IMG/VR virus record: IMGVR_UViG_3300034171_000062
Coordinates: 64,001 to 128,000 of that record
DNA: 64,000 bases
From: a virus
Lineage: Duplodnaviria; Caudoviricetes
Reading direction: 5' to 3' (one strand)
Below are positions 1 through 64,000 of this stretch, in pieces. Positions within the stretch are counted from its first letter, which is position 1. Each line of letters starts with the position of its first letter. The notes under the pieces were generated by a model. The model ran no database searches. It was not told the origin of the DNA and worked only from the letters and a program-made list of their open reading frames with translations. The position numbers and the translations under genes are program-made.

Positions 1-663
1 GTCGAACGTCAAGTTTGAGGGGACGTTGACGTCGGCCCCGGCCGCAATACCGTTCAACTTAGACAACAAGGCGTCGGTCAGGTCGTTCTCCGACAGACCT
101 TTGCCCGTCACCTTATCGACCTTCCCTGCTAACGCCGACCCAAGGCCTGCAATGGAGGCGATGGTCAGATTCTCTAGAGTGTCTCGGTTCACCTTAATGA
201 AATCAACGATCTCTTGAATCTCGTCGAGGGTGCCGTCATCGCTGTTGATCAGGGCGTTGATCGCATCCACCGCGTCCTTAAGAACCTTACCCTGCGCCGC
301 ACTCAAGGGCGCATCGGCGGTGTTGCTGGTCAGGTCGTTAACGATGGTCGCTATGTCGATCTTTAACCCAAGTGCCTGATCCAGCTGTGTTTGGGTGTAA
401 TATCGAGCGTCGTGATCGCCACTGAGGGTGTGATCGTAGATCCCTTTGGCGGTGAGCAGTTGACCAACGCTGTTTACGTTACGTGCTGAGGTGACGGCGT
501 TGGGTATCTCACTTAGACCCACTTGCACTTTGGTGACACCGTGTGGATTATCAACTCGACCAAAGTGAGTGTCCGTGCGCCCAAAGAGTCCGTCTAACCG
601 TTCTTTGAGCACGGTGAACATCGATTCGATGGACGACCGTAGTTGCTTATCTGATTCAGACAT
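1..663 (-). CDS. Tail fibre-like virion protein, N-terminal part (runs off the left edge of the window)
   Basis: Manual translation from ATG at 663: MSESDKQLRSSIESMF...HFGRVDNPHGVTKVQVGLSEIPN...LSAAQGKVLKD...TLDEIQEIVDFIK...KVDKVTGKGLSEND. The frame is open to position 1. It carries the NPHxVTKxQVGL repeat seen in the other fibre genes. Not in the ORF track because it is truncated. Confidence 0.8.
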   Translation of the reverse strand, partial: MSESDKQLRSSIESMFTVLKERLDGLFGRTDTHFGRVDNPHGVTKVQVGLSEIPNAVTSARNVNSVGQLLTAKGIYDHTLSGDHDARYYTQTQLDQALGLKIDIATIVNDLTSNTADAPLSAAQGKVLKDAVDAINALINSDDGTLDEIQEIVDFIKVNRDTLENLTIASIAGLGSALAGKVDKVTGKGLSENDLTDALLSKLNGIAAGADVNVPSNLTFD

Positions 664-682
664 GATGGTAATTCCCCGTACC

Positions 683-730
683 CAAAAAATAATAAGACGA
701 GGGCTCCCCGGTTACAGGATGCCCTCGTCT
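683..730 (-). terminator. Intrinsic terminator after the 85-aa gene
   Basis: Inverted repeat AGACGAGGGC (695-704) / GCCCTCGTCT (721-730), followed on the minus strand by TTATTATTTTT. Confidence 0.65.
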
Positions 731-754
731 GGAATCCGAACGTTGCGCTATACC

Positions 755-1012
755 TTAATCCTGAGCGGCGGTGGCGTTGATCTTAGTCCCAGACCACTTC
801 TCGTAAATCTCTTTTACAGCGGTGACGTCTTTGGTGTTGTTCAGAGCGTTGTCGATCAGTTTGATGATCTTATCGTCGATTTCATTGTCGGTCTTCGCCG
901 CCAACTTCACCAAGTGATCTACAATGATGCGCTTTACCGCTGCGGTCCCCAAAAGACTCAGAAGCATGGTGCCAATGGTGCTGAGGATGGATGTCTTTTT
1001 CTGTTCGCTCAT
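755..1012 (-). CDS. Small protein with an N-terminal hydrophobic helix (holin-like or membrane-associated; function unknown)
   Basis: 85 aa; hydrophobic ILSTIGTMLLSLLGTAAV then a charged helical region; GGGAG RBS upstream. Confidence 0.6.
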   Translation of the reverse strand: MSEQKKTSILSTIGTMLLSLLGTAAVKRIIVDHLVKLAAKTDNEIDDKIIKLIDNALNNTKDVTAVKEIYEKWSGTKINATAAQD

Positions 1013-1080
1013 GATACTACTCCCGGTCTATGAAAAGAAACACTGTCATATCATTTCCATGGCTTCCGCCTATACCGAGG

Positions 1081-1109
1081 CGGAATAAAAGGAGACCCGA
1101 AGGTCTCCT
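1081..1109 (-). terminator. Terminator closing the biosynthetic cluster
   Basis: Minus strand AGGAGACC-TTCG-GGTCTCCT-TTTATTCCG, overlapping the stop codon of the last desaturase. Confidence 0.85.
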
Positions 1110-1920
1110 AGGATTTTGTTCCTTGGCGGAGGAGTTCTTGTAGGTCTTTTGGGCGGTCCGGTTGCGGGCGTCTTCGAATCAGTTGAATGAACCACGCAGC
1201 AAAGTCCACCTCGTACCAACGCTCACTGATGTTCCAGCGACTGGGGTCGGCGTGGTGGTTGTTGTGCCAACCGTCACCAACCGTGACTATGTTCACCAAC
1301 CAGCTGTTGCGGCTGTCGTCGTCCGTCTCGTGGTTGCGGTAGCCCCACGTGTGACCGAAGGTGTTAAAGAACCCTTTGACGTGAAACAGCAACGCGGCAG
1401 GGATCGCATATAAGAACAGCGCTGCCTTCCAGTCAACCGCCCACAGTCCAAACGCATACGCTGCCAATATAGGTACGTAGTACTTATGGGTTAATTGATA
1501 CCCACGCGCGCGCACTTCCCGTTTGGCCACTCTTGGGTCAAGAAAGACCTTGCGTTCCATCCATTCGCCGAACCAAGCTTCTCGCCAACCCTGAACAGTA
1601 GGGCTGTGTGAGTCCCGGTTGGTGTCTGCGTACTTGTGGTGTGTGCGGTGTACCAATAGGTTCATCAGTGGTGAAGCGATGGTGCACAGCATACCACACG
1701 TCACTAGAAGGTACCGCCAAGCGGGAGATGTCTCAAACGAGCGGTGGGCTTCCAGTCGATGATACCCCACAGTTACCCCAAAGAACCCGTACACAAAGTA
1801 CGCTAAAAGCATCCACCCCAACCAGTCCCACGTGCCGTGGTAGATAGCCCAGGCGAGTCCTACGGTTGCGGTGAACTGGAGCGCGATCTGCCAGTACTTC
1901 AGCTGCACGTGTGGCTTCAT
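1108..1920 (-). CDS. Membrane fatty-acid desaturase (delta-9/DesC/Ole1-like), copy 4
   Basis: His boxes HRLEAH, HRTHH and GDGWHNNHH; transmembrane segments; ATGA overlap with the upstream desaturase. Confidence 0.92.
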   Translation of the reverse strand: MKPHVQLKYWQIALQFTATVGLAWAIYHGTWDWLGWMLLAYFVYGFFGVTVGYHRLEAHRSFETSPAWRYLLVTCGMLCTIASPLMNLLVHRTHHKYADTNRDSHSPTVQGWREAWFGEWMERKVFLDPRVAKREVRARGYQLTHKYYVPILAAYAFGLWAVDWKAALFLYAIPAALLFHVKGFFNTFGHTWGYRNHETDDDSRNSWLVNIVTVGDGWHNNHHADPSRWNISERWYEVDFAAWFIQLIRRRPQPDRPKDLQELLRQGTKS

Positions 1921-2678
1921 GATGTCCTCGGTTTACGGATCAGACGAATGATGACGGCGGGCAAATCCACTTCCCACCATTTATCCCAGTTGTTCCAATC
2001 GTTTGGACGTTGATGGTGGTTGTTGTGATACCCTTCTCCGACAAACAGCCACGCCACCAGTAGCGAATTGGTGGAGGCATCGTCGACGTCGTGGTTGCGG
2101 TATCCGCCGGTGTGGCACCAGGCCGAGGCAAACCCAAAGATCACCCACATCAAGGCACTGGGAAGTGCGTACGCAAACAAGAACAGACGCCAATCGATCA
2201 CCAGGAGAATCAACGCGGTGCCGTAGACGATCTTGAAATAGTTGCGGTGAAAGAATTGAACGTCCTTCTCTCGAGCCAAGTCCCGGATGGATCTGGGTGA
2301 GCACTTCTTCAGATTCCACCCAATAGACAACCAGGCTCGGTAGAACCCCAACAACCGAGGGCTGTGTGGGTCGCCGTCTGTGTCTGGATACATGTGATGC
2401 GTACGGTGCACCATGGTCCAGGTAATAGGCGATCCTAATGACATCATCGAACCACAGTACAACAAGAACCAGCGGATGGGTGTGTAGGTCTCATAACTGC
2501 GATGGGCCACGTATCGGTGAAAGCCGACCGAGTTCCCAAAGACGCTGAGGGTCACGTACACCCCCAGGGTCCACCACAACCACTGCCACTGACCGAACGC
2601 AGTCAGATACGCAATGGCAACCCCTCCGAAGAGGGCGTTAAAAAGATTGAGGCAGTCTAATCTGCGCGCTTCAGTCAT
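1917..2678 (-). CDS. Membrane fatty-acid desaturase (delta-9-like), copy 3
   Basis: His boxes HRYVAH, HRTHH and GEGYHNNHH; DPHSP motif; AGGAGA RBS. Confidence 0.92.
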   Translation of the reverse strand: MTEARRLDCLNLFNALFGGVAIAYLTAFGQWQWLWWTLGVYVTLSVFGNSVGFHRYVAHRSYETYTPIRWFLLYCGSMMSLGSPITWTMVHRTHHMYPDTDGDPHSPRLLGFYRAWLSIGWNLKKCSPRSIRDLAREKDVQFFHRNYFKIVYGTALILLVIDWRLFLFAYALPSALMWVIFGFASAWCHTGGYRNHDVDDASTNSLLVAWLFVGEGYHNNHHQRPNDWNNWDKWWEVDLPAVIIRLIRKPRTS

Positions 2679-2687
2679 GATGGTCTC

Positions 2688-3482
2688 CTACGTCTTGAAT
2701 CGTGGCAACGGATGGTGGCGGTGGTGAATGAGTTTGATGACCTGCGCCGGGATGTCCCACTCCCACCAATTTACCCGAGTGTTCCACCGAGACGGGTGCG
2801 CGTGGTGGTTGTTGTGCCAGCCTTCGCCCATGGTGATCAGGTTCGCGATCCAACTGTTGCGACTGGTGTCGCCCTTGAGATCAAACGTCCGATAGCCGTG
2901 TAGGTGAGGGATGACGATGATGCCGCAGGCGCTGTGCAGCGACAGCACCGCCGGAATCGCATAGACAAAAACCACGCCTTGCCACCCAAGAGTAGCAAAC
3001 AGCGCCACGTTCCACACCGCAATGACGTGGAAGTAGTATTTGTGGGTCCATTTGTAGAACGGGTCTTTACGCAACCGCTTGGAGACTTGCCCGGCTTTCT
3101 TAAACCCTGAGGTGTTCCAAGCCCCAAACCACGCGCGTAAGACCCCAATGCGCTGAGGGCTGTGTGGGTCGTGTTCGTCGTCGGTGTGTATGTGGTGGAT
3201 GCGGTGCACGATCGTCCATGCCATGGGTGACCCCACGGTGGTGACAATGCCACAGAACATCAACACCGCTTCAATGGGTCGGTAGGTCTTAAAGGCCCCA
3301 TGGGCTAAGAACCGATGGAACCCAACGTCGATGCCTAAGATCCCTGTGACCCAATACGTCAGCCAGGCGGTCAGCAACCACAGCCACTGTCCTTCCATCA
3401 CCGCCCAGACGCCCACTGGGATCGCCACGGCGTGCGTCAGTATCTGGAGTAGGCGAACCCCCACGTTGTGCGTTAACTTCAC
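2688..3482 (-). CDS. Membrane fatty-acid desaturase (delta-9-like), copy 2
   Basis: His boxes HRFLAH, HRIHH and GEGWHNNHH; DPHSP motif; GTG start. Confidence 0.92.
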   Translation of the reverse strand: MKLTHNVGVRLLQILTHAVAIPVGVWAVMEGQWLWLLTAWLTYWVTGILGIDVGFHRFLAHGAFKTYRPIEAVLMFCGIVTTVGSPMAWTIVHRIHHIHTDDEHDPHSPQRIGVLRAWFGAWNTSGFKKAGQVSKRLRKDPFYKWTHKYYFHVIAVWNVALFATLGWQGVVFVYAIPAVLSLHSACGIIVIPHLHGYRTFDLKGDTSRNSWIANLITMGEGWHNNHHAHPSRWNTRVNWWEWDIPAQVIKLIHHRHHPLPRFKT

Positions 3483-3487
3483 GGTAA

Positions 3488-4246
3488 TTACCCTCTTCGT
3501 TTAATAACCCAAATGAACCAAGCCGTAGGATCGAGTTCCCACCACTTGTGCTGAAAACTGTACCGCCCAGGGTAAGCATGGTGGTTGTTGTGCCAGCCGT
3601 CGCCCACGGTTAAAATATGGGTGACCAGACTGTTCTTAGAATGGTCTTTGGTCTCGTAGTTCCGATAGCCCCATTGATGTGCAAAGATCCCCAACACGTA
3701 GGCGATTAAGAACGCATGCAACGCCGCGGGGAGCACGTACCCCGCCAACACCAAGTCCAACCCACCGAGGACGTAGAGACCCACCACCGCTAACGCGTGT
3801 ATGTAGAAATACCACCGATCCATAAACACCATGATCGGATCTTTCAGCACGTCCTTCATCGCTACCCGACGCCCGTCGTGTTCGAGGTGGTACAGGCAGA
3901 ACAACGCTTTCCAATGCCCCACGACTCGATGGCAATGGGGGTCTTTCTCCGTGTCCGAGTATCGGTGGTGGGCGCGGTGTATCCAGGCCCAACTGATCGG
4001 ACTGCCCGTCAAACACAGCACGCTGAGTATCCCCATTACGAACTCCACCGGGGGGTAGGTCTCATAACTGCGGTGAGAAACCAAGCGGTGCAGATAAGCG
4101 TTGAACCCCACGAGTTGTTGAACGCAGTACACAGCCAATGTTACCCACAGTAAGTCCGGGCGCTCCCAGAGAAGGTAAGCCGTCGCAGGAAAGAACGCCG
4201 CCCAAACGTAGAGTCGGTAGACGTTCATCCGAGGGGTACTATACAT
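3488..4246 (-). CDS. Membrane fatty-acid desaturase (delta-9-like), copy 1
   Basis: His boxes HRLVSH, HRAHH and GDGWHNNHH. Start moved to ATG 4246 (MYSTPR), which overlaps the ketosynthase stop codon. Confidence 0.9.
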   Translation of the reverse strand: MYSTPRMNVYRLYVWAAFFPATAYLLWERPDLLWVTLAVYCVQQLVGFNAYLHRLVSHRSYETYPPVEFVMGILSVLCLTGSPISWAWIHRAHHRYSDTEKDPHCHRVVGHWKALFCLYHLEHDGRRVAMKDVLKDPIMVFMDRWYFYIHALAVVGLYVLGGLDLVLAGYVLPAALHAFLIAYVLGIFAHQWGYRNYETKDHSKNSLVTHILTVGDGWHNNHHAYPGRYSFQHKWWELDPTAWFIWVIKRRG

Positions 4247-5456
4247 AGCGAGAAACTCCCAGTACGCAGTTGAGCCCACCAAAACCAAACGCGTTTTTGA
4301 CAAACGCCGTCATGGGTTTTCGAATGGGGGCCTTAGGTAAGTTGATGGGGGGCAAGTCTGGATCGTATTCCAAGTTGCCGTGTGAAACAATGAAACCTTC
4401 TTGCATCATGTACAGACACAGGATCAATTCAACGATGCCACTGGCTGTGACGCTGTGGCCGAGGAGCCGTTTAAGAGCCACCACAGGCACGTCTTTAGAT
4501 CTCTCGCACTCGGCCAACACTTTGGCTTCTATAGCGTCGCCTTTGAGCGTAGAGGTCGCGTGAGCAGAGATAAAGTCCGGACAGATGCCATACCGATGCC
4601 ATAGGGTGTCTAAGACCGACGATAATGAGGCCAGTCCACCTTCGCCGGTGGGGTTGGTTAGGTCGTGTCCATCGGAGTAATCGGCGTACTCCAACGCGAT
4701 GCCGTAGTTGCGTTGCTGGGTCTCGGGGCGTTTAAAATACGCGGCCCTGGATTCCAAGATCACACACCCGGCGCCTTCGCCGACGGTGAAGCCTGCTCGG
4801 TGCGGTGAGAAGGGGACCGAGGCGTGCTCCAAGTTCGGCCCGCGATACAACGCCCGCATGGCATCGAACCCTCCGACAATTTCTTGTAAGACCTTCTCAA
4901 CGCTGACGCAAATGACAACGTCGGCCCGACCTAACTCAATCAGGTCCATGCCCTGAGTCACCACACGGAGGCCGCTGGCACAGGCGTGTTGTACGGTGTG
5001 GATTGGTCCCTTAATCCCCAGAAGGGTGGCTAGAGGACCCGTCACAGCCGTAGGGAGTGACTTTAAGAGATCGAAGGGCGAACTGCGTTTGTCTGGGTTC
5101 ATTAACGACGCATGAGCGTCCATCCCAGTGGCCCCAAACGCTGAAACCAACGCCACCCTCGGCCCTGTCTCCGAATCCCGACACACGGCCTCAGGATCGT
5201 ATCCGGCGTCTTTTAACGCTTTGCGGATAACGTAGTAAGAGAGGTTCAAGGCGTCGTTAGCAATACTCCGGGGGATGTCTGGCGCTAAGAATTGGGTATT
5301 CTCAATGCAAGGTGCGACGGAGGTGGCCTTGACGTGGGGCCAAAGTTCGATCAACGGTTGTATAGTCACGCGTTCCATCTTCAACGCTGAAACGATCTCT
5401 GAATGGTCGGTCCCATACGGTGAGAGAGAGCCGATGCCGGTAATGATTGCAGACAT
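4239..5456 (-). CDS. fabF: Beta-ketoacyl-ACP synthase (FabF/FabB-type, KAS I/II family)
   Basis: Start MSAIITGIG at 5456 with an ACAGGA RBS. Catalytic Cys in HACASG, His in SAHATST and His in LLGHS. Also has PF..RAGF..GEGAG and C-terminal NAFGFGGLN. Confidence 0.88.
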   Translation of the reverse strand: MSAIITGIGSLSPYGTDHSEIVSALKMERVTIQPLIELWPHVKATSVAPCIENTQFLAPDIPRSIANDALNLSYYVIRKALKDAGYDPEAVCRDSETGPRVALVSAFGATGMDAHASLMNPDKRSSPFDLLKSLPTAVTGPLATLLGIKGPIHTVQHACASGLRVVTQGMDLIELGRADVVICVSVEKVLQEIVGGFDAMRALYRGPNLEHASVPFSPHRAGFTVGEGAGCVILESRAAYFKRPETQQRNYGIALEYADYSDGHDLTNPTGEGGLASLSSVLDTLWHRYGICPDFISAHATSTLKGDAIEAKVLAECERSKDVPVVALKRLLGHSVTASGIVELILCLYMMQEGFIVSHGNLEYDPDLPPINLPKAPIRKPMTAFVKNAFGFGGLNCVLGVSRYV

Positions 5457-5527
5457 GGCGATGTCCTGTGTAAATGTGGGTTTGAATCGATATATGTGAG
5501 ACCAGGGTGCACAATTACGTTGGACCA

Positions 5528-5565
5528 TAAGGCAACCGCAGCCCGATTGGACCACCGTTGCCTTA
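5528..5565. repeat. 9-bp inverted repeat in the only sizeable intergenic gap of the cluster
   Basis: TAAGGCAAC (5528-5536) / GTTGCCTTA (5557-5565); on the minus strand the right arm runs into TTATGG. Confidence 0.55.
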
Positions 5566-5572
5566 AGTAAGA

Positions 5573-6097
5573 TCACTCTAAAAAGTCGATGATCAATAAG
5601 CCCAGTTGGGACCCATTACTGCCCCCCACTAAGGTGAGAAACTTTCCACTCAGTCGAACGATCTCTTTCACGCCCACCGACTCGTCGTTGATCAGCACGT
5701 CGTTCTCCGCCACCGCCAAGTACCCGGTCTGGGTCAACTCGTAGGTCTCCCCCGGTGCCAGCACTATCTTCTCAGCGGTGATGACGCGGTGTTTGGCGTT
5801 GCCGGTGCTCAAACAAAAGCCAACGGTGCCGTCTTCCAGCGCTTCCACTTCGGCCCACCGAGGGTTGGCCTTTGTAGGCACGGGGTCCGAGGCCCACAGA
5901 GTGTACTCGTTAAACGTGTTGCGGGTATGGGTACCGCCTTGCACAATAAACCGAGCTTCTTTAACGGGGATGAAATCGTCGGCCATGGTTTCTTGGTAGT
6001 CGGGTTTTCTACCTAGAATGAACTTCTCACCTTTGTCCACGTAGAACCAGGCGCAGGCTACGCCTTCGTCTTTTAGTCGATGCACTCGAGTTCGCAT
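5573..6097 (-). CDS. Hypothetical beta-rich protein (possibly cupin-like) in the biosynthetic cluster
   Basis: Start MRTRVHRL at 6097 with an AAGGA RBS; co-oriented in the operon; beta-strand-like patterns such as KIVLAPGETYEL. Confidence 0.65.
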   Translation of the reverse strand: MRTRVHRLKDEGVACAWFYVDKGEKFILGRKPDYQETMADDFIPVKEARFIVQGGTHTRNTFNEYTLWASDPVPTKANPRWAEVEALEDGTVGFCLSTGNAKHRVITAEKIVLAPGETYELTQTGYLAVAENDVLINDESVGVKEIVRLSGKFLTLVGGSNGSQLGLLIIDFLE

Positions 6098-6107
6098 GTC
6101 TTCGTCC

Positions 6108-6662
6108 TTACTCTTTAAGGTAAACGTCAATGGGAATGGCCAAACGCAACCCAACGCGATGTTCCTGCACGTAGTGTTGCAAGTACGACGGAAAGATCAG
6201 CAGCCCTCCCCGCTCGGGCTTGTGCTTGTACGTTCGGAAGTGGTTGTTGATCACGTCGTGTGGGTACCCACGAGAAGCCAATCCGCGAGGGTCTACCATA
6301 GACAGGTACCCTTCTTCGCCTTCCAAGTAATACAACGCTGAGACGTGAGCACCGCTGTGGTGGTGGAGTGGACTGCCGTGACCGTCACTGCTGTTGCGTA
6401 CCCAGGCTTGCCAATTGTCGATCAGGGGTTCGTAGTTAAACTGATCCCACGCGTACTGCATCATCAAAGGCACCACGTTCTCCGCAATGAACTTCTTGAG
6501 GTTGGGGTACTGAGGTAAGTGCAGATTGCGCGTTTCATCGATGTGCTGCCCGTCCAACTGCCTCGGTTGCATCATCGCCTCGTACACTAGGGCGTCGTGG
6601 TTCTCGGCAACAACCGTATCGGCGCGAAGGACGACTGGCCAAGGGTGAATGTCGATGGGCAT
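6108..6662 (-). CDS. Putative 2OG-Fe(II) oxygenase (TIGR02466-like), copy 2
   Basis: W..HHHSG..SALYYL..DPRG..GLLIFPSYLQHYV..RLAI motif series; AAGGAG RBS. Confidence 0.8.
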   Translation of the reverse strand: MPIDIHPWPVVLRADTVVAENHDALVYEAMMQPRQLDGQHIDETRNLHLPQYPNLKKFIAENVVPLMMQYAWDQFNYEPLIDNWQAWVRNSSDGHGSPLHHHSGAHVSALYYLEGEEGYLSMVDPRGLASRGYPHDVINNHFRTYKHKPERGGLLIFPSYLQHYVQEHRVGLRLAIPIDVYLKE

Positions 6663-6671
6663 GGAAACTCC

Positions 6672-7238
6672 TTATGTCGGTTCTTGCAGATAGATATCCA
6701 CTGGGATAGACACCCGCATGTCTTTGTCGTGACCGTCGACGTAGTGTTGCAAGTACGACGGAAAGATCACCAAGAGACCTTCTTTGGGGACCTCGCTAAA
6801 CAGATTGAAATGGTCGTTGCGCACCTGCGTTGGATACCCTCGACACGCCGACCCACGAGGATCGACCAAGTTGATCGCGCCACCGGAACACGCCATAGGG
6901 TAATAGATAGCGGACAACACCGACCCACTGTGTTCGTGCAACTTCATTCCTTGGCCGTCGGTGGTGACCCGGACCCAGGCGTTGTACGTGTACTGGACAG
7001 CGTCCAACCCCCAGCAGTCGTTAAGGTAAGCGAGCATCCTCGGAAGGATGTGCTCGTTGAGAAACGCGTTGGTCTGTGGGAAGTCAGTGTCCGTGACCGT
7101 GTTCTCATCCAGATCGAGGTTGTCAAAGTTACGGTTGGTTAAGCGCATCAGAGACTCGGTCACCAGGACCTCATTGTCCACGTCCTCTAACACGCTGCGC
7201 CTAACTACTGTTCGCCAAGGTTCGATGTCTTGAAACAT
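6672..7238 (-). CDS. Putative 2OG-Fe(II) oxygenase (TIGR02466-like), copy 1
   Basis: AWV..HEHSG..SAIYYP..DPRG..GLLVIFPSYLQHYV..RVSI; paralog of the downstream gene; start MFQDIEP at 7238 with a GGAGG RBS. Confidence 0.8.
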   Translation of the reverse strand: MFQDIEPWRTVVRRSVLEDVDNEVLVTESLMRLTNRNFDNLDLDENTVTDTDFPQTNAFLNEHILPRMLAYLNDCWGLDAVQYTYNAWVRVTTDGQGMKLHEHSGSVLSAIYYPMACSGGAINLVDPRGSACRGYPTQVRNDHFNLFSEVPKEGLLVIFPSYLQHYVDGHDKDMRVSIPVDIYLQEPT

Positions 7239-7657
7239 TCTGCCTCCGCCATGCACTCGGCTCGAAAATACGCAACGGTGTAGTCAACCCACTGGCCCGT
7301 TAAAGGAATGTTTTCCACCCCCCCAAAGGTATCAAGGATGGCGTCGTACGTGGTTGGGTCTTGTGAGTAAGGCACGAAATATTCGTCGTTGCCGTACAGC
7401 AGATCCGGGTCGTCCAACACCTCGAAGAACGCTTCGTTGAAGTGCTCCCACAAGAGACGCGCGTAGATCAACGCCACCGCATACGACTTCGCCGGATAGA
7501 CCAACACGTCTTGAGGGTCGGTGAAGTAAGCCACGGCCGGCACCACTAAGTCGTCGTGGTCCACCACGATGTCAAAGTTCTCCAACGCGTCCGTGTGTTC
7601 GGGCGTCATCAGGTGATACAGTTGCTGGTTGAGTTTCCAGGTTTTTTTGTGACTCAT
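7205..7657 (-). CDS. Hypothetical acidic protein of the radical SAM cluster
   Basis: ATGA overlap with the upstream rSAM stop; distinctive YPAKSYAVALIYA and DDPDLLYGNDEYFVPY segments. Confidence 0.75.
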   Translation of the reverse strand: MSHKKTWKLNQQLYHLMTPEHTDALENFDIVVDHDDLVVPAVAYFTDPQDVLVYPAKSYAVALIYARLLWEHFNEAFFEVLDDPDLLYGNDEYFVPYSQDPTTYDAILDTFGGVENIPLTGQWVDYTVAYFRAECMAEAECFKTSNLGEQ

Positions 7658-8742
7658 GCGCTCCGCCTCACCCAATTAAATTCACTTCTCAAGTCGCGGG
7701 CGGTGGAAATGCACCGATCGGCCTTGGTGATCTCCATCACTTTCTGCACGCCCCGTACCGCGCACTTGGCAACGAACTCACAGCCGCCACAGACGCCGTT
7801 GGACTGGGCTAACGTGATACACTCGAACATAGACGCTTCTTCTTGAGTAAAGATGTTCTCGAAGGTCCAGGGTCCGGCAACCCGATGTTCCGGTTCGAAT
7901 GAGGAAAACGCTTCTACGATGAACGGGGGGACAAACATCTCTCCGTTGCGATACACCACGTCCCAATCCTCACCCTCGTTGGTTTGCAGTTCCACAATTT
8001 CAAAGTGCTCGCCCTTCTCGTTGGCCGCGATGCGAGACTGAACCAGTAAGTGGTTCAAGTGGTGGAGGCTGGTTAGAAACCGATCCCGATTGGCTGGGTC
8101 TCGCAAACTTTCACGCCCATGGGGTAAAATGATGTCACTGTGGCTGGTGGGATGAAGATCGATGCGGTACGCCCGGGTCATGATGTCACTGGTCATGGTA
8201 AACCCACGTTTGGCGTCGTTGGCTATCGACTCTTCAAAGTTCATCACGCTGTAGACCCGAGTGATCTTCACCGTCTTCAAACAACTTTCAAAATACGCCA
8301 CCCGTTTGCAAAGCTTATCGACGTAGGACGGGTTGTCGATGTGTCTTACTTCAAAGGGCACGGTAAACTTCAACAACCCATTGGGAATCATCGCCTCCAT
8401 CTGTTGGGCCAGCTTTTGATAAATGAGGGGGTTGGGATCAAGGAACGCGCAGTTCAAAGTCGTCTTCATGAACCGCCGGGCAATGGACAAAACTCTGGGG
8501 TGTTCCAGAACGGCGTCTCTATTGTCAGAACTCAAAATGTCCGTGGGTCCTATGATGAAGTTGAGCATCTCCAGTTCTGCCACCTCGAAGCTGTCAAGCA
8601 TAGCGTCGATCCGGTCAAATTCTTCTTCAGTAGGAAGAACGTTGTCTTCTTTCTCCACCATACAGCCAGAGCAGTTGTGACGACATCCGGAGGCGATCTC
8701 CATAGTGAAGTCGATTAACTTATTGATTTGGGATATGTGCAT
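7654..8742 (-). CDS. Divergent radical SAM protein with a C-terminal Cys cluster (SPASM-like), rSAM-6
   Basis: CRHNCSGC motif near the true N-terminus (ATG 8742, MHISQ); C-terminal CGGCEFVAKC...C; GGEP replaced by GPTD. Confidence 0.75.
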   Translation of the reverse strand: MHISQINKLIDFTMEIASGCRHNCSGCMVEKEDNVLPTEEEFDRIDAMLDSFEVAELEMLNFIIGPTDILSSDNRDAVLEHPRVLSIARRFMKTTLNCAFLDPNPLIYQKLAQQMEAMIPNGLLKFTVPFEVRHIDNPSYVDKLCKRVAYFESCLKTVKITRVYSVMNFEESIANDAKRGFTMTSDIMTRAYRIDLHPTSHSDIILPHGRESLRDPANRDRFLTSLHHLNHLLVQSRIAANEKGEHFEIVELQTNEGEDWDVVYRNGEMFVPPFIVEAFSSFEPEHRVAGPWTFENIFTQEEASMFECITLAQSNGVCGGCEFVAKCAVRGVQKVMEITKADRCISTARDLRSEFNWVRRSA

Positions 8743-8746
8743 GTGC

Positions 8747-9802
8747 TCACCAGTTGCATTTGTGACCGAGTTTGCCAAGTATGGATAAACACCGATCCGT
8801 CTCCAGTAATCGCTGAACACGGTGAACGCCCCGCGTAGCACATTTACTGACAAATCGACATCCGGAACAGTCATTAGACTGCGACGCGCGCGTAATCGAT
8901 TCGAAGAAGGTGTCTTGATCCGAACGTTGTATTGAATCCAATGTCCAAGGCTTCTCAAATTTAAAGTCGGGGTGGAAGACAGCAATCGGACTGTTAATAA
9001 ACGGTGCGATGTAAAGATCCCCATTCCGATAGGCCAAATGGTAGTCGGCCCCAACGTGAGCGCTCAAGTCGTCGACTGTGAACTCGTATCCGGCGTCCAC
9101 TTGATTGGCAAAGGTTTGGTTCTGTTTTAAGATGGCGCGCAAGAACTCATCGCGATCTTCCTTTACGCTGAGATCCCGGCGGCCGTAGTGAAACACGAAC
9201 GTGGTGGTGTCCGATTTCTCAAACAACTCGATGTGTCGGGTGGCGTAAAGAACCTCTTCATTGATCAGGCCGTTATCAAGCATGGACTCGGTCATGTTGA
9301 CGATGGCCGTCACGCTGGCGATTGTGACTGTTTCTAAGTGTTGATTGAGCCAAGCAATCCGCCCTCGGAGTTTCTCCAAGTAGGCGACGTTGCGGTGGTG
9401 TTTCAATTCAACGGGCACCAAGAACTCTACGTTCAGACCGGGCATAAACGCGTCCAACTCTTTAGCGAATTCCACGTAAGCATCGGCCTTGGGATTCAAG
9501 AACGAACAGTTAAAGACCACCGATTTAAACCCAGTAACTAGATCCCGTATGATGGGATGAGTCAATACGTCGGTCCGGTTGCTGGCCGACATGACGTCCA
9601 CCGGCGCAAACTCCATCCACGACATCTCCCACCCGCGCTCACGCACGTCGTCCACCACGTCCCGTAAGGCGTGGAGGTCGTCTTCGGTGTATGGGGTTAC
9701 ACCTGTGGTGTTAACGCTGCACCCTGAACACCCGTAGTCGCAGTCTTTCAGTAGTTCCAGTGCCAGGTTACCAATGTTGTCCCCTCGGATCATAATCGTC
9801 AT
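8747..9802 (-). CDS. Divergent radical SAM protein with a C-terminal Cys cluster, rSAM-5 (paralog of rSAM-6)
   Basis: CDYGCSGC; C-terminal CSGCRFVSKC...C; shares YRNG.L/M...PFI and KCA.RGV motifs with rSAM-6; ATGA overlap. Confidence 0.75.
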   Translation of the reverse strand: MTIMIRGDNIGNLALELLKDCDYGCSGCSVNTTGVTPYTEDDLHALRDVVDDVRERGWEMSWMEFAPVDVMSASNRTDVLTHPIIRDLVTGFKSVVFNCSFLNPKADAYVEFAKELDAFMPGLNVEFLVPVELKHHRNVAYLEKLRGRIAWLNQHLETVTIASVTAIVNMTESMLDNGLINEEVLYATRHIELFEKSDTTTFVFHYGRRDLSVKEDRDEFLRAILKQNQTFANQVDAGYEFTVDDLSAHVGADYHLAYRNGDLYIAPFINSPIAVFHPDFKFEKPWTLDSIQRSDQDTFFESITRASQSNDCSGCRFVSKCATRGVHRVQRLLETDRCLSILGKLGHKCNW

Positions 9803-10743
9803 TGTGTCTCAGCCCATTGCAATAAGTGAATGAACCCGTTGCACGACTGGTCGGTACTCTGCACGTCTCTCAGGTGTTCTGACAGACACCGTCCAAAATA
9901 CGTACAGCCGCTGCAACCTGATGTCAGTACCCTCGTCTTCTCAGTGTCACACCACGCAAAATACGCGTCGATGCTGTCCATCTCCAAGAAGAACTCGTTG
10001 TCCGCCTCATCGAACTCCAACACGCCAAACTGGCCGCTGGGGGTGATGTACACATGGTCGTCGGAAAACGCGTTGCGCTGGCCAGACAGACTCTCTTGAA
10101 TCTGCTGAGCGTTGACGAATTCAAACTTCATCTCAGACTGACGTTCGTACAATTGCTTAATGAACGCCTCGTACTCCGGGTATCCTACCGGCAACTGATT
10201 GGCCTGATTCGGACTGTAGGGCTTGATCTCCACCGAACTGAGATTGGCCAGAAGATTCAATGTCCCAACAATCTCATCGGGGGTCTTTGCTAGAACCTCT
10301 GGGGTGGCCAAGATCAGAATCGAGAACTCCCGCTCCATCTTTAACATCTGTTGAAAGACGTGTTCGTGTCTCTCGCGTGCATCGAAGTCGTAGCTGACTG
10401 ACAAGTACCAGTCCGGGTCGTGCATCACAGCGTTGTTCACAGACAGATTGGTGATGATGTTCAGATCGTCGATCCCGCGGGCGTGGAGACCTTCTTTTAA
10501 TTCGTTGATGTACTCCGAAGGCAACAGCAACGGTTCGCCTCCGTAGAGGTCCACCATACCCACGGGTCTATGTGCCAGCACCTCATCCACACGTTCAAAC
10601 AACCGTGTCAGCGACAGACGTTTCTTGTCTGCCAGTTGCACTGGAGTCAAGTAACAGAAGTTGCATCGGAAGTTGCAGTAGTACGAAGGATTTACCGACA
10701 AATTGATCGGTTGATCAGTCGACGTTAACGAGTGTAAGTTCAT
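9799..10743 (-). CDS. Radical SAM protein with a partial SPASM/twitch domain, rSAM-4
   Basis: NPSYYCNFRCNFCY, YGGEP, ITNL; C-terminal CSGCTYFGRC...C; likely start ATG 10743. Confidence 0.88.
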   Translation of the reverse strand: MNLHSLTSTDQPINLSVNPSYYCNFRCNFCYLTPVQLADKKRLSLTRLFERVDEVLAHRPVGMVDLYGGEPLLLPSEYINELKEGLHARGIDDLNIITNLSVNNAVMHDPDWYLSVSYDFDARERHEHVFQQMLKMEREFSILILATPEVLAKTPDEIVGTLNLLANLSSVEIKPYSPNQANQLPVGYPEYEAFIKQLYERQSEMKFEFVNAQQIQESLSGQRNAFSDDHVYITPSGQFGVLEFDEADNEFFLEMDSIDAYFAWCDTEKTRVLTSGCSGCTYFGRCLSEHLRDVQSTDQSCNGFIHLLQWAETQ

Positions 10744-11812
10744 CGATACTCTCATCCACATAGGGGGTTGGGATCAAGATCCCGGTTAATCCGTTGGCTT
10801 CGATGAGGTCGGGGGCCAGTGCTTTCATCTTGCGACAGTGTTCTTCGACGCGGCCGGTCTTCTTGGCGTCTCGGATGCTCTTCTTACAGCCGTTGCAAAT
10901 GGAGAACATGGGACAGAAGTAACAGTCCTGCTTTAAACTGTCCAACTCAAACACCTGAAGTGGGAGTTGCTTCTTACCCGTCATTTCTTCTTCGAAGTTG
11001 ATCGGGTATTCCCCATCGTCACCAAAGGAACCGCAGGAGTAATAGTCCCCACTCGGCTGCATGGCCCGGATGCCAGAGTCGCACGTGCGCTTCAAAGGAC
11101 ACGTGGTAGCACCACCCGCTAGGGCAACGGTCATTTGTTGTGTGCCGTGTTCCCACTCAGTCAGTCCTCGGCGATGGAGGTCCAGATAGACTTCGTACAT
11201 GTCCGCTACCAAGAAGTGCTGACCTTCATTGCCCATGGTGCCTTTCTTGGTTTGAACAACCGGCCCGGAGGCGTTGGCGTAGTTCAGCTTACACGACACA
11301 CCCATGGCCTTGGCCAACTCTACGGTTTTCACCGCTTCATGGCGATTACTCTCATCGACGACGGCGATGAACGTGGGGCGGTATCCTACGTGCTCTAACA
11401 TGGTGTCTGAGACGGCCCAGAACTCGTCTTCGGTGAACGGGGTATAATCCCCCTTCAATCGTTTCTCACCGTACTGGAAGCTCGTAGCGACGCCCACACG
11501 AGGGTGATTGAACAGAGGCGCCCACTTCCCCGGTTTCTTGTAGAACGGCCAGAGATTGGAGGTCAGTGAGATGCTGGTGTTTTCCATCTTCAACTCGTCC
11601 AACATCTCAATCAAGGCCCAGTAATACGCCGGTGGCATCATTAACGGGTCGCCGCCGTTGACGATGATGGTGTTGGTTTCCGGGAAACGTTCCAAGAACC
11701 GACGTATATCGACCAACTCCAGAATGTCGTTGCTGTCCTCGGCGATGTTTGTGCTGGAACAGAACGTGCATTTAAAGTTGCATTTCTCCGTGGGTTTGAT
11801 TATGAGATCAAT
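10715..11812 (-). CDS. Radical SAM/SPASM protein, rSAM-3 (ATT start codon)
   Basis: The ORF track begins at TTG 11716, but the frame extends to ATT 11812: IDLIIKPTEKCNFKCTFCSST, containing CxxxCxxC. AGGAGG lies 8 nt upstream and an in-frame TAG lies 5 codons upstream. Also has NGGDP and SPASM Cys CPLKRTC..YSCG..CYFCPMFSICNGC..C. Confidence 0.88.
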   Translation of the reverse strand: MDLIIKPTEKCNFKCTFCSSTNIAEDSNDILELVDIRRFLERFPETNTIIVNGGDPLMMPPAYYWALIEMLDELKMENTSISLTSNLWPFYKKPGKWAPLFNHPRVGVATSFQYGEKRLKGDYTPFTEDEFWAVSDTMLEHVGYRPTFIAVVDESNRHEAVKTVELAKAMGVSCKLNYANASGPVVQTKKGTMGNEGQHFLVADMYEVYLDLHRRGLTEWEHGTQQMTVALAGGATTCPLKRTCDSGIRAMQPSGDYYSCGSFGDDGEYPINFEEEMTGKKQLPLQVFELDSLKQDCYFCPMFSICNGCKKSIRDAKKTGRVEEHCRKMKALAPDLIEANGLTGILIPTPYVDESIDELTLVNVD

Positions 11813-11841
11813 CTTACTACCCTCCTAGCCCGGAGGCTCGT

Positions 11842-12900
11842 TTAAACGTTCAGTGTGGGTATGCGTTGAGCGGCACCATCGCTGACGGCGTCGATGTATC
11901 GATGGGTGGCTTTGTACACACACTCATCCATTTCGTCTCGGTGGCGATACGCGTGTTGCATGAAGCACCCCAACTCACAGCGTTGAAAGTACTCGCACGT
12001 CAAGCACCCATATTTCTCCATGAAGTGTTCTTCAATGCCCCGATTGCTCTGCGGATCGATGGGCACTTCGTAGATCTCTTCGGCAATCTTTGGGTCGATG
12101 AGGTTACCGCACCCACAGGTAGTGCCGTCTTCCAAAATCAACTTACTGGATCGACACGACAAACTACTGGACTTGCGTTCCATCCACCCAGCGATCGGTT
12201 CGCAGTTTGGGTAGTTATCGATCAAAAACGTAAACAACTTGAACAGATCCAAATCGCCTGGGGCGGCTGGAGTAACTTCATCGGGCATCAGGTAATCGAA
12301 ATAGATCTTAAACCCAGCGCCATAGACCCATTTAAAGAACGCGTCCTGATCTCTTAGGAAGTGATCGATGTTCTGCTTGGTTGCGACTAGACAGACGCTT
12401 CTAATGATTCTGGGTCCGAAGTATTCTAAGTTGGCTTTAAACGCTTCAAACTGCTTGCGGTTAAAGCGACCTTTGGGATCGTAGGACGTCGTGAACGTCG
12501 TGGGAATGCCCGCCGTTGCGCACTCTTCAATGAACAGACTCAATTGAGTTCGATCGTCCGTCACCAGGTTGGTCACCCAGTTAAGCGTGACTCGGATGTT
12601 ATTCAAGCGTGCGTGGGCTACGATCGCTTGTGCCAGTTTTACGTACGCCGCGCGCATCGTGGGAGTAAAGACCTCCGGCGCGAAGACCTCCCCACCCATG
12701 ATGTTAAACACCACAACCGACTTGGTCTCCTTGTCCAGAAGCTTCACCACCGCGGGCAATTTCCCCAGTATATCGTCCACGCCTACTAAGGAGTCGTGGT
12801 CCTGCCAGCAGAAACTGCACGACAGGTTACAGTACTCGAACAGGTGTATCGTGTATTCCTGTTCGGGGTCTCGCTTGCTGTTCAATAAGAGATCGGTCAT
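11842..12900 (-). CDS. Radical SAM/SPASM protein, rSAM-2
   Basis: HLFEYCNLSCSFCW, MGGE, VTNL; C-terminal C..CGC..CLTCEYFQRCELGC..C. Confidence 0.88.
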   Translation of the reverse strand: MTDLLLNSKRDPEQEYTIHLFEYCNLSCSFCWQDHDSLVGVDDILGKLPAVVKLLDKETKSVVVFNIMGGEVFAPEVFTPTMRAAYVKLAQAIVAHARLNNIRVTLNWVTNLVTDDRTQLSLFIEECATAGIPTTFTTSYDPKGRFNRKQFEAFKANLEYFGPRIIRSVCLVATKQNIDHFLRDQDAFFKWVYGAGFKIYFDYLMPDEVTPAAPGDLDLFKLFTFLIDNYPNCEPIAGWMERKSSSLSCRSSKLILEDGTTCGCGNLIDPKIAEEIYEVPIDPQSNRGIEEHFMEKYGCLTCEYFQRCELGCFMQHAYRHRDEMDECVYKATHRYIDAVSDGAAQRIPTLNV

Positions 12901-13910
12901 AGTTCGAACCCTTTACACGCCTCCGACTTCAATCCCACCGCCCAATGGATGACGTGGACTTTTAACTTGTCCATGTCGGCCCAATCTAGGTAGTCGGTGT
13001 GTTCGTTGCTGGCACGTATCATGGAAATGAAAAGATCGGTTGCTTCGCCATCCTCAATCGGGTCGACGCTGCTGATGATCCTTAGTTTGGCCCGTTCGGC
13101 TTCGATTTGCAGTTTCTCGATCTGAGGTTCCTGATCCAGATACAAGGCAAAGTCCCGACACAGCGCGTCTTGAGTGGGTTGTTTCATCCGCGTGATCCGA
13201 AGCGTCAGATTGGGGTCGGTCAAGAAATTGAACCCAGGTACCTTACGCAGTAAATTCACCTCGCCGACGTGCTGGCTGGCGTCGTATCCGTACTTCTTCT
13301 GCATGTGGGCTGAGAAGAACAAAGACACCAGATTACGCTGAATTTCATGCACGTGATTGATCGTCGACCGTAACGCAAACATACGTACGTCCTCGGCGAT
13401 GCTTACGCGCTTGTTGCCTGAAAGATAGTCCAACAACTTATACTCCAGAGAGAGCTTCTCTGGAATGTCGCGCACCACCGTCCGAAGGTCGGCGTCGCCT
13501 TCGAGGTTGGCGTAATCTGAAACCATCTCTTTAACGACTTCCCCTTTAGGTAACGCCACGCCCTGAGTATTCAATGCCACCAGTTCCAGTCCCAATAGGG
13601 TTTGTACTTGACTCAGAGTGGCGTTGGGGAAAATGGCTTTCAGCCACTTACTGATCAACTTACCGTAAGACTCAAGACTGGTGTAGATAACGATCTTCTT
13701 GTCCCCTACGCCTTTATACTGCGTGAGTAACTTAGTGAAACCGGTGGCCACAAACTCATCTTCGTCAGCGGTCAGTCCCATTAGGATAGGACCAGCAAGT
13801 TCTCGCTCGTCGTAGTTCTCAGCCATAACCTTGGAGGCCAGGTAGAACGCATGTTTTTCCGATTTGATGCTATCCACGGCTAGGTAGATGCGATTAAACA
13901 AATGATACAT
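12897..13910 (-). CDS. Hypothetical protein of the radical SAM cluster
   Basis: 337-aa ORF with TAATG overlap upstream and ATGA overlap downstream; no recognised motif. Confidence 0.8.
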   Translation of the reverse strand: MYHLFNRIYLAVDSIKSEKHAFYLASKVMAENYDERELAGPILMGLTADEDEFVATGFTKLLTQYKGVGDKKIVIYTSLESYGKLISKWLKAIFPNATLSQVQTLLGLELVALNTQGVALPKGEVVKEMVSDYANLEGDADLRTVVRDIPEKLSLEYKLLDYLSGNKRVSIAEDVRMFALRSTINHVHEIQRNLVSLFFSAHMQKKYGYDASQHVGEVNLLRKVPGFNFLTDPNLTLRITRMKQPTQDALCRDFALYLDQEPQIEKLQIEAERAKLRIISSVDPIEDGEATDLFISMIRASNEHTDYLDWADMDKLKVHVIHWAVGLKSEACKGFEL

Positions 13911-14635
13911 TACGTTTCCTCGATGGCTATTTCGTCGTTCTTTAAAGCGACGAGCGCGTCTTCGAACTCTTCGTTCGTAAGCATCTCATCGTCCACCATA
14001 GACACCAGAAGAACGTGTAAGTCGTTCTCTGGAATGGCCCAAAACGAAAACAGGTTCTTACTTTTGAACATGTAGTCGTTAAAGTACTTGGTGTAATTCC
14101 GCACCAGGCCGTCGTTTACCACTTCCATGGCGATAGGAAACAACGGATTGTCAAACAGATTGACAAAGTTGATGCCTTTGGTGTCTGCCGTGTCGTCGAC
14201 TGGGTAGTTGTTGACCAGCGCTTGCAGGGCGTCGTCTTGAATGGTTGTCATCATGTACAAACTCATGGAGTCGATCAACGACAGCCACTTGCCCAATATA
14301 CCGAGTCGGTCTTTAATCCATTTGTCGGTCACCCAATTGCACACACCCAATCCCTTGATGTGGAGCATTACTTCCAACACCATGGTTTCCAACTTCTTAC
14401 ATTTCAGTAAGGTGGGTAGGTTCAAATACGCGTCCAACACCTCCAAGGCGTCCTCACCCAAAAAGGTGACTTCAACCGGTAGGTCTAGGTTACTTAAGTA
14501 GATCAGGGCTTGCAGTGGGTTTACTCGATCCTTCGAGGCCGACAGGTCGATCTCCAAAGAGACCTCTGGATCGCCGATGATCTCCCGAAGGGTGGCGACG
14601 GGAATGGGGACGGTGGTTTGGACTACAGTACTCAT
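13910..14635 (-). CDS. Hypothetical protein of the radical SAM cluster
   Basis: Start MSTVVQTT at 14635 overlaps the stop of the CHxx-tail gene (TAATG); acidic, helical. Confidence 0.8.
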   Translation of the reverse strand: MSTVVQTTVPIPVATLREIIGDPEVSLEIDLSASKDRVNPLQALIYLSNLDLPVEVTFLGEDALEVLDAYLNLPTLLKCKKLETMVLEVMLHIKGLGVCNWVTDKWIKDRLGILGKWLSLIDSMSLYMMTTIQDDALQALVNNYPVDDTADTKGINFVNLFDNPLFPIAMEVVNDGLVRNYTKYFNDYMFKSKNLFSFWAIPENDLHVLLVSMVDDEMLTNEEFEDALVALKNDEIAIEET

Positions 14636-15192
14636 TAACGACGTCCTCTTGAGTTGTGACAGCTGTCGTGACATTGGGCGTGACAGATGTCGCGCGCTAA
14701 CGTGTGGGTGGTGTTCACTCGGGCGTAGTTATAATACGCATTGCGTAACCGTTCAATGAACCCGTCCGCGCCCGCCCGATCGATGGCGTAGCCGTCGTCC
14801 ACCGTGCCCGCAGCTTGGGCTGGGATGTTGATTTCCTGGGCGGCGGTTAGATTGGCGATGGTCGTGGTGTCGTATATCACTCTATACCCATTGCCTGACG
14901 ACCACCCAGTCCGGTTCTGACGGATATAAATGCGTGTCCGGCGGATGCGGGAGTAGTTCTTCATATACGCATGCAGGGTAGCGCGCATGGTGTCGGCATC
15001 CAATACCCCACCCGGACCTTCAATCGCCGCGTAGGGCGGCAATGAGTAGTATCCGCTGGTAGTGCCCCCAAACCATCCGTACAGGGAATTTGCTGGGTAG
15101 TTGTTGGTGCCCCAGGATATCCCACTGCGGGACAGGGCACTTACCCTTTCACTGAATTTTAAGTAGACGTCTGCTGTCTTGATCTCGGCCAT
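14635..15192 (-). CDS. Candidate substrate/precursor protein with C-terminal (CHxx)3-RGRR tail; virion-protein-like body
   Basis: 185 aa ending RDICHAQCHDSCHNSRGRR; Gly/Thr/Tyr-rich body; AGGA RBS; embedded among rSAM genes. Confidence 0.7.
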   Translation of the reverse strand: MAEIKTADVYLKFSERVSALSRSGISWGTNNYPANSLYGWFGGTTSGYYSLPPYAAIEGPGGVLDADTMRATLHAYMKNYSRIRRTRIYIRQNRTGWSSGNGYRVIYDTTTIANLTAAQEINIPAQAAGTVDDGYAIDRAGADGFIERLRNAYYNYARVNTTHTLARDICHAQCHDSCHNSRGRR

Positions 15193-15238
15193 GTCAAGGT
15201 TCCTATAAGTTTAAATGTCCATACGATCTAACGATCCT

Positions 15239-16288
15239 TTATCCCACGTTAAGTACCGGAATGATATCCGTCTCTCCGTATTTAAAGTGAGATAGGAGCA
15301 ATCTCAATCCAGGACACGAGTTGCCCTGCCAAATCAGTCGATGGCAGTCCCCGCCACAGACATCGAATAAGTGACAACTTAAGCAGTTGGGGTTAACGTC
15401 CAGTTCGTCGACAATGCGTTCCGTACGACCGTCGCTTAAAAGGAACTCTTCCAAATTGTCGTCCAAGGTCCCGTTCGATTCCACCTTGGCGCCGTTGGCA
15501 CACCCGCCGATGTTTCCTGCGCCGTCTACCGTAAACAAGTTCTGTTCGCACGTGCGGCAGTTGGTGTCTACGTTATACTGGTTGGTTTCGAACTTAGTCT
15601 CTATGGTTTCCAACGTGCCGATGGTGAAGTTGGGTTTCAGACGTTTGTACGCGAAGTACAAATCGTAGTAAAACTTATCCACCGCCCGATTGTCTGGGAA
15701 CATATGGGGGTTGTCCACCGCGTTGCCGTCGGAAGTTAGACGTTCGATGGCCACGTCCGTCACCCCAAACGTCCCCCACAACTTGATCAACTCATCGACG
15801 TTGTACGTAAGAGTCTGATCGGTGACGGTCACAAACATCTTAATGGTGATGTTCATGTCTCGCAGAGTCTTCAAGTTCCCAAGCCACTGTTGATACATCC
15901 GCTCGGTCTTAAATCGATACACTGGGTCCCAACTCGTACCGACGTGACTCCCCATCACTTTGATGAAAAAGTTCGTGTGTTCATCGGTCAACTTATATAT
16001 GAGATTGGTGGTGGCGCCGATTGAGATGTCGTCCCAGCGTTCTTCGCCCACCAGACGTTTGACCGTTAAGGCAAAGTCCCAATGTTCGTGAATAGGACGT
16101 AAGAAAGGCTCGCCCCCATGTAACTCCAAATGTAAATGTTCGTCGTTGAACTGCTGAGCCAACTCACTGACCCACCCAGCAACCTTCTGAGTATCCCAAG
16201 CAGTCTTCGCCCCCTTCGACCCTGAGGTAAAGCAGTGATCGCAATCCAGATTACAAGTGTCCGTTGGTTTGATGTACACTACCTTCAT
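15239..16288 (-). CDS. Radical SAM/SPASM protein, rSAM-1
   Basis: YIKPTDTCNLDCDHCF, HGGEP, TTNL; SPASM CRTC..GGC..CLSCHLFDVCGGDC..C; ATGA overlap with the JmjC gene. Confidence 0.92.
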   Translation of the reverse strand: MKVVYIKPTDTCNLDCDHCFTSGSKGAKTAWDTQKVAGWVSELAQQFNDEHLHLELHGGEPFLRPIHEHWDFALTVKRLVGEERWDDISIGATTNLIYKLTDEHTNFFIKVMGSHVGTSWDPVYRFKTERMYQQWLGNLKTLRDMNITIKMFVTVTDQTLTYNVDELIKLWGTFGVTDVAIERLTSDGNAVDNPHMFPDNRAVDKFYYDLYFAYKRLKPNFTIGTLETIETKFETNQYNVDTNCRTCEQNLFTVDGAGNIGGCANGAKVESNGTLDDNLEEFLLSDGRTERIVDELDVNPNCLSCHLFDVCGGDCHRLIWQGNSCPGLRLLLSHFKYGETDIIPVLNVG

Positions 16289-16770
16289 AACTGCCACCGG
16301 TCTTCTAAGAATTGTTCGTTACCAAAACTGATCATGATCGATTCGAATTCGTTTGTAGCACGATGCATAACGCCCGCCGGAATCCACACCGTTGGGTTGT
16401 ATATCGGATCGAGGGTGATGACCTCCCCACCAATTTCAATCGTCTTTTTACCGTAAACGCATTTCAGTAGAATGTCGTACGGGTCTTCATGCAACCTAAA
16501 GCTAGGCGCGCCAGCCACCGCCCAAAACAGATGTGCGTTGCACGGACCGTCGTGACCGGTTTCCTTCTTTATCCGAACCGTCTCCAACTGCACCTCTCGG
16601 AACACCCGTTCCAACTCTTCCACCTTGATGGTCTTTAAGGAACCGTCGAACGCCTCAGCCACTGAGCTTATCGGGCGAATGTGGTGGTCGGTGTCGATGC
16701 GAGAGACCAAACTTTCCTCGTACAGATCCGGCAGCGTCAGCAGCATTTCAATGCGGTCTTTAAAATCCAT
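16285..16770 (-). CDS. Cupin/JmjC-like oxygenase (resembling the ROX/YcfD cupin_4 family)
   Basis: SFRLHEDPYD (HxD), GKK and WIPAGVMHRA (distal His); start MDFKDR at 16770 with a GAGGAG RBS. Confidence 0.75.
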   Translation of the reverse strand: MDFKDRIEMLLTLPDLYEESLVSRIDTDHHIRPISSVAEAFDGSLKTIKVEELERVFREVQLETVRIKKETGHDGPCNAHLFWAVAGAPSFRLHEDPYDILLKCVYGKKTIEIGGEVITLDPIYNPTVWIPAGVMHRATNEFESIMISFGNEQFLEDRWQL

Positions 16771-16825
16771 GGCGGGTCTCCTCAGTAATCTCATACCTTG
16801 AGCCGTCGAAGTATCGCTTTACACG

Positions 16826-16854
16826 GAAAAAGAGAGGACCCGAAGGTCCTCTCT
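16826..16854 (-). terminator. Intrinsic terminator after the tail fibre gene
   Basis: Minus strand AGAGAGGACC-TTCG-GGTCCTCTCT-TTTT. Confidence 0.88.
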
Positions 16855-16856
16855 AT

Positions 16857-16869
16857 GGGGGGGGGGGGG
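16857..16869. repeat. G13 homopolymer (C13 on the coding strand)
   Basis: 13 consecutive G between the fibre stop codon and the terminator. Confidence 0.9.
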
Positions 16870-16872
16870 AGT

Positions 16873-18516
16873 TTACTGCCACTGAGGTGGCCATACCACG
16901 CGCCAGGCGCCACTGACGAACGCGTGCAACTGACCGCCCACTTCCCGAAGGGAGAGCGATTCTGCCACGTTCTTTTGCACATACTCAGTTAGCACGTTGG
17001 TCAAACGCCCACTGACGTAAGATTCGACTAAGGCCGGGGTCATGTACCGATCGATGGCGGTGCCTGAGACGGCTTCTGTCTCATTGGCGACCGGGAAGTT
17101 CTCCACCAGACCTAACCCGGTCTGCTCCTTCGTAACCGCGTGGGGGTTGGTCTTGTCGTTAACGTGCGCAGTTAACTGATCCCCTGCAATCTTCTCGATG
17201 GCTTCTCTAACCCGCATGGGCGTCATGTACCGAGTGTTGCTGGCGCCCGATTCTGCTTCGGCTGTATCGGCTATCTGTAGGTTCTCAACGCTACCTAAGC
17301 CCACCTGCGCCTTACTGACGTTGTGGGGGTTGTTAATGGCGTTAACGTGCGCATTAAACGCCTGCCCGACTAACTCGTCGATGGCAGACGCCACCACCGT
17401 GGGCGACATGTATCGATCGCCACGCGTGGCTTCACGCCCGTCGGCCTCATCCGCCATTGGGTAGTTTTGCACGGCCGACAATCCGACCTGAGCCTTAGTG
17501 ACGTTGTGTGGGTTCGACTCGTCATTGATGTGGGCCTGCATCCGATCGCCAAAGAGAGTCTGTACTCCGGCCTTCATGGTAGCTGGGGTAACGAATCGAT
17601 TGGTGGCCGATCCGGCCTCCGCTTCCTCGACAGTCGCATCCGGATAGTTAGACACCGACCCCAACCCGGCCTGCGCCTTGGTCACGTTGTGGGGGTTGTC
17701 GGTTCTCGCCGTATGGGCGTTGAACGGAAGAGTGGCCTGTTCGTTAATTGCCTGAGCCACTCGAAGTGCCGTCATGAACCGAGCGTTGGACGTTCCGTCT
17801 CGTGCCTCTAATTCCGTCGCGGTGCGGTAGTTATCAAGTAACCCGAGTCCCACCTGAGCCTTAGTGACTACGTGTGGGTTGTCAGTACGGGCTTCGTGAC
17901 TGTGCAGTTCGTCGCGTACTTCTTCCGCCCGTACCAACGCTTTCTGATACCGGTCTTCGATCATCGCCTTGAGTTCGTCGTGAGACGCGATGTCGCCGTA
18001 CAGAACGGCCTGCCGGATGCCGTTCAACGCCTCGACTACAAATTCAAACCCATACAGGTCGCCCAAGTCATGAAGGTGCTTGGAGGGGGGGAATGCATCG
18101 GGCCGCCCCAAAAGATCGCCCCACATGACCTCACGTTCATCCAGGTTCAAATTCTCGATGAGGTCGATGATAACCTGAGTGATGTTCGCGTAGTCCCCAC
18201 CCAATACTTGGTAGTTGATGGACAGCTCGTTGGACACCTCAGGATCGGTGACGATGAGGCCGGCACATACTTCTTTACCTGACCGTTCTGACGGATCGGC
18301 GTAGTACATGATCGGAATGTACTGATCGTTCGGAACCAGTATTTCGCCGGTGTCGGCGTCGGTGACCACCAACGACTCGGTAAAAAACGCCCCGTAACGA
18401 GGAACCGCCGCGCGGTTGATGCCCGGTTCCAATGTGTGTAGTTCGCCTAAGATATTATTCTCAGGCGCCGTCCCTGTCAAATCCAGGGGATACTTTATGA
18501 CGTAGTTCTCGCTCAT
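16873..18516 (-). CDS. Tail fibre / virion structural protein with five H-x5-NPHxV(T/S)KxQxGL repeats
   Basis: N-terminal YPLDLTG..N.I..E.H domain shared with 22257-25112; five repeats of about 61 aa. Confidence 0.82.
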   Translation of the reverse strand: MSENYVIKYPLDLTGTAPENNILGELHTLEPGINRAAVPRYGAFFTESLVVTDADTGEILVPNDQYIPIMYYADPSERSGKEVCAGLIVTDPEVSNELSINYQVLGGDYANITQVIIDLIENLNLDEREVMWGDLLGRPDAFPPSKHLHDLGDLYGFEFVVEALNGIRQAVLYGDIASHDELKAMIEDRYQKALVRAEEVRDELHSHEARTDNPHVVTKAQVGLGLLDNYRTATELEARDGTSNARFMTALRVAQAINEQATLPFNAHTARTDNPHNVTKAQAGLGSVSNYPDATVEEAEAGSATNRFVTPATMKAGVQTLFGDRMQAHINDESNPHNVTKAQVGLSAVQNYPMADEADGREATRGDRYMSPTVVASAIDELVGQAFNAHVNAINNPHNVSKAQVGLGSVENLQIADTAEAESGASNTRYMTPMRVREAIEKIAGDQLTAHVNDKTNPHAVTKEQTGLGLVENFPVANETEAVSGTAIDRYMTPALVESYVSGRLTNVLTEYVQKNVAESLSLREVGGQLHAFVSGAWRVVWPPQWQ

Positions 18517-18543
18517 GGCAGTAACCTTTTAAACGTTCGGAAG

Positions 18544-18984
18544 TCAGGGGGTCTTGGCATCGTTAAAGCAAGGCGCCTCACCGGAGTAGTCTGCGATGCG
18601 ACGTTCCAGACGGTCGTCGGCTGAGATCTGCCGCTTCTTGTTGTATCGTCGCCATCCCATAACACGCACGGCCCAGTACATCAATAAAGCGATGTGTGAC
18701 GGCACCCCTTCCTCTAACATTGCTCTATGAAACAACGCGTCGGCTACGGCACGAGAGACCGACGTACCGGAATAGAGAAAGTCGTGTAACAACGCGGACC
18801 AACGGGCCCACCCTTTAAATAGTGAAAACAACACTGGGACGTGCGGAACGCTGTCCAAGTCGGTGACCAAACCTCGCGGTATGGTAAACCCATAACAATC
18901 CCAGTCTTCATTCACTACCCAAAAATGTCGGGTAGGCAAAGGACTAAGGGACGGCAGTTTTAAATGCTCTTTAACCTCGGACAT
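18544..18984 (-). CDS. DUF1353 family protein
   Basis: IPRGLVTDLDSVP...ALLHDFLY...ADALFHRAM..GV...MYWAVRVMG motif series. Confidence 0.78.
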   Translation of the reverse strand: MSEVKEHLKLPSLSPLPTRHFWVVNEDWDCYGFTIPRGLVTDLDSVPHVPVLFSLFKGWARWSALLHDFLYSGTSVSRAVADALFHRAMLEEGVPSHIALLMYWAVRVMGWRRYNKKRQISADDRLERRIADYSGEAPCFNDAKTP

Positions 18985-19079
18985 ACGGCGTCCCTTGTTC
19001 TATTCAATATTGAATTATCGGTGGTACTCATAAAGATATCGCCGAGCCCAGGACCTTAGTCGAGGGATCGGGCGACGTC

Positions 19080-19658
19080 TTAAACATTTGGGTCGTTCGG
19101 CGTACCGCGCAAAACTTCTAAGTCGGCAATGATGGATGTGTAGGTTGTCTCTAAATCTGAAATCAGGGCGACGCGTAGAGCTTGCTTACCCAACAGTCGG
19201 ATGTTTCGAATCGCTAACACAATGCTTTTATACCCAGCTATCTGAGTTTCTATGTCGTTCACCACCCAAGTCAGAGTTTCGCCGGTAACTTGCTGCCACA
19301 CGGAGATTTCGGGTGGGACGGCGTTTGGATCGGCGCCCGCGCTTTGCCAAGACAACAGAACTTCTTCAACCTGTTTGTACTCCAAGTCAATGGTGTTTGA
19401 ACCCACTTCTAGATGCGATTGACGGATGTCGTCAGCGTACTCGTCAACCTTTAAGATAAGGGCATTTCGGCTGGTGTGCCAGATTCCGGGGGCGCGCTCG
19501 AGAATGGCGTCAACTTCTGGTTGGGTGAGTTCGACCATATCGGGGTCGAGTACTTCGGTAGCACTGTACGCAATCTCTTGACTCAACTCGTTGCGAACGA
19601 TTAACCTTACGTTGCCTCGGTAGTCTGAGGTGTTGGTCATAACGTATTTAACAAACAC
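19080..19658 (-). CDS. Hypothetical tail-fibre-associated protein (chaperone/assembly-like)
   Basis: 192-aa ORF in the fibre module; helical C-terminus. Confidence 0.6.
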   Translation of the reverse strand: MFVKYVMTNTSDYRGNVRLIVRNELSQEIAYSATEVLDPDMVELTQPEVDAILERAPGIWHTSRNALILKVDEYADDIRQSHLEVGSNTIDLEYKQVEEVLLSWQSAGADPNAVPPEISVWQQVTGETLTWVVNDIETQIAGYKSIVLAIRNIRLLGKQALRVALISDLETTYTSIIADLEVLRGTPNDPNV

Positions 19659-19676
19659 GAGGTAGCCTCACTTAAC

Positions 19677-20156
19677 TTACGCGGTTGACCCTTTCAAATA
19701 CTTAAGGGTGACGATCGCCTGGAAATCGGTGCGGTCACTTTCAGTAGCCACCATGATCTCGGTGTCGTTCATCCAGATGGCAATTTGATCGGTGGTGGAT
19801 TTGCCTTTTTTCTTCCAGGTGATCGAACTGGTGTGGGGGAGGGGTAACGTAAGGCCCGTCGAGGTTTGAAACACGAACGAATTGCCAGTATCGATCCAAC
19901 GCTCTCCCACCATACTCCACTCACCGACGATGTTCGACGGTATGATCAACGCCTTAGTGGTAGTGTCCGGTAAGGTACCGAAGTTGAGTATCACACCCCA
20001 CATCTCACGGCCGTCTATGATTGCGCCGGTGAAGTATGGCGTATTATAATCGGTTGCGTTCAGGCGGGAAGTTTTAATTTTACTTTGGATTTGAGCGGCA
20101 AATTCTTGAATCGATTGGTCTACTGCTGCTACTTGCACATCAAACCGACTGGGCAT
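19677..20156 (-). CDS. Hypothetical tail-fibre-associated protein
   Basis: 159 aa; N-terminus resembles that of 20230-21381 (I..FAA....); GGAGG RBS. Confidence 0.65.
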   Translation of the reverse strand: MPSRFDVQVAAVDQSIQEFAAQIQSKIKTSRLNATDYNTPYFTGAIIDGREMWGVILNFGTLPDTTTKALIIPSNIVGEWSMVGERWIDTGNSFVFQTSTGLTLPLPHTSSITWKKKGKSTTDQIAIWMNDTEIMVATESDRTDFQAIVTLKYLKGSTA

Positions 20157-20172
20157 AATTGCCTCCGACGTT

Positions 20173-20201
20173 AAAAACGGAGGGACGTTAGTCCCTCCGT
20201 T
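20173..20201 (-). terminator. Intrinsic terminator
   Basis: AACGGAGGGAC (20176-20186) / GTCCCTCCGTT (20191-20201), with a T tract on the minus strand. Confidence 0.8.
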
Positions 20202-20229
20202 GTCTTCGCACTTCAGTTACTGCCGTTTA

Positions 20230-21381
20230 TTACGACGCTTGAAGACTTGCCAGAGCGTCGGTGAATGCGGTTTCCAGAGACGTCAACGCAGCCGCTGTAT
20301 CGACTTCCATTGCATCACGAACCCCTTTCACGCCTGCTGGAGTTACAAACAGGTTGGTGGCGGTACCAGTGACGGTTTCAGGAACCGTCGCAGTTGCAAA
20401 GTTATCAACCGAACCAAGACCAACGTCAGCTGCTGTGACCGCATCGATCGCGGCAATGGCAGCATCGATGTCAGCTTGAGTAGCTTTGGCATCGATCTGT
20501 GACTGAAGGCCAGACGCGACAGCGTCCGTGTGTGCCTTGGTCAGAGCCGGCGTCATGTACTTATCAGTCACCAGACCGGCAACCGCTTCTGGGCTGGTGG
20601 CAACTGCGTAGTTAGCAACGTTACCAAGACCAACGCTTGCGGAAGTCAGGGCAGCAACGGCCGCATCGATGTCGTCTTGATCAGCTTTAGCGCCGATCTG
20701 AGCAGTCAGTCCGTCGATGATGTCTGGGTTGTTTTCCAGAGCCGCCGCCAGTTCAGCGATGGTGTCCAGAGTAGCCGGGGCAGAACCAACCTTCTGGCTC
20801 CAGAACGCATCCATAACGTGCCACAGAACCTGAGTGGTCATGAACTTGTCGGCAGTTACAACACGAACGACCAGCTTGTCGCCAACGGTAGCGCCAGTGG
20901 TCAGGGTGACTGTGTCGCTGGGGACGTCGATGGTGTAGTTAGCATCGCTGATGCGGTTGTCGTTCAGTTCAACGTAAACAACGGCACCGTCTTCCAGTTC
21001 CAGAGTCGCTGCGTTATCATCAACGCCGGAGAACGCCGTCTGACCTTCAGTAGCGGTGTACAGGAAGCCGATACCCGCCGCTTCAAGTTCAGTCGCTGAC
21101 GCGAAGTTGTCAACCATATCCAGACCAACCTGAGCGGCAGTAACGCCGTGCGGGTTGTCAGTACGAGCAATGTGAAGGTCCAGGGAGTCTTGAACGTTTT
21201 GAACGGTCAGACCGGTGGTACCCGCAATCAGTTCAACCACTTCGTTGAGAGTCAGACCCTCAAGTTTGCCGGAGTTGGTCGCATAGTCAGCGCTGGAGGC
21301 GCTCTGAAGCTGAGTTTTCAGTTCGGCGGCAAATGCGAGAATCGCATTACGAACCGCAGTATTTTGAGTATCGTACGACAT
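20230..21381 (-). CDS. Tail fibre-like virion protein
   Basis: HIARTDNPHGVTAAQVGL, APATLDTIAELAAALENNP and VGLGxVxN(Y/F)A repeats; ATEGQTAF beta-insert. Confidence 0.78.
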   Translation of the reverse strand: MSYDTQNTAVRNAILAFAAELKTQLQSASSADYATNSGKLEGLTLNEVVELIAGTTGLTVQNVQDSLDLHIARTDNPHGVTAAQVGLDMVDNFASATELEAAGIGFLYTATEGQTAFSGVDDNAATLELEDGAVVYVELNDNRISDANYTIDVPSDTVTLTTGATVGDKLVVRVVTADKFMTTQVLWHVMDAFWSQKVGSAPATLDTIAELAAALENNPDIIDGLTAQIGAKADQDDIDAAVAALTSASVGLGNVANYAVATSPEAVAGLVTDKYMTPALTKAHTDAVASGLQSQIDAKATQADIDAAIAAIDAVTAADVGLGSVDNFATATVPETVTGTATNLFVTPAGVKGVRDAMEVDTAAALTSLETAFTDALASLQAS

Positions 21382-21510
21382 AAGGAGTTGACCTTTAAGT
21401 TCGTGTTAATGTGAAACCAGTTACGAAGCGTACTGTGCCATGGCATTCGTCGGATCGACACTGGAACAGATGTGTCTTCCATAGCATGTGTAGTTTTTTA
21501 TGCGTTCATA

Positions 21511-22200
21511 TTAGGCGACCGATATAGAATCAATGATTCGCTTTTGAACCTGGGGATTTCTGAAGTCGTTTACTGCACTGCCAAGTAGCGTGCGACCGTC
21601 CGAATAGACGTGAGGACTTCTGATGTAGCGGTCCTTATAGTCCAAGTCATACAGCACATCGCCACGAGTATTCAAAATGTTACCTCGATACCGAACTTCA
21701 GCCAAGACGTCACGCAGTTCCCAGGAGTCGTCTTTATCGATGACTCGCACGTGATGTACGTTGTATACCACCAACATCGAATCGTCGTCAAGATTGTATC
21801 GACGTGTGGCGGTATTGAGATCCATCATTCGAGTGTGGGCGTTGCTTCGATTTCTTGACGCTTCGCCCTTTAGTACCACGGCGTAAAAATGTCGACGGAT
21901 GCGAGTGAGTAGTTCCCCGACGTCGATCTCCAAAGTCCCGGCGGTGAAGCTAAACGTCCGTTCGCCGGTAAATGGTGACTGGTACGATTTACTGCGGTCT
22001 TCCCAGTCTTTCGCTGCCGAAGGTTGCACACCACCTTCAACAAAACTGATGTCGTAGGTAATCACACGCATCCGCACAGGCGGGGGCGCCGAATAGATCC
22101 GAATGTTCACTGGCTTTACATACGCCACGATCGACTCGGTCTGTCTGGCGCTGAACCCAGAACACAGGAACACCCCGGATAGGGCGTTGCTCATAGCCAT
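21511..22200 (-). CDS. Hypothetical protein
   Basis: 229-aa ORF with an AGGAG RBS. Confidence 0.7.
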   Translation of the reverse strand: MAMSNALSGVFLCSGFSARQTESIVAYVKPVNIRIYSAPPPVRMRVITYDISFVEGGVQPSAAKDWEDRSKSYQSPFTGERTFSFTAGTLEIDVGELLTRIRRHFYAVVLKGEASRNRSNAHTRMMDLNTATRRYNLDDDSMLVVYNVHHVRVIDKDDSWELRDVLAEVRYRGNILNTRGDVLYDLDYKDRYIRSPHVYSDGRTLLGSAVNDFRNPQVQKRIIDSISVA

Positions 22201-22256
22201 CTCCTAATTAATGCCAGTTAAAGCACGGGCAGAAAACACTGCCCGTTTGAGTACGA

Positions 22257-25112
22257 TCAATCGATGGACAAGTACAACTCGCCGCTGTCGCCACCGGTCA
22301 ACCAACCGCCTTCCCCAGAACCGATGCTCCAGAGAAGTACATCCGCTGGGGTGGTGGGTACTGCCGACCAGAAACGTCCTCCATCTACGCTTCTAAGTAG
22401 CCGATTGTCTAACGTCAGTGCTACCCACAGGTTGTATTTATCGACGACCAGTTCTTTGATCTGTCGGATGTGTTCGATCTGTTGCCATGCGCCGTTGGCG
22501 GCACTGTATCGGTGATGGAGACCGCCTGTTTCAACCGCGACTATGTGTCCGTTGAAGTCCACTTCCACGTGATCGATCTGTTCCGTGTTAGGCACGCCGT
22601 TAACCAACGCTTCGGTTCCAAGGCCCGACCACACGTACAGACCGCTGGCGGTCGCAAGATACACTTCCTGGGATTGGGTCAGCGCGGCGTCTGAGATAGT
22701 AGGCAACGTACTGAGATCAACCGGAGTTTCCCAGGTCGCACCGCCGTCGTTACTTTCTACCAGACCCGTAGCTCCAACGACCACCACATACGAGGCGCCG
22801 ATGTTGTCTACTGACGTGACGGATTGACCGAACGCCGTTACTGGCGTCCAGTTGATACCGCCGTCGGTCGTGCGATACACGTCGCCATCGATCGTTACAA
22901 AGACCCACGTTAATCCCGTTAAGTATCGAACAAACGCAATGTCTTTCGTAACCCCTGAGGTGACTGGGGTCCAGTTCACGCCGTTATCGGTACTGTACCC
23001 CATGAGCCCATTCGACCCAACCGCGATCCACCGATTACTTGGGCCGCCGTCTAGATCGAAAATCCGATCCGTGGTCTGCGTGAAGATCCCGTTCACCGAC
23101 CCTTCTTGCAACTTAATAACGTTTCCTCCGTTTAACGCCCACATACCGTCTTCGAACGAGGTGGTGAGGTTATTGGTAAGGACGGTTATTTGTTGATTGG
23201 TGACGTACGTATCGCCAGCGATGGTTTCAATACTTGAAACAATCTCATCTCGGGTCAGACCGTCCAACTTCTGAGAGTCGACTGCAACGCCATCGACGTC
23301 CAACTTCTGAAGAAGGAATGCCTCAATCTCGTCTCGAGCGTATCCGTTCAAGAGGTCGATGGTGACGTTGTGGGGGTTGTTTTGATCGATTACGTGATCG
23401 GTCAAAATAGTGTCTTGATCCGTTTGGGTGGTCTCCAACGTGTTCAAACGGTTAGACAAGTTACCGTAGTTCCCTGTGATGTACGAGTCAATCGCCCATT
23501 TGGCGCCCTGAGGGGTGATGAACCGATCGCTCCGAGTGCCCCCACGCGCATCGGGTTCAAGGGCGGTTGCGAAATTGTCAACGTTGCTCAATCCTAGCTG
23601 AGCCTTGGTCACCTGATGGGGGTTGTCGATGCGGTTCACATGCGCCGATAAATCCGATCCCACCCCAGCGGCGATGTAGTCTGCGACAACTTTCGGAGTG
23701 ACGTAGTGAGACGGCGACGTTCCCAAGGTCATAACTGGAGCCGTAGCAACTGGGTAATTACTTACCTTATCCAGACCCACCTGAGCCTTAGTCACGTTGT
23801 GTGGGTTGTTGGTATCGGCTGGGTGTTCCCCCAACGTCCCGCCAACCAACTCATTGACGGTAAGGCGCACCCCGTAAGGCGTCATGTACCGATCCAAGGC
23901 GGTGGCCGCCTTAGCTTCTTCTTCTGAAGCAACTGCAAAGTTCTGCACGGCCGCCAGACCCACTTGACCTTTAGTCACCTGATGGGGGTTGTTACGATCC
24001 GACACGTGGTCGCCCAACGGACCCGTGACCATCTCGTTGATCAACAGTTTGGTGTGGTACGGCGACATGAAGTAATCCGCCGAGTTACCAGCTTCTGCGA
24101 CCACAACCGTTGCCATGGGTAAGTTCGGCACGGCCGCCAAACCCACTTGCGCCTTGGTAACAAGATGAGGGTTGTCTTGGCGTTGCAAGTGTTCCGCCAC
24201 GCCGACCCCAACCTTCTCTTCCAACAAACTAACCACGTTCGCCGGGGTCATGTAGTGACTGGTGCTGACGCCTTCTCTAGCCGTGGCATTGTCTGCCGGC
24301 GGGTAGTCTGCGACTTGACTCAATCCCACTTGCGCCTTACTGACGTTGTGGGGGTTTTCCAGATCGTCTCGATGCTGACGAAACTCGTCCCCTATTTGAA
24401 ACGCTATAGCGCTCCGCACTCGCGCCGGGGTCATGTAACGGGTGTTGAGCGTACCCTCATTGCCTTCGTTGATGCTGGCTATGGGGTAGTTCTGCAACAG
24501 AGACAATCCGACCTGAGTCTTGGTCACGTTGTGTGGGTTCGACTCGTCATTGATGTGTTGGGTAACAACGTTCGTCCCAGCCCCACCGTCTTCGATGGCT
24601 TGACGAACACCTTCAAGACTGTCAACGACTTCTGACGCGCCAACTAAGTCCACCAAATCCCACTCGTGATCGATGACTGGGAAGGTGGCCGGTTGTTCAA
24701 CAACTTGTTCCCACGTAGTGATGCGTGGGTTGTTCATGACGTCGGCCAGCATCTCTGCGGCTTTCTCTTCGTTGATCGTCCAAGGTCCGCCAAGGGTGTT
24801 GTACGTAACTTCCAGTACCCCGGTCAACTGACGGTCGTAGATAGAGATTGCCCCATACACCGGTCGTGCGGTCGCCCTCGATGCCCCTAGGAACTGATAC
24901 CCTAGAACAAAATCAATGCCATCGATGAGTTCTCTACCACTGGGCCAGTGGCGTATGGTTAGGTTTTCTTTGAAGAATGGCCCAGCCAGAGGCACCACGA
25001 AGTAAAAATCCGTGTAGTCCGGTGGGTTGATCGTGTGACGTTCATTGATGATGCGATTACTGCTCACCTGACCCGTAGGATCAAACGGATAAGCATACTG
25101 TTGTTCACTCAT
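22257..25112 (-). CDS. Long tail fibre with seven NPH repeats and a C-terminal Asp-box (BNR) beta-propeller
   Basis: YPFDPTG N-domain; 7 NPHxV(T/S) repeats; C-terminal STDNGVNW, TTDGGINW, SNDGGATW, SVDGGRFW Asp-box motifs. Confidence 0.85.
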   Translation of the reverse strand: MSEQQYAYPFDPTGQVSSNRIINERHTINPPDYTDFYFVVPLAGPFFKENLTIRHWPSGRELIDGIDFVLGYQFLGASRATARPVYGAISIYDRQLTGVLEVTYNTLGGPWTINEEKAAEMLADVMNNPRITTWEQVVEQPATFPVIDHEWDLVDLVGASEVVDSLEGVRQAIEDGGAGTNVVTQHINDESNPHNVTKTQVGLSLLQNYPIASINEGNEGTLNTRYMTPARVRSAIAFQIGDEFRQHRDDLENPHNVSKAQVGLSQVADYPPADNATAREGVSTSHYMTPANVVSLLEEKVGVGVAEHLQRQDNPHLVTKAQVGLAAVPNLPMATVVVAEAGNSADYFMSPYHTKLLINEMVTGPLGDHVSDRNNPHQVTKGQVGLAAVQNFAVASEEEAKAATALDRYMTPYGVRLTVNELVGGTLGEHPADTNNPHNVTKAQVGLDKVSNYPVATAPVMTLGTSPSHYVTPKVVADYIAAGVGSDLSAHVNRIDNPHQVTKAQLGLSNVDNFATALEPDARGGTRSDRFITPQGAKWAIDSYITGNYGNLSNRLNTLETTQTDQDTILTDHVIDQNNPHNVTIDLLNGYARDEIEAFLLQKLDVDGVAVDSQKLDGLTRDEIVSSIETIAGDTYVTNQQITVLTNNLTTSFEDGMWALNGGNVIKLQEGSVNGIFTQTTDRIFDLDGGPSNRWIAVGSNGLMGYSTDNGVNWTPVTSGVTKDIAFVRYLTGLTWVFVTIDGDVYRTTDGGINWTPVTAFGQSVTSVDNIGASYVVVVGATGLVESNDGGATWETPVDLSTLPTISDAALTQSQEVYLATASGLYVWSGLGTEALVNGVPNTEQIDHVEVDFNGHIVAVETGGLHHRYSAANGAWQQIEHIRQIKELVVDKYNLWVALTLDNRLLRSVDGGRFWSAVPTTPADVLLWSIGSGEGGWLTGGDSGELYLSID

Positions 25113-25229
25113 GTGACGATCCTTTGATTAAAAGGAGTGAAATCCTATAGAGAGCTTCTATATTTACCATATCATTTAACCGACGGTCCACGGCCTCCCG
25201 TGACTGAGACCCATCGAAGGAGAGATTCC

Positions 25230-26474
25230 ATGCGGTATACGTACGTTCAAGCCATTGCTAAACCTAAGGCACGTGGGAGTCGTTGGATTGAGGTGGACCT
25301 TCAACACACCCAACTTCAAGTCCTGTTAAGTGACTACCATTCCGCCCAGATCGAGTTGGCTCACCCCACCCTTTCGAGCGAACAGTACCTGACGTTGGAT
25401 GCCATCCGTGAACGGGTCACCGACCAGTCACTTACGTTCGACGAATGGTTAGATACCTTAGGCGATGCCAGTCTTCCCACGGTGCTTGGTAAGCCTCAGT
25501 TGAAAACCGTCACCGTAGATCACCGCGACGGCTGGATGTCTGGGTTCAACGTAGAACCCACGAGGATGGGCTCGCACCCAGACAACGATTGGGCGGCCGA
25601 ACATGAAGTCGACCTCCTTCTTACGCGGCCCGATACAGATTATCGTAAACTTTATGACAACTGTCTGGTGACGGTCAATGGGTTGGTGCGGCAAACCTCA
25701 TACAGCGAACAGGGTCTCTACGTCGTAAACGGCGCTCAAGCCAAGGTCGGCAGTTCGGAAACCAACCTCTCCCTCACCGATTTTTCGAAACTTGGGGGAC
25801 TTGAGTTTGTTAACCTGACTAAAGAGATGCTCTACCGTCCTCAGGAGGCCGCCAAGCACTATCAGTACGCTCACCTGAACCTTGGGGTAGACACCGAGAA
25901 CCGGACCGTACTGTTGGTCTTAGGGGGGTACCTACACATCCTAGACAATCTATACAAAGAGATAGGAAACGGGTTGATTCAGATCGACTTCAACAATTAT
26001 CCCATGATCCAACGGTATTACGACTCGCGCAGTCTGATGAACGTGGCGTTACTCGACGCTCAGTTGGAGTCCTTCGAACAAAACGAGTCGCAACGAGTGG
26101 TGAGTGAGTTGTTGCGCAGTGAAACCACGATAGAGAACTTCCTGGACCTGCCAGAGAGTTTTGCCGTGGTGGTCAATACGCCGAACTTGTACGTGGAGAG
26201 GCATCAGGTAGAGAGATCCGGACTGCCTGGAATCTTCTTTTGGCACGACGTTCCTAGGTGGCCTTTATTGTGCCAACGTGGGAAGTTAAAAGAATACTGG
26301 GCGCAAGACGACGACGGCAAGTGGGTCATCAGTTGTGAAAGCAATCTGGTGCCAAACTACCAGTTCGAACACACGCATTACGAAACCCTGGTCAGTGTTA
26401 CTGATCATAAGGTACCGAGCAATCCGTACTACGCGGATCGAGGGTACTTGTTGGAGATCGGTAAAGACCTGTAA
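25230..26474 (+). CDS. Putative virion structural protein (phiKZ-like conserved type)
   Basis: Start MRYTYVQA at 25230 after AAGGAGA; ~414 aa; LVTVNG and LVLGGYLH motifs; divergent from the fibre genes. Confidence 0.65.
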   Translation: MRYTYVQAIAKPKARGSRWIEVDLQHTQLQVLLSDYHSAQIELAHPTLSSEQYLTLDAIRERVTDQSLTFDEWLDTLGDASLPTVLGKPQLKTVTVDHRDGWMSGFNVEPTRMGSHPDNDWAAEHEVDLLLTRPDTDYRKLYDNCLVTVNGLVRQTSYSEQGLYVVNGAQAKVGSSETNLSLTDFSKLGGLEFVNLTKEMLYRPQEAAKHYQYAHLNLGVDTENRTVLLVLGGYLHILDNLYKEIGNGLIQIDFNNYPMIQRYYDSRSLMNVALLDAQLESFEQNESQRVVSELLRSETTIENFLDLPESFAVVVNTPNLYVERHQVERSGLPGIFFWHDVPRWPLLCQRGKLKEYWAQDDDGKWVISCESNLVPNYQFEHTHYETLVSVTDHKVPSNPYYADRGYLLEIGKDL

Positions 26475-26494
26475 CGCATTTGAAGAGGTGGTGG

Positions 26495-26704
26495 ATGTCC
26501 CTTTCCAAACTGACCAAACTCAGAGACGCCTACGCCGACAAAGTTAAGGCCCATCAGGACGCTACTCAAAGTAACGATAAAACCTCAATGACTAAAGCAA
26601 AGCGGACGATGAAGGCCGCGGGCAAGTCTTATCTCAAGGCCATATATGCAGCGGCAGAAACGCACTCCAAGACAGACGTCTGGGACGTCATACTGCCTGG
26701 GTAA
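26495..26704 (+). CDS. Small basic helical hypothetical protein
   Basis: ATG at 26495 after GAGGTGG; 69 aa. Confidence 0.6.
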   Translation: MSLSKLTKLRDAYADKVKAHQDATQSNDKTSMTKAKRTMKAAGKSYLKAIYAAAETHSKTDVWDVILPG

Positions 26705-26728
26705 TCCGAAGTAACGCATAGGCAACGC

Positions 26729-26769
26729 GAAAATAAGGAGGGACCCATGGGTCCCTCCGTTTATGTCGT
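26729..26769. terminator. Bidirectional terminator between convergent genes
   Basis: GGAGGGACCCATGGGTCCCTCC palindrome flanked by AAAATAA and GTTTATGTCG. Confidence 0.8.
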
Positions 26770-26811
26770 TTCGTTAAAATGGAAAAGACCGATCGCCTTC
26801 CGCATATTCGG

Positions 26812-27816
26812 TTAGGTGAAGTTAGGTAGGTTCCCGGCCGATAGTGCTGAGTTGTTAGCAAAGCTGGCACTGTTGGTCACACTAGCAACGTTCCAGGCAC
26901 TTAGGTTCTGAGCCATGAGAGTGGCGGAGAGGAACATGTAGCTCATATTTGTTACGCTACTGACGTTCCAGGAATACAACGGTTGGTTGAAAACAGCAAC
27001 TGCGTTGAACATACCACTCATATTCGTCACACCACCGACGTTCCAACTGTTGAGGGGCTGGTTGAATACCGAGGCTATACCAAACATGTAATACATGCTA
27101 ACAACGTTACTCACATCCCAATGATCGATGTTGCTGTTGAAGTCGTCTGCATAGTAGAACATTTGATTACAGGTAGCTCCCGGTAAGAAGGTGGGGCCGT
27201 CACTGGCTGAGATGACAAACCCGCGCCGGTACGCAAACATAAAGTCAGCTGAAGCAAACTCTACCACACCCCACTGCATGACGTCTTTGATCTGACGCCG
27301 ACTTTCGGCTAAGGGGTTAGTAAAGCCGTTGATCGTACCATGTACTTCTACCGTGTATTGGCCTGGAGACGTATAATCGTGACTGGCAGCGCCCGTATAC
27401 GACTGGATGCTGCTGCCGTCTCCCCAATCAACCTCAACGGCACTGCCCGTAGCAAAGGCCAGAATCACGTTGGTAGCGCCTGCCGTCGTCCCTTCCGTAT
27501 CGATCAACAACTTCAGTCCGGCACCAAACAACTTACCGGTCGTTAGGATGGTCGCGATGTCATCCCGCACCAAGGCGTTCATACGCGCTGGGTTGGAGAA
27601 GAGTTGGTCGTCGTTCGTCACGTTGGGGTCGTCTTGTTTGACCCGGCCGAGTAAGACGGCGTACTCATCGCCCTTAGTTATGGCCAACGCTTTAGCGGCG
27701 TCTAGGTCGCCTTGGGTAGCGGTAGTGGCGTGGAAGTCAAAGACTGCCTGTTTGTAGTCGTTGACCGCATTGTTCATCTCAATGCGTTTCAAGTCTAAAT
27801 CCGAAAGAGTGGCCAT
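26812..27816 (-). CDS. PKD-domain + DUF285/BspA-like repeat protein, paralog A
   Basis: VDWGDG..ASHDY..PGQY (PKD-like); FNQPLxxWxVxxVTNMSxMF repeats. Confidence 0.85.
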   Translation of the reverse strand: MATLSDLDLKRIEMNNAVNDYKQAVFDFHATTATQGDLDAAKALAITKGDEYAVLLGRVKQDDPNVTNDDQLFSNPARMNALVRDDIATILTTGKLFGAGLKLLIDTEGTTAGATNVILAFATGSAVEVDWGDGSSIQSYTGAASHDYTSPGQYTVEVHGTINGFTNPLAESRRQIKDVMQWGVVEFASADFMFAYRRGFVISASDGPTFLPGATCNQMFYYADDFNSNIDHWDVSNVVSMYYMFGIASVFNQPLNSWNVGGVTNMSGMFNAVAVFNQPLYSWNVSSVTNMSYMFLSATLMAQNLSAWNVASVTNSASFANNSALSAGNLPNFT

Positions 27817-27861
27817 AGCGTCGTCCGTAGGTAATGATATTTGTGTGTGTCATAAAATAGA

Positions 27862-27891
27862 GGCGACATAAGGGGAGGCCGTAGCCTCCCC
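27862..27891 (-). terminator. Hairpin terminator
   Basis: Minus strand GGGGAGGC-TACG-GCCTCCCC-TTATGTCG. Confidence 0.7.
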
Positions 27892-27897
27892 AGCGAA

Positions 27898-28650
27898 TCA
27901 AATCGTGGGACGGGGGGGTATAACAAAGGTCGACTGAAAGTGATCGATGTACCATTTCCAATTCAGACCGATGAAAATCATGTCCCAAGTTTCAGTAATG
28001 GCGAGTCCCTGGGCGTTGGGGTCGGTGTTATCAAACATGGCGTTGACGGCAACGTCTGAGATAGCATCGGCGTATTTGGCCAGCAGACCGTTCAGCTTAC
28101 CCAAATCGCTGTCCCAAGCGGTGTTAACTACGTCGGGGTCCTCTTCCAAACGAGCGCTGCTGGCCAACGTGGGTTCCGGCGTGGCCATTGGGTCCTCGGC
28201 GATGTAGTCGTCGTAGTACGCCAGGGGGCGACCCACCACCGTTTCAATGAACCCGTTCATCACAAAGATCGATTTGGCGTTACTTTGATGGATAGTGCTG
28301 ACGTTGCCTGCCCCATGGCCGTAATGGACCGAGAGAAAGCCGTACAAGCCCGCTACGACGTCTTTAAGCTTTTGCTTGGACAATGGGGCATGTTTCACAT
28401 AACCCATCAGAGCAGCGTTGTAGGTCTCCCAGTAGGGGGTGTACTCTACGACCCCAGGTTGATCGGGTTGTTCCGACCTCTCGTACGTGTAGGCTTCCAT
28501 GGCCAAGAGTTTGTGGTAGAACGGAACGTCGTAAGCACCAACGTCTGGGGCTATGACGGATTGGGTGTGAGGTATGGTCAGACCCAGGGATTGCAGTTCG
28601 GCTCTAAGGTCCTCATCGGCAATGTCTTCATAGGGAATCGTAGCGGCCAT
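27898..28650 (-). CDS. Hypothetical acidic protein downstream of PAAR
   Basis: 250-aa ORF starting 1 nt after the PAAR stop; GGAGA RBS. Confidence 0.75.
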   Translation of the reverse strand: MAATIPYEDIADEDLRAELQSLGLTIPHTQSVIAPDVGAYDVPFYHKLLAMEAYTYERSEQPDQPGVVEYTPYWETYNAALMGYVKHAPLSKQKLKDVVAGLYGFLSVHYGHGAGNVSTIHQSNAKSIFVMNGFIETVVGRPLAYYDDYIAEDPMATPEPTLASSARLEEDPDVVNTAWDSDLGKLNGLLAKYADAISDVAVNAMFDNTDPNAQGLAITETWDMIFIGLNWKWYIDHFQSTFVIPPRPTI

Positions 28651-28651
28651 C

Positions 28652-28957
28652 TCAGTCTCCTGCAGTTGAATCGGGTGAACCGGTAGTTAGAATGTAAGAC
28701 CCTCCAGGAAGGAGACCCACATCCCCTACTCGATGTATGCCTTGTCCTTCGGCTTGGGAGGTGGTGGACGTGGTGGCCACAATGCTGGTGTGCCCGCACG
28801 ACGACAGTCCCAAACTGAGTTTGGTGGTCACCGGGCGACCGTTGGCACCTACGGATTGGGCGCCTGTGATCATCACGGTGACTATGCTGAGGGTACTTGG
28901 GTGGGCTGAACAAAACCCAACGCCAATGTCACCGACCCGACCGTTTGCTTTACTCAT
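28652..28957 (-). CDS. PAAR-like spike tip protein
   Basis: RVGD..C.AH..ITGA.SV..NGRP..SSCGH..IHRVGD..TGSP; directly after the spike gene. Confidence 0.85.
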   Translation of the reverse strand: MSKANGRVGDIGVGFCSAHPSTLSIVTVMITGAQSVGANGRPVTTKLSLGLSSCGHTSIVATTSTTSQAEGQGIHRVGDVGLLPGGSYILTTGSPDSTAGD

Positions 28958-28971
28958 GAGTAAGCTCCATC

Positions 28972-30648
28972 TTAAGCGTAGTAATTAATCAACCCAGGTT
29001 CGTAGTTTCCGTTAAGCATGGTCAACAGCTGTCCGCGTTGATTCGCTTTACTGGGGTCGAAGCTGATGTGGAGCCAGATGGAGTTACCGTGTTCAAAGAT
29101 CAACTGATCACACGGCAGATTGTCGGCGATCCATTCTGCGATCTCCAGATACTTTTGACTAGACCATCCAGCGCCTTGGATGTCTACTGCCATGCCGCGT
29201 ACGTGTTGACTGGTCCCTGTACCAACTCGGAAACATGAGTTGATCGTGAACTCACCCACCTCGTCTTCCAACGGTTGTAGGATTTTCTCTACGAGGGCCT
29301 GCATGTTGAACACGATGTCCTGAGAAGACAGACCGTTTTGAGCCACCACCGGATGAGAGAACGTGGCGTTCAGAGACAGATCTCCGATCGTGAAGTTCGA
29401 GGTCCCCAATTTCAGACTGTAGTCAACCTTTACACCGATCTCAGTAGTAGCCGTTACATCACCCGTCGGTTTCTCAGTAGACTGTCGATTCGAGGACGCA
29501 ATCGGTTTGCCCGTGTACCCAGTTGGCTTGGCGTCGTCTGGATAGAACGACGGGGTTGATCCGATCTCACTCTGTTCGTCCAAGGCGGCGTAACGACCCG
29601 CTTTGACTCGAACCGTTTCTGTGGCCTTGATGCCGTATTCGCGAGTTAATGAGATTGTATTGTCTGGACCCTCGACAACAACTTCCTTCTTAACGGTGCC
29701 GCCGATAGGAACTTTGGTACCGTCCTTAATCGACCCTGGGTCTACAGGACCGGCCATCCCCGCTTGGAAGTTAACCCCCACACCATCGAAGGCAACGGCG
29801 CCGTCTGAGAAGGTAGTGTGGCCACCCACGTGATACTGACCGGCCATGCCTGCAACAAATTCTGTCTTATTGCCCATGACACTGACGTTCCAGTTACCCA
29901 TGACCATTTGATTCAGATTGCCTTCGACAAACATGGTGGTGTCGCCACCAGATGAGATCTGCATCGTGTTGTCGCTGCGGACTCTGACCTGATCCTTGGC
30001 GTACCCGTATAAAGAGGTTTTGTTTAGGGTCACTTCGGTCAGGTCTTTGTTGATGGCCTGAAGTACCGTCTTCGTCGAATCCAGAGTGAGCGTGTTGCCT
30101 ACCTGATCGGTAATGAAGAACTTACCCGCGGCAGTGTCTAACTGTAGCGTGTATTCAAACGGCTCGCCGTTCGCTTGGGTGGTGTGTAGGGTAATGTGCT
30201 TACCGTGGGTGGACACCTCTAACGAATACATGTTCTCGGCCAGATTCAATTCGGCCGCTTCGTCTGGAGTGGCGCTCCACGCATAAATGACGGTCTCCAA
30301 GCGGCGCAGATCGTCGTCTATGCCCATGGGAGTCCAGTAGTATTGATCCACGTCGGCGTATTGCCAGATCAATAAGTGTTCCCCACGTCGGACGTCTGGA
30401 GAGGTCGCCCGATTGGTGCCGTAGGGCAACCAGTTGGCAGTAAGGGTGCTGGAGGTGTTGATCTTAACGGTGTATTGTCGATCGTTTTTATCAACACCGG
30501 ACAACTCCACTTCATCGAGCGACTCTCGGATTTCTCCGTCTGCCGCTGGCATCATCTCCACCGGATAGATGGGCAATTGATGACTGTCTAGTGCTTTGTT
30601 TTCTGCGGCGACTCCGATTGAGACGACGCGCAGTTTGGATTCAAACAT
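28972..30648 (-). CDS. Baseplate central spike (phiKZ gp164/gp5/VgrG-like) fused to a C-terminal peptidase M15 Zn domain
   Basis: OB-fold-like N-terminus (A.WLP...PDVRRGE); beta-helix VEGNLNQMVMGNWNVSVMGN; C-terminal INSCFR..SQHVRGMAVDI..DQLIFEH..WLHISF; start ATG 30648 after AGGAG. Confidence 0.82.
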   Translation of the reverse strand: MFESKLRVVSIGVAAENKALDSHQLPIYPVEMMPAADGEIRESLDEVELSGVDKNDRQYTVKINTSSTLTANWLPYGTNRATSPDVRRGEHLLIWQYADVDQYYWTPMGIDDDLRRLETVIYAWSATPDEAAELNLAENMYSLEVSTHGKHITLHTTQANGEPFEYTLQLDTAAGKFFITDQVGNTLTLDSTKTVLQAINKDLTEVTLNKTSLYGYAKDQVRVRSDNTMQISSGGDTTMFVEGNLNQMVMGNWNVSVMGNKTEFVAGMAGQYHVGGHTTFSDGAVAFDGVGVNFQAGMAGPVDPGSIKDGTKVPIGGTVKKEVVVEGPDNTISLTREYGIKATETVRVKAGRYAALDEQSEIGSTPSFYPDDAKPTGYTGKPIASSNRQSTEKPTGDVTATTEIGVKVDYSLKLGTSNFTIGDLSLNATFSHPVVAQNGLSSQDIVFNMQALVEKILQPLEDEVGEFTINSCFRVGTGTSQHVRGMAVDIQGAGWSSQKYLEIAEWIADNLPCDQLIFEHGNSIWLHISFDPSKANQRGQLLTMLNGNYEPGLINYYA

Positions 30649-30741
30649 GTCACCACTCCTAAATGTTTCTTTCATTACATTAACGGGTTACAGTATGGAA
30701 TAAGACACAACACCGCCACCTTCAGGATTCGAGTGAGCGCT

Positions 30742-33210
30742 ATGTATATCAAAAAGCTAACGCTAGAAGGCTATAAACGCATTCTATTGAGCGACATAAA
30801 ATCGTTAACAATTACGATGGATAATCCCTACCAAGTTATTCTTGGCACCAACGGTAGCGGAAAAAGCTCTTTACTTCGGGAACTGTCTCCCTTACCGGGT
30901 GACCCGAAAGACTACCTCAAGGGCGGTCGAAAAGAAATCCACATAGAACACCACGACATTCAATATATTCTTTCGTCTACGTACAATGGGGCCAAACACC
31001 ACCACTCATTTCTCCAAGGCGGCGAAGAAAAGAACGACGGTGGAACCATCACAGTTCAAAAGGAACTGGTGAAGCAAGCGTTCGGCATCAACGAAGAGAT
31101 GCACAACCTTGTGACCGGTAAGTTGAAGTTGACCAACATGTCGCCTTCCAAACGTCGGGAAATGATCACCTTGATGTCCGATACCGACCTTACCTACGCC
31201 ATGGGCGTCTATAAGAAGCTGGCAACCATTACCCGTGACAACCAAGGGACCGTCAAACACTTGAAGAATCGGATTGCTCGGGAAACCGATAAGCTCCGAT
31301 CCATTGAAACCCACGACGACTTGGAAGGGAGCGTTAAGAAGCTGCAAGAAGAGTTGACGGTCCTTATGGAACACCGCCGGCCAGACCTTCCTCCACATCA
31401 AGACGTAGGACGCCGTTTACAAGCGACTCTCGATGAGGCAGCTCGACTTGCGGAGAAGATCCTGACACATCCCTACCGTGAAGGTGATGTGCACTACGGG
31501 TCACTGGAGGCGCTCTCAGAGGACGTGCAGGAAAAGCGCGGGGAACTGAAGAGTAAGCAAGACCTACTGTCTCACCACGCCAAACAACACCAAGAGTTGG
31601 AATCGGTGGTTGGGTCCTTGTCTGAGAACGGGGTGGGTAATCTGAGCGAGTTGACCGATAAGGCCGAGAAGTTGAAAACTCGGATCTCTGGGATACGTCA
31701 AAAGATCGGCGAGTTCCAGTTCGAGGGCGACTTAACGGATCTGGAAAGCGATGCTCAGTCCATCAAGATACAGTTAGTGGACGTCCTCAGTTCGCTACCA
31801 GACAACGGAGAGCGTCAGTTTTCCAAGTCTAAGTTGGAAGTCGTCGAGACTCGCTTGACTCAACTGCGCTCGGAAGGCGATGCCAATCGATCCAAACAGC
31901 GCCGTGCCGATAAAGAGATCGACCACATCCTCAGCACAAAAGAAAACACCTGCCCTAAGTGCAGTTACATTTGGCGGGATGGTGTGTCTGAAGGTGACGT
32001 TGAGAAACTCAAAGTAGTATCCGGACAATACGACGAGCGGGCTGCCACGGCTGAGAAAGCCTATAAGGAAGCGTATGTGCTGAGGGAGGCAATCCAAAAC
32101 TACGCGCATCAATTCGGGCGCTTACGTACTCTGGCCCACAGCTACCCGAAAGCCCGTAATTTGTTTGACTGGCTGATGGATGACGATCGCATCTACCACA
32201 ACCCGTCGCAATACACCACGGTCATAGACCGCTGGTTAAACGATTTATACCTAGGAGCAGAACTCTCCCGCCAGGAGAAGGAACTGCGCATGGTCGAAGA
32301 GACAGTGACTAAGGCTAAGATGCTCAGCGACACCAACGCCGATCACATAGGCGACAGTCTGGCGGGCCTGCACAAGCAGATTCAGGCGACGTCGGACGAA
32401 GTGCGATTGGCTAAAGACGATCTGACTAAGTTAGAACGTCGGGCCACACATGCCACGCGGGCCGAGAACTGGGGGCGTGAATTGGATCAGTTGTACGTCA
32501 AGATCGAGCAGGACTACCAACTCATGCAAGAGTGTCTGAAGTCCGACACTTTGGCTGGGTTGATTCGAGAGCACCAGTCCGACTTGGCTATCAAGTCTCA
32601 GAAGCTGAACGAAAAGAGTTCCATGGAAGGGATCATCCGCGATTTGGAGCGGTCTCTCGTCGACGTTGATCAGACCCATGAGACGCATAAGTTGTTGTGT
32701 AAGGCTTTGTCTCCGACCGATGGGGTCATCGCTGAACAGATGACGGCGTTCATTAATTGTTTAACCGAACAGATGAACGAGATCTTGGAACAGCTGTACA
32801 GTTACCCGTTGAAGATCCTACCTTGTGGGATTGAGTCGAACGAGTTGGATTACAAGTTTCCGTTAGTGGCGGGTAACGATCAGGTCCATGCGTACGACGT
32901 CAAAGACGGATCGGAAGGACAACAGGAGATCGTTGACTTTGCGTTTAAGTTGGTGGCGTCCTTGTACTTGGGGTTCAACGATTATCCGCTGTACGTGGAT
33001 GAAGTGGGGCAGAACCAAGACGAGACACACTTGGCAAATGTGATGTCGTACATCAAACTTCTGATCGATGCGAATCGACACAATCAGTTATTTATGATCT
33101 CGCACCACGCTGCCGGCCACGGAAGCTTTACCAATGCGGATTACTTGGTGCTTCATGGGGCCAACATCAGCACCCCTCAGAAACACAACGGACACGTTGA
33201 GATGGCGTAA
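30742..33210 (+). CDS. sbcC: SbcC/Rad50-like SMC ATPase
   Basis: Walker A GTNGSGKS, coiled coils, zinc hook CPKC, signature SEGQ, Walker B LYVDE, ISH switch. Confidence 0.92.
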   Translation: MYIKKLTLEGYKRILLSDIKSLTITMDNPYQVILGTNGSGKSSLLRELSPLPGDPKDYLKGGRKEIHIEHHDIQYILSSTYNGAKHHHSFLQGGEEKNDGGTITVQKELVKQAFGINEEMHNLVTGKLKLTNMSPSKRREMITLMSDTDLTYAMGVYKKLATITRDNQGTVKHLKNRIARETDKLRSIETHDDLEGSVKKLQEELTVLMEHRRPDLPPHQDVGRRLQATLDEAARLAEKILTHPYREGDVHYGSLEALSEDVQEKRGELKSKQDLLSHHAKQHQELESVVGSLSENGVGNLSELTDKAEKLKTRISGIRQKIGEFQFEGDLTDLESDAQSIKIQLVDVLSSLPDNGERQFSKSKLEVVETRLTQLRSEGDANRSKQRRADKEIDHILSTKENTCPKCSYIWRDGVSEGDVEKLKVVSGQYDERAATAEKAYKEAYVLREAIQNYAHQFGRLRTLAHSYPKARNLFDWLMDDDRIYHNPSQYTTVIDRWLNDLYLGAELSRQEKELRMVEETVTKAKMLSDTNADHIGDSLAGLHKQIQATSDEVRLAKDDLTKLERRATHATRAENWGRELDQLYVKIEQDYQLMQECLKSDTLAGLIREHQSDLAIKSQKLNEKSSMEGIIRDLERSLVDVDQTHETHKLLCKALSPTDGVIAEQMTAFINCLTEQMNEILEQLYSYPLKILPCGIESNELDYKFPLVAGNDQVHAYDVKDGSEGQQEIVDFAFKLVASLYLGFNDYPLYVDEVGQNQDETHLANVMSYIKLLIDANRHNQLFMISHHAAGHGSFTNADYLVLHGANISTPQKHNGHVEMA

Positions 33211-33211
33211 C

Positions 33212-33241
33212 AGGGAGACCTACGGGTCTCCCTTTATGCCG
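33212..33241 (+). terminator. Hairpin terminator
   Basis: AGGGAGACC-TACG-GGTCTCCCT-TTATGCCG. Confidence 0.85.
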
Positions 33242-33261
33242 CTTCTATTCCTCGATTCAAT

Positions 33262-33290
33262 GGAATTATAGACCTATATCACAGAGGTGA
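33262..33290 (+). promoter_or_regulatory. Putative early (virion RNAP) promoter
   Basis: TATATCAC at 33275-33282 differs by one base from the phiKZ early consensus TATATTAC. It precedes a run of short genes with strong RBSs. Confidence 0.5.
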
Positions 33291-33340
33291 GTTGGTTACA
33301 TTAACCACGTTACCCATACCCTATATAAAGGAATTACCTC

Positions 33341-33562
33341 ATGAAAAACTATTTGCTAGAACGTCCGTTGATCGTCATGTCTGTGTTCATTGCACTCAAC
33401 CTCATAATTGGTGCTTGGTTGTACAGCAACGGTTCTCAGGCAATGGGTCTGATGTGTTTTATGACCGCTGCTATTAACGTCGTTGGAGTGATTGCAGGGC
33501 AACTAACTCTTGTTGCAATCCACTTAATTCAGCGTCGCATTGACTCAGACGTTATTGCTTAA
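33341..33562 (+). CDS. Small membrane protein with two transmembrane helices
   Basis: 73 aa; two hydrophobic segments; AAGGA RBS. Confidence 0.75.
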   Translation: MKNYLLERPLIVMSVFIALNLIIGAWLYSNGSQAMGLMCFMTAAINVVGVIAGQLTLVAIHLIQRRIDSDVIA

Positions 33563-33690
33563 ATTACCTTTAGGAGATTGCCCTTAAGAACTCGGCGGAA
33601 ATGCACGAGGTTCAAATCCCGCCCGCAGACATACTCGATAAATACCCCCATTGTTGAATTACCCCATAACCTATAGAAAGGAACATTATC

Positions 33691-34002
33691 ATGAACTCAC
33701 AAATCCGCACCGAAACCACAGTTGTCTTAGACCGCGAAGTTGATCTACATATCCTCGCGTTGCTGAAAATCAGACAGAAAGCGACCAAGACCGAGCACGA
33801 CGGACTGTTGATCAAGCGCATTACCAGCGTGACTGATAGCGTGAATGCCGAACGCAATGGCGATCGTGAACTGGCATTGAAGTTTGAAGTGTATGGCGAT
33901 GAGGTTGTATCCCGTATGATCGCAACCAAGCGCGACCTCGATAAGTTGAACGTTGCACTTAAAGAAGTTCAATCGCGCCTGAACATGTATTCTAACGATT
34001 AA
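33691..34002 (+). CDS. Hypothetical early protein (coiled-coil C-terminus)
   Basis: AAAGGA RBS; 103 aa. Confidence 0.75.
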   Translation: MNSQIRTETTVVLDREVDLHILALLKIRQKATKTEHDGLLIKRITSVTDSVNAERNGDRELALKFEVYGDEVVSRMIATKRDLDKLNVALKEVQSRLNMYSND

Positions 34003-34031
34003 TAACTCCCATAACCTTTAAGGAAACTGAC

Positions 34032-34379
34032 ATGATCTTAAACACCGCCGTCGATGTCAACATCTTACTCGAGGACCTCGGGGGGAAGTTGACTCCTGTG
34101 CCAAGTACACTACATGTATCCAGTAGCGTTTCAGAAACTCGCAATCAATTCCGCGAACGACTAATGACGTTGGTTGAAGAACACTACCAAGAAGAAGCGT
34201 TGGTTGTGTCTATGATTGTTATTGAACAAGGTGAACTGGGCAAACGAGTCGTCGCGTTGAAACGCCCGTTAAACGAGTCAGACTCGTTAGAATGCTGTGA
34301 GGCAACGAGTCTCGAGATACCTTTTCGAACAGGCGGCAACATACTGCGCCTGATTCCAGAATCTGCACCCCTTCATTAA
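34032..34379 (+). CDS. Hypothetical early protein
   Basis: TAAGGA RBS; 115 aa. Confidence 0.72.
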   Translation: MILNTAVDVNILLEDLGGKLTPVPSTLHVSSSVSETRNQFRERLMTLVEEHYQEEALVVSMIVIEQGELGKRVVALKRPLNESDSLECCEATSLEIPFRTGGNILRLIPESAPLH

Positions 34380-34394
34380 GGGAGAGCGTACGCT

Positions 34395-35003
34395 ATGAAT
34401 GACATCGCTGGAGAACACGAAGTCTATCGGATTTTCACCCAGAAGTCAGAAGAGTTGGACAAGGTGGCGATACATCGAAATTCAATTGTTGGGAGACTGA
34501 TACACCATCCACACATCAAACGTTTTGATGTCACCGACTTAGCGGTAGGTGACTGGAACTTCCAGTGGGTGGCGACCATGGGACACGAGAACCACGGGGT
34601 TCTGATCCTAAAGCCCACCAATCGCCGGACAAAACAGTTAGTGGTAGTGGGGCGTGCCATGTACTTAATCACCAACTTCGGAGTAGAACCCGAGGTGGCG
34701 ATGGGACTGGTCCAAGCGTCTTGGGGCGTCAGACATGCGTCCAACGACGACGTCCTGGGACTGATCGTAGACAGCCTGACACCGGAAGCATGGGACGGCT
34801 ATGAAGACCAACCTCGAGAGTGGGTCAAAGCAAGGCTGGAACGGACCGACAGTGGGTGGGATCGGATGCGCAGTTTGCATCTGAACAAAATCGGTTCGGC
34901 GTACGACGTGGTTCGACATTACCATGAGATCCGGGGTGACAAGCGCAAGGCTCCGCCCTTCCCTGAAAAGCTGCTGCGGCTGGCCATTGCTGGGGAAATC
35001 TAA
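34395..35003 (+). CDS. Hypothetical protein
   Basis: GGGAG RBS; 202 aa; weakly resembles 35735-36301 (FD..L.V.DW.F.W...N...L.P). Confidence 0.72.
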   Translation: MNDIAGEHEVYRIFTQKSEELDKVAIHRNSIVGRLIHHPHIKRFDVTDLAVGDWNFQWVATMGHENHGVLILKPTNRRTKQLVVVGRAMYLITNFGVEPEVAMGLVQASWGVRHASNDDVLGLIVDSLTPEAWDGYEDQPREWVKARLERTDSGWDRMRSLHLNKIGSAYDVVRHYHEIRGDKRKAPPFPEKLLRLAIAGEI

Positions 35004-35007
35004 TCTG

Positions 35008-35034
35008 GAGGACCTTCGGGTCCTCTTATTTTTT
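35008..35034 (+). terminator. Intrinsic terminator
   Basis: GAGGACC-TTCG-GGTCCTC-TTATTTTTT. Confidence 0.88.
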
Positions 35035-35078
35035 GTCGAGACTGTCTTAAGGTATGAGACTATTTCGAGGAATTCATT

Positions 35079-35702
35079 ATGTTACGCAACACAGCGATCG
35101 TTCGCCAGATGGCCGAAGGCCTTAAAATCAAGGCGTCTTACAAGCAAGAAGACAAGAACGACGAGATTGAACGGGTGTACTTTGCCAAGCTCAGCGACTT
35201 TGACCAGCTGAGTAGTGCCCCCCATACCGAAGAACACGAACAGTGGGAATATCGCTTGTTCGAAGACGAGCGGCCCATCGGTACTCTAAGGTCCAGATCC
35301 ATCGACCAAGGCGATCGATACGAACTGACCATCAAGACCTACCGAAAGAACGACGTGGGTTCGGTGGAGTGTAACCTAGGCAGTACTGTGGAAATGCACG
35401 AGGTCATCTCCGCGTTGGCCAACCGAGTGCTCCGTAAGGTCCGTTACGTCTACCCAGTGCCCGTGACCTACCGTGGGGAAGAGATCACTCTTAAATGGGA
35501 GATCGACGTGTTCAAGTTGGCAGATGGGAGTTTTTACCCTTGGGTGAAGGTGGACTTAGAAGTACCCGATCCAGAGGTCAATGCCCCTAAGTTTCCGTTC
35601 CGCGCCGACGAGATCATCGACACCAGCTTTGGCCGCAGCCTCACCGACGACGAACGCCAGACGGTCGACGCTTTGTTTGCCGCCGTTAAATCCAACCGTT
35701 AA
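35079..35702 (+). CDS. CYTH-superfamily (triphosphate tunnel) protein
   Basis: EIER motif, LRSR, LTIK, KVRYVY, WEIDVF and DLEV, in the order typical of CYTH domains. Confidence 0.75.
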   Translation: MLRNTAIVRQMAEGLKIKASYKQEDKNDEIERVYFAKLSDFDQLSSAPHTEEHEQWEYRLFEDERPIGTLRSRSIDQGDRYELTIKTYRKNDVGSVECNLGSTVEMHEVISALANRVLRKVRYVYPVPVTYRGEEITLKWEIDVFKLADGSFYPWVKVDLEVPDPEVNAPKFPFRADEIIDTSFGRSLTDDERQTVDALFAAVKSNR

Positions 35703-35734
35703 CCTTACAGCAACGAACCGCCAGGAGCAGTACC

Positions 35735-36301
35735 ATGAGTATTCGTCTGACCGCCGATACCTTGACGGCAGAGACACTGTCTAAGGTGGCTGTAGAAAAA
35801 GCTGGTCTTTTGGGCATGTATCAGAGAACTGAGTTCGAAGCTTTGACCGTAATGCATTTAGATGACTGGGCATTCGATTGGTTGCCGTCGAACTTGGACG
35901 TCAATGTGGGACGAGTTAAAATGCGCCCCATGACACAAGAAGCCGTTAAACTGTTAGATCGGGGGCGGGCATTGCGTATCACCGAGCGTCACTCGGAGGT
36001 AGGACTGGCCAGAGGCATTGCTTTAATCAAAGCTCTTAAGCGCCACCGACTGGGTATGCACGGCGACGTTCAAGACGTCTTGATCCGCTGTTGGAACAGT
36101 CCAGGAGTAGACACAGCTATGGAAGACGTGTCTAGGTTTCATCGCTGGGTAAAGAAAAACAGTTCAGTGGGCCTGCGCCCAGAACATCGAGTGGCCATCT
36201 ACGAACTATTACCTAAGATCACTCGAGTCATGCAAAGGGACTTCTCGAACGATTATCGAAAAGCCAGAAACAAACGTAAGGTCGAGGCCGTTCAAGGTTA
36301 A
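35735..36301 (+). CDS. Hypothetical protein
   Basis: AGGAG RBS; 188 aa. Confidence 0.72.
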   Translation: MSIRLTADTLTAETLSKVAVEKAGLLGMYQRTEFEALTVMHLDDWAFDWLPSNLDVNVGRVKMRPMTQEAVKLLDRGRALRITERHSEVGLARGIALIKALKRHRLGMHGDVQDVLIRCWNSPGVDTAMEDVSRFHRWVKKNSSVGLRPEHRVAIYELLPKITRVMQRDFSNDYRKARNKRKVEAVQG

Positions 36302-36323
36302 TGGAAACCGTTGTCCCTATAGA

Positions 36324-36361
36324 CGGCATAGGAGGAGGCCGTAGCCTCCTCCTTATTTTTT
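36324..36361. terminator. Bidirectional terminator
   Basis: AGGAGGAGGC-CGTA-GCCTCCTCCT, with TATTTTTT on the plus strand and ATGCCG on the minus strand. Confidence 0.82.
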
Positions 36362-36370
36362 GCTTTGACT

Positions 36371-36991
36371 TTACTCCGGGGGGTCTAGTAGACCGTTGGC
36401 GATGATGATCTGTTCAAGGGTTTTGATACGCTCCGCAAGGTCGTTGTTCATTCTGACTTGCTCGACGTATTTGGCGTAGTCGGTGGTTTGGAATTCGATG
36501 TTTGACAGTCGAGAGGCTTCCAGTATTTGATGTTGCTCTGGCGTGACCACTCCACTGGTGGGGGCCACGGCCTCGTGTACATCGGGCAACTTACCGATCA
36601 CCTTGCTGCCTACCGTGGCCATTTCTTGCTTGATGTAATCCAAGTCCAAGAAGTCAGGCAGTAAACCAAAGTCCACCGACATCACCACACGTTGATAACT
36701 GACGATTCCCATGTCGGGGTAAGCCACAATGTAGGTGTCTGGCACATACACGATGTCGAAGTCGTCGGAGATCAGAGTGATGATGGCTGCGTTATCGTCG
36801 TCGTCGGCATTGAAGGCACTGCGAGAAACACCGAACGGTTCGTAGTACTGACCGAACACGTCCTGACCCAACTCGTAGATGTCCTTAAATGATCGAATCG
36901 CGTAACAGCTGTAAACCTTTGAGGACGAGACTTCCCAAGGTTGCCGCAGTTGATAAATGCCCCGTGCAGCTAGAGGGGGAGTTTTCTTCAT
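36371..36991 (-). CDS. Putative virion structural protein (phiKZ-like)
   Basis: TPPL..RGIY.L..PW, YVPDTYI..YP and coiled-coil C-terminus; position in a conserved structural block. Confidence 0.65.
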   Translation of the reverse strand: MKKTPPLAARGIYQLRQPWEVSSSKVYSCYAIRSFKDIYELGQDVFGQYYEPFGVSRSAFNADDDDNAAIITLISDDFDIVYVPDTYIVAYPDMGIVSYQRVVMSVDFGLLPDFLDLDYIKQEMATVGSKVIGKLPDVHEAVAPTSGVVTPEQHQILEASRLSNIEFQTTDYAKYVEQVRMNNDLAERIKTLEQIIIANGLLDPPE

Positions 36992-37014
36992 ATTAGCGCC
37001 TCATTGGTGCCGGG

Positions 37015-38376
37015 TTAAACGGGCTCGCCTTCTGGACTGGTCTCTGGGGCGATTTCCCCAAACAGATCTTCATACGACAATCGAGAAACCACCAGATACT
37101 GGAACTCCTCGTGCGACGAGACCAGATACATCACGTTGTCTCGGATCAACCGAGTCATCCCCGAAGGCAGATTGGAGTATTCTGTCATCTCGTCTGCGAC
37201 CTTCAACATCTTAGACAACAGAACCGTCCACTCTTGCGTGCGCGGTGACATGCGGCCGAACTCGGATGAGTTGGTTGGGATGGCTATGTAGTCTGGGAAC
37301 TGATCCGACAACACCATGACCCCGTCTCGATTGTCAGGACCGCCCACTGCCAAAAATGACATGGACCGCCAGTTAGCCACAGACGTCACTACAACGTCAT
37401 CCACGTGTAGGTTCTCGTAACGGGTAGCTGTGGCGCGGGCGACGTCTAAAACGTCCTTGTGACGCACCGTAGGGCTGTACAGTCCCTTTACGACCGTCTC
37501 GTTCGGGATACTGAAATTAGCCCACAGAGGGGTGATGACAAATTCCGTAGCTTTGAACAAGTCGGGGATGTATTCTTCCCACTCTTCTCGGGTGTGGGCG
37601 CTGTTGTCGAGGATGTACTTGGTCAGGACGGCTTTGATGTTGTCTATGCTGTTGCCAGCCGGGCCGTAGATCACCAACGTCCAAGGTGTTGAGAGTTCGT
37701 ACTCCGGTTCGATCGGATTGGACCAGGTGTAGATGTCTGTTCGTAGAATGGTTTCTGGGTAACCGTCTTTGGCTTCTTGTACTCTCAGCATCCGCTCGGA
37801 GGCATCGTACTGATCGATCAAAGCTTTGACTTCCACCGCGGTCTTAAAGAAGTCGTCTAGCGTGTCAAACGGCGGCACTACGGTGATGGCGTACTCATCG
37901 TACTGGGCTCGGAACGCCGCATCGCTCAGCCAGATGCGAATGCTGTTCTCAGTCGCAACACCAACACCGATCACGGTAAACTGTAGGTACTGTGGCATCC
38001 AGATGTTTGAGGACGGGTCCTGAACCATCTGACCTACTTCCAATCCAGTCATGCGGTCTGAAAATTCACTCAGCAACGCAGATGCCAGATCGCTCTCACT
38101 GTCGGTAAAGTCTCCGGCCACCGACTTGGTGTACAGCCACTGCCCCAGTTCCAAGATTGGGTCGCTGTACCCAGGCGCCACTTCCACTTGCGGGCCATTG
38201 TCGGTACGGCTGTGAAACGCCATCAGATCCACGGCGGATTGCGTCGAACTGCTGTAGTGACCCACGTCTTTACTGAAGGTTTTGGCGTAAGTAGACAATT
38301 CGCCAATAGGGGAAATGGCCCCCGGTGTGTTGTCGGCCAATGGTTGGATCACCATAAAACCTTTCAAGATGTACAT
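37015..38376 (-). CDS. Putative virion structural protein (phiKZ-like)
   Basis: MYILKGF..SPIGELST..TFSKD N-terminus; AGGAG RBS; ~453 aa. Confidence 0.7.
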   Translation of the reverse strand: MYILKGFMVIQPLADNTPGAISPIGELSTYAKTFSKDVGHYSSSTQSAVDLMAFHSRTDNGPQVEVAPGYSDPILELGQWLYTKSVAGDFTDSESDLASALLSEFSDRMTGLEVGQMVQDPSSNIWMPQYLQFTVIGVGVATENSIRIWLSDAAFRAQYDEYAITVVPPFDTLDDFFKTAVEVKALIDQYDASERMLRVQEAKDGYPETILRTDIYTWSNPIEPEYELSTPWTLVIYGPAGNSIDNIKAVLTKYILDNSAHTREEWEEYIPDLFKATEFVITPLWANFSIPNETVVKGLYSPTVRHKDVLDVARATATRYENLHVDDVVVTSVANWRSMSFLAVGGPDNRDGVMVLSDQFPDYIAIPTNSSEFGRMSPRTQEWTVLLSKMLKVADEMTEYSNLPSGMTRLIRDNVMYLVSSHEEFQYLVVSRLSYEDLFGEIAPETSPEGEPV

Positions 38377-38545
38377 ACGCAAGCTCCTAAATACTAATTC
38401 TATGGCTATTGACGCAGACCTGACTGTGTGCTATCGTGGACACACCGTCCAGGAGCACCTGCAAACGGCTGCGTATTATGGGAGAAAAACAACCATACCA
38501 TGTTGATCGGTCACTGTCGATTCTCCCTCCAGACATAGGAGTGTC

Positions 38546-39034
38546 ATGGATTTAACCAAGCTCTTTAAGGTCATTGAATTTACGTGGCCGTTTATAAAAG
38601 AGATCGTGCTTGATAAAGATGCTCCCAAAGCTGACCGACGTAAGAAAGGCATCGTGTTTACGTTGCTGACCACGCTGGTGTTATTTGGAGCTGGCGCATG
38701 GGGAACGGTGCAGACATATGTCCAACCCTTCTTACCGCCCAGTCAAACTAGCGCGCCTTCTCAATACGACCGCACCCGCTGGGTTCGGTTTTTAGAAGAC
38801 CAGATGACCGAAAAAGCTGCAGAGGTGATTGAACTTCAAGTGCAATTGGAGGCAACCTCGATGCAGTTAAAGACTGAGAGGAACCGTGTTGAAGATCTGG
38901 CCCAACGACTTGAAGTGTTGGAATCCAAGTTAACGGAAGACACTCAGTCGCCTATCGTCCCACTCGTAGATCCGCCTCCTACCTCAGGAATGGATTTGTT
39001 TGATCAACTTAACGCACTAAGGACCAATTCATGA
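38546..39034 (+). CDS. Single-TM coiled-coil membrane protein (i-spanin-like)
   Basis: RRKK followed by TM GIVFTLLTTLVLFGAGAW, then a coiled coil; ATGA overlap with the lipoprotein gene. Confidence 0.55.
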   Translation: MDLTKLFKVIEFTWPFIKEIVLDKDAPKADRRKKGIVFTLLTTLVLFGAGAWGTVQTYVQPFLPPSQTSAPSQYDRTRWVRFLEDQMTEKAAEVIELQVQLEATSMQLKTERNRVEDLAQRLEVLESKLTEDTQSPIVPLVDPPPTSGMDLFDQLNALRTNS

Positions 39035-39453
39035 AAGTATTAGTCCGCAGCGGTATTCTTGGGATACTGCTGTTGTTTGGGGGGTGTGGTACAGCGCCCA
39101 TTAACATCACTCAAAGTACCGTGCCTGAGTCGATTACAGTAAAAAAGGAACCCGTCGTTTCACCGTACATTGAGCGGTGGACCGTTACTTACGAACGTCA
39201 AGGACCGGAGGCACCCATCGCCGTCGCTGAGAGCGTTCCACAGCACCCGGAGTGCCCTCAGTTTGACATGCCTGCCGTTGGTAACCCTCCCGGCATACCC
39301 GAGTTAGATCGCGGCAGACGGGGCGACTACGAATACATCGCCGAGTCGTTGTTGAATCACGTTCGGGAGTTGATGGAGTATAATCAAGGCGTGCAACACG
39401 AATTTGCCTTGGCGTATAAACGATATGTGGCACAATGTAAACGTGTGGATTAA
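39031..39453 (+). CDS. Pro-rich lipoprotein (o-spanin-like)
   Basis: Signal peptide with lipobox LFGGC; Pro-rich; two further Cys. Confidence 0.55.
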   Translation: MKVLVRSGILGILLLFGGCGTAPINITQSTVPESITVKKEPVVSPYIERWTVTYERQGPEAPIAVAESVPQHPECPQFDMPAVGNPPGIPELDRGRRGDYEYIAESLLNHVRELMEYNQGVQHEFALAYKRYVAQCKRVD

Positions 39454-39528
39454 ACCCAACAGAGTTGTCTCATCAGATGGTGAGAGGCTCTGTTGGGCCA
39501 TATATGAATTTAAACGTCGGGTGTAGAC

Positions 39529-41034
39529 ATGACCGAAGAAACCAAAAAACCAGAGACCGAAATTCCGGAAAAAGAGTCGCTTGACTTTATCGTGTATACC
39601 GACGGCGGGGCTAAACCTTCTCGAGGTCGTGCCGGTTACGGCTTCCACGGTTACCTGTATCGAGACTCAGTACCAAAGCAAGGGTCTGGGGCTAAAGCCA
39701 CCCCAACCAACGAAGGTTATGTGGCCTCGGCGCCTAAGGACAAGGCAGTAGAAGTGGTTACCTACGTGGACATGTACGCGTCCATGGAAGCAAACGAAAC
39801 CAACAACGCCATGGAGCTGATCGCGGCTTGTGAAGCGTTAGAGTACGCGTCTGAGAAAAACGTAAAGTCTATCTTGGTCTATGTGGACAGTAAGTACGTG
39901 GGCGACGGCTTGACGGATTGGGTTGCTGGCTGGATGGCCAACGATTGGAAGAAGTCAGACGGTGGTGACGTCGTCAACCGAGAGCTCTGGGAACGTCTAC
40001 TGTTGGCGAAAGGTGCCTTGGAGAAGAAACAGATCAGCGTAAACATCCAATGGGTCCGCGGACACAGTGGCGATCTGGGTAACACCATGGCCGACTTCCA
40101 CGCCTCACGAGGAGTGCTGTTGGCTGAAAAGCGGGTCGTTGATCGTCAACGTTGGGAAAGTGAATCAAAAGGGTATTGGAATCTGAAGAGTGCGTACAAC
40201 CGCATGCTGTCCAAATCCTGCTGGTACTTCAACACCAATACAGGCGATACCTTTAAAACTGCGGATGGCCGTTGGGTCTACCATTTGGGCAAACACGGCG
40301 ACAACGATGGGATGTTAGGTAAACGCATGTCAGATGCCAGCTTCTCGGTAGTGTACTTGAAAGAGCCCAGTGCGGTCCTGGAGATCCTTAGGACATATCA
40401 AGACGAAGTCAGCGATGGAACGTCGCAACGCGTCATCGTCGGGCGTCTGGACGCCATTCATCAACCGCGCAATCACCTCGATCTTCAAGAGAACAAGGAC
40501 CGCTTCTTATCTCGGGGCAGTCGTCATCTGGACTTGACGAACATAGAAGATGTGCAACTGACCAAAGAAATGCGGCCTGCCCGTTTGGCATATCGAGCCA
40601 TTGAGACTCTGGTAAGTTTGGAAGCGATGTTGGAAGACTACGTCTTCGGGAAAGATGGCGATCCGCAACGCTTGAACTTTGTGGTGACCGACATCACCGA
40701 CCTGCTGTTCGAGAAAGAAGAAACCAGCAAGGGTAAAGTCAAGTGTAAACTCAAGAAAGAACTGGGTACTGGCGTTCGTTCCATTGACGCAGACATCGAA
40801 TACGACACCGGAAAACATAAAGGCACGACTACCACCACTTTAGTATTGGACATGGACCTCCCTAATCGGAACGCTCTGTCAGCCCTGGCTGACCGGAACC
40901 CGACGGTGAAGGTCCTGACCGTGCGAGAGTCGGATGGATCTTTTCGATTCGCCTCAGTAATGGAAGCGGGCGACGACATCGGCATTTGGTCGTCGATATA
41001 TTCGAACTTGAAACTCATCTCTGGGTCGGAGTGA
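39529..41034 (+). CDS. rnhA: Ribonuclease H (phiKZ gp155-like, long C-terminal extension)
   Basis: VYTDGG, TNNAMELIA, VDSKYV, NRELWERL, WVRGHSG..GN..AD. Confidence 0.9.
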   Translation: MTEETKKPETEIPEKESLDFIVYTDGGAKPSRGRAGYGFHGYLYRDSVPKQGSGAKATPTNEGYVASAPKDKAVEVVTYVDMYASMEANETNNAMELIAACEALEYASEKNVKSILVYVDSKYVGDGLTDWVAGWMANDWKKSDGGDVVNRELWERLLLAKGALEKKQISVNIQWVRGHSGDLGNTMADFHASRGVLLAEKRVVDRQRWESESKGYWNLKSAYNRMLSKSCWYFNTNTGDTFKTADGRWVYHLGKHGDNDGMLGKRMSDASFSVVYLKEPSAVLEILRTYQDEVSDGTSQRVIVGRLDAIHQPRNHLDLQENKDRFLSRGSRHLDLTNIEDVQLTKEMRPARLAYRAIETLVSLEAMLEDYVFGKDGDPQRLNFVVTDITDLLFEKEETSKGKVKCKLKKELGTGVRSIDADIEYDTGKHKGTTTTTLVLDMDLPNRNALSALADRNPTVKVLTVRESDGSFRFASVMEAGDDIGIWSSIYSNLKLISGSE

Positions 41035-41072
41035 CCTCTGATCTACTGTGAGTTCTATGTACAGGTGGCGGG

Positions 41073-41519
41073 ATGGCTGGCGTACGTACAATACTGTTAA
41101 CACTACTCAAACCCTTCAGTGTGATCTTAGCAACCCTCACGGGGTTGCTTCTGACCAACCGCGGTAAACGGATTCTGTTCGCAGCGTCCCTTTACACGTA
41201 TTTGAATCGCGTCGACCCAAGCGAATTGGACACCGACACGATGAACGAATACATGGAGGAGATCAACCGGTTGTTTCAATTGACCGGCCGAGAACACCGA
41301 GCGTTGCTGATGCCCTTAATGTTGCACGAGTTCATTTGGGGAAACATCGAATTGCCAGACGATGAATGTTTGACAAAACGCACGGTGCAGAGTAATTGTG
41401 AATTCTTGCTGAAACGCATACCGCACTGGTTGCGTTATGATTCAAAGGTGATGAAAGACGACGCCATGGTAATCGTACGTCGCTCGGCAGGACGGTATCT
41501 ACAACTGCAACACCGGTGA
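41073..41519 (+). CDS. Hypothetical protein with hydrophobic N-terminus
   Basis: 148-aa ORF; AGGTGG RBS. Confidence 0.7.
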   Translation: MAGVRTILLTLLKPFSVILATLTGLLLTNRGKRILFAASLYTYLNRVDPSELDTDTMNEYMEEINRLFQLTGREHRALLMPLMLHEFIWGNIELPDDECLTKRTVQSNCEFLLKRIPHWLRYDSKVMKDDAMVIVRRSAGRYLQLQHR

Positions 41520-41558
41520 AGCGCTGTATTAACTATCAATAAAGAAAAAAGGTTCGGC

Positions 41559-42014
41559 ATGAGTATTTTAATGGATTTGTTCGGCATTCGGCCGCGCATC
41601 AAATTCTTCGACGGCGAGTTGGAATTTCTATCGAATACCTATCGCCATCGCAAGCCCATACAAGAGATCGTAGGGTGCGTGACACTGAGTTACCCCACGG
41701 TGGCCCATGCAATCCGTGGGGTACATCAATCGGAATTTACCGACAAATTCACCATCATGCAGATCGCCGACGTGGCGAGTCTCCCGCCTGTCATTAAGGC
41801 GAACCCGGGGATCGTTGAGGGGTGTCTGCGCCAGAAGTTTGGATGTGTGGAACTGATCAATAAGTTGAAAGCTACTGGCAACGCTAAGTTGCAAGGCGCT
41901 GATGCGTTGACCTGTTCCATATTGGAAACTCTACGCGAGGAGGCCTTCGCCAAATGCTCTACGATCCAAAACTCGAATCTGTGTTTGGGTATCGAGGCGA
42001 GTATTACTTCCTAA
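41559..42014 (+). CDS. Degenerate NADAR-like protein
   Basis: FLSNTY, YPTVAHA, QKF and LKATG align with the downstream NADAR, but the E..D..WG..G.N.LG motifs are missing. Confidence 0.6.
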   Translation: MSILMDLFGIRPRIKFFDGELEFLSNTYRHRKPIQEIVGCVTLSYPTVAHAIRGVHQSEFTDKFTIMQIADVASLPPVIKANPGIVEGCLRQKFGCVELINKLKATGNAKLQGADALTCSILETLREEAFAKCSTIQNSNLCLGIEASITS

Positions 42015-42430
42015 GTAACTTTTACCCTCAAATGGACCCGGTAAGTGAAATCTTCAAAGGGGTGTATATCGAATACCCTACTGTGGAACACGCGTATCAA
42101 GCTTCCAAAAGTTTGGATGCGAGGGTCCGGATGAGCATTGCAAGTCAAACGACGCCCGGGGGGTCTAAGCGCCAAGGCCGTTCTATTTCCTGTCGCTCTG
42201 ACTGGGAATCGATCAAAGACGATGTGATGTTACATTGGGTACGGGAGAAGTTCGCTCAAGCACACGCACAAAGACTTTTACTCGCCACCGGTCGACGACA
42301 GTTGATAGAGGCTAACAATCACGGCGACACGTATTGGGGCACCGACCAGTTTGGTGACGGACGAAACCAGTTGGGAGAGACCCACATGCAGGTTCGATAC
42401 GAGATCGCTTTAGACATAGGGGTCTGGTAA
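41954..42430 (+). CDS. NADAR family protein (YbiA-like)
   Basis: FLSNFY, YPTVEHAYQASK, DWE..K..VM, KF, LLATG..LIE..DTYWG..GRNQLG. Confidence 0.88.
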   Translation: MLYDPKLESVFGYRGEYYFLSNFYPQMDPVSEIFKGVYIEYPTVEHAYQASKSLDARVRMSIASQTTPGGSKRQGRSISCRSDWESIKDDVMLHWVREKFAQAHAQRLLLATGRRQLIEANNHGDTYWGTDQFGDGRNQLGETHMQVRYEIALDIGVW

Positions 42431-42452
42431 CCTACCGATCCAGGGATGTGGC

Positions 42453-42860
42453 ATGGGACACTTTGAACAACTGCTCGCGCATTTGATTGGCGATTACATA
42501 TTGCAAACGGACCGTATGGCCCGACGGAAGACCTCGGATGACTTGTATGCAGTATTGCACGTGTTGTTGTACTGTGTGCCGTTCCTGGTTCTAGGGGCCT
42601 CTTTAAAGGCGTTAGTGGTCATAGGGGGTACACACTACCTGATTGATCGGTATCGCCTTGCCTTGTACGTGGTGAAGCTTAAGACGGTCATTGACTACAG
42701 CACAGCTGGGTGTCATGAGATACGAACTCAGCTGTGCAACCTCAACGAACACGGTTTCCCACAAGGAACGCCGGCTTACTTGGGGTTTTGGATTGTGGTC
42801 ATTGTGGACAACACTCTCCACATCGCCATCAACGCGTGGGCCATTACTAAATTTGGCTAA
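42453..42860 (+). CDS. DUF3307-like membrane protein
   Basis: LAHLIGDYILQT, H..LY, HYLID, DNTLH. Confidence 0.75.
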   Translation: MGHFEQLLAHLIGDYILQTDRMARRKTSDDLYAVLHVLLYCVPFLVLGASLKALVVIGGTHYLIDRYRLALYVVKLKTVIDYSTAGCHEIRTQLCNLNEHGFPQGTPAYLGFWIVVIVDNTLHIAINAWAITKFG

Positions 42861-42900
42861 CGGCATAGGAGGAGGCCACTGGCCTCCTCCTGTTATTCCG
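42861..42900. terminator. Bidirectional terminator
   Basis: AGGAGGAGGCC-ACT-GGCCTCCTCCT flanked by CGGCAT and GTTATTCCG. Confidence 0.78.
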
Positions 42901-43980
42901 TTAGACGAAGTTTGGCTTATTGGACTCGAATATGGGTGTTCCTTCAGCGAACTGTGAGTAGTAAAGTACATTACTCACGTCCCAGCCTGAGATGTTTTCA
43001 TTAAACGACTCAGCAAATCGGAACATGGCGCCCATATCTACAACGCTTGAAACGTCCCATTTAGACATGTCTTTGCGGTATGTTTCGGCGTCGTAAAACA
43101 TGGATTTCATGGTGGCGACGTTACTGACGTTCCAATTACCAATGTATTGATCAAATGCGAACGCGCTCTTGAATGTGTCTTCCATATTGACAACGCCGGA
43201 CACGTCCCAGTTATCCAAGGGTTGGTTGAATACCGAATTGCCTTTAAAACACCGTCTGATTGAAACGACGTTACTCATGTCCCAATGACTTACGTTGGAA
43301 TTGAAGTCGGCAGCGTTCTCAAACATCGCCGCGGCTGAAGCGTTTGGTAAAAACCTTGGCGAATCGGACGCACTGATCACAAACCCGGCCCGATCTCTGA
43401 ACATGAATGTCGTTGATTGAAACTCCACCGTGCCCCATTGCATCACGTCTTTGATCTGACGGCGACTATTGACCAGTGGGGCGGTAAATCCGTTAACCAA
43501 ACCGATCACGATCACTTCGTACTGCCCTGGGGCGCCGTAGTCGTGAGACGCGCTTCCGCTGTAGGTCACGCGCGCGCTTCCATCACCCCAGTCGACGGTG
43601 ACATCCGAACCGACATCAAACGGTAAGATCACATGGGTGGCTCCTTCGAGGTTGCCTTCGGTGTCCACCAGTAATTTCATACCAGCACCAAAGAAGCTCC
43701 CGGTAGTCATGATAACAGCGATGTCATCCCGCACCAGGGCGTTCATACGCCCTGGGTTGGAGAACAACTGATCGTCGTTGGTCACGACTGGGTCGTCCTT
43801 CTTGACCTGGGCGATCAACACGGCGTACTCGTCGCCTGTTAAAATCGCCAGTTCCTTAGCGTCGTCCAAGTCTTGCTGAGTGATGGCGGCAGCGGCGAAA
43901 TCGACGACTGCCTGTTTGTAGTCGTCGATGGCTGAATTGAGTTCAACGCGTTTCAAGTCCAAGTCAGAAAGAGTGGCCAT
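42901..43980 (-). CDS. PKD-domain + DUF285/BspA-like repeat protein, paralog B
   Basis: Same N-terminal module as paralog A (MATLSDLDLKR...NDDQLFSNP.RMNALVRDDIA); VDWGDG; WDVSxVxxM repeats. Confidence 0.85.
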   Translation of the reverse strand: MATLSDLDLKRVELNSAIDDYKQAVVDFAAAAITQQDLDDAKELAILTGDEYAVLIAQVKKDDPVVTNDDQLFSNPGRMNALVRDDIAVIMTTGSFFGAGMKLLVDTEGNLEGATHVILPFDVGSDVTVDWGDGSARVTYSGSASHDYGAPGQYEVIVIGLVNGFTAPLVNSRRQIKDVMQWGTVEFQSTTFMFRDRAGFVISASDSPRFLPNASAAAMFENAADFNSNVSHWDMSNVVSIRRCFKGNSVFNQPLDNWDVSGVVNMEDTFKSAFAFDQYIGNWNVSNVATMKSMFYDAETYRKDMSKWDVSSVVDMGAMFRFAESFNENISGWDVSNVLYYSQFAEGTPIFESNKPNFV

Positions 43981-44036
43981 ATTTTACTCCAAAAAAAGTA
44001 ATGATACGTCGGGAGATAGACTCTCGACGTGTTGAT

Positions 44037-44867
44037 TCAGTCGTATCCGCGTACCAAATCGGACGCAGCTTCGATCGACGCTTGCAGTTGCTCCACCATG
44101 AACGCTTGAGTGGCGTAGAACTCCACCTCTTCAGCCATCACAAAGCTCACTTTGGCCAACTCACTGATTTTCAGTCCACTGGCTTCGTAGGTTTCTGGGT
44201 CGGTCTCCATGCGTTCGATGAGTTTGTTCAAATGTCCGCTGATCGTCTCCACCAGACTCAACACTTCTTTACGAGAGATTCGTGCCATGCGCTCAACCAG
44301 ATCGTTGAACTCCCCAGCGATCTTTGGCCAGTCGCTTTGACGACCGACCAGATCGCCGTAGGACCGACGTTCTGCGGAGTCTTTATTGAAGTCCTTCGCC
44401 ATTTCCGTGCGCAGCGACTCAATGTCGTGGGTGACCACTTTGTCAATGATCTTAGAGTCCCGCTGTGACTTCAGAGTCTCTGGGTTACTGAGTAGGGTGG
44501 CTAAGTGCCGCTCAAACGGTCTCAGAGTCTCTGTAAGCAACTCATCAAGGGCATCCTGATTACGGTTCAACGAAGTCAAGTGTTTCAGGTAACTGACCTG
44601 TAGGCCCTTAGGGACCATGACGTTACGACGACGCAATGTCATGTAATCGCCTTTCTTGGACAACTTGGCGTACTTGCGTTGGTTGAATAGATCGAGCTGT
44701 AACTCTTCGTTGGGTAATAGACCATTGACAAACCCTGTAAGTTTGTCAAAGAATCCCGGCAGCTTCTCGCGCAAGCTATCGAAGGACCCGCGTAGGTTAA
44801 TGGCTTCGGTGGACAATACTAGGGTGGCTTCTTCAAGAACGCCTAGGCTGACGGTCTGCTCAGACAT
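44037..44867 (-). CDS. Hypothetical phiKZ-like protein (possibly virion head-associated)
   Basis: Start MSEQTV at 44867 after GGAGA; contains STE/A, resembling the S-x-E processing sites of phiKZ head proteins; divergent from uvsX. Confidence 0.6.
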   Translation of the reverse strand: MSEQTVSLGVLEEATLVLSTEAINLRGSFDSLREKLPGFFDKLTGFVNGLLPNEELQLDLFNQRKYAKLSKKGDYMTLRRRNVMVPKGLQVSYLKHLTSLNRNQDALDELLTETLRPFERHLATLLSNPETLKSQRDSKIIDKVVTHDIESLRTEMAKDFNKDSAERRSYGDLVGRQSDWPKIAGEFNDLVERMARISRKEVLSLVETISGHLNKLIERMETDPETYEASGLKISELAKVSFVMAEEVEFYATQAFMVEQLQASIEAASDLVRGYD

Positions 44868-44987
44868 GATGTTTCTCCGACGGTATGCGAAAGATGGAAT
44901 GCGGTTCATAAAATTTAACGGCACTCGGCGATAGTTTGACCAGAGCACACGACTCACATACTACATACACGCTTCTAGGAGTCTTAC

Positions 44988-46445
44988 ATGACAGGCTTTA
45001 CTCCTGCTCCCCACATTCGTCCACGGCCTTGCGTCGGTGCTCTCATGGATATTCCATGTGGCCGCTACCATAAAGGCAAGTATGGCGACATGATCCTAAA
45101 CGGAGGATTCAGTAATTTCATTGGTTTTGGGGGTCGTGGCAACACGTTTAAAACCGCCTTGGCTTTGGCTAACTCGCTGCGGGTCCTTGACCGGTATGAC
45201 ACCGCCCGATTGACAGTCTATGACACCGAGATCACCTTCTCAATCGATCGCATCGAAGACATGTCGTCTCGGTTTAAGAATCTGGATTACATCACTGCCG
45301 TTGAAAGCGGCCGCATCATGCTAACGTCGGCGGCGGAACACAGCGGTAACGCTTGGTGGAAGATTGTTCGAACCCATGCGGAAGAACGCATGAAGAACGC
45401 CAAGAAGCTGAAGACGGATACGCCCTTCCTTGACCTGAATAAAGTACCGATCAAAGCCTTCCCTCCAGAGATCCATTTCCTGGACTCCATGAGTCAACTA
45501 CAGACCGACGCGGTGGAAGAGATCTACGCTAAGCATGAAATCGATGCGGGGGCAGCCAACACAGACGCCTTGCGCGGCGCTGCCATCAAGACACGTCTGG
45601 TCATGCAAGTACCTCAGGTGACAGCTGGGGGTGGCATGACCCTCATTGCAACCGCACACGTGGGCGATGAGATGAAACTCGATCCCTACGCGCCGTACAA
45701 GCAGCAGTTGTCTTTTTTGAAGAAAGGACTGAAGTTCAAGAACACCCCAGAGAAGTTCACTTTCTTAACGTCGAACTGTTGGGTGGTGACTGACGCGCAT
45801 CCGTTGATGAACAAGTCAACCAAGTCACCTGAGTATCCGTTACCTGGGTTTAACGACGCAGTGGGCGATACCGACTTGCAAGAACTGAATCTGATCAACG
45901 TGCGTTCCAAGTCTGGACCCACCGGGCACGCGTTTAAGTTGATCATCTCCCAGACTGAAGGCCTACTTCCAAGTCTCAGCGAGTACCATTATCTGAAGGA
46001 ACGTAAGGATAAGTTCGGCCTGGTAGGTCCTGAGGGGATTCAGAAAAGCTATCGATTAGCGTTGTACCCTGAGACACTGCTCAAGCGGACAACCGTCCGG
46101 GACACGATCGACGAAGACGAGAGACTGCAACGGGCGTTGGAGTTTACCTCAGAGTTGTGTCAGATCTATGAATACTGGCCAGACTTCGAACGTAAAGACA
46201 TTGTCCATCCGCAAGAACTATACGACAAGTTAATTGAACTGGGTTACGATTGGAACATAATACTTGACACTCGTGGGTATTGGACATTCGATCATTACGA
46301 AAACAAGGTACAACCTCTGTCTACCATGGACTTGATCAACATGTACCACGAGCGGTACATCCCGTTCTGGTATCCTGATAAAGACAAGTTGAAAGTCAAA
46401 TTGAAAGACCAGAGTGGTGATACAGATGGCAACAGTACTGCGTGA
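44988..46445 (+). CDS. uvsX: UvsX/RecA-like recombinase (phiKZ gp152-like)
   Basis: Walker A-like GRGNTFKT, YDTE, Walker B FLDS, TAHVG, RSKSGP. Confidence 0.82.
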   Translation: MTGFTPAPHIRPRPCVGALMDIPCGRYHKGKYGDMILNGGFSNFIGFGGRGNTFKTALALANSLRVLDRYDTARLTVYDTEITFSIDRIEDMSSRFKNLDYITAVESGRIMLTSAAEHSGNAWWKIVRTHAEERMKNAKKLKTDTPFLDLNKVPIKAFPPEIHFLDSMSQLQTDAVEEIYAKHEIDAGAANTDALRGAAIKTRLVMQVPQVTAGGGMTLIATAHVGDEMKLDPYAPYKQQLSFLKKGLKFKNTPEKFTFLTSNCWVVTDAHPLMNKSTKSPEYPLPGFNDAVGDTDLQELNLINVRSKSGPTGHAFKLIISQTEGLLPSLSEYHYLKERKDKFGLVGPEGIQKSYRLALYPETLLKRTTVRDTIDEDERLQRALEFTSELCQIYEYWPDFERKDIVHPQELYDKLIELGYDWNIILDTRGYWTFDHYENKVQPLSTMDLINMYHERYIPFWYPDKDKLKVKLKDQSGDTDGNSTA

Positions 46446-46761
46446 TATTGCGGGTGAGCTCTTTGCTCGCTTACAATCACGCTCGCCGAATCATGCGGAG
46501 CGTTGGAAAGCGCTCTTCATCAATCAGCATCGAGCATGGACCCACGGTCCATTGCCGTCGGTGAATGTGCAGATCCGTGAGATCAATGAATTCTGGCGCG
46601 TACAGTTGGGGATGTTAACCTCTGACACCATGTACGCTCGGAGTTGCATCATGGACAACCTCGATCCAGACATCTGGTTGAGGAACTTTGAACGCTACGT
46701 AATGGAGGTTGTCTTGTACGAGCCCATTCCAACACAACAGTGGAACGTCCGTTGCGCGTAA
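46426..46761 (+). CDS. Hypothetical protein
   Basis: ORF overlapping the uvsX end; likely ATG 46426. Confidence 0.65.
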   Translation: MATVLRDIAGELFARLQSRSPNHAERWKALFINQHRAWTHGPLPSVNVQIREINEFWRVQLGMLTSDTMYARSCIMDNLDPDIWLRNFERYVMEVVLYEPIPTQQWNVRCA

Positions 46762-47168
46762 TCGTAGCAGGCTCCCGAACGGTTATAGACTACATGATCG
46801 TTCGAGAGATGCTGCTATCCTTCATGCGAGATCATCCAGACGTTAAAATCACATGGATCTCAGGACGGGCAGCGGAAGGCCCGGACGACATGGCGTATCA
46901 CTTTGCGAAGTGGGACGTGGAAAGCGACGTGATTGAAATGAAGGCGAAGTGGGATGAGAACGGTCGGGGGGCCGGCTTCATCCGCAACGCGGAGATGGCG
47001 GAGATCGGCGACGAGCTGATCTTGGCGTGGGACGGACGCTCACACGGGTCCAAACACATGCGAGACACCATGCGGAAACTGAGTAAAACCATTCATGCCC
47101 GCGTGGTGAATGTTGAAGATCAGGCTGGACAATTTGAGGTCTTTGACTTTACTAGAATCGCGACGTAA
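46740..47168 (+). CDS. SLOG-superfamily protein (DUF2493/YspA-like)
   Basis: RVIVAGSR, ISG.A.GPD, A.W...G..AGFIRN.EM, LAWDG.S.GS.HM. Confidence 0.82.
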   Translation: MERPLRVIVAGSRTVIDYMIVREMLLSFMRDHPDVKITWISGRAAEGPDDMAYHFAKWDVESDVIEMKAKWDENGRGAGFIRNAEMAEIGDELILAWDGRSHGSKHMRDTMRKLSKTIHARVVNVEDQAGQFEVFDFTRIAT

Positions 47169-47198
47169 ACCCTTCGGGGTTTGCGTCGTTTTATGCCG
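47160..47198 (+). terminator. Intrinsic terminator
   Basis: GCGACGTAAACCC-TTCG-GGGTTTGCGTCGT-TTTATGCCG. Confidence 0.85.
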
Positions 47199-47269
47199 CG
47201 GTGTCGATCGCTATCCTATGCGAATTTCCATACACATACTGCGCGCACGGCAACCTAGGGTAAAGTTAT

Positions 47270-48427
47270 ATGAGCGAATTATCGGAACTTAACATCAAAC
47301 GCAGTGAACTAAACACATCTATTGAAACCTACAAACAAGCGGTGGCGGATTTCAACGATGGGACGATTACTCAAGGCGCCCTAGACGACGCCCGCACAAA
47401 CACTCAAGTCGTAGGTGATGAATTTGCCAGACTTATGGCGCAGGTGAAGAAAGACGATCCTAACGTCACGAACGACGACCAGTTGTTTTCTAATCCATCG
47501 CTTATGAATGCACTGGTCCGGGATGACATAGCCACCATCATGACCACTGGACTATTCTTTGGTGGGGCCATGAAACTCCTGATCGATACGGAAGGGACAA
47601 CCGCAGGGGCGACCAACGTCGTTATCTCGTTTGATGCAGGGTCAGATGTCCGTATAGACTGGGGCGATGAGTCTAAGGTTCAAACGTATACTGGCGCCGC
47701 GTCTCACGACTACGCTTCGCCTGGGCAATACGAAGTCCAAGTCATCGGTACCGTGAACGGCTTCACCACAGCCAGTGTCGCCAATAGACAACAACTCAAA
47801 GACCTCAGTCAGTGGGGCACGGTGGAATTCGCTTCGGCAGAAAGCATGTTCCGGTACCGTACTGGGTTCACCGTTTCAGCAAGCGACCGTCCCACTTTCC
47901 TTCCAGAGTGTTCATGCGCACTCATGTTCTCGTCGGCAGCCGACTTCAACTCTCCCGTTGGCCACTGGGATATGAGCAATGTGGTCAATGTACGAGCAAT
48001 GTTTTCATCCGCTATCTTGTTCAACCAACCCCTGAACCCTTGGGACGTGAGCAATGTGACGAATATGGAATCTATGTTCCAAGGCGCCAGCACCTTCAAT
48101 CAGCCCTTGTTTAATTGGAATGTTTCGAAGGTAACGGATTTCTCATCCATGTTTTATAGTGCGGTACTATTCAATCAGGGATTGAACCCTTGGGACGTTA
48201 CTTCAGCGGTGGATATGTCGACCATGTTCTTCCGCGCCGGTGACTTCAATCAACCGTTGAATGCCTGGGATGTAAGTGGTGTCACGTTGATGTTTCGCAT
48301 GTTCTACAACGCCACATGGTTCAACCGGAACATCTCCAATTGGACCGTGAGTAATGTTACAGATACTAATAGTTTCAACGATTTTGCGTCTCAATCGAAC
48401 TTGGCCGCTGGTAATTCGCCGTTTTAA
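47270..48427 (+). CDS. PKD-domain + DUF285/BspA-like repeat protein, paralog C
   Basis: Shared module QVKKDDPNVTNDDQLFSNP..MNALVRDDIA; IDWGD; six FNxxxxxWxxS/T repeats. Confidence 0.85.
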   Translation: MSELSELNIKRSELNTSIETYKQAVADFNDGTITQGALDDARTNTQVVGDEFARLMAQVKKDDPNVTNDDQLFSNPSLMNALVRDDIATIMTTGLFFGGAMKLLIDTEGTTAGATNVVISFDAGSDVRIDWGDESKVQTYTGAASHDYASPGQYEVQVIGTVNGFTTASVANRQQLKDLSQWGTVEFASAESMFRYRTGFTVSASDRPTFLPECSCALMFSSAADFNSPVGHWDMSNVVNVRAMFSSAILFNQPLNPWDVSNVTNMESMFQGASTFNQPLFNWNVSKVTDFSSMFYSAVLFNQGLNPWDVTSAVDMSTMFFRAGDFNQPLNAWDVSGVTLMFRMFYNATWFNRNISNWTVSNVTDTNSFNDFASQSNLAAGNSPF

Positions 48428-48457
48428 CGCACGATGATTAGACGCACCGGACGCCAG

Positions 48458-48485
48458 GGAGACCTTCGGGTCTCCTTTTATTCCG
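48458..48485 (+). terminator. Intrinsic terminator
   Basis: GGAGACC-TTCG-GGTCTCC-TTTTATTCCG, matching the 1081-1109 element. Confidence 0.85.
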
Positions 48486-48536
48486 TAACGACACTGACCA
48501 ATAAGGTGAGACAACCCCACATTCTTGGAGAGCACT

Positions 48537-49205
48537 ATGAATCCTGCGCGTAAAGAGGCGACCGACTACGCCCTTAAGTTGCTCAGTAAATTTGCCGGGA
48601 AGAACTCCTCAGTTACCGAATTGGAGAACATGCTCAACGGATTGACCGACGAGCAGTTCGACAACTACATGCAAAAGATGATTGAGGACGACGAGGTGTT
48701 GCCGTACATCGTTCCAAACCTGGGCGACATCCGATTGAGTGTTGAAAAGAACTTGAAGATCGCCGAAGAACTCAAGCATGAGTTTTTTGAGCGGTTGTGG
48801 TTAACCGATCCGGCGACTAACGAAACCTATCTGACCCCAGAGAAATATTTGGTCATCGACCTACCGCTGAAGCGATTGCAGCAACACTTGCACAAGAAGA
48901 TCGCCATCCCAGACGACAACGCCCACGTCGATGAATTGACTGGGCAACCAACAGGCGTCTCCAAGGGCAGTGCGATCTCCTTCCCGGAGTTGCAGATACT
49001 GTATTCTCAAAATCTTGAGTCGACCATTAAAGAACTCTTTAAGTTCCGAGGGGGGGACGAAGAAGCGTATAAGGCCCTCAGTCGAGAAATCTTGGCTGGC
49101 GGTCTACCGAGCATGGACGCTGTGGATACCGGCGACACCCGAGCTCGGTCTACGGACGTGCTTCAGATCTTACTGAAGTCTGCCCATTTAGACAACAACT
49201 TATAA
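48537..49205 (+). CDS. Virion RNA polymerase beta subunit, C-terminal part (phiKZ gp149-like)
   Basis: QQHLHKK..D.LTGQP.G.SKGS.ISFPE..L..RGGD parallels the RpoB C-terminus (L.H...K, TQQP.GG, GEME, KSDD); ends HLDNNL. Confidence 0.82.
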   Translation: MNPARKEATDYALKLLSKFAGKNSSVTELENMLNGLTDEQFDNYMQKMIEDDEVLPYIVPNLGDIRLSVEKNLKIAEELKHEFFERLWLTDPATNETYLTPEKYLVIDLPLKRLQQHLHKKIAIPDDNAHVDELTGQPTGVSKGSAISFPELQILYSQNLESTIKELFKFRGGDEEAYKALSREILAGGLPSMDAVDTGDTRARSTDVLQILLKSAHLDNNL

Positions 49206-49218
49206 TAGGAACTAGGCG

Positions 49219-49770
49219 ATGCTTAACATAGACAGAATACACCACATCAAAGACGTAGCCCGAGTTTTGTTTTGTGACACCCAGTTAATTTCAACGCCCA
49301 CTGGGAATCAAGGCGCCTACTCGTTCGCGGTGCAGAATGAGCAGTTGGTGGAAAAGATCATGAGTACGCTGGGCGACAGCGGACTTCTGTACATAGCTAC
49401 CTGGGAGAACATGACGGAACTTTGGGCCGACATTCGAGCATTGGACGATTATGGTCTTGCTCAATGGCTGTTGCAGTCTGCCTCAACGTTTCGTGTCTTA
49501 GGGTTTGAGAGTCAAGACGAATACGTTAAGTGGATTGAACAGCTGAGTATTGGGTACTGTGGACACGTCGAATCCAGTGGTGCCGATGTGGAACGCTCAT
49601 TGGCTCTAGACGATGAATACGCCGACCGACTGCCCCGAATGGAAGAGTATAGAAACCTGCTGCGTTGTAACCCTTGGTTCGTTTACTTGCTCAGTCTTCA
49701 ATTGAGTTACCACGAGATCTATCGGGAACTCATTGGGTCGGAATACGAGATCAGTAACATCAAACGGTAA
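49219..49770 (+). CDS. Hypothetical protein
   Basis: 183-aa ORF; AGGA RBS. Confidence 0.72.
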   Translation: MLNIDRIHHIKDVARVLFCDTQLISTPTGNQGAYSFAVQNEQLVEKIMSTLGDSGLLYIATWENMTELWADIRALDDYGLAQWLLQSASTFRVLGFESQDEYVKWIEQLSIGYCGHVESSGADVERSLALDDEYADRLPRMEEYRNLLRCNPWFVYLLSLQLSYHEIYRELIGSEYEISNIKR

Positions 49771-49814
49771 ACAGACACCTTACCACTCACCTTCCGACAC
49801 ATGGACCTTGCGAT

Positions 49815-50528
49815 ATGAAACGTCGTATCTATGTAGAACTGGATGGGTTGCTTGACACGCGTCTGGGAACCTTAATCCTACTGAACGAAGCCGAGGCTCA
49901 ACGGGCCTTGGAACTGAACTACCACGACCGGAAGACGGACGATTGGATGGCGATGGGCATTGAGATTGCTCAACCGAAGTACCTGGACCGCTACCTCAAT
50001 CGAGATGAGACCACCCTCATGACCTCTCGATGTACGGGACTGATCCCCATGATTCACCGTATGACCCACGGGTTGGAAGAGATGGGGACTAAGACGCCGT
50101 TTGTTAAAGAGATAGTGGTGGACGTTAACTTTTGGCCCTACCGTCTCAGCGACGACGTGCGGTCGGAGATACTGGCGGCGGTCCGCACCATGGTCAGTCC
50201 TACGGTGTTGGTGGCCGACGTGTGGTTCTCACCGGAAGAGATGACACCTGGTCTCATCGATCGATCTTGGGATGGGGTGATGATGTACGACTTCAATACC
50301 TGGCTGGTGAAACAGGAGGAGCGTCTGAAAACGACTCAGATCCCAACGATCCCATTCATTGTTCCAGCGCTGTACGCCAATGCAGTACCCACTCCTGAAG
50401 AGACGGTGGTTGAGGATCTAGGGGAAGTCGATCCCTTCGCCGCCTTGGAGATGGTGTTGGCGGAATACGTGATGTTACACATGGTTGAACCCAAGTTCTT
50501 CAGTCTGGTTGATTTGAATGCAGCATAA
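49815..50528 (+). CDS. Hypothetical phiKZ-like protein (HAD-like N-terminus)
   Basis: IYVELDGLLDTRLGT N-terminal motif; VNFWPY.L. Confidence 0.68.
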   Translation: MKRRIYVELDGLLDTRLGTLILLNEAEAQRALELNYHDRKTDDWMAMGIEIAQPKYLDRYLNRDETTLMTSRCTGLIPMIHRMTHGLEEMGTKTPFVKEIVVDVNFWPYRLSDDVRSEILAAVRTMVSPTVLVADVWFSPEEMTPGLIDRSWDGVMMYDFNTWLVKQEERLKTTQIPTIPFIVPALYANAVPTPEETVVEDLGEVDPFAALEMVLAEYVMLHMVEPKFFSLVDLNAA

Positions 50529-50559
50529 GGGGAGGGGCATTGCCCCTCCCTCTATGTCC
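50521..50559. terminator. Bidirectional hairpin terminator
   Basis: GGGAGGGGCA-T-TGCCCCTCCC between convergent genes; flanks read TTATGCTG (minus) and CTATGTCC (plus). Confidence 0.7.
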
Positions 50560-50599
50560 ATTGCTGTAACGTCTTACAGGGTACGTCGATCTTATAGTA

Positions 50600-51064
50600 C
50601 TATTTTGTTTCCATGCGTTCGAGGAAGTCTTTCGACGATTCTTGACGCAAACCAATCTCGGTTTCCCCGTCTTCCATGTCAATGTCTGGAATGTCTCGGG
50701 TGTCTGGTAGAGGCAAGCGATCGACTTCGTAACCTGGTGCAACGGCCAACCCTCGTGGGTTAATGCTGAACATGCGCTCAACGATCTCTTGCACGGCTTT
50801 GCCGCTGGCTGCTGCGTCTTTATCTACATCGAGCTTCATGCGATTCACGGACGTTTGATCCATGTCTCTCAAAGCTTGTAGTAGTTGCATGCGTTCGTCT
50901 TTGTCAACCGGCATGCCCCGGTGGGTCACGTCTTTAACAAAGTTCTTACGGATGCCTTGAGAATACCGAAGAAGACCTTCAGCACTCAGGTCCTCGTCTT
51001 CCTCAATCAGATCCCCTGGGGGGCGCTGCTCAAGGTATTCACCTTCGATGGCGTCATCACTCAT
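50600..51064 (-). CDS. Hypothetical acidic protein
   Basis: GGAGG RBS; 154 aa. Confidence 0.72.
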   Translation of the reverse strand: MSDDAIEGEYLEQRPPGDLIEEDEDLSAEGLLRYSQGIRKNFVKDVTHRGMPVDKDERMQLLQALRDMDQTSVNRMKLDVDKDAAASGKAVQEIVERMFSINPRGLAVAPGYEVDRLPLPDTRDIPDIDMEDGETEIGLRQESSKDFLERMETK

Positions 51065-51139
51065 AGGTGACCTCCAAATAGTTTCAAGAATATATCATCC
51101 AGGTATAGCTTCTGGGATTAGTCCAATGGATTAGAACTA

Positions 51140-51682
51140 ATGTTGAAAGAATTCTATTGCCGACATCGCTATAAACGGTTGCTAGTATTCGACTTCGATC
51201 CGACCATCGGATACCTACAGTTGTTCGAGCGCTACCACCGCTTGTGCCGTATAGTGTCATTTAATAAGGCAGACTACCGCACTCGTATACGGTATTCAGT
51301 CTCCACCAAATGCGATCATTTAGGAGTACTCTTCGATTTATTAACCACCACAAAACAACACATAGAGGCAGGGTCGATTGATCTTGACTCCATTGACGTA
51401 CGTCGCGTAGGACGGGTTAAACGCCCGTTAGACGCTTGGCTGGTCAATGTCGATAAAGTACCTTACAGAGAAGACGAGGCCGCCGCTCAACTGCTCGCGA
51501 TGACGGATATCATCGTACAGTTATTGCAGGCACTAAAAACAAAGAACCCCGCCCTGTACGCGTACTATAATCAAAACATGCAATTTGTCCTCTACGACGT
51601 TGTCGAGGTGTTGGACGCTTTGCTTGCGATGCAACTGTCAGTTAACCGGGTGTTTGATATAAAAAAACCGATAGGTACCTGA
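51140..51682 (+). CDS. Hypothetical protein
   Basis: 180-aa ORF; a TATATCAT motif lies upstream at about 51091. Confidence 0.68.
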   Translation: MLKEFYCRHRYKRLLVFDFDPTIGYLQLFERYHRLCRIVSFNKADYRTRIRYSVSTKCDHLGVLFDLLTTTKQHIEAGSIDLDSIDVRRVGRVKRPLDAWLVNVDKVPYREDEAAAQLLAMTDIIVQLLQALKTKNPALYAYYNQNMQFVLYDVVEVLDALLAMQLSVNRVFDIKKPIGT

Positions 51683-51705
51683 CCCTGAACCTTTAGGAGT
51701 TAACG

Positions 51706-52398
51706 ATGTCGGAGGAGATACATGAGATCCTCTCACTGGATGACCGCGGGATATCGAGCGCCAGCGACGCCCCGTCCAAGTTATTCAGAAGCATCCTGTT
51801 CGATCTACAGATCAATCGGATGACGTGGGATCGTTTGATGCGCGATTTCTTAACCAACCCTCGCAGCGGCGTGGACAACACACCTACCAAACGTTCGTCT
51901 GAACGCAGTAACCTGAACCGTGCCTTAGCTCGTGAACGCGTAACTTGGAAGATGTTTCGAAAAGCGTTGCAGGTCATGAACCCCAAAGTCGTTTCCTATG
52001 AGTTGGAGTTGTCGTGGCAGAAAGATTATATCTTTCCGAACAAAACGCCCAATACTCTGAACTACAGTCCCATGGCTCGAGAGAACGAACTGGCTCAGAT
52101 GTTTCGCATGTTACTGCGAGACGTTGGGGTCAGTCCAGAGATCTGGCAGCGGCTGGTTGAACGGTACTTGGATTCCACCAACATCAAACTGCGTGAGAAC
52201 CCACCGGATCGTTCTACCTATCGGGGCAACCTGCGAAAAGCCTTGATCGAAAAACGCGAGTACACGTGGCCGACGTTCTGTAAAGGGCTGGGAATTCTAG
52301 GTGTGAAGGAAGCGACTATGACCGTGGCTTTAGAATGGCCGCGCAAAACCACACGCCACAGTCACCATTTTAAAACCGGAATTGGAACTAAAGAATGA
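51706..52398 (+). CDS. Hypothetical protein with an internal domain duplication
   Basis: Two copies of L/MFR..L.D......W.RL...(F/Y)L......S..R.NL..AL.....TW..F.K.L; AGGAG RBS. Confidence 0.75.
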   Translation: MSEEIHEILSLDDRGISSASDAPSKLFRSILFDLQINRMTWDRLMRDFLTNPRSGVDNTPTKRSSERSNLNRALARERVTWKMFRKALQVMNPKVVSYELELSWQKDYIFPNKTPNTLNYSPMARENELAQMFRMLLRDVGVSPEIWQRLVERYLDSTNIKLRENPPDRSTYRGNLRKALIEKREYTWPTFCKGLGILGVKEATMTVALEWPRKTTRHSHHFKTGIGTKE

Positions 52399-52853
52399 CT
52401 CAGATAGACCACTTGCAGGATGGGGTCTCGCACATCAACGTGGCCCCCAGCGGGAAGACCGAACTTGGTCGGCTTCTTTATATCGGTGCTCTTCGACCGT
52501 TCGTTGATTCGCAGCATGGCTACTTTGCCAGCGTCGTGGCCTTCTGGGTCTGGTACGACAGCGGTCAAAACGATTCGTTGCGAGAGATCCATCACGACAA
52601 CATGATCCGATCCAGCTTCAGCGGATTACCGGATCGCCCAGGTAACCGAAGCGAAGTCATTGAAGTGCTTCGTCGCAGTATTGACCAAGACGTAAAGGTA
52701 CGAGAGCTGCTCGTATCCTCGACGTTACCGTTCGTGGCGTATGAGACGATAAGTTACGGCCACCGGTCTACCCCCGTTAATTATGAGTTGACGGATCGAC
52801 GTTGGTACGTGGACGCACTTGAGTCTATTCGACAGCAATTGTTGTCAGCGTGA
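52395..52853 (+). CDS. Hypothetical phiKZ-like protein
   Basis: DGVSHINV...GKTELGRLL...GYFASV..FW...S.LPF..Y; ATGA overlap. Confidence 0.72.
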   Translation: MTQIDHLQDGVSHINVAPSGKTELGRLLYIGALRPFVDSQHGYFASVVAFWVWYDSGQNDSLREIHHDNMIRSSFSGLPDRPGNRSEVIEVLRRSIDQDVKVRELLVSSTLPFVAYETISYGHRSTPVNYELTDRRWYVDALESIRQQLLSA

Positions 52854-52858
52854 GGTCT

Positions 52859-52886
52859 AGGGGAGGCTTCGGCCTCCCTTATGCCG
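52859..52886 (+). terminator. Hairpin terminator
   Basis: GGGAGGC-TTCG-GCCTCCC-TTATGCCG. Confidence 0.8.
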
Positions 52887-52953
52887 CCGCTATTTTATGA
52901 GACACATTATTTTTTGTCCAACCGCAAGCTGGATGTAATCAACGAGGTGAGCT

Positions 52954-54207
52954 ATGATTCGGGTTAACAGTCAAGGCGCCCGGGCACTGGGTACGGGTAA
53001 GAACGTCAGTGGGGCGGCAAGTACGTTTGTCAGTGAAGGACCGAAAGACAAACTGGCTGCTGTGGACGCGTATCAGGGTCCCTTACCGAGCGACGCGCCG
53101 TACAATCCATCGTCGGGAGAATGTAGAGACTGCACAGCGACTGAAGAAGCGTCCTCAGGCCGCGTTGGTGGCGGTAACGAGAACGTTACTAGCGATGGTA
53201 TCACTTCTAGACTAAATGCCTCTGGTGGCACCTCAGACCGGGTAACGGCGACCCTCTGGGAAGCGTTGCTTTGTGGCAGTTTAGATCCCAACGCCGAATC
53301 GGGTGGTGTCAGACGTTCGCGCATGGGGCGTACTGCGCTTTGGATGCGATCGACTGGCTGTGGGGCGGAAGATCTGGTGGACTTGTTGGCGGTCCGCGGT
53401 GGGCGCGCGGGTATTGATCGAGTCGAATTGAAACGTCGAATGGACGCGGCCTTGGATAACTCCATCGCTGTCTTAGACGAAGAAGAGCGCGACAACCTGA
53501 TCGACATGCTTGCAGAAACCACGGGCAGCGACGCGGACGTAATTCGTGCGTCTATGAACGCGGGCGAGTCGGTAACCGAGATCTCAGGAGACCGCCAAAC
53601 TGAGGTTCGGAGTTTCTCCGAGTTCGTCAGTCAATACACTGGGGTACCAGAACTGATCCAGGTCTTTGACTTGGGGGCCGAGACTGCGATCCTAGATTCT
53701 TTGTTAAGTAAATCTATCGATTTGGGTCTTCCGCAAGCCTGGCAAGCGATCATAGACCAGATCGACGACGATAAGATCAAGACCACACGGGCACTGAGGA
53801 GTTTGCGGCAAGCGGCGATACTCAGCGACCTTACGACGGTGCGCAGCATCGTTGACCGCGCCGGCGCGTCCCGGTCGTTAGCAGAAGTGCCGGAGCTGGT
53901 GCCACTCATCAATCGGTTTTACACTTGGGGGTCGAAAACACCGACCAGCGAGTACGGCAAGAAGCGGGATGAACTGATCTCCACTCTGGACAGCATCAAT
54001 CCGAATTGGGCCAGAAAGCGCCGCGGGGACGATTGGGTCGACGATCTGGAACCGTTCAACAGTGCCAGTGGTCAAGCATTGACTTTGTTAAAGCAGTCGG
54101 ACTACGCCGTGCAAGCAATGATCGCCCAACCTTACCCTAAAAGCAATTACCAAACCGTGGCTCGAAAGTACAACCCGTGGGCCATTGATTTCTCCACAAC
54201 GGCATAA
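52954..54207 (+). CDS. Putative virion structural protein
   Basis: 417 aa; GAGGTG RBS; GP.D.LAAVDAY N-motif; structural neighbourhood. Confidence 0.62.
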   Translation: MIRVNSQGARALGTGKNVSGAASTFVSEGPKDKLAAVDAYQGPLPSDAPYNPSSGECRDCTATEEASSGRVGGGNENVTSDGITSRLNASGGTSDRVTATLWEALLCGSLDPNAESGGVRRSRMGRTALWMRSTGCGAEDLVDLLAVRGGRAGIDRVELKRRMDAALDNSIAVLDEEERDNLIDMLAETTGSDADVIRASMNAGESVTEISGDRQTEVRSFSEFVSQYTGVPELIQVFDLGAETAILDSLLSKSIDLGLPQAWQAIIDQIDDDKIKTTRALRSLRQAAILSDLTTVRSIVDRAGASRSLAEVPELVPLINRFYTWGSKTPTSEYGKKRDELISTLDSINPNWARKRRGDDWVDDLEPFNSASGQALTLLKQSDYAVQAMIAQPYPKSNYQTVARKYNPWAIDFSTTA

Positions 54208-54247
54208 GAGAGAGAGGGGCAGTGCCCCTCTCTCTTACTTTTTTTTT
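54200..54247. terminator. Bidirectional terminator
   Basis: TAAGAGAGAGAGGGGC-AGT-GCCCCTCTCTCTTA followed by a T9 tract on the plus strand; TTATGCCG on the minus strand. Confidence 0.85.
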
Positions 54248-54256
54248 GCCTTTGGA

Positions 54257-56227
54257 TTATCGAGACGTCTCACGGGCGAATGCACTAATGACCTGACCAG
54301 GCATGGTGTTTGCTGCCCACATGCCATACTTCGCGGGGCTAGTCCAGGACTTCCACTCCGCCATCTTCCTAGTCATCGACAACCTTAACCGTGAGCCTAC
54401 GTACAACTGATCCGACAACGACAAGCTACCCAACACGGCCAAGTAGTCCCCGTAAGCAGTGTCTTCGTCGAAGATTCCAGGCGATGCGTTGAGCGGCATG
54501 TGTAGGATACTGGAGAGATCCATCACACTGAACGTAACGTCGATGCCTAGAGGTTCTTGATTGCGGGTCCAACCGAGGTTACCGACCCCACGAGTGATCT
54601 GCAACGAATCGATGATCCCTAAGCGAACCTGCTGACGACCTTTATCGTAAATCTCCACCAAGAACGGCGAGTCATACGAATGTTTGCCTACCGACTTCGG
54701 TAAGGCACCGGCCAGAATCATACTCAAGGGAACGTATAGATTCATGTACCGAGACATCTTGTTACCGTACGGACTGCGCAGGTGCATGGTGTACGTGGAT
54801 TTAGGTAGTTCGGCACTAGAGTCCTTCCATTCCTGAGGGATGTCGACAAACGCATTGCCCATCAAGGCACCCAATCCACTGATCGACAGAGACTCCGCCG
54901 CCCCCTCGGCAAACGCCTTGGCGGAATTCAATACTCCACCGACCAGATCGCCTACAACACCGCCCCCAAGATTCCCGTTGGCGAAACTAAACCGGGCAGC
55001 ACGGGCGCCGGATGAGACACCGTTCAACTTTCCAGCCAACTGAGATTCACCGGCTGAGTTACTGAACGATTCACCCACGTCGCCTGTGTGGTTGACTCGG
55101 AACGTCGCAAACTGACCACCGTCTCGAATCTCTGCAATGGCAAAGTCAACAAAGCTAGACCACCAGCCACCTTCGGCGTTGTTAGACTCCTCGTCGAATA
55201 CCCCTTTCTCCATCCCAGACTCAGAGTCACCTTTTGGAGGCGTGGCCAGTTCCTGATTCGCCCAATGAGCTAAGTAGGTTTGAATGCCTGGCTGTAGGGA
55301 CTTTCCTGGTACATTGGGAAAGGCGGACCCTGGGGTACTCACCGACTCTTCGGTGTAATCGACCATAGCTTGACGCAATTCTTCTGCTGTCCCGGCCGCC
55401 TCCGCTACGGCAATGGCTCGTTCCCGGGCTCTGTCGGCCAGACGTTGTCCTCGGTTGGCCACGGCGTAGATGTCGATGCCTCCGTCTTCTCGGAAGATGT
55501 CTGGGAGCATGTCGTGATACCGACGAATGTCTTCAGGTCCGTACTCTGGACTGTCGTTGACGATCTCACCGGCGTTGTACACCTTCGCTTTCTCACCGTC
55601 CTTCACTTCGGGTCGTTCGGGATCGGATTGGTTTGCGTTGGTCGCGAACACTCGAGGTATGATGCCCATGTTCACCGCGATGCCGTTGGCGATGGTGTTG
55701 ACGGCGTTCCAATACAGCGGCATCGTCGGTTTCATGTAATAGAACTTGCTGGATGGCTTACGAGCCAAGTACCGATAGATTCGCCCCGCCATCAATAGCG
55801 GCATCATCGGTAAGGTCACGACAAACCCAGCCGTGCGACCTAGGTTGTAGAAGAACCCGGGAGAACGACCCGTGCGAGACAAGATAGACGCACTGGAGTC
55901 GTAGAAGCCGGTGAAGAATGAGGTCAGTGAGTTAAACTGAGGTACGCCGAAGCGCATGTGAATAAGTTGACCGTTGTCGTCGATCATTTCGCTGTACTTA
56001 CGTCCCATACCTTTTGACTGGGCATATTTACCTCGGACTTTAAGGTCCGCGGTGCTGGTAAATTGGGGGGGTGGATTAATGGCAAAGTTGCCACCTAACG
56101 TGGTGTCGGTAAACTTACGTGCCGCGCTGGTTAGCTGACCGCGCTGCGCTGCTAGTAGATCCGCCGCGTGAGTTGGGATCATGAAACTGGTCTTGACCCA
56201 CTGTCGGTCTTCGTTGATCTCTGCCAT
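54257..56227 (-). CDS. Putative baseplate/tail virion protein (directly downstream of the gp181-like gene)
   Basis: KFTDTTLGGNFAINPPPQF, RFGVPQFNSL, SYDSPFL, ITRG.GNLGW; phiKZ-like synteny. Confidence 0.72.
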   Translation of the reverse strand: MAEINEDRQWVKTSFMIPTHAADLLAAQRGQLTSAARKFTDTTLGGNFAINPPPQFTSTADLKVRGKYAQSKGMGRKYSEMIDDNGQLIHMRFGVPQFNSLTSFFTGFYDSSASILSRTGRSPGFFYNLGRTAGFVVTLPMMPLLMAGRIYRYLARKPSSKFYYMKPTMPLYWNAVNTIANGIAVNMGIIPRVFATNANQSDPERPEVKDGEKAKVYNAGEIVNDSPEYGPEDIRRYHDMLPDIFREDGGIDIYAVANRGQRLADRARERAIAVAEAAGTAEELRQAMVDYTEESVSTPGSAFPNVPGKSLQPGIQTYLAHWANQELATPPKGDSESGMEKGVFDEESNNAEGGWWSSFVDFAIAEIRDGGQFATFRVNHTGDVGESFSNSAGESQLAGKLNGVSSGARAARFSFANGNLGGGVVGDLVGGVLNSAKAFAEGAAESLSISGLGALMGNAFVDIPQEWKDSSAELPKSTYTMHLRSPYGNKMSRYMNLYVPLSMILAGALPKSVGKHSYDSPFLVEIYDKGRQQVRLGIIDSLQITRGVGNLGWTRNQEPLGIDVTFSVMDLSSILHMPLNASPGIFDEDTAYGDYLAVLGSLSLSDQLYVGSRLRLSMTRKMAEWKSWTSPAKYGMWAANTMPGQVISAFARETSR

Positions 56228-56243
56228 GCTTTACTCCCGATGG

Positions 56244-56272
56244 AAAAAAGGCTGTGGGCCCGAAGACCCACA
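56244..56272 (-). terminator. Intrinsic terminator
   Basis: Minus strand TGTGGGTC-TTCG-GGCCCACA-GCC-TTTTTT. Confidence 0.7.
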
Positions 56273-56279
56273 ACTTCGC

Positions 56280-59200
56280 TTAATTGCGACGCAACCTGAG
56301 ACCCGCTGGGGGAATCGTTTTCCGGTCTCCGTCACCCCCAGTCCAATTGCTAGAAGAACGGTCGCTGGCCGTGGTTCCTCGACGTTGACGATCTTCTTCG
56401 TCTTCACGCAACTTCGAGAAATACGCGTCTATGTTCTTTAACGATGTATCCATACTGACTTGGGTTGTGTGACTGGCCGACAGAATCGACGCCACTCGTT
56501 GCATCTCAGACACCATCCGTGTGGACGCCGCCGCTGACTGCACTGCCGTTTGACGGGCAACCTTTTCCTGTTTTACTCGTTGCGATTCAACTCGATCCGT
56601 CGCCTCCTGAGCCCCGGGCGTTTGACGCCCTTGTATCACCGCCGCACTTTCCGCTGCCAGACGCTGTTCCTCCGTCGGGATCTCCGACATAGACACAGGT
56701 CCGGTTGACCGATTAATAGCGCCGGATTGGACGCTGTTTATCGCCACAGCACTGCCGTTAGCGGCCAGCAAGGAGGGCCTCTGCGGTGAACGCATGGGTC
56801 GACCATTTAAGGCTTGCTGAGAAGTCACCGACATGACCTTCTGAGTCTGAGATGGGTTTGGACCGGTGCTGACATCGGGCAATATACTTGGGGTTCTCCC
56901 ATTGGATCGCTCAATCTCAGCCTCAGCGGCTTCGTCCATCTGCTGTCCCTTAGTAGCCGGTGGCAACGTCTTCAATGCTTTAGTCAGTTCCATTTCGACT
57001 TTAGCATCGCCTGGCAGGGCGTCCATATCCTCGAATGGGGAAACACTGCCGTACGGCTTTTGATTGCCTTTGAACTGGGTCCGACGAAGGTAGGTGCGCT
57101 TTAACGCATCGTCCATGTCCTCGGTGTCTGTCAGGTCAGACGAGTCGATCATGTCTTTGGCCACAACTGCGTGACTCAGATAGACCGGCTTGAACCTTTC
57201 TTGAAACCAGGTTAACCACCGACTAACCGCAACTTCGTCGTCGGTATCAACGCCAAAGTCATCGATGGCTTCCTCAAGATCAATTCCGCTACCCAAACTG
57301 GCCAGGCGCTTTCCATCGAATTGAACTTGATCGCCCATGGCTTCTTCGAGACCTGATATTTTCCCAACGTGATCCTTGTTGTCGGGGTCCGCGCCGTATT
57401 GGGCTAAGCGCACTCTGTGTAAGGGCCCGTCTGGCTTCCGCGCAAAGTGTTGGTACGCAAAGTACGCACCGACACCTACAGCTGCTACGGCCGCTCCAGC
57501 CAAAAGCACAGGAGCACTAACTATGCCTGCAATGGCAGTCCCCAGCCCAGCCAAAAGGCCTCCAGCAGCACTGGCGGCTGTTCCAGCAGCTGCCGCAATA
57601 CCCGGTATCGCCGCAGCAGCGGTTGGAATCGCAAAACGAGCAGCGGTTCCTAGGCCACGAATGGCCTTACCTCCCATCGACTTGATGCCCTGAAACATCC
57701 GACCCATCCGACCTCTAGGTCTCCGCCGCGGCCGCGGTCCCCGACGCTCACCGCCGCCGATGTCTATATCGGCGCCCACGTCAAGTCCAAGACCTCCTCC
57801 TTCGCCTTCACCGCCGCCCAGACCAAACATCTTCTTCAACATCCCACCCAGACCGCCTCCGGCAGCCGCCAAGGCCCCTTTACCAGCGATGCCACCCGAT
57901 GGGGCAGGTAATGCCTTAGGGGTGTCTCCGTAGAGCTGTGAGCGCCAGCCGCCTTTACGCAATGGTTTCTTTAAGCGGTCGTCGAGCAGGTCACGGATCT
58001 CCTGTAGCAACTGTGTCTGCTTTTTACCGCCGCCACCGCCGCTTTCGCCCTTCTTCCCAACTCCGGGAATCAAACTTGCCGCGCCTTTCAATACCCGTCC
58101 GGTGGCTTTCCAAGTTCCAGTGACGTATTTGGAAACGCCTTTCACGGTTCCAGTGGCCAACCGTCCTGCTCCTTTCAACAGACCTTTAATCGCCCGACCC
58201 CGATTGTCCGTGAGGCCCAACCGCATGTCTTCTAAGGTCAGTACCACGTTCCCTTGGCGATCCACCACGGCACCATCAATGTCTTTAATGGAGCGAATGA
58301 CTTTCCCAGCGGCCTGAGACAGGTACCCGTTGTTCTTCATCACCACGGCCATCAAACGCGGAGTCTGCTCACCCTTTACATACACGTCTCGGGGTTTGTT
58401 CATCCAGTTCTTACCGATGTCAAGGACCTTCTTTGCCCCGCCGAAAGCCAATCGATACGGCGACGTCATGTAACTGGTCAGGCCTCCAACAACGCTGCCC
58501 AACCGATCCATTACAGACTTTCCTTCGCCGTTGACCAGCAGTCCTTCGTCGATGTCGTATTCGCTGATGACCACATCACCGTTACTATCTACGACGGGTC
58601 CTGTGATTTCATCGAGGCGTTGGACCACGTCTCCCGACTCTTGATCGAAGTAACGACCGGCCCTCAGGTCACGAGCCAACATGGCTGGGCGCTTGTGTCC
58701 CTTGATGTAGATGTCCATGATACCATCGCCTTGCTGTCCCTTTCCTTGGAACATCTTCCCAGCGAGGTTACGCAACATCCCCGTTCCACCGGCGGCCAAG
58801 TTTCCAGCCGACTTCCAGATCCCGCCGTAGAAACTCATGATGCCACCCAAACCACTGGCGGCTCCCCGACCCAATCGTTTCAACATCCCAGGATCGTTAC
58901 TGTCCCCTGCCATCTGAGCCAAGGTCAAGTTTTCCAGGGTTTCTTGCAGCTGTTCGGTCTTGCGGTCCATGTGCGTTAAGATTTCCTGGACCAGCCCACG
59001 AGCCCGAGTCCAATAGTCGTCACCACCGCCTGACTCATCCACGTCGCCTGCTGCCCCGCCCGTTGGGGCAGATTCAACCGTAGTGGCCAATCGGTCACGT
59101 ACCCGATCAACGACCTTGCCAAGGAAGTCCTGACTCAGGGTTGACGTCTGCTCTGTCTTGTCGCTGAGTTGAGTCATCATATCAGCGGACCGAGACCGTA

Positions 59201-62200
59201 CTCTCTCTCCAAGGTCTTGCGTGCGTCCTAACATGTCGCTTAGAGTAGATTGGGTTCGATCGCTGAGGTTTCCTGCCCCGGCCTTTAAGGCAGACAACTT
59301 ACCGCCCACCGAACTTTGAACCGACCCTGCGTCGGGTAACTTGCCTTCAAGGTAGGTCACCACATCGCGAACGGCTTGACTGTAGCGTGGGTCGTTGATG
59401 GCTTCTCGTCCTTGTGGGAGAGAAGATCGAACGTCGTCCGATTCAATCCGATTAGATCGAGTCATGCTGTCACCCAGACTTGACAGTCGGTTCGACAGAT
59501 CGTCACCTACCCCTTGACGGCGATCGGACATGCTGCTGACTGAACTGCGGGTACTTTCTGTAAACTGAGTCCCAAGAGTACCGCTGTCGCCTCCGTTGCC
59601 GGTGAATCCATCACCCGAGGCCATCTGAAGACCGAGACTACCTTCTTGTGCTCGGGTTCTCTGAGTCTCCATCCGTTGGCGATACGCCGCCATGGAAGTC
59701 ACGCCGTTTTCTTTTAACTCGGACATGGACTCCCGTAGCGACCCACTCTGATTACGATTCCACCGTGACTTGCGTTGAGTGGACTGTTGATTGAACTGGG
59801 GGATGGGGCGTGCCCACCGAGACTTAGAGAAGTCTTTTGGTGGACCGTCCTGAGGTCCGGAGGGACCGCCTGAAGGTCCGTCTGGACCACCCAAAGCGTT
59901 GCGCAAGAGTTCGTAGATGTCTTTCAACCACTGCCCGTTCAATTCCAAATGTTTCAAGGGATTGATTTTAGCAATGGCGTCTAGGACATTGGCGAACTGT
60001 CGTCTGGGGTCGACGCTTTGTTGAACATCCACAAATCGTTCCAGAATCCCCACAACTCGATCGAGCCCCCCAGAATCAACGCCAGCGTCGCCACCAGTAC
60101 GGTCACGCCCAGCCGACATATCCGATTGAGTCGTATCTGGGCCGAACGCACGACGTGGGTCAGATACTGCATCGGATGACCCTCCTTCCTCTGAAGTCGG
60201 CGATGGTGACTCGCCTGTATTAATGTAGTCCAAAATGTTGGACACGTTAGCGCGGGTTTCACCGGCCCGGTCTTCTTGCTCTATCAGCCCCGCTTCTCGA
60301 AGGGTTCTGGCGCCGTACAACGGCATCAGTTTCCCTATGGTTTCTTGATAACTGGGGATGTCATCTTTCGCAGAGTTGTACACTCTGGCCGAGGCGTTCC
60401 TAGCCGATGTGGCTTTCGTATCGTGCTTGCGGAACTTGCCGTCTTCCCGCAGGAACCGTCCTTTGATCAGATTCCGAATCGCAACCAGGTCTTCTTCGTC
60501 TTCCACTTCGGACAGACCTTGAGGACTGAAGTAACGTTCCGGATCAAACCGGCGGTTCTTTGAGGCGTCGGTCAACAACTGCCGCGTAAACGCCAGTCGT
60601 GCACTTTCAGGCAATTCGTCCTGGGTGTCAAGTTTATCCACAATCGATGTCAGATCGTCCCGGATGCTGGCCATGCGACCCGCGGGCAAAGTCCGCTCAA
60701 CCAACTTCTTTTGCACCTCGGATTGACGCCGAACTTCCCCAGACTCGTAATCGTACACTCGACGATCCAAGGTAGGGTCCTGAGTCCGCATCATCTCAGT
60801 TTCGTGCAAGAGGTCCGTCAACAGCCCTGGGATGATTTCAGTGATGGACTTATCGGCCAGGCTGGTGTAGACCCCTGCTTCTTCCGCTAAGTCACTGGCG
60901 TCCCGACCATAGGTAGCTTCTGGCGATTGACCTGGCATCAAACCCAAGGCCATTTCTGCTAGAGACGCTTTGATTGAATCGCCTACGGTGGAGGTACCGT
61001 CTTCTCGATACTCTCGGTCTTTGAGATTGGTTAACCAGTCTCGGGCCATTTCCGATTTGTTGTCGGAATAGTACTCCAAGTTGTTACCTAACCGAGACAC
61101 GGACTCGTTCTTCCCAAGTCGCATCCCCAACTTCTTGGCCAAGGCCGACATGCCATTCTCGGCAACCAACCCGCCGGCCACATCGCCGCCCAATTCGGCT
61201 CTGTCGATGGGGACGTCGCTCACCATGTCCAACGTATCGCTGGCACCGCGAACGCCCTCAGCGAAGTTTTGAGTCACCCCACTTAACTTATCTTTCAGTT
61301 TCTGCTGGAAGCCACCGGTTTTCTTTTCAACGAACCCACCGATTCGACCCAACGCCCGCTGGCGCAACATCGATGAGGCCGTCTCCGATGTCCGAATCTT
61401 CAAGAAGTCTGGTAAGGCCGAGTTCTTGGTGATCGCATCCAGTTGCTCATCGGTCTGCTTCACGTAACTTTGAAATAAGCTGTAATGATCCCGTGCAACG
61501 AAGAACTGTCTGTATTGAAGTTCTAAAGATTTGCGTTGATAGGATGCCGTGATACGATCCTGGTAATCTACCAGACGTTCCACGCCTGAGCGCATCATGT
61601 TCAACAGATTGGTTTCGGTGCGGTACCGAGCCTCTCCAGTGGCCTCTTGACGGAGCTTGGTTTGTTCCTCCCGTTGGTCTCGGCGATACTGCAAGTCCAA
61701 CTGCGCGCCTAAAATGTTCCGACCGCGAACCTCGCCCTTTAATCGGGCTTCCTGACTCGACCGGTTGCGTTCCGACTGTTCGGTCATGAAGTCGCCGAAG
61801 ACTTCTTGCACGGCGGCGTTCATGGTTAACTTGTCGCGATCGACCTTTTCCAACACATCAGTGCTGGAGTCTTCCGGCTTCGTCAGCTCTTCAAGTTTCT
61901 TTTGAATGGCTTCCGGAAGGATACTTTCCGTTTTACTGGCGACGTATCGCCCAATTTTCTTCAGGTCCCGCTTAACTGGGACGATGTTTTCCTTGGCCGT
62001 ATCGTATAGCTCTTGACCGAGGTCAACCGACGACAGTGCATCCCCATACGCTTTACCGTAACCTTTGGGAAGCGCCCGATCAATCACTTGCCGGCGAGTA
62101 TTGGAATTCAACGCGGTGCGTTTGACGCCCTCGTAAAAACCGCCGGTTATCCGTTCAATTGGTTTTCTGTCTTTACCAGGATTCCCGTCGAGCATCGAAT

Positions 62201-62270
62201 CATCAAAATCCGGTAGATCGAGCTCGTCGTCCAATTCTGACTTACTGAGATTTGGGTCTTTATCAGCCAT
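56280..62270 (-). CDS. Large tail protein (tape-measure-like, phiKZ gp181-like)
   Basis: About 1996 aa from ATG 62270 (AAGGAG RBS); YQRKSLELQYRQ, KNSALP, SITEIIPGLL, two D(I/V)Y(I/V)KG..P repeats, Ala/Gly TM region, RLAQYG, WFQERFKPVYL; divergent from the RNAP beta' gene. Confidence 0.8.
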   Translation of the reverse strand: MADKDPNLSKSELDDELDLPDFDDSMLDGNPGKDRKPIERITGGFYEGVKRTALNSNTRRQVIDRALPKGYGKAYGDALSSVDLGQELYDTAKENIVPVKRDLKKIGRYVASKTESILPEAIQKKLEELTKPEDSSTDVLEKVDRDKLTMNAAVQEVFGDFMTEQSERNRSSQEARLKGEVRGRNILGAQLDLQYRRDQREEQTKLRQEATGEARYRTETNLLNMMRSGVERLVDYQDRITASYQRKSLELQYRQFFVARDHYSLFQSYVKQTDEQLDAITKNSALPDFLKIRTSETASSMLRQRALGRIGGFVEKKTGGFQQKLKDKLSGVTQNFAEGVRGASDTLDMVSDVPIDRAELGGDVAGGLVAENGMSALAKKLGMRLGKNESVSRLGNNLEYYSDNKSEMARDWLTNLKDREYREDGTSTVGDSIKASLAEMALGLMPGQSPEATYGRDASDLAEEAGVYTSLADKSITEIIPGLLTDLLHETEMMRTQDPTLDRRVYDYESGEVRRQSEVQKKLVERTLPAGRMASIRDDLTSIVDKLDTQDELPESARLAFTRQLLTDASKNRRFDPERYFSPQGLSEVEDEEDLVAIRNLIKGRFLREDGKFRKHDTKATSARNASARVYNSAKDDIPSYQETIGKLMPLYGARTLREAGLIEQEDRAGETRANVSNILDYINTGESPSPTSEEGGSSDAVSDPRRAFGPDTTQSDMSAGRDRTGGDAGVDSGGLDRVVGILERFVDVQQSVDPRRQFANVLDAIAKINPLKHLELNGQWLKDIYELLRNALGGPDGPSGGPSGPQDGPPKDFSKSRWARPIPQFNQQSTQRKSRWNRNQSGSLRESMSELKENGVTSMAAYRQRMETQRTRAQEGSLGLQMASGDGFTGNGGDSGTLGTQFTESTRSSVSSMSDRRQGVGDDLSNRLSSLGDSMTRSNRIESDDVRSSLPQGREAINDPRYSQAVRDVVTYLEGKLPDAGSVQSSVGGKLSALKAGAGNLSDRTQSTLSDMLGRTQDLGERVRSRSADMMTQLSDKTEQTSTLSQDFLGKVVDRVRDRLATTVESAPTGGAAGDVDESGGGDDYWTRARGLVQEILTHMDRKTEQLQETLENLTLAQMAGDSNDPGMLKRLGRGAASGLGGIMSFYGGIWKSAGNLAAGGTGMLRNLAGKMFQGKGQQGDGIMDIYIKGHKRPAMLARDLRAGRYFDQESGDVVQRLDEITGPVVDSNGDVVISEYDIDEGLLVNGEGKSVMDRLGSVVGGLTSYMTSPYRLAFGGAKKVLDIGKNWMNKPRDVYVKGEQTPRLMAVVMKNNGYLSQAAGKVIRSIKDIDGAVVDRQGNVVLTLEDMRLGLTDNRGRAIKGLLKGAGRLATGTVKGVSKYVTGTWKATGRVLKGAASLIPGVGKKGESGGGGGKKQTQLLQEIRDLLDDRLKKPLRKGGWRSQLYGDTPKALPAPSGGIAGKGALAAAGGGLGGMLKKMFGLGGGEGEGGGLGLDVGADIDIGGGERRGPRPRRRPRGRMGRMFQGIKSMGGKAIRGLGTAARFAIPTAAAAIPGIAAAAGTAASAAGGLLAGLGTAIAGIVSAPVLLAGAAVAAVGVGAYFAYQHFARKPDGPLHRVRLAQYGADPDNKDHVGKISGLEEAMGDQVQFDGKRLASLGSGIDLEEAIDDFGVDTDDEVAVSRWLTWFQERFKPVYLSHAVVAKDMIDSSDLTDTEDMDDALKRTYLRRTQFKGNQKPYGSVSPFEDMDALPGDAKVEMELTKALKTLPPATKGQQMDEAAEAEIERSNGRTPSILPDVSTGPNPSQTQKVMSVTSQQALNGRPMRSPQRPSLLAANGSAVAINSVQSGAINRSTGPVSMSEIPTEEQRLAAESAAVIQGRQTPGAQEATDRVESQRVKQEKVARQTAVQSAAASTRMVSEMQRVASILSASHTTQVSMDTSLKNIDAYFSKLREDEEDRQRRGTTASDRSSSNWTGGDGDRKTIPPAGLRLRRN

Positions 62271-62320
62271 GATCCCGCTCCTTTTAACTTGTCTCATAGG
62301 ATTCCGAAGTGGTGACCACG

Positions 62321-63949
62321 ATGGAAGAGAAACGCGCACCGTTTAATATCAAACTTTTAAAGCTAGACCCCTCTCAACTCCGCCTCCTTAAACCTATCTC
62401 CAGTTTGGATCGGTTCGACGGCGCGGGGTCGAGTAACTTTCACGAGTCGGGTTTGTTCTCGACTGAAATCTTTGGGCGAGTCGGAGACGACGCCCGAGAC
62501 AACACCTTTGCCTACATTCCGCTTAAAACCAGTATCTTGCATCCCGTTGTATATCAGCGCCTCGAACGATTGAAGCGATTGTACATTGGCATTCTGTCTG
62601 GGAAAGAATACGCGGTCTGGGACGATGTGAAGAAAGACTTCTTTCGCTCAGACGAGTTGGATGGGGAAACCGGTTACCAGTTCTTTATGGAACATTGGAA
62701 CGATCTGGTGTTCACCAAAGGCGATTCTGAAATCCGTAAACAGCGCGTGGCGTTATTGGATATGTTCCGAGGCGAATCGGTGTTGTCCAACGTGTTGGTT
62801 ATGCCAGCCGGACTTAGAGACGCTGAAATCGACAACCTGGGCCGCACTCGTGAGGATGAAATCAATTCTCACTATCAACGGTTGATTGGGATCTCTAATA
62901 CCATCGCCAAGTCAACCAAGGCGGACAGCGAGGTACTCAACACCCCAAGATACGCGTTGCAGCAAGCGTTCAACTTGGTGTACGAGACTATCGAGAACAT
63001 GCTCTCTGGTAAGAAAGGCTTCTTACAGGATAAGTGGGGCGCCCGGAAGATCTTTGATGGTACTCGAAATGTCATCTCCTCAATGGACATCTCAGCGCCG
63101 GATCTGAACTCGGACAACTACCCAGGACCGGACGACACCGTGATGGGGTTGTGGCAGGTCTCTCGGGGTGCCTTACCGGTGACCATCGCTCGACTGCGCC
63201 AGAATATCCTCAGCAACATTTTTGGGGACGCCGAAGGCAGTGTGCGTCTTGTCGACACTAAGACGTTGGAACCTGAGTTCGTTCAGATATCTCCGCAAAC
63301 GTACGACCGGTGGACCACGACTGAAGGGTTGGAGAAGGTCATCGGAATGCAGTCGATGGTCGGTATCCGGGCTAAACCTGTGTTGGTGGAAGGACGGTAC
63401 TTGACGTTGGTGTACAAACCTAAGGACAGGTTGGTCTTCAAGTTGTTCAACGACATCAACGAATTACCTAAAGGCGCTGAGAAGAAAGACGTGCATCCCA
63501 TCACGTACGAAGAGTTGATCTACTTGTGTAACTATCAAGGATGGAACGACTTGCGGGTGGTCACAACACGGTACCCGGTTACTGGGGAAGGCAGTACGTA
63601 TCCGTCTCGGGTGTTCGTTCGTACTACGGTTAAGACCGAGGCGCGTGTGGAACTGGGGATGGACTGGGAAGAGATGGACGCTGAAGACAATACGGCACAC
63701 GTCTACCCGGTGTTCGATCCCGAGTCCTACATAGATTCGTCTATGGTTCATCCATATCGTCTCAGCGGTTTGAGTGGCGATTACGATGGGGACATGGTGT
63801 CCAACAACATTCTGTACACACAAGAAGCCATCGAAGAAACAGACAACTACCTTAATTCCCCAGGGGCCCACATCGATCCAGCCGGTGGCTTAAGAGCCAG
63901 TGCGGCGATAGATACGACTAATCTCGTAATGTACAACATGACAGGGTAA
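62321..63949 (+). CDS. Virion RNA polymerase beta' subunit (phiKZ gp180-like)
   Basis: GLFSTEIFG, V.PAGLRD, GKKG..R...GTRNVI, TRYPV and catalytic GDYDGD. Confidence 0.92.
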   Translation: MEEKRAPFNIKLLKLDPSQLRLLKPISSLDRFDGAGSSNFHESGLFSTEIFGRVGDDARDNTFAYIPLKTSILHPVVYQRLERLKRLYIGILSGKEYAVWDDVKKDFFRSDELDGETGYQFFMEHWNDLVFTKGDSEIRKQRVALLDMFRGESVLSNVLVMPAGLRDAEIDNLGRTREDEINSHYQRLIGISNTIAKSTKADSEVLNTPRYALQQAFNLVYETIENMLSGKKGFLQDKWGARKIFDGTRNVISSMDISAPDLNSDNYPGPDDTVMGLWQVSRGALPVTIARLRQNILSNIFGDAEGSVRLVDTKTLEPEFVQISPQTYDRWTTTEGLEKVIGMQSMVGIRAKPVLVEGRYLTLVYKPKDRLVFKLFNDINELPKGAEKKDVHPITYEELIYLCNYQGWNDLRVVTTRYPVTGEGSTYPSRVFVRTTVKTEARVELGMDWEEMDAEDNTAHVYPVFDPESYIDSSMVHPYRLSGLSGDYDGDMVSNNILYTQEAIEETDNYLNSPGAHIDPAGGLRASAAIDTTNLVMYNMTG

Positions 63950-64000
63950 TATCCCACCTTGGCTTAAACCGTTCGGAGTGTGTTATGCAACCGTATGCAA

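Follow-up and report, generated by a model that had tools for sequence, protein, structure and literature searches.

A 19-gene operon between tail-fibre genes of an uncultured jumbo phage, proposed to combine a radical-SAM maturation cassette and a lipid module

The window, i.e., the whole 64,000-nucleotide stretch of DNA that was analysed, belongs to a 170-kb virus record (62% complete) from a large, uncultured, T4-like jumbo myovirus. Between tail-fibre genes it carries 19 tightly coupled minus-strand genes (1108-16794, 15.7 kb), which are best explained as two independent modules lying side by side: a protein-maturation cassette (module 1, 6108-16794) and a lipid module (module 2, 1108-6154). 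We rate this joint explanation, which includes the roles proposed for both modules, as somewhat better than an even chance. The function of module 1 is most likely the radical-SAM (rSAM) maturation of a virion or fibre-associated protein, and module 2 is most likely a lipid-remodelling module. The features are as follows:

16873-18516, minus strand: 547-aa tail-fibre protein, upstream of the cassette (phrog_2163, 8e-159)
16831-16854, minus strand: terminator-like hairpin (10-bp stem, TTCG loop, T run) between the fibre and cupin genes
16285-16794, minus strand: small JmjC-like cupin, putative Fe(II)/2OG oxygenase, module 1 (H-x-D...H and Lys; phrog_8014)
15239-16288, minus strand: rSAM1, radical SAM/SPASM, module 1 (SPASM TIGR04085, 28.4 bits, cut-off 27; phrog_1802, 1e-53)
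14635-15192, minus strand: CH-tail protein, 185 aa, module 1 (alpha/beta domain at residues 1-170 and C-terminal (CHxS)3-RGRR)
13910-14635, minus strand: unk254, module 1 (phrog_20767)
12897-13910, minus strand: unk337, accessory, module 1 (present in 19/118 loci)
11842-12900, minus strand: rSAM2, module 1 (radical SAM, SPASM-like C-terminal Cys motif)
10715-11812, minus strand: rSAM3, module 1 (radical SAM, ATT start following GGAGG)
9799-10761, minus strand: rSAM4, module 1 (radical SAM, CxxxCxxC)
8747-9802, minus strand: rSAM5, divergent radical SAM paralogue, module 1 (CxxxCxxC and C-terminal CxxCx5C...C motif)
7654-8742, minus strand: rSAM6, module 1 (paralogue of rSAM5)
7205-7657, minus strand: unk156, conserved unknown, module 1 (phrog_20737)
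6672-7256, minus strand: 2OG-Fe(II) oxygenase, module 1 (PF13759)
6108-6662, minus strand: 2OG-Fe(II) oxygenase, module 1 (PF13759)
5573-6154, minus strand: unk193, module 2 (homologous to a 175-aa gene within the ketosynthase/desaturase block of loci L183 and L184)
4239-5456, minus strand: FabF/FabB-like beta-ketoacyl synthase, module 2 (Cys-His-His triad)
3488-4246, minus strand: desaturase 1, module 2 (Delta9-type His boxes)
2688-3482, minus strand: desaturase 2, module 2 (FA_desaturase, Delta9-type)
1917-2678, minus strand: desaturase 3, module 2 (FA_desaturase, Delta9-type)
1108-1920, minus strand: desaturase 4, module 2 (FA_desaturase, Delta9-type)
1090-1109, minus strand: terminator-like hairpin (8-bp stem, TTCG loop), overlapping the desaturase 4 stop codon
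1-663, minus strand: tail-fibre gene, N-terminal part (phrog_19602), extending beyond the window

The gene content given in the first-pass annotation was reproduced, with 19/19 co-oriented minus-strand ORFs present in the same order, and its enzyme inventory is correct: six CxxxCxxC radical-SAM proteins, a JmjC-like cupin, two 2OG-Fe(II) oxygenases, a ketosynthase and four desaturases. Pfam thresholds were passed by four FA_desaturase proteins, by the ketoacyl-synt N and C domains and by two 2OG-FeII_Oxy_5 proteins, and the CxxxCxxC motif was found in six ORFs of the operon, although rSAM3 includes it only with an ATT start at 11812, which GGAGG precedes. The JmjC_2 match of the cupin is sub-threshold (16.8 bits, Pfam cut-off 22); among 40 homologues, conservation of its H102-x-D104...H144 and K117 is 90% or more. 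The close coupling that had been described was also observed, most junctions being -4, -1 or at most 11 nt, with exceptions before the 185-aa gene (46 nt) and before rSAM3 (29 nt); the ketosynthase junction is -4 with a GTG start and approximately 116 nt with an ATG start. The two hairpins said to bracket the genes (16854-16831 and 1109-1090, both TTCG-looped) are the two strongest terminator-like hairpins of the minus strand, whereas terminator-like sites in the region overall are not above expectation (19, compared to 15.8 after shuffling). Tail-fibre genes flank both sides, as proposed, at 16873-18516 (phrog_2163/13857) and 1-663 (phrog_19602), and the latter gene ends, outside the window, in a Peptidase_S74 chaperone domain. 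A chimera with host DNA, which had been named as a possible objection, is unlikely, since the window shows uniform GC and each module was found again on independent phage contigs.

Module 1 is a widespread, conserved functional unit centred on the CH-tail protein. Four cultured jumbo phages (pPa_SNUABM_DT01, Atu_ph07, RSL2 and Phosso), found by homology and not by motif, carry the cassette in the order cupin, rSAM1, tail protein, unk254, rSAM2-4 and unk156. The DNA scan for the tail motif yielded at least 120 IMG/VR loci; among the matches listed, 118 of the 120 loci examined have the motif at the end of an ORF, and rSAM homologues are present at most of these 118. In most loci rSAM1 lies directly upstream of the CH-tail gene, while unk254, the structure model of which is confident with no recognised fold, was found in 84/118 loci and, in the majority of type A loci, is the next gene after that for the CH-tail protein. 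Type B loci have two tail genes heading a run of rSAM genes. Searches of bacterial genomes gave about 36 genuine cassettes, about 25 of them in Bdellovibrionota, where some are located on contigs of 1.3-2.8 Mb beside housekeeping genes and one adjoins an S74 fibre-like protein. Module genes are already annotated in cultured phage genomes. Our literature search found no functional studies of module 1 or module 2, and the earlier statement that no pathway of this kind has been characterised in a phage holds within the searched literature.

The 185-aa CH-tail protein is a candidate substrate of the enzymes and a candidate virion component. Its C-terminus reads CHAQCHDSCHNSRGRR, the (CHxS)3-RGRR tail being encoded at 14638-14685. 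The tail, CHxxCHxSCHxxRxRR, is invariant in 5/5 proteins (the one described here and those of the four cultured phages), the bodies of which are just 18-33% identical. The DNA scan itself fixed the C, H and R of the motif, so their invariance there follows from the search; conservation is nevertheless seen at scan-free positions, Ser occurring in 149, 136 and 146 and Gly in 150 of the 171 tails. A profile search, which is not fully independent since the profile included the tail, matched 845 representative clusters; the motif is terminal in 135 of the best 150, and in 85 of those 135 the tail holds the sole Cys residues of the protein. Neither Pfam nor NCBIfam has a model for the family, and no fold was recognised. 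AlphaFold2 gave a pLDDT of 89 for the full protein and 51-56 in the tail, as would be expected of a carrier domain bearing a flexible core.

The cassette usually sits directly after a tail-fibre gene. Among 47 immediately upstream neighbours, 34 match the tail-fibre family phrog_19602 and 39 match phrog_22593; 11 have a Peptidase_G2 chaperone domain and six have collagen repeats. The virion proteome of Atu_ph07 contains gp170 (31.89 kDa, 8 unique peptides, 35% coverage; Table S5, PMC6102473), recovered from gel slices 1-9 with its peak abundance in slice 1, at the top (PMC6102473). This protein is the Atu_ph07 tail protein, with a computed mass of 31.89 kDa and neighbours that match gp176 and gp177 exactly. 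The products gp168, 169, 171 and 172, which correspond to rSAM2, unk254, rSAM1 and the cupin, are absent from the proteome list (PMC6102473). It should be noted that the particles were PEG-purified and that Table S5 includes obvious non-structural proteins, among them ribonucleotide reductase and terminase (PMC6102473). The gel loading buffer was described without reductant (PMC6102473); therefore, the high-mass gp170 could be a disulfide-linked or SDS-stable oligomer instead of an enzyme-made cross-link. The RSL2 homologue, ORF068, has just a hypothetical annotation, while the neighbouring ORF057 and ORF065 are marked as virion structural. Given the phrog_19602 neighbours and the presence of gp170 in the virion proteome, a modified virion or fibre component, one of the products proposed from the start, is the best supported one.

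The enzymes rSAM1-4 are related to one another (hhalign probability 97-99.5%), and rSAM3 is the best-conserved enzyme of the cassette, with 50-60% identity to phage and Bdellovibrionota homologues. By sequence comparison, rSAM1 and rSAM3 have their best NCBIfam matches among rSAM/SPASM maturases that modify peptides or proteins (PapB, DynA, AmcB, YhhB, HxsB, anSME and HxsC), with scores well short of each family's cut-off. PapB, CteB (ranthipeptide/SCIFF) and the triceptide synthases have in common with module 1 the CxxxCxxC core and the SPASM auxiliary-cluster domain, and ranthipeptide, SCIFF and triceptide substrates have closely spaced Cys, or aromatic-x-x motifs, near the C-terminus, akin to the tail; however, module 1 reaches no family model of these side-chain cross-linking maturases, the best being PapB with 49 bits against a cut-off of 340. 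The enzyme anSME is likewise a minimal rSAM/SPASM enzyme modifying Cys or Ser on a folded protein, and the closest solved structure to rSAM3 by sequence is anSME 4k36 (E=3e-4); rSAM1 and rSAM3 align to it weakly, at full length (36-41 bits, cut-off 349), and the CH-tail is without the sulfatase motif C/S-x-P/A-x-R. An rSAM/SPASM enzyme can cross-link a protein subunit that is retained in a complex, as QhpD does on the QhpC subunit. Triceptide cyclophane synthases include the His-C2 cross-linkers HtkB and HaaB (PMC11499958).

The maturation of the tail has to be weighed against a different, less probable reading, in which the Cys/His tail holds a metal or an iron-sulfur cluster instead of being a substrate; the protein would then serve as an oligomeric part of the virion stabilised by metal, or as a redox or scaffold helper, with the radical-SAM enzymes acting elsewhere (on the fibre, another protein or a small molecule). 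Spaced at a period of 4, the three Cys and three His would align on one helix face, and the AlphaFold2 model has a helix at residues 172-181. Phage fibres use His-metal sites (T4 gp37 and gp12), and the high-mass species came from the gel with the reductant-free loading buffer. Four to six rSAM families also seem excessive for 16 residues, and for this reason some of them may act on another substrate in any case. Conversely, the tail gene adjoins the maturase-like rSAM1 in most loci, the two tail genes placed before the rSAM run in type B loci are precursor-like, the nearest relatives of the enzymes modify peptide or protein side chains, and metal binding accounts neither for the Ser conserved in every repeat nor for the RGRR at the end. 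Overall, we consider the metal site possible, although unlikely.

Among known systems, the one closest to module 1 is the bacterial HXS system (HxsA/B/C/D), although module 1 does not pass as a member of it. In HXS, two rSAMs and a small protein mature a His-x-Ser effector that blocks DNA entry (Li et al., Nat Commun 2026, PMC13128918), the modification being mapped to one repeat (PMC13128918). In both, multiple radical-SAM enzymes and a small helper would act on a protein with short, basic-rich His-x-Ser repeats, not on a short peptide. A phage-run counterpart, blocking the DNA entry of competing phages (superinfection exclusion) or countering host defence inside the cell or envelope, could be suggested by this precedent, by the weak matches of rSAM1 to HxsB and rSAM3 to HxsC, and by the basic tail with three H-x-S triplets. 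This is improbable: every score is far below the family cut-offs (roughly 10-fold), the HxsA and HxsD models give no match, a peptidoglycan-binding domain is lacking, inspection by eye shows no signal peptide, and PADLOC families gave generic rSAM-core matches only. Furthermore, the repeat of module 1 is C-H-x-S at the extreme C-terminus, its enzymes comprise 4-6 rSAM families and three oxygenases, and it is found in phages and predatory bacteria, following fibre genes, with the Atu_ph07 homologue in a virion preparation, whereas the HXS product is periplasmic.

Module 2 is much rarer than module 1. Its ketosynthase belongs to a phage-borne clade of about 15 members that are 43-56% identical, compared to at most 33% for bacterial FabF, and each desaturase has one-to-one orthologues in L183 and L184; a fifth desaturase lies before the window. 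The catalytic residues are kept, i.e., the Cys-His-His triad of the ketosynthase and all three His boxes in the desaturases. No genuine cultured-phage record with a related ketosynthase was found, tblastn giving host-like FabF/FabB of 25-30% identity in doubtful records, and the 170-kb record (62% complete) contains no ACP. The nearest parallel is that of the cyanophage Delta9 lipid desaturases, which desaturate C16 chains (Roitman et al., ISME J 2017, PMC5776448) and were proposed to change host membrane fluidity (PMC5776448). These are phage-borne Delta9-type membrane enzymes with His boxes of the same type; in contrast, module 2 has 4-5 distinct desaturase orthologues in tandem, adds a dedicated ketosynthase and a conserved unknown protein, and is located in the fibre/endolysin region of a jumbo phage that is not cyanophage-like. 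Desaturases carried singly by phages are already known as auxiliary genes (PMC5776448).

The first-pass annotation had combined all 19 genes into one natural-product-style assembly line and had named independent assortment of the modules as an observation against it. The rSAM/oxygenase unit is real; the single pathway is unsupported because modules 1 and 2 do assort independently. The ketosynthase/desaturase block is missing beside the cassette in 4/4 cultured phages and in 8/9 metagenomic loci reaching at least 2.5 kb beyond the cassette; in L183 and L184, where it comes after a fibre gene, the 10 kb upstream contain no radical-SAM gene. An integrated line, with all enzymes acting on one product such as a cross-linked, hydroxylated and acylated fibre protein, could draw on the tight coupling and bracketing hairpins of this window and on the adjacency of both blocks on two more contigs (L020/L178 and L182); given this distribution, and with no acyltransferase or ACP found to join lipid to protein, we give it little credence. 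Least probable of all is a released RiPP, in which the tail would be cleaved from the protein and leave the cell as a small bioactive peptide: the cluster-like layout, with a precursor-like gene beside rSAM/SPASM maturases, and the Cys-rich C-terminal core recall SCIFF and ranthipeptides, while the conserved cassette showed neither protease nor exporter, the "leader" of about 165 residues is itself conserved and is modelled with confidence as a folded domain, and the whole protein was detected in virions.

We propose that the folded domain of the 185-aa protein carries a flexible, near-invariant tail (C-H-x-S three times, then R-G-R-R) that would be modified post-translationally by rSAM1-4, aided by the rSAM5/6 pair, the JmjC-like cupin and the two 2OG oxygenases. 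The most likely chemistry would be cross-links at Cys, His or Ser side chains, and the matured protein would be incorporated into the virion, probably at a tail fibre or close to one. Module 2 most likely alters the acyl chains of host lipids late in infection, presumably with host ACP and reductants. Because the same cassette occurs in predatory Bdellovibrionota, its product plausibly acts at the surface of the prey or host cell.

The block of interest comprises 19 ORFs on the minus strand, running from 16794 down to 1108 in the order proposed by the first-pass annotation, and most of its intergenic junctions are -4, -1 or at most 11 nt. Of the enzyme inventory listed there, Pfam recovered the four desaturases (FA_desaturase), the beta-ketoacyl synthase with both of its domains and the two oxygenases (2OG-FeII_Oxy_5) above threshold. 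The hairpins said to bracket the block are the two strongest terminator-like ones on the minus strand, with TTCG loops, at 16854-16831 and 1109-1090, and tail-fibre genes do lie on both sides; the one at 1-663 falls into phrog_19602, the PHROG of fibres found upstream of related cassettes. We describe the block as two modules:

6108-16794, minus strand: module 1, the cassette (JmjC-like cupin, radical-SAM proteins rSAM1-6, CH-tail protein, unk254, unk337, unk156, two 2OG-Fe(II) oxygenases)
14635-15192, minus strand: the 185-aa CH-tail protein of module 1
1108-6154, minus strand: module 2, the lipid block (unk193, ketosynthase, desaturases 1-4)

The source record is 170.5 kb long, with a CheckV completeness estimate of 62%, and the remaining window genes encode T4-like and jumbo-myovirus functions (baseplate, SbcC-like nuclease, RNase H, virion proteins). 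The right half of the window also contains several large ORFs, among them one of 2019 aa at 56280-62339 (minus strand). The first 20 kb of the window had no megablast match in cultured phages. A chimera with host DNA is made unlikely by the GC content, which is even across the window, and by recurrence on independent contigs (the phage cassette loci and L182-L184, other loci that carry the lipid block).

The tail proteins of the window and of four cultured phages, all found by homology, have bodies that are only 18-33% identical, and their C-terminus is invariant in all five: C-H-x-x-C-H-x-S-C-H-x-x-R-x-R-R, followed by the stop codon. A degenerate DNA pattern for this tail matched at least 120 IMG/VR loci, with far fewer than one chance match expected (an estimate assuming uniform base composition). 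Among the matches listed, the motif closes an ORF in 118 of the 120 loci fetched, and homologues of the same radical-SAM families are present in most of these loci. Conservation at C, H and R is built into the DNA scan, but the free positions are conserved as well in 171 tails (Ser at -13 in 149, Ser at -9 in 136, Ser at -5 in 146 and Gly at -3 in 150), which makes (CHxS)3-RGRR the real motif. When 1.84 billion representative proteins were searched with a profile that included the tail, 845 clusters matched at E<=1e-3. The exact motif ends 135 of the best 150 of these 845, the rest having two or four repeats or a one-residue insertion, and in 85 of the 135 the tail cysteines are the only cysteines of the protein. 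The family is labelled hypothetical in all sources, and no member listed as motif-ending has a Pfam domain. Individual family proteins (P0240, P0246, P0185, P0260) show variant tails in which the CHxS unit occurs four times or twice, or in which a Gly-rich extension replaces RGRR; in P0161 (453 aa), a Pfam Gly_rich_2 domain is fused ahead of the CH-tail domain.

The AlphaFold2 model of the tail protein, built with a 56-sequence alignment, is a confident alpha/beta domain (pLDDT 89 overall) with a tail at pLDDT 51-56. Foldseek found no match to this fold in PDB at E<=0.001, and no solved structure is similar; the best VIA-align wide Z scores of the tail protein and unk254 models (4.2 and 4.9) are at noise level. 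A BFVD search with the tail-protein model matched only uncharacterised members of the same family. The fold also occurs in three 504-660 aa proteins of 'Myoviridae sp. ctijX18'.

The SAM-cleaving [4Fe-4S] motif CxxxCxxC is present in all six rSAM ORFs, and PF04055 scored above its cut-off for three of the six proteins in the genome search. In rSAM3 this motif lies upstream of any ATG, GTG or TTG; the start required to include it is an ATT at 11812, placed 8 nt after GGAGG, with an in-frame TAG five codons upstream of the ATT (11810-11830, minus strand). The SPASM model TIGR04085 (cut-off 27) accepts rSAM1 with 28.4 bits, while rSAM3 stays below it with 21.5 bits and a visible SPASM cysteine pattern. 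The C-terminal cysteines follow CxxCx5Cx3C in rSAM2, and only CxxCx5C...C, with a twitch-like look, in rSAM4-6. By hhalign, rSAM1-4 are mutually related (probability 97-99.5%), whereas rSAM5 and rSAM6 form a separate pair with a distant link to rSAM4. The best NCBIfam matches of rSAM1 and rSAM3 are weak (PapB, DynA, AmcB, YhhB, HxsB, GrrM, FxsB, anSME and HxsC, all about tenfold under the family cut-offs); the maturases of these families act by cross-linking or oxidising side chains of peptides or proteins, and the solved structure closest to rSAM3 by sequence is anSME. Because the weak best matches and the closest structure are all peptide or protein maturases, far under their cut-offs, the rSAM1/rSAM3-type enzymes are, as judged by sequence, new families within the peptide- and protein-modifying radical-SAM/SPASM group. 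The cupin stays below the cut-off of the JmjC family PF08007 (16.8 bits, cut-off 22), and its H-x-D...H triad (H102, D104, H144) and a lysine, K117, at the place of a 2OG-binding Lys are at least 90% conserved across 40 homologues. The two oxygenases exceed the cut-off of 27 for PF13759 (2OG-FeII_Oxy_5) with 53.3 and 56.8 bits.

Two cassette layouts were found among the loci, type A being that of the window. Type B begins with two tandem tail proteins of ~130 aa, behind which stand as many as seven rSAM5/6-like genes; in some cases type A enzymes are encoded nearby. Loci of this second type include L010, L035, L044, L063, L075 and L095-L097, and they often stand directly behind a fibre gene of 1000-2100 aa. 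The gene after the tail gene is unk254 in most type A loci, and its model is confident (pLDDT 90). Recognisable relatives of unk254 were found neither by Foldseek against PDB at E<=0.001 nor by VIA-align wide, and its PDB sequence search was empty, as was that of unk193; atlas look-ups gave no usable lead for unk254 and unk156. The possibility that unk254, unk337 and unk156 are degenerate radical-SAM paralogues was ruled out by hhalign. In phage RSL2 (L008), a dihydrofolate reductase gene is annotated at 18036-18572, inside the cassette between two rSAM genes. Since the tail and the enzymes recur together in this way, we regard the cassette as very probably a unit that includes the tail protein.

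The cassette is linked to fibres in other viral loci as well. Of the 47 genes immediately upstream of it, 34 match phrog_19602 and 39 match phrog_22593; eleven contain the Peptidase_G2 autoproteolytic chaperone domain and six contain collagen repeats. This linkage was counted by PHROG and Pfam scans, a fibre-repeat regular expression that matched 2 of 160 upstream genes being too narrow.

Evidence on the virion itself comes from Agrobacterium phage Atu_ph07, in which gp170 (31.89 kDa) was detected with eight unique peptides and 35% coverage (Table S5 in PMC6102473). For AUZ94952, the tail protein of Atu_ph07, a mass of 31.89 kDa was computed, and when genes are counted from it, AUZ94958 (66.07 kDa) and AUZ94959 (21.66 kDa) exactly match gp176 and gp177; because its own mass and these two masses agree, gp170 is the tail protein. 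The neighbouring gp168, gp169, gp171 and gp172 (rSAM2, unk254, rSAM1 and the cupin) are absent from Table S5 (PMC6102473). The tail protein was present in gel slices 1-9 and was most abundant in slice 1, the peak position of 90-140 kDa proteins (PMC6102473); thus, a 32-kDa protein runs far above its own mass. It should be noted that the particles were purified by PEG only, that the same table includes some clearly non-structural proteins, and that the loading buffer is described without a reductant (PMC6102473), so a disulfide-linked or SDS-stable oligomer would give the same picture as a cross-link made by enzymes. The RSL2 homologue carries only a hypothetical annotation, and two of its neighbours are marked as virion structural.

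These observations suggest the following mechanism. The folded domain would present the flexible (CHxS)3-RGRR tail to the radical-SAM/SPASM enzymes, which may modify its Cys, His or Ser side chains, with thioether links, His cyclophane-type links and oxidation as chemical precedents; the cupin and the 2OG oxygenases would add hydroxylations, and the matured protein would be incorporated into the virion at or near a fibre. We consider it probable that the tail is the substrate of the enzymes, and the location of the tail protein in the virion or fibre to be an evenly balanced proposition; the mechanism as a whole is the account that we favour by a small degree. An unlikely alternative is that this Cys- and His-rich tail merely binds metal, with the enzymes acting elsewhere.

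The first-pass annotation had combined all 19 genes in a single biosynthetic assembly line. Homologues of rSAM1 at 34-42% identity were found by protein searches in cultured phages of Pseudomonas (pPa_SNUABM_DT01), Ralstonia (RSL2, RSF1, FLC4, RsoM3USA), Burkholderia (FLC6, FLC8, SURPRISE13), Agrobacterium (Atu_ph07) and Sinorhizobium (Phosso). Annotated neighbourhoods and BLAST show a common order in these phages: fibre, cupin, rSAM1, small protein, unk254, sometimes unk337, rSAM2, rSAM3, rSAM4 and unk156. Identity to the window is 55-60% for rSAM3 and ~48% for rSAM4, and rSAM5/6-like genes and 2OG oxygenases are also found in DT01 and RSL2. The same comparison revealed no ketosynthase, desaturase or unk193 in the cultured-phage cassettes. 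Conversely, in L183 and L184 an S74-domain fibre gene and three small genes precede the lipid block, which consists of a ketosynthase, four desaturases, a 175-aa gene and one further desaturase and is followed by a muramidase gene. The 10 kb upstream of the block contain no radical-SAM gene; the statement that these loci have no cassette covers 10 kb on each side of the block. The five desaturases of the window phage, one of which lies just before the window, pair one-to-one with orthologues in L183/L184, and unk193 is homologous to the 175-aa gene. In L182 the cassette is followed by two 2OG genes, a ketosynthase, one desaturase and then fibres. Nine metagenomic cassette loci extend at least 2.5 kb past the cassette; only one of them, a close relative of the window phage, carries the lipid block. 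The synteny in cultured phages, L182-L184, the unk193 homology and the downstream loci place the module boundary at 6108-6154. The modules therefore assort independently in homologue neighbourhoods, the result that the first-pass annotation itself had named as refuting a combined cluster, and one integrated pathway with the lipid genes is improbable.

An 85-aa ORF (755-1012, minus strand; phrog_2738 and phrog_402) separates the last desaturase of the window from the fibre gene that comes next; it is kept at the same place in L182 and in L178, another locus with both blocks adjacent (73% identity in L178). Downstream of this fibre gene, which starts inside the window, in L177 (G000 48001-64000), the interval 8931-16000 (minus strand) contains small genes without assigned function and the following two features:

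L177 10639-11394, minus strand: fifth desaturase (NCBIfam DesA family, 8e-8)
L177 8931-9731, minus strand: protein with PG_binding_1 and Muramidase domains

The order from desaturase to muramidase is the same in L183 and L184. Pfam did not confirm the glycosyltransferase labels given to genes that precede the window.

The ketosynthase has both ketoacyl-synt domains (PF00109, 92 bits; PF02801, 59 bits) and keeps the Cys-His-His triad, with ACASG, HATST and GHS motifs visible, and it is not a FabF equivalog (180 bits against a cut-off of 494). Its clade consists of ~15 metagenomic proteins that are 43-56% identical, followed by bacterial FabF at no more than 33%; no genuine counterpart was found in cultured phages. 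The four window desaturases score 59-64 bits against PF00487 (cut-off 29.7) and have three to four hydrophobic stretches; all five desaturases have the Delta9-type boxes HRxxxH, HRxHH and HNNHH together with hydrophobic segments. No ACP was found in the 170.5-kb record, which is 62% complete. A single Delta9 desaturase is a known cyanophage auxiliary gene that alters host lipids (PMC5776448); here, in contrast, five distinct orthologues are combined with a ketosynthase and a conserved gene, in a recurrent block that has fibre genes on one side and a muramidase gene on the other. For module 2 we lean towards a late role, in which acyl chains of the host would be remodelled with ACP and reductants that the host supplies; a weaker alternative is that it makes a lipid destined for a virion-associated glycolipid.

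Among known systems, the bacterial HXS defence is closest to module 1, and an HXS-like exclusion or counter-defence effector might be considered. However, the window cassette was negative in every HXS membership test: HxsB (TIGR03978) scored 38.7 bits against a cut-off of 370 and HxsC (TIGR03977) 26.7 against 267.9, the 185-aa protein, unk254 and unk156 had no NCBIfam or Pfam match at all, and hence none to the effector HxsA (a peptidoglycan-binding domain with His-x-Ser repeats) or to the small protein HxsD, and H-x-S triplets occur in the 185-aa protein only inside C-H-x-S units; such an effector is therefore hardly to be expected. PADLOC reported only generic similarity to viperins in the radical-SAM core. 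Ranthipeptide/SCIFF systems (PapB, CteB) differ in their short Cys-rich precursor, compared to the folded 185-aa protein here, and the PapB model scored 49.1 bits (cut-off 340). Scores against the anSME model TIGR03942, whose cut-off is 349, were 41.3 and 35.7 bits, and the anSME target motif C/S-x-P/A-x-R is absent from the window tail. A released RiPP is very improbable, given that the conserved cassette has no protease or exporter and that the whole Atu_ph07 homologue was detected in virions (PMC6102473).

The tail DNA pattern also had 47 matches in one-genome-per-species bacterial and archaeal assemblies. About 36 of these are genuine cassettes, ~25 of them in Bdellovibrionota, where the distribution is patchy (10 of 301 sampled genomes). 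Three bacterial cassettes lie on contigs of 1.3-2.8 Mb beside housekeeping genes (DinG-like helicase, serine dehydratase), and one adjoins a fibre-like protein with an S74 chaperone domain. On the Bacteriovoracaceae chromosomes L179 and L181 the cassette stands beside two matrixin-like metalloprotease genes, and in L179 also beside a >1700-aa protein with RCC1 repeats and a Big_2 domain. The bacterial rSAM3 is 51-56% identical to the phage enzyme. Because phages and bacterial predators share the system, in both cases near fibre-like genes, we infer that these data point to a role at the prey cell surface. Tentatively, large phages and predatory Bdellovibrionota may share a covalent tail modification, made by the radical-SAM enzymes and iron oxygenases, that finishes a cell-attack structure, either as a cross-link into the fibre or baseplate or as a new metal-binding or redox-active prosthetic group at prey contact; in the window phage, the neighbouring ketosynthase and five-desaturase module would additionally make unusual unsaturated acyl chains. 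A fibre or baseplate cross-link would explain the 32-kDa Atu_ph07 homologue in the top gel slice.

Radical-SAM protein maturation and phage lipid auxiliary genes are the known kinds of biology involved. In the cultured-phage papers the cassette genes appear only as accessory or unknown, and searches for phage RiPP and radical-SAM work turned up nothing on the module 1 cassette, with no functional study in the searchable papers. Maturation by radical-SAM enzymes has been known from secreted peptides, from a few enzymes and, since 2026, from one bacterial anti-phage effector; to our knowledge, none has been described for virus particles. The window's own contribution is the cassette beside the lipid module, together with evidence that both are separable. 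With module 2, the lipid auxiliary genes of phages would no longer be limited to a single desaturase but include a multi-enzyme acyl-chain pathway. Hundreds of sequence clusters make up the module 1 family, which is found in many large phages, within the region for host recognition, and in bacterial predators, and the cultured carriers DT01, Atu_ph07, RSL2 and FLC6 make it directly testable. If the tail is enzymatically cross-linked or made into a cofactor, this would represent a new virion-assembly principle and a source of new enzyme chemistry.

Follow-up and report, generated by a model that had tools for sequence, protein, structure and literature searches.

The ketosynthase (KS) gene and five diverged desaturase genes described here may form a module by which the phage, relying on its host, tailors fatty-acyl chains and varies their unsaturation late in infection, a reading to which we assign a probability of about 0.45. 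Four of the desaturase open reading frames lie next to one another on the minus strand at 1108-4246 of the window (the whole 64,000-nt stretch that was analysed, drawn from a 170.6-kb record, G000). All four are intact and match the Pfam FA_desaturase family (PF00487, E 3e-17 to 1e-15), and the KS gene directly precedes them in the direction of transcription.

Gene content of the terminator-bounded unit

The features of the unit are given below in window coordinates, together with the fifth desaturase gene in genome coordinates.

1090..1109, minus strand: hairpin resembling an intrinsic terminator (UUCG loop on an 8-bp stem, then a T-run), immediately behind the des1 stop codon; 3' end of the unit
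1108..1920, minus strand: des1, predicted SCD/DesC-type membrane desaturase, 270 aa; HRLEAH, HRTHH, GDGWHNNHH; PF00487 E 1e-15
1917..2678, minus strand: des2, desaturase paralogue, 253 aa; HRYVAH, HRTHH, GEGYHNNHH; PF00487 E 8e-16
2688..3482, minus strand: des3, desaturase paralogue, 264 aa; HRFLAH, HRIHH, GEGWHNNHH; PF00487 E 4e-16
3488..4246, minus strand: des4, 252-aa desaturase paralogue (start ATG at 4246); HRLVSH, HRAHH, GDGWHNNHH; PF00487 E 3e-17
4239..5456, minus strand: KS, predicted KAS I/II-like elongating ketosynthase, 405 aa from MSAII; PF00109 E 5e-26, PF02801 E 7e-16
5573..6097, minus strand: small bicupin accessory protein, 174 aa; homologues within the modules of five relatives
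6108..6662, minus strand: 2OG-Fe(II) oxygenase (PF13759), 184 aa; conserved near the KS, on its upstream side, in four of seven loci
6672..7256, minus strand: second 2OG-Fe(II) oxygenase (PF13759), 194 aa; 40% identical to the oxygenase at 6108..6662
16831..16854, minus strand: strong hairpin of terminator type (UUCG loop on a 10-bp stem) behind the fibre-like gene that lies upstream; 5' boundary of the unit
58639-59394 of the genome: des5, fifth, more diverged paralogue; HRVLTH, HNAHH, HGSHH; 5.7 kb downstream, outside the window

The two hairpins bound a unit of ~15.7 kb that ends with des1 and also holds six radical-SAM genes, the two 2OG oxygenase genes and the bicupin gene. The KS stop and des4 start overlap by 8 nt, and the des2 stop and des1 start share an ATGA.

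A preliminary description had reported four intact desaturases, each with three His boxes. Both the Pfam matches (59-64 bits, where the cut-off is 29.7) and the motifs bear this out: des1 to des4 each carry HRxxxH, HRxHH and G[DE]G[WY]HNNHH, the residues before HNNHH run GDGW, GEGW, GEGY, GDGW in transcription order exactly as first written, and des5 adds a further paralogue. The sole NCBIfam match was the DesA family, at 32-87 bits where the threshold is 400, and the proteins are not equivalogs of DesA. The nine metal-binding histidines of SCD1 all align in des1-des5 (des3 matched mouse SCD1, 4YMK, at E 1.4e-13 with every histidine aligned), and 27 of 28 orthologues from seven loci retain the full set; one orthologue in L104 has QNNHH in place of HNNHH. 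In des1 the counterpart of SCD1 N265/H269, an N-x3-H motif, is retained; the Asn of that motif is kept in only two of the five orthologue groups defined below. In a simple hydropathy scan, each of the five proteins showed hydrophobic segments ahead of box 1 and again between the second and third boxes. On their histidines and family scores, we classify des1-des5 as probable SCD/DesC/DesA-type integral-membrane di-iron acyl desaturases.

The KS retains all of its catalytic motifs, with the Cys in HACASG, a His in AHATST, the Lys and second His in LKRLLGHS, and the GFGG loop. These align with Cys163, His298, Lys328, His333 and the F392/GFGG loop of E. coli FabB (E 1e-40 in a PDB search), in agreement with the intact C-H-H triad noted previously, and the catalytic residues are invariant in 15 members of the clade. 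The earlier label 'FabF-like' holds for the general FabB/FabF-like type and fails for the FabF clade itself: the PDB search placed the protein slightly nearer FabB than FabF, its scores fell below both equivalog cut-offs (TIGR03150 fabF, 181 against 494 bits; FabB NF005935, 160 against 630 bits), and in the tree the phage KS clade (support 100) lay outside both the FabB and FabF clades. The clade has so far been found only on uncultured, phage-like contigs, and its best cellular match among 185,579 species genomes is 33% identical. Matches in 'phage' records found by tblastn (25-32% identity) look like bacterial fabB/fabF in contaminated or fragmentary records and were set aside. By alignment and phylogeny, the KS is a predicted FabB/FabF-like elongating enzyme in a clade of its own.

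The bicupin lacks conserved histidines and belongs to a rare family with ~10 representatives in 1.84 billion proteins. Its AF2 model (pLDDT 94.8) matched bicupin folds at TM ~0.55, and among the folds closest to it are two diene isomerases, AerE and BacB, a weak similarity (TM 0.55). We also considered this gene (orf193) as a FabA-like dehydratase or hidden carrier and rejected it, as it had no Pfam or NCBIfam match and its model is a bicupin.

Recurrence, position and age of the paralogues

Besides G000, six or more contigs of related phages carry the KS/desaturase cassette. The KS is followed by des4 in all seven loci (G000, G001, G002, L102, L103, L104 and L106); in L102 and L106 this minimal pair is all there is, and in L103, L104 and L106 the module occurs without radical-SAM or 2OG genes. 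One relative, G002, is 222 kb long and 100% complete. A megablast search of window positions 1-9000 against GenBank phages gave no match. The source is an uncultured phiKZ-like giant phage.

The module invariably lies between tail-fibre genes and the endolysin. The preliminary description had pointed to the lipid-bound vesicle that phiKZ-like phages form early in infection. A role of the genes in it is not supported: a terminator-bounded unit set between tail-fibre genes and near the endolysin looks late, not early. In G000, G001 and G002, a further protein is encoded between the fibre gene and des5, and the top matches of its model are solely beta-Kdo transferases (WbbB, KpsC, KrkA), a modest fold similarity (TM about 0.4, E 3e-5). 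KpsC acts on a lipid-linked acceptor. A 413-aa protein of L103 proved unrelated to this Kdo-transferase-like protein on comparison.

Pairwise identity among the five paralogues is 24-41%. In a desaturase tree of 85 rows (70 viral copies and 15 bacterial proteins), the 70 viral copies formed one clade with support of 100, apart from the 15 bacterial proteins sampled. The paralogues of the related phages fall into five orthologue groups, each with members from G000, G001, G002, L103 and L104, at support of 93-100 (100/100 for the des1 group, 93/97 for the des2 group). In the 85-row tree the most conserved paralogue, des3, belongs to a slow-evolving clade common to many viral loci. One-to-one orthologues in five phages fit a single old radiation maintained under selection rather than recent duplication or repeated capture. 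The five groups predate these phages, an age that speaks against recent amplification for dosage and agrees with the first impression that the copies are truly diverged.

Other viral contigs carry related arrangements. In L081 an array of 11 desaturase genes contains genes for an ACP, a KS, a rubrerythrin and an ATP-grasp protein; in L073 a desaturase array lies beside a FabA-ACP-KS operon. The KS genes of L081, L073 and L038 are lineages separate from the G000-type KS in the tree.

Host dependence and candidate readings

Profile searches of G000, G001 and the complete G002 gave no match for ACP (PF00550), PPTase (PF01648), acyl ligase (PF00501), thioesterase (PF00975), acyltransferase (PF01553), FabA (PF07977), FabG (PF13561), rubredoxin (PF00301) or ferredoxin (PF00111), and a sensitive local search for ACP was also negative. 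The lack of ACP, ligase and thioesterase first noticed in the window hence extends to the whole record and to the complete relative, and the search for ACP and acyltransferase genes proposed for the rest of the genome found none. We tried one vaguely ACP-like 85-aa protein (755-1012, TDNEIDD) as a carrier and rejected it: its serine is unconserved, it has an N-terminal membrane helix and its score is at noise level. With no carrier, ligase, PPTase or thioesterase encoded, the module has to draw on the ACP or the lipids of its host, as had been proposed.

From this gene content we infer the substrates, division of labour, timing and benefit of the module as follows. The KS could work only on host acyl-ACP and malonyl-ACP, and would either extend the host's fatty-acid synthesis or draw flux through it. 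The desaturases, des4 as the constant partner of the KS and the four other paralogues, would be oxygen-dependent di-iron enzymes that insert in the host inner membrane and are supplied with electrons by host carriers. Since they persist as five separate orthologue groups, the paralogues most likely differ from one another in the position, chain length or lipid/thioester substrate that they serve. The acyl chains of the infected cell would become more unsaturated, in differing ways, late in infection. To our knowledge, five paralogues exceed the needs of any known bacterial membrane-homeoviscous system, which counts against this host-dependent tailoring reading. Co-transcription in G000 with six radical-SAM, two 2OG and the bicupin genes would better suit a pathway that tailors a single special product, and the ACP inside the L081 array suggests that related viral desaturases may use thioester-bound chains rather than membrane lipids.

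In an alternative that we consider unlikely, the paralogues act sequentially on one host-ACP- or KS-bound chain to give a polyunsaturated, conjugated or unusual acyl group. Such a dedicated lipid may be a toxin, signal or anchor rather than bulk membrane lipid, with possible further tailoring by the radical-SAM enzymes, the 2OG oxygenases and the bicupin. The old, co-retained set of five paralogues is consistent with it, as are the presence of the tailoring candidates in the same terminator-bounded unit, the diene isomerases among the bicupin's nearest (if weakly matching) folds, the arrays of L081 and L073 with their companion genes, and the precedent from polyyne work that three desaturases can jointly act on an ACP-bound chain (PMC9828172). 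However, the complete relative lacks ACP, ligase, thioesterase and rubredoxin, the radical-SAM and 2OG genes are separable from the module (L103, L104 and L106 do without them), and by their match to SCD1 and the DesA family the enzymes are SCD/DesA-type and not shown to be JamB-type. The same separability led us to set aside ladderane-type chemistry, which would combine KS, radical-SAM enzymes and desaturases. A broader version, in which the KS and five specialised desaturases build a host-foreign, multiply unsaturated or conjugated chain on host ACP, maybe tailored by oxygenases, bicupin or radical-SAM enzymes or linked to a Kdo glycan, is likewise doubtful; if true, it would amount to a genuine phage secondary-lipid pathway and not a fluidity helper.

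Could the copies simply be plain membrane-fluidity helpers, all Delta9 enzymes doing the same job, with their number reflecting dosage or repeated host capture and the KS boosting fatty-acid supply? This is the published reading of viruses with five desaturases (PMC7300359), the cyanophage enzymes are Delta9 on C16 (PMC5776448), and all copies here have the SCD-type motif set in common. We nevertheless regard it as quite unlikely, given the low identity between paralogues, the single viral clade apart from the bacterial proteins sampled, the one-to-one orthologues of each paralogue in five phages, and an SCD1-type N-x3-H Asn confined to two groups. It is improbable, too, that the module serves virion or cell-surface decoration, its acyl product being attached either to a protein associated with the fibre or to a glycolipid that the Kdo-transferase-like neighbour makes. 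The constant location between tail-fibre genes and endolysin and the position of that neighbour between fibre gene and des5 in three genomes would fit such a role, but lying among late genes says little about function, the fold similarity is modest, the gene is absent from L103 and other minimal modules, and no acyltransferase (PF01553) was found in G000, G001 or the complete G002.

Relation to known systems

The usual label for viral desaturases is that of single 'membrane fluidity' helper genes. A constant set of five old paralogues, a KS lineage found only on uncultured, phage-like contigs, and the arrays of other viral contigs, which reach 11 desaturases and in some cases include an ACP of their own, point instead to an organised lipid chemistry that giant phages carry out on host carriers. 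Should positions or substrates differ between the paralogues, the set would provide a ready panel of compact (~250 aa) membrane desaturases for enzymology, and phages would reshape host lipids far more specifically than has been assumed.

Pseudomonas supplies its unsaturated fatty acids through an anaerobic FabA/FabB route and the aerobic desaturases DesA and DesB. The phage module resembles this system in pairing a FabB-like condensing enzyme with Delta9-type membrane desaturases, DesA being their sole NCBIfam match, and differs in lacking FabA, in a KS that falls outside FabB/FabF, and in having five paralogues rather than one or two.

Polyyne and alkyne cassettes are defined by a fatty acyl-AMP ligase, ACP, thioesterase and rubredoxin (PMC9828172, PMC8406139). 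JamABC and the Pgn/Cay triad are similar to the phage module in bringing several differing membrane desaturases together, which in the polyyne case are jointly needed. By profile search (PF00501, PF00550, PF00975 and PF00301), the phage module has neither a fatty acyl-AMP ligase nor a dedicated ACP, thioesterase or rubredoxin; it does have a ketosynthase, which those cassettes do not, and its desaturases are SCD/DesA-type with HNNHH. The alkynyl or polyyne product offered as one option in the preliminary description is therefore not supported.

Freshwater pelagimyophages list fabF and a stearoyl-CoA desaturase (PMC7029224), and other large phages carry ACP-KS-desaturase modules; in all of them a ketosynthase and a desaturase occur in one genome. 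Those modules have single desaturases, and the arrays of L081 and L073 come with a phage ACP, whereas G000 has none.

Viruses with fatty-acid desaturase helper genes (vFAD) are a further close parallel. The DesC-like desaturases of cyanophages have Delta9 activity (Roitman et al. 2017, PMC5776448), and two Arctic cryopeg-brine viruses have five desaturases each (Zhong et al. 2020, PMC7300359). Five-copy phage desaturases are thus already published; for the KS link and the fixed five-gene set we found no report. Common to both are phage SCD/DesC-type desaturases with three His boxes, five copies, and viral clades without cellular members. The vFAD papers (PMC5776448, PMC7300359) make no mention of a ketosynthase or an accessory bicupin, both of which G000 has. 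Copy number in vFAD viruses was read as dosage or repeated capture, whereas here the copies fall into old orthologue groups in a fixed order behind the KS.

Conservation of the desaturase set

The preliminary description of this locus reported four tandem delta-9-type desaturases, each with three His boxes, beside a FabF-like ketosynthase (KS). That observation is right, and the locus is richer than stated. A fifth paralogue (des5) lies outside the window.

Genes of the module (window positions, except des5)
1108-1920, minus: des1, desaturase gene
1917-2678, minus: des2, desaturase gene
2688-3482, minus: des3, desaturase gene
3488-4246, minus: des4, desaturase gene
4239-5456, minus: KS gene; both KS domains present
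5573-6097: bicupin, 174 aa; compact AF2 model, pLDDT 94.8
genome 58639-59394 (L005:6639-7394 in locus numbering), minus: des5, 5.7 kb before the window start; 251 aa; HRVLTH, HNAHH, HGSHH

The window desaturases are tightly packed on the minus strand with the KS gene ahead of them; two junctions overlap, one between the end of des2 and the start of des1, the other (8 nt) between the end of KS and the start of des4. Each of the four scores above the Pfam cut-off for FA_desaturase and has the boxes HRxxxH, HRxHH and G[DE]G[WY]HNNHH, in agreement with the preliminary description; they align with all nine metal histidines of mouse SCD1 (4YMK; E 1.4e-13). Their sole NCBIfam match is the DesA family, with a score far under its equivalog cut-off. 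The more diverged des5 lies downstream of an S74 fibre gene, and a muramidase endolysin is found three genes further downstream; five related phages carry des5 orthologues, and its sisters occur in unrelated viral arrays. Between the fibre gene and des5 is a 317-aa protein (genome 60558-61511; L005:8558-9511, minus), found only in this genome (G000) and two related phage genomes, G001 and G002. The top structural matches of its AF2 model (pLDDT 77.6) are exclusively beta-Kdo transferases (WbbB, KpsC, KrkA), at a modest TM of ~0.4.

At least six contigs from related uncultured phages also carry the KS/desaturase block, and in every related locus a des4-type desaturase directly follows KS. Two contigs, L102 and L106, hold only this pair; two others, L103 and L104, run fibre, three small genes, KS, four desaturases, bicupin, des5, membrane protein and muramidase, and are devoid of radical-SAM or 2OG-Fe(II) oxygenase (2OG) genes. 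The desaturases of G001 number six in total; those of G002 comprise three behind KS, one behind the fibre gene, and des5. Maximum likelihood analysis (ultrafast bootstrap and SH-aLRT) resolved five orthologue groups with support of 93-100, each including members from G000, G001, G002, L103 and L104. Identity among the G000 paralogues is merely 24-41%, and every histidine is kept in 27 of 28 orthologues. Taken together, these patterns indicate that the five-gene set predates these phages and that selection has maintained it, which argues against both recent dosage amplification and repeated capture from hosts. The sole changed metal histidine among the 28 is in a des2-type orthologue (L104:13492-14274), whose third box reads QNNHH rather than HNNHH.

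Ketosynthase, transcription unit and phage affiliation

The KS aligned with E. coli FabB at E 1e-40, including the catalytic Cys, both His, the Lys and the GFGG loop, and with FabF at ~1e-32, and failed both equivalog cut-offs. When placed in a tree alongside E. coli FabB and FabF, it grouped with its close relatives in a separate clade outside both (support 100). Only ~17 close homologues (43-61% identity) were present among 5.8 billion proteins, all on metagenome contigs, and the next matches fell to 32%; a search for a cellular source that took one genome per species across 185,579 species gave no match above 33% identity. Members of this KS clade were accordingly seen only on uncultured, phage-like contigs. 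The 116-nt gap ahead of the KS start (5457-5572, minus) contains an inverted repeat, AAGGCAAC ... GTTGCCTT, that may form a regulatory hairpin inside the operon.

Within 1-18000 the minus strand has just two strong terminator-like hairpins, one at 16854-16831 and a second at 1109-1090, immediately after the des1 stop. Both have a UUCG loop, with stems of 8 and 10 bp and 5-6 G-C pairs. Because they flank the intervening genes, the JmjC-like gene, radical-SAM genes, oxygenases, bicupin, KS and des4-des1 of G000 look like one ~15.7-kb unit, seemingly set apart at both ends from the fibre genes. Bicupin homologues occur within the module of five relatives, and the family has ~10 representatives among 1.84 billion proteins; its high-confidence model contains no conserved histidines. 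Two PF13759 2OG oxygenases precede bicupin in 4 of 7 loci. The upstream part of the unit (7654-16794, minus) encodes a JmjC-like protein, several radical-SAM proteins (only three of which reach a Pfam match), two phrog_31457 proteins and one 185-aa protein. L102 and G001 share this upstream part, which is absent from L103, L104 and L106.

The window spans bases 64001-128000 of a linear IMG/VR virus record (170,557 bp; estimated CheckV completeness 62%), with structural proteins that can be assigned to tail and fibre families. An 825-aa protein has its nearest cultured relatives, at ~29-35% identity, in phiKZ-like jumbo phages of Xanthomonas, Erwinia, Burkholderia, Ralstonia and Pseudomonas, so the earlier phiKZ-like label is reasonable in a broad sense.

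Partner functions

Searches of G000, G001 and G002 (the last 222,493 bp with terminal repeats, completeness 100%) found no match for PP-binding acyl carrier protein (ACP), ACPS-type PPTase, AMP-binding ligase, thioesterase, PlsC-type acyltransferase, FabA/FabZ, FabG-type reductase, rubredoxin or 2Fe-2S ferredoxin; cytochrome b5 gave a single sub-threshold match elsewhere in G000. A maximum-sensitivity local search with E. coli AcpP and two viral ACPs likewise found no ACP in any open frame of at least 40 residues. As carrier, ligase and redox families were not found, the module must depend on host ACP, host lipids and host reductant. An 85-aa protein (755-1012, minus) was considered as an ACP and rejected; it is conserved, has a membrane helix at its N-terminus and the motif TDNxIDD, and sits with the des1 terminator on one side and the S74 fibre gene on the other, with homologues likewise placed in the loci L007 and L102.

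Viral desaturase arrays and known systems

Scanning IMG/VR with a desaturase alignment yielded 528 confirmed viral stretches. Among the best 78 loci, 40 had at least two desaturases within 10 kb, eight had at least four, and one (L081) had eleven. The 70 viral copies placed in a tree all fell into a single clade, separate from the 15 bacterial relatives sampled. The eleven genes of L081 (L081:3779-19622; IMGVR_UViG_3300013006_001903) span 16 kb, and the array includes KS, an 80-aa ACP (PF00550, E 3e-11), ATP-grasp and PP-loop ATPase, with rubrerythrin at its end; its viral nature is unsure because CheckV completeness is 2%. The large phage contig L073 (L073:16600-20458; IMGVR_UViG_3300015244_001137) carries an operon of Rieske oxygenase, PP-loop ATPase, FabA-like dehydratase, ACP-like and KS genes, near two desaturases and an ABC1 kinase. 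The KS genes of both belong to lineages separate from the G000 clade, indicating that KS-desaturase linkage has more than one origin among large phages, in some cases together with a carrier of the phage's own.

Judged from sequence, the most likely function of the G000 module is host-dependent diversification of acyl unsaturation; the main rival is that it makes a dedicated special lipid. Of the features that define bacterial polyyne cassettes, the module has multiple desaturases only. Desaturases that occur singly in cyanophages are active Delta9 enzymes (PMC5776448). Two cryopeg-brine viruses with five desaturase copies each were described by Zhong et al. 2020, who read the copies as fluidity helpers acquired from hosts (PMC7300359); that paper does not mention a ketosynthase. 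A pelagimyophage paper names fabF and a desaturase together in one sentence (PMC7029224).

Follow-up and report, generated by a model that had tools for sequence, protein, structure and literature searches.

X, a viral protein of 185 residues, ends in a tail of three Cys-His repeats followed by R-G-R-R. We have established that it belongs to a protein family with an invariant tail, that its gene is linked to a cassette of radical SAM (rSAM) genes, and that its loci are associated with fibre genes. We put at about even the chance that the co-encoded rSAM enzymes act on the tail as a protein-borne substrate, carried on what would be a fibre-associated protein. Modification of the tail is favoured because the enzymes need a substrate, and because X alone among their non-enzyme partners combines constancy with a constrained, exposed motif; the neighbouring fibres, by contrast, change family.

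The X gene and its C-terminal tail

The window analysed here is a 64-kb stretch of an IMG/VR virus record that is 170.6 kb long, is estimated to be 62% complete, and contains one X copy. The features of the cassette in this window are given in Table 1. Translation of 14635-15192 on the minus strand ends in ...ARDICHAQCHDSCHNSRGRR*, with the stop at 14635-14637; the tail reads C-H-A-Q-C-H-D-S-C-H-N-S-R-G-R-R-stop, and includes the two His-x-Ser triplets HDS and HNS. X has three Cys in all (residues 170, 174 and 178), every one of them in the tail. The X stop codon TAA runs into the start codon of the next gene, Y (ATG at 14635-14633), as TAATG, and the rSAM_A gene (15239-16297) lies upstream of X across a gap of 46 nt. 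The 185-aa ORF, the confinement of Cys to a (CHxx)3 tail, the TAATG coupling and the preceding rSAM gene had all been claimed in an earlier note on this DNA, and all were confirmed from the sequence.

The six-frame translation of the 64-kb window contains one single match to the pattern C[HY]..C[HY].., and 183 of the 205 proteins collected keep the tail motif unchanged; it is therefore not a chance motif. The first repeat of the window X has Gln at its fourth position, a rare state in the family (4/183). X itself has no Pfam match, and no NCBIfam match at E<=0.01.

Table 1. The X cassette and the adjoining fibre-like gene in the window
Feature	Positions	Strand	Remarks
Fibre-like repeat protein	16873..18516	(-)	directly upstream of cassette; position conserved in other phages
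Small cupin/JmjC-like oxygenase	16285..16794	(-)	heads cassette
rSAM_A, radical SAM/SPASM enzyme	15239..16297	(-)	CxxxCxxC at residues 15-22
X	14635..15192	(-)	185 aa; predicted folded alpha/beta body (residues 1-170) and invariant C-terminal tail
X tail C170-R185, (C-H-x-x)3-R-G-R-R-COOH	14638..14685	(-)	from translation and family consensus
Y	13910..14635	(-)	acidic, 241 aa; phrog_20767; TAATG-coupled to X
Z	12897..13910	(-)	337 aa, no known family; third non-enzyme member of conserved core
rSAM_B	11842..12900	(-)	CNLSCSFC
rSAM_C	10715..11812	(-)	SPASM-type; CNFKCTFC
rSAM_D	9799..10761	(-)	CNFRCNFC
rSAM_E	8747..9802	(-)	phrog_31457; CDYGCSGC
rSAM_F	7654..8742	(-)	phrog_31457; CRHNCSGC; likely start Met105 of long ORF
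G	7205..7675	(-)	156-aa conserved cassette protein, kept across loci
Two PF13759 2OG-Fe(II) oxygenases	6108..7256	(-)	end of conserved cassette

Predicted structure of the X body

An AlphaFold2 model of X based on 122 sequences has a pLDDT of 91.6 and a pTM of 0.84. The body exceeds a pLDDT of 90, and the tail, which begins at the end of the last strand, has a value of about 55; in the monomer model the tail is accordingly exposed and unstructured. The confident 170-residue body bears out the earlier idea that a long folded carrier stands in place of a short leader.

Searches with this model returned no PDB match at E<=0.001 (Foldseek), no convincing relative in a wide VIA-align search (best Z 4.2), and nothing above a TM of 0.37 in the ESM Atlas. 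Matches in BFVD were mainly members of the X family, together with three larger proteins, all of one uncultured myovirus, that had weak scores. Profile searches of X and of Z against PDB sequences also gave no match. As far as the Foldseek, VIA-align, ESM Atlas and BFVD searches reach, the X body would represent a new fold. The earlier description of the carrier as 'virion-like' finds no support in the fold, since the modelled body resembles no virion protein fold in the Foldseek and VIA-align searches. A complex prediction of rSAM_A and X with SAM and three 4Fe-4S clusters scored 0.00, a value that counts neither way on binding.

Conservation and variation in the X family

A word-indexed search yielded 60 relatives of X, and an exhaustive HMMER search yielded 184 clusters at 50% identity; all of these relatives are unnamed, and none matches a Pfam domain or an NCBIfam model. 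For the tail counts we used a collection of 205 X proteins, of which 183 have the exact ending CH..CH..CH..R.RR. The consensus is [VI]-CH[AST]S-CHS[SN]-CH[GSN]S-RGRR-COOH, and within the 183 tails the Cys, the His and the Arg at -4, -2 and -1 are 100% conserved. Ser occupies the fourth position in 92% of first, 68% of second and 86% of third repeats; the other residues there are Asn, Ala, Gln or Asp, and never Gly or Pro. No Cys is found outside the tail in 114 of the 183 proteins.

Mean column identity over the X body is 37% when 38 sequences are aligned and 24% when 122 are. The tail is kept even where the body has diverged past tblastn detection, as in ORF071 of Ralstonia phage RSF1 and in the Bdellovibrionota proteins. 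Since the tail outlasts detectable similarity of the body, it is the tail, and not the body, that is the constrained element of X. It turns out that the tail, proposed earlier as the core feature, is indeed the conserved functional core of a genuine protein family. The emphasis on His-Xaa-Ser was only partly borne out: the triplets are present, but the invariants are Cys, His and the terminal R-x-R-R, with Ser at just 68-92%.

Several members of the family depart from the three-repeat form. Two repeats are found in P0101 and P0105, and four repeats, then GDGPG, in P0124, P0127 and P0200. In the longest form (L083/P0209), thirteen CHxS units are grouped into five V-(CHxS)n blocks, and only the last block is followed by RGRR. 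P0173 has a poly-Pro linker ahead of a final CHSSGRSRR, in P0126 the third His is replaced by Tyr, and P0186 has a period-3 H-x-S/N form with a single Cys (CHSN-HIN-HSS-HGS-RGRR). Of the 195 proteins that end in R.RR, 162 have three [HYFW]-x-[SN] units within their last 24 residues, and 26 have two. In unit number, period-3 form, replacement of His by Tyr and exclusion of Gly and Pro, the tail behaves like a repeat substrate, and the enzymes encoded are much the same whether there are 2, 3, 4 or 13 units. Matches of X to a 3206-aa Calx-beta protein, to a CIS tape-measure protein and to P0183 proved on checking to be repeat or composition artefacts.

A conserved cassette of rSAM genes

The window proteins were mapped by phmmer onto 80 IMG/VR loci, cultured phages and metagenome contigs. 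The X gene lies in the same cassette in about 110 loci, which were found in jumbo phages infecting Pseudomonas, Ralstonia, Burkholderia and Agrobacterium, on IMG/VR contigs and in the chromosomes of Bdellovibrionota. The order in nearly all of them is cupin, rSAM_A, X, Y, (Z), rSAM_B, rSAM_C, rSAM_D, (E/F), G, 2OG, with one to six rSAM genes after Z. In the 95 loci with a cassette match, the genes found are X (95), Y (93), rSAM_A (91), rSAM_B (89), rSAM_C (84), rSAM_D (80), cupin (74) and G (71), and many of the missing genes in this count reflect contig ends. In culture, the cassette is carried by Pseudomonas phage pPa_SNUABM_DT01, Ralstonia phages RSF1, RSL2 and FLC4, Burkholderia phages FLC6, FLC8 and SURPRISE13, Agrobacterium phage Atu_ph07 and Sinorhizobium phage Phosso. 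X corresponds to QTH80265.1 (locus tag PA10_00065) in pPa_SNUABM_DT01 and to AUZ94952 in Atu_ph07; in cultured phages X is annotated just as 'hypothetical', beside genes annotated as virion structural proteins.

Each locus has from two to eight rSAM genes. The smallest cassettes (L003 and L099) consist of X, Y, Z and two rSAM genes. No single rSAM paralogue is universal, and rSAM_A is absent from L003. The number of rSAM-like genes does not scale with the number of repeats (five genes with two repeats, two with four, and six with thirteen). Across the mapped loci, including those of Bdellovibrionota, linkage of the tail proteins to multiple rSAM genes, which the earlier note had proposed to test, is essentially complete; tail proteins that commonly occur where rSAM genes are lacking were looked for and were not found.

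All six rSAM proteins of the window contain CxxxCxxC. In rSAM_C the first ATG/GTG/TTG (11716) comes after the motif CNFKCTFC, and this gene must therefore use a non-canonical start codon. The model of Y matches no known fold (best Z 4.7, spanning residues 1-63 only), and hhalign gives a probability of 0.2 for a relationship between Y and rSAM_A.

In papers on cultured jumbo phages the rSAM arrays are called 'highly unusual', with no substrate or role given (PMC12390700, PMC8066314, PMC8541153), and no function is assigned to these genes in the literature that we found. The virion proteomics supplement for RP12/RP31 concerns a different rSAM cluster.

A ketosynthase gene and four desaturase genes downstream in the window were considered as further cassette members and rejected: they are missing from all other loci mapped, and are an add-on of the window phage that lies outside the cassette. 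In L088 the cassette is adjoined by genes for FabH and an acyl ligase, and lipid-synthesis genes thus stand beside the cassette in two unrelated loci. Their proximity would suit a role of X as a carrier or scaffold arm, whose flexible Cys/His tail would hold what the rSAM enzymes and oxygenases build, be it an intermediate, a metallocluster or a cofactor, before it is passed on, much as scaffold proteins do when cofactors are assembled. A flexible exposed tail on a stable body, as in the model, could serve such a purpose, and many different rSAM enzymes and oxygenases also work together in cofactor pathways. However, the lipid genes are missing from all the other loci examined, the cassette has no conserved recipient enzyme, and peptides and proteins are the best-known substrates of SPASM enzymes of such size; we consider a carrier role improbable.

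Cassettes on Bdellovibrionota chromosomes

A scan of one genome per species detected seven X loci, five of them in Bdellovibrionota MAGs. In a profile search, X was present in 15 of 401 sampled Bdellovibrionota genomes; among 401 sampled Pseudomonadota genomes it was present in the seed genome only. One Bdellovibrionota X gene is located at 2.2 Mb on a 2.4-Mb contig, and another X-bearing contig encodes EF-G-type and LepA-type GTPases; the genes that flank the X loci are cellular. The Bdellovibrionota X genes therefore lie on real chromosomes. In each of the five chromosomal loci examined, X ends in the canonical tail and is accompanied by Y and by five to seven CxxxCxxC genes. Their gene order and strands are scrambled, and that the gene set is retained despite this scrambling is good evidence of functional linkage. 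Tandem X duplicates occur in two genomes.

In two of the flank-scanned loci (L093 and L108), the adjoining protein combines a type IV pilin N-terminal motif with Peptidase_S74. These pilin-like neighbours recall the phage-like fibres with which Bdellovibrio recognises prey (PMC10769870).

An ABC exporter gene pair adjoins one Bdellovibrionota cassette, and it would fit an explanation in which the X body serves as an overlong leader from which the modified tail is cleaved as a free peptide, for example one directed against the host envelope. A C-terminal core with SPASM enzymes that resemble peptide maturases would be expected of a released RiPP, and the variant with five V-(CHxS)n blocks looks like a multi-core precursor. 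On the other hand, no conserved protease was found in the cassette across the mapped loci, the fold of the body is conserved throughout the family, and the position among fibre genes together with the S74 fusion (below) suggests a protein that stays whole. We regard release of the tail as very improbable.

Association with tail fibres

In all six of the other phage lineages tested, the gene that precedes the cassette matches tail-fibre PHROGs, although the fibre families differ, and in phiKZ-like contigs two fibre-like genes stand immediately before the cupin. A further connection is provided by a subfamily of X proteins (P0157, 44.8 bits; P0181, 39 bits; Pfam cut-off 22) with a C-terminal Peptidase_S74, which opens with SDERLK or SDRRLK directly after (CHxS)4-GDGPGDG. 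Besides fibre genes, the P0157 and P0181 loci retain X, Y and Z, an oxygenase, rSAM_A and one more rSAM gene. In this subfamily the oxygenase is of the PF13640 type rather than a JmjC-like cupin, and the RGRR ending is absent; the window X has no Peptidase_S74 and stops after RGRR. Peptidase_S74 is a self-cleaving intramolecular chaperone that trimerises the upstream segment in tail fibres and spikes (PMC8326128). The fusion is the strongest indication that X is trimeric and of fibre type, with the repeats at its far end, and the window X may be built likewise. Gene position and the S74-fused subfamily together back the fibre association that the earlier note had suggested.

Metal-stabilised trimeric fibre and spike tips that have an intramolecular chaperone domain at the C-terminus (endosialidase, T5 pb1, T4 gp37-type needles and the Bdellovibrio MAT fibres) resemble X in several respects: X lies among fibre genes, one X subfamily has Peptidase_S74 with the S-D-x-R-L-K cleavage motif after the repeats, and the repeats consist of metal-ligand residues. 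In contrast to these tips, the window X lacks a chaperone domain and ends in RGRR, and its body matches no fibre fold. We know of no dedicated rSAM enzymes for any known fibre tip.

The S74 fusion makes credible the main alternative, which we nevertheless judge unlikely, namely that X is an unmodified metal-binding tip. The stacked Cys and His of an X trimer would bind Zn, Fe or Cu along the axis, in the manner of the His-x-His motifs of phage fibre and spike tips, and the rSAM enzymes would have other targets, such as the fibres, Y or Z, or a small molecule. In the fused subfamily the repeats stand immediately before Peptidase_S74, which makes the segment that precedes it trimerise (PMC8326128). 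In addition, the invariants of the tail are Cys and His while Ser is variable, and the repeat number is free, from 2 to 13, as would be expected of a stalk. The iron-binding His motifs in the tips of T4 gp37 and P2 gpV count in the same direction. Such a tip leaves unexplained why 2-8 rSAM genes are constantly accompanied by X, and by no single fibre family, even in the scrambled cassettes of Bdellovibrionota. Nor does it account for the strict R-G-R-R-COOH ending or for the absence of Gly and Pro from position 4, and P0186 retains H-x-S/N units with one Cys. A modified tail and a metal tip are mutually compatible, in that the tip could be both stapled and metal-binding.

Relation to known rSAM systems

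The rSAM_A protein exceeds the cut-offs for PF04055 Radical_SAM (30.0 bits, cut-off 29.5) and for the TIGR04085 SPASM domain (28.4 bits, cut-off 27). Three cluster Cys, GGEP and eight C-terminal SPASM Cys are invariant in its 63 orthologues. Its best NCBIfam equivalog matches are PapB, DynA, AmcB, YhhB, anSME and HxsB, all far below their cut-offs; these sub-threshold matches are peptide cross-linkers. In the six window rSAMs CxxxCxxC starts at residues 11-29, which leaves no room for an N-terminal RRE, and no RRE fold is recognisable in the model of Y (best Z 4.7). In its workings the locus is most like rSAM/SPASM systems that cross-link peptides or proteins; by the HMM tests run, it belongs to none of them.

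Kinship with the Hxs system, which the earlier note had mentioned, was not upheld: X matches no HxsA model, rSAM_A scores 38.7 bits against HxsB (cut-off 370), and HxsC is absent among the matches listed. HxsA has tandem His-Xaa-Ser of period 3, whereas the canonical X tail has period 4 with Cys, and P0186 alone is of period 3.

In motifs such as HAA, HNR and HTK, triceptide synthases join C2 of the His to the beta-carbon of residue three (PMC11499958). X shares with the triceptides (3-CyFE; HaaB, YhhB and HtkB; also Fxs and Hxs) a repeated aromatic-x-x unit, H-x-[S/N/A/Q/D], near the C-terminus and adjacent rSAM/SPASM genes, and its family includes a Tyr-for-His variant and a period-3 H-x-S/N variant. 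Unlike the triceptides, the X units are split by an invariant Cys and sit on a 170-residue folded carrier, up to eight rSAM genes are present, and the loci are fibre loci of phages and predators, not bacterial natural-product clusters. The cyclophane synthases are related to rSAM_A, with scores far below the cut-offs (AmcB 46.5 bits, cut-off 425; YhhB 41.4, 445; GrrM 33.5, 310; FxsB 33.2, 370). Cyclophane links on His-x-(Ser/Asn/Ala) would be consistent with the exclusion of Gly and Pro, the His-to-Tyr replacement and the period-3 variants.

The sactipeptides and ranthipeptides (thuricin CD with CxxxCxxxC; PapA/PapB with six CxxxD) resemble X in having Cys at every fourth residue and a SPASM-type rSAM enzyme, and PapB is the best NCBIfam match of rSAM_A (49.1 bits, below the cut-off of 340; the thioether synthase StsB scores 28 bits, cut-off 625). 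One enzyme acting repeatedly on repeated motifs may be a further common trait. They differ from X in that no acceptor segment follows the X Cys run, so that any thioether would need to go to neighbouring residues, to the body or to another chain, and in that no leader/RRE layout is visible. Thioethers would be consistent with the invariant period-4 Cys and with the PapB-like best match. The CXXX-repeat peptide system likewise has a substrate with period-4 Cys spacing, although rSAM_D, the best match to its maturase model TIGR04115, reaches just 16.2 bits (cut-off 350).

In architecture the window enzymes are also like anSME and QhpD, the latter of which makes thioethers in QhpC: these have about 350 aa, CxxxCxxC at the start, no RRE, a full SPASM domain and whole-protein substrates. 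X differs from those substrates in being neither a sulfatase nor a dehydrogenase subunit, and rSAM_A reaches 41.3 bits against the anaerobic sulfatase maturase TIGR03942 (cut-off 349). The enzyme anSME converts Cys or Ser to formylglycine, and the sulfatase motif is C-x-P-S-R. The last X repeat, C-H-x-S-R, has the same Cys-to-Arg spacing and the same Ser-Arg, but Pro/Ala is absent, position +2 being mostly G, S or N. Conversion of Cys to formylglycine would be consistent with the RRE-less architecture of about 350 aa and with the C-x-x-S-R ending.

Proposed modification of X and its significance

We propose that X is a protein-sized substrate whose tail, (C-H-x-S)n-R-G-R-R-COOH, would be modified post-translationally by the rSAM/SPASM enzymes, acting repeatedly along the CHxS repeats. 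The Fe(II) oxygenases probably also modify the tail, and Y and Z would be obligatory partners. The likely products are cyclophane-type cross-links on His-x-(Ser/Asn/Ala), Cys thioether-type links, or both. X is probably a trimer in which the tail may form a stapled, possibly metal-binding, tip or stalk, and modified X would work with tail fibres or, in Bdellovibrio, with surface fibres. Counting against modification of the tail are the lack of a recognisable recognition domain, the sub-threshold HMM scores, the failure of enzyme number to scale with repeat number and the lack of a universal rSAM paralogue; moreover, Cys and His before a trimerising chaperone domain are also explicable as metal ligands.

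A wider and more tentative reading, which we consider rather doubtful, is that the rSAM battery cross-links the Cys/His repeat into a stapled metal-binding tip, and that jumbo phages and predatory Bdellovibrionota use this tip to engage the Gram-negative envelope. If so, it would be the first RiPP-type rSAM chemistry on a protein of the virion or predator surface, and a tool common to phages and bacterial predators. Modification of the tail would in itself mean that RiPP-type radical chemistry reaches full-size proteins tied to host recognition, and it may reveal new Cys/His cross-links. If instead the tail is a metal site only, the substrate of the two to eight conserved rSAM enzymes in phage fibre modules becomes a sharply posed question. 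The rSAM arrays gain in X a specific candidate for their substrate, marked by an invariant motif of 16 residues; X, Y, Z and two rSAMs are defined as the minimal gene set, cultured phages that carry the cassette are identified, and predatory bacteria are an unexpected second home of the cassette.

Variants of X and the oxygenase accompanying it

The homologues of X, the 185-aa protein ending in (CHxx)3-RGRR, differ in both the length of the tail and its terminus. The homologue P0209 (L083:10001-10684) carries thirteen CHxS units, grouped into five blocks of the form V-(CHxS)n; RGRR follows only the last of these blocks. Its locus has the ordinary enzyme set. The subfamily bearing Peptidase_S74, a fibre chaperone domain, after the CHxS repeats (L097-L099 and L053) is without the RGRR ending, and a PF13640 2OG oxygenase stands in place of the JmjC-like cupin. 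The joint loss of RGRR and replacement of the cupin hints that the Arg-rich ending of X may be the target of the cupin.

Start codon of rSAM_C

In the cassette's SPASM-type radical SAM gene, rSAM_C, the first ATG, GTG or TTG comes only after the cluster motif CNFKCTFC, and an in-frame stop precedes that motif (window 11716-11812, minus strand). The gene therefore requires a non-canonical start codon, and Ile codons are within range.

Cassettes in Bdellovibrionota and gene neighbourhoods

About 4% of the Bdellovibrionota genomes sampled carry the X cassette on the chromosome (L107-L111, L088-L094), with its gene set retained and its order scrambled; a search of 400 other Pseudomonadota genomes did not detect it. 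Two Bdellovibrionota genomes have a tandem pair of X genes (L109:9398-10622 and L103), the bodies of which differ and the tails of which are canonical. Directly adjoining one Bdellovibrionota cassette is an ABC exporter gene pair, with membrane and ATPase domains (L110:1890-5283). Divergent cassette versions have a recurrent neighbour, a B12-binding radical SAM protein about 575 aa long.

Homologues of the window's ketosynthase and desaturases were found in none of the other loci examined, and thus, by this comparison, these genes are peculiar to the window's phage. Three DUF285 repeat proteins are dispersed across the window, and one of them has a weak PKD match.

Genes beside X cassettes and elsewhere in the window
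Feature	Location	Strand	Setting
B12-binding radical SAM protein	L003:13515-15245		beside divergent cassette
B12-binding radical SAM protein	L093:7264-8991		beside divergent cassette
B12-binding radical SAM protein	L088:18668-20338		beside divergent cassette
Type IV pilin N-terminal methylation motif, C-terminal Peptidase_S74	L093:17708-18754		adjoins Bdellovibrionota cassette
Type IV pilin N-terminal methylation motif, C-terminal Peptidase_S74	L108:15132-16325		adjoins Bdellovibrionota cassette
FabF-like ketosynthase, four tandem fatty-acid desaturases	window 1108-5576	-	after cassette
DUF285 (PF03382) repeat protein	window 26812-27816	-	
DUF285 (PF03382) repeat protein	window 42901-43980	-	
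DUF285 (PF03382) repeat protein	window 47270-48427	+
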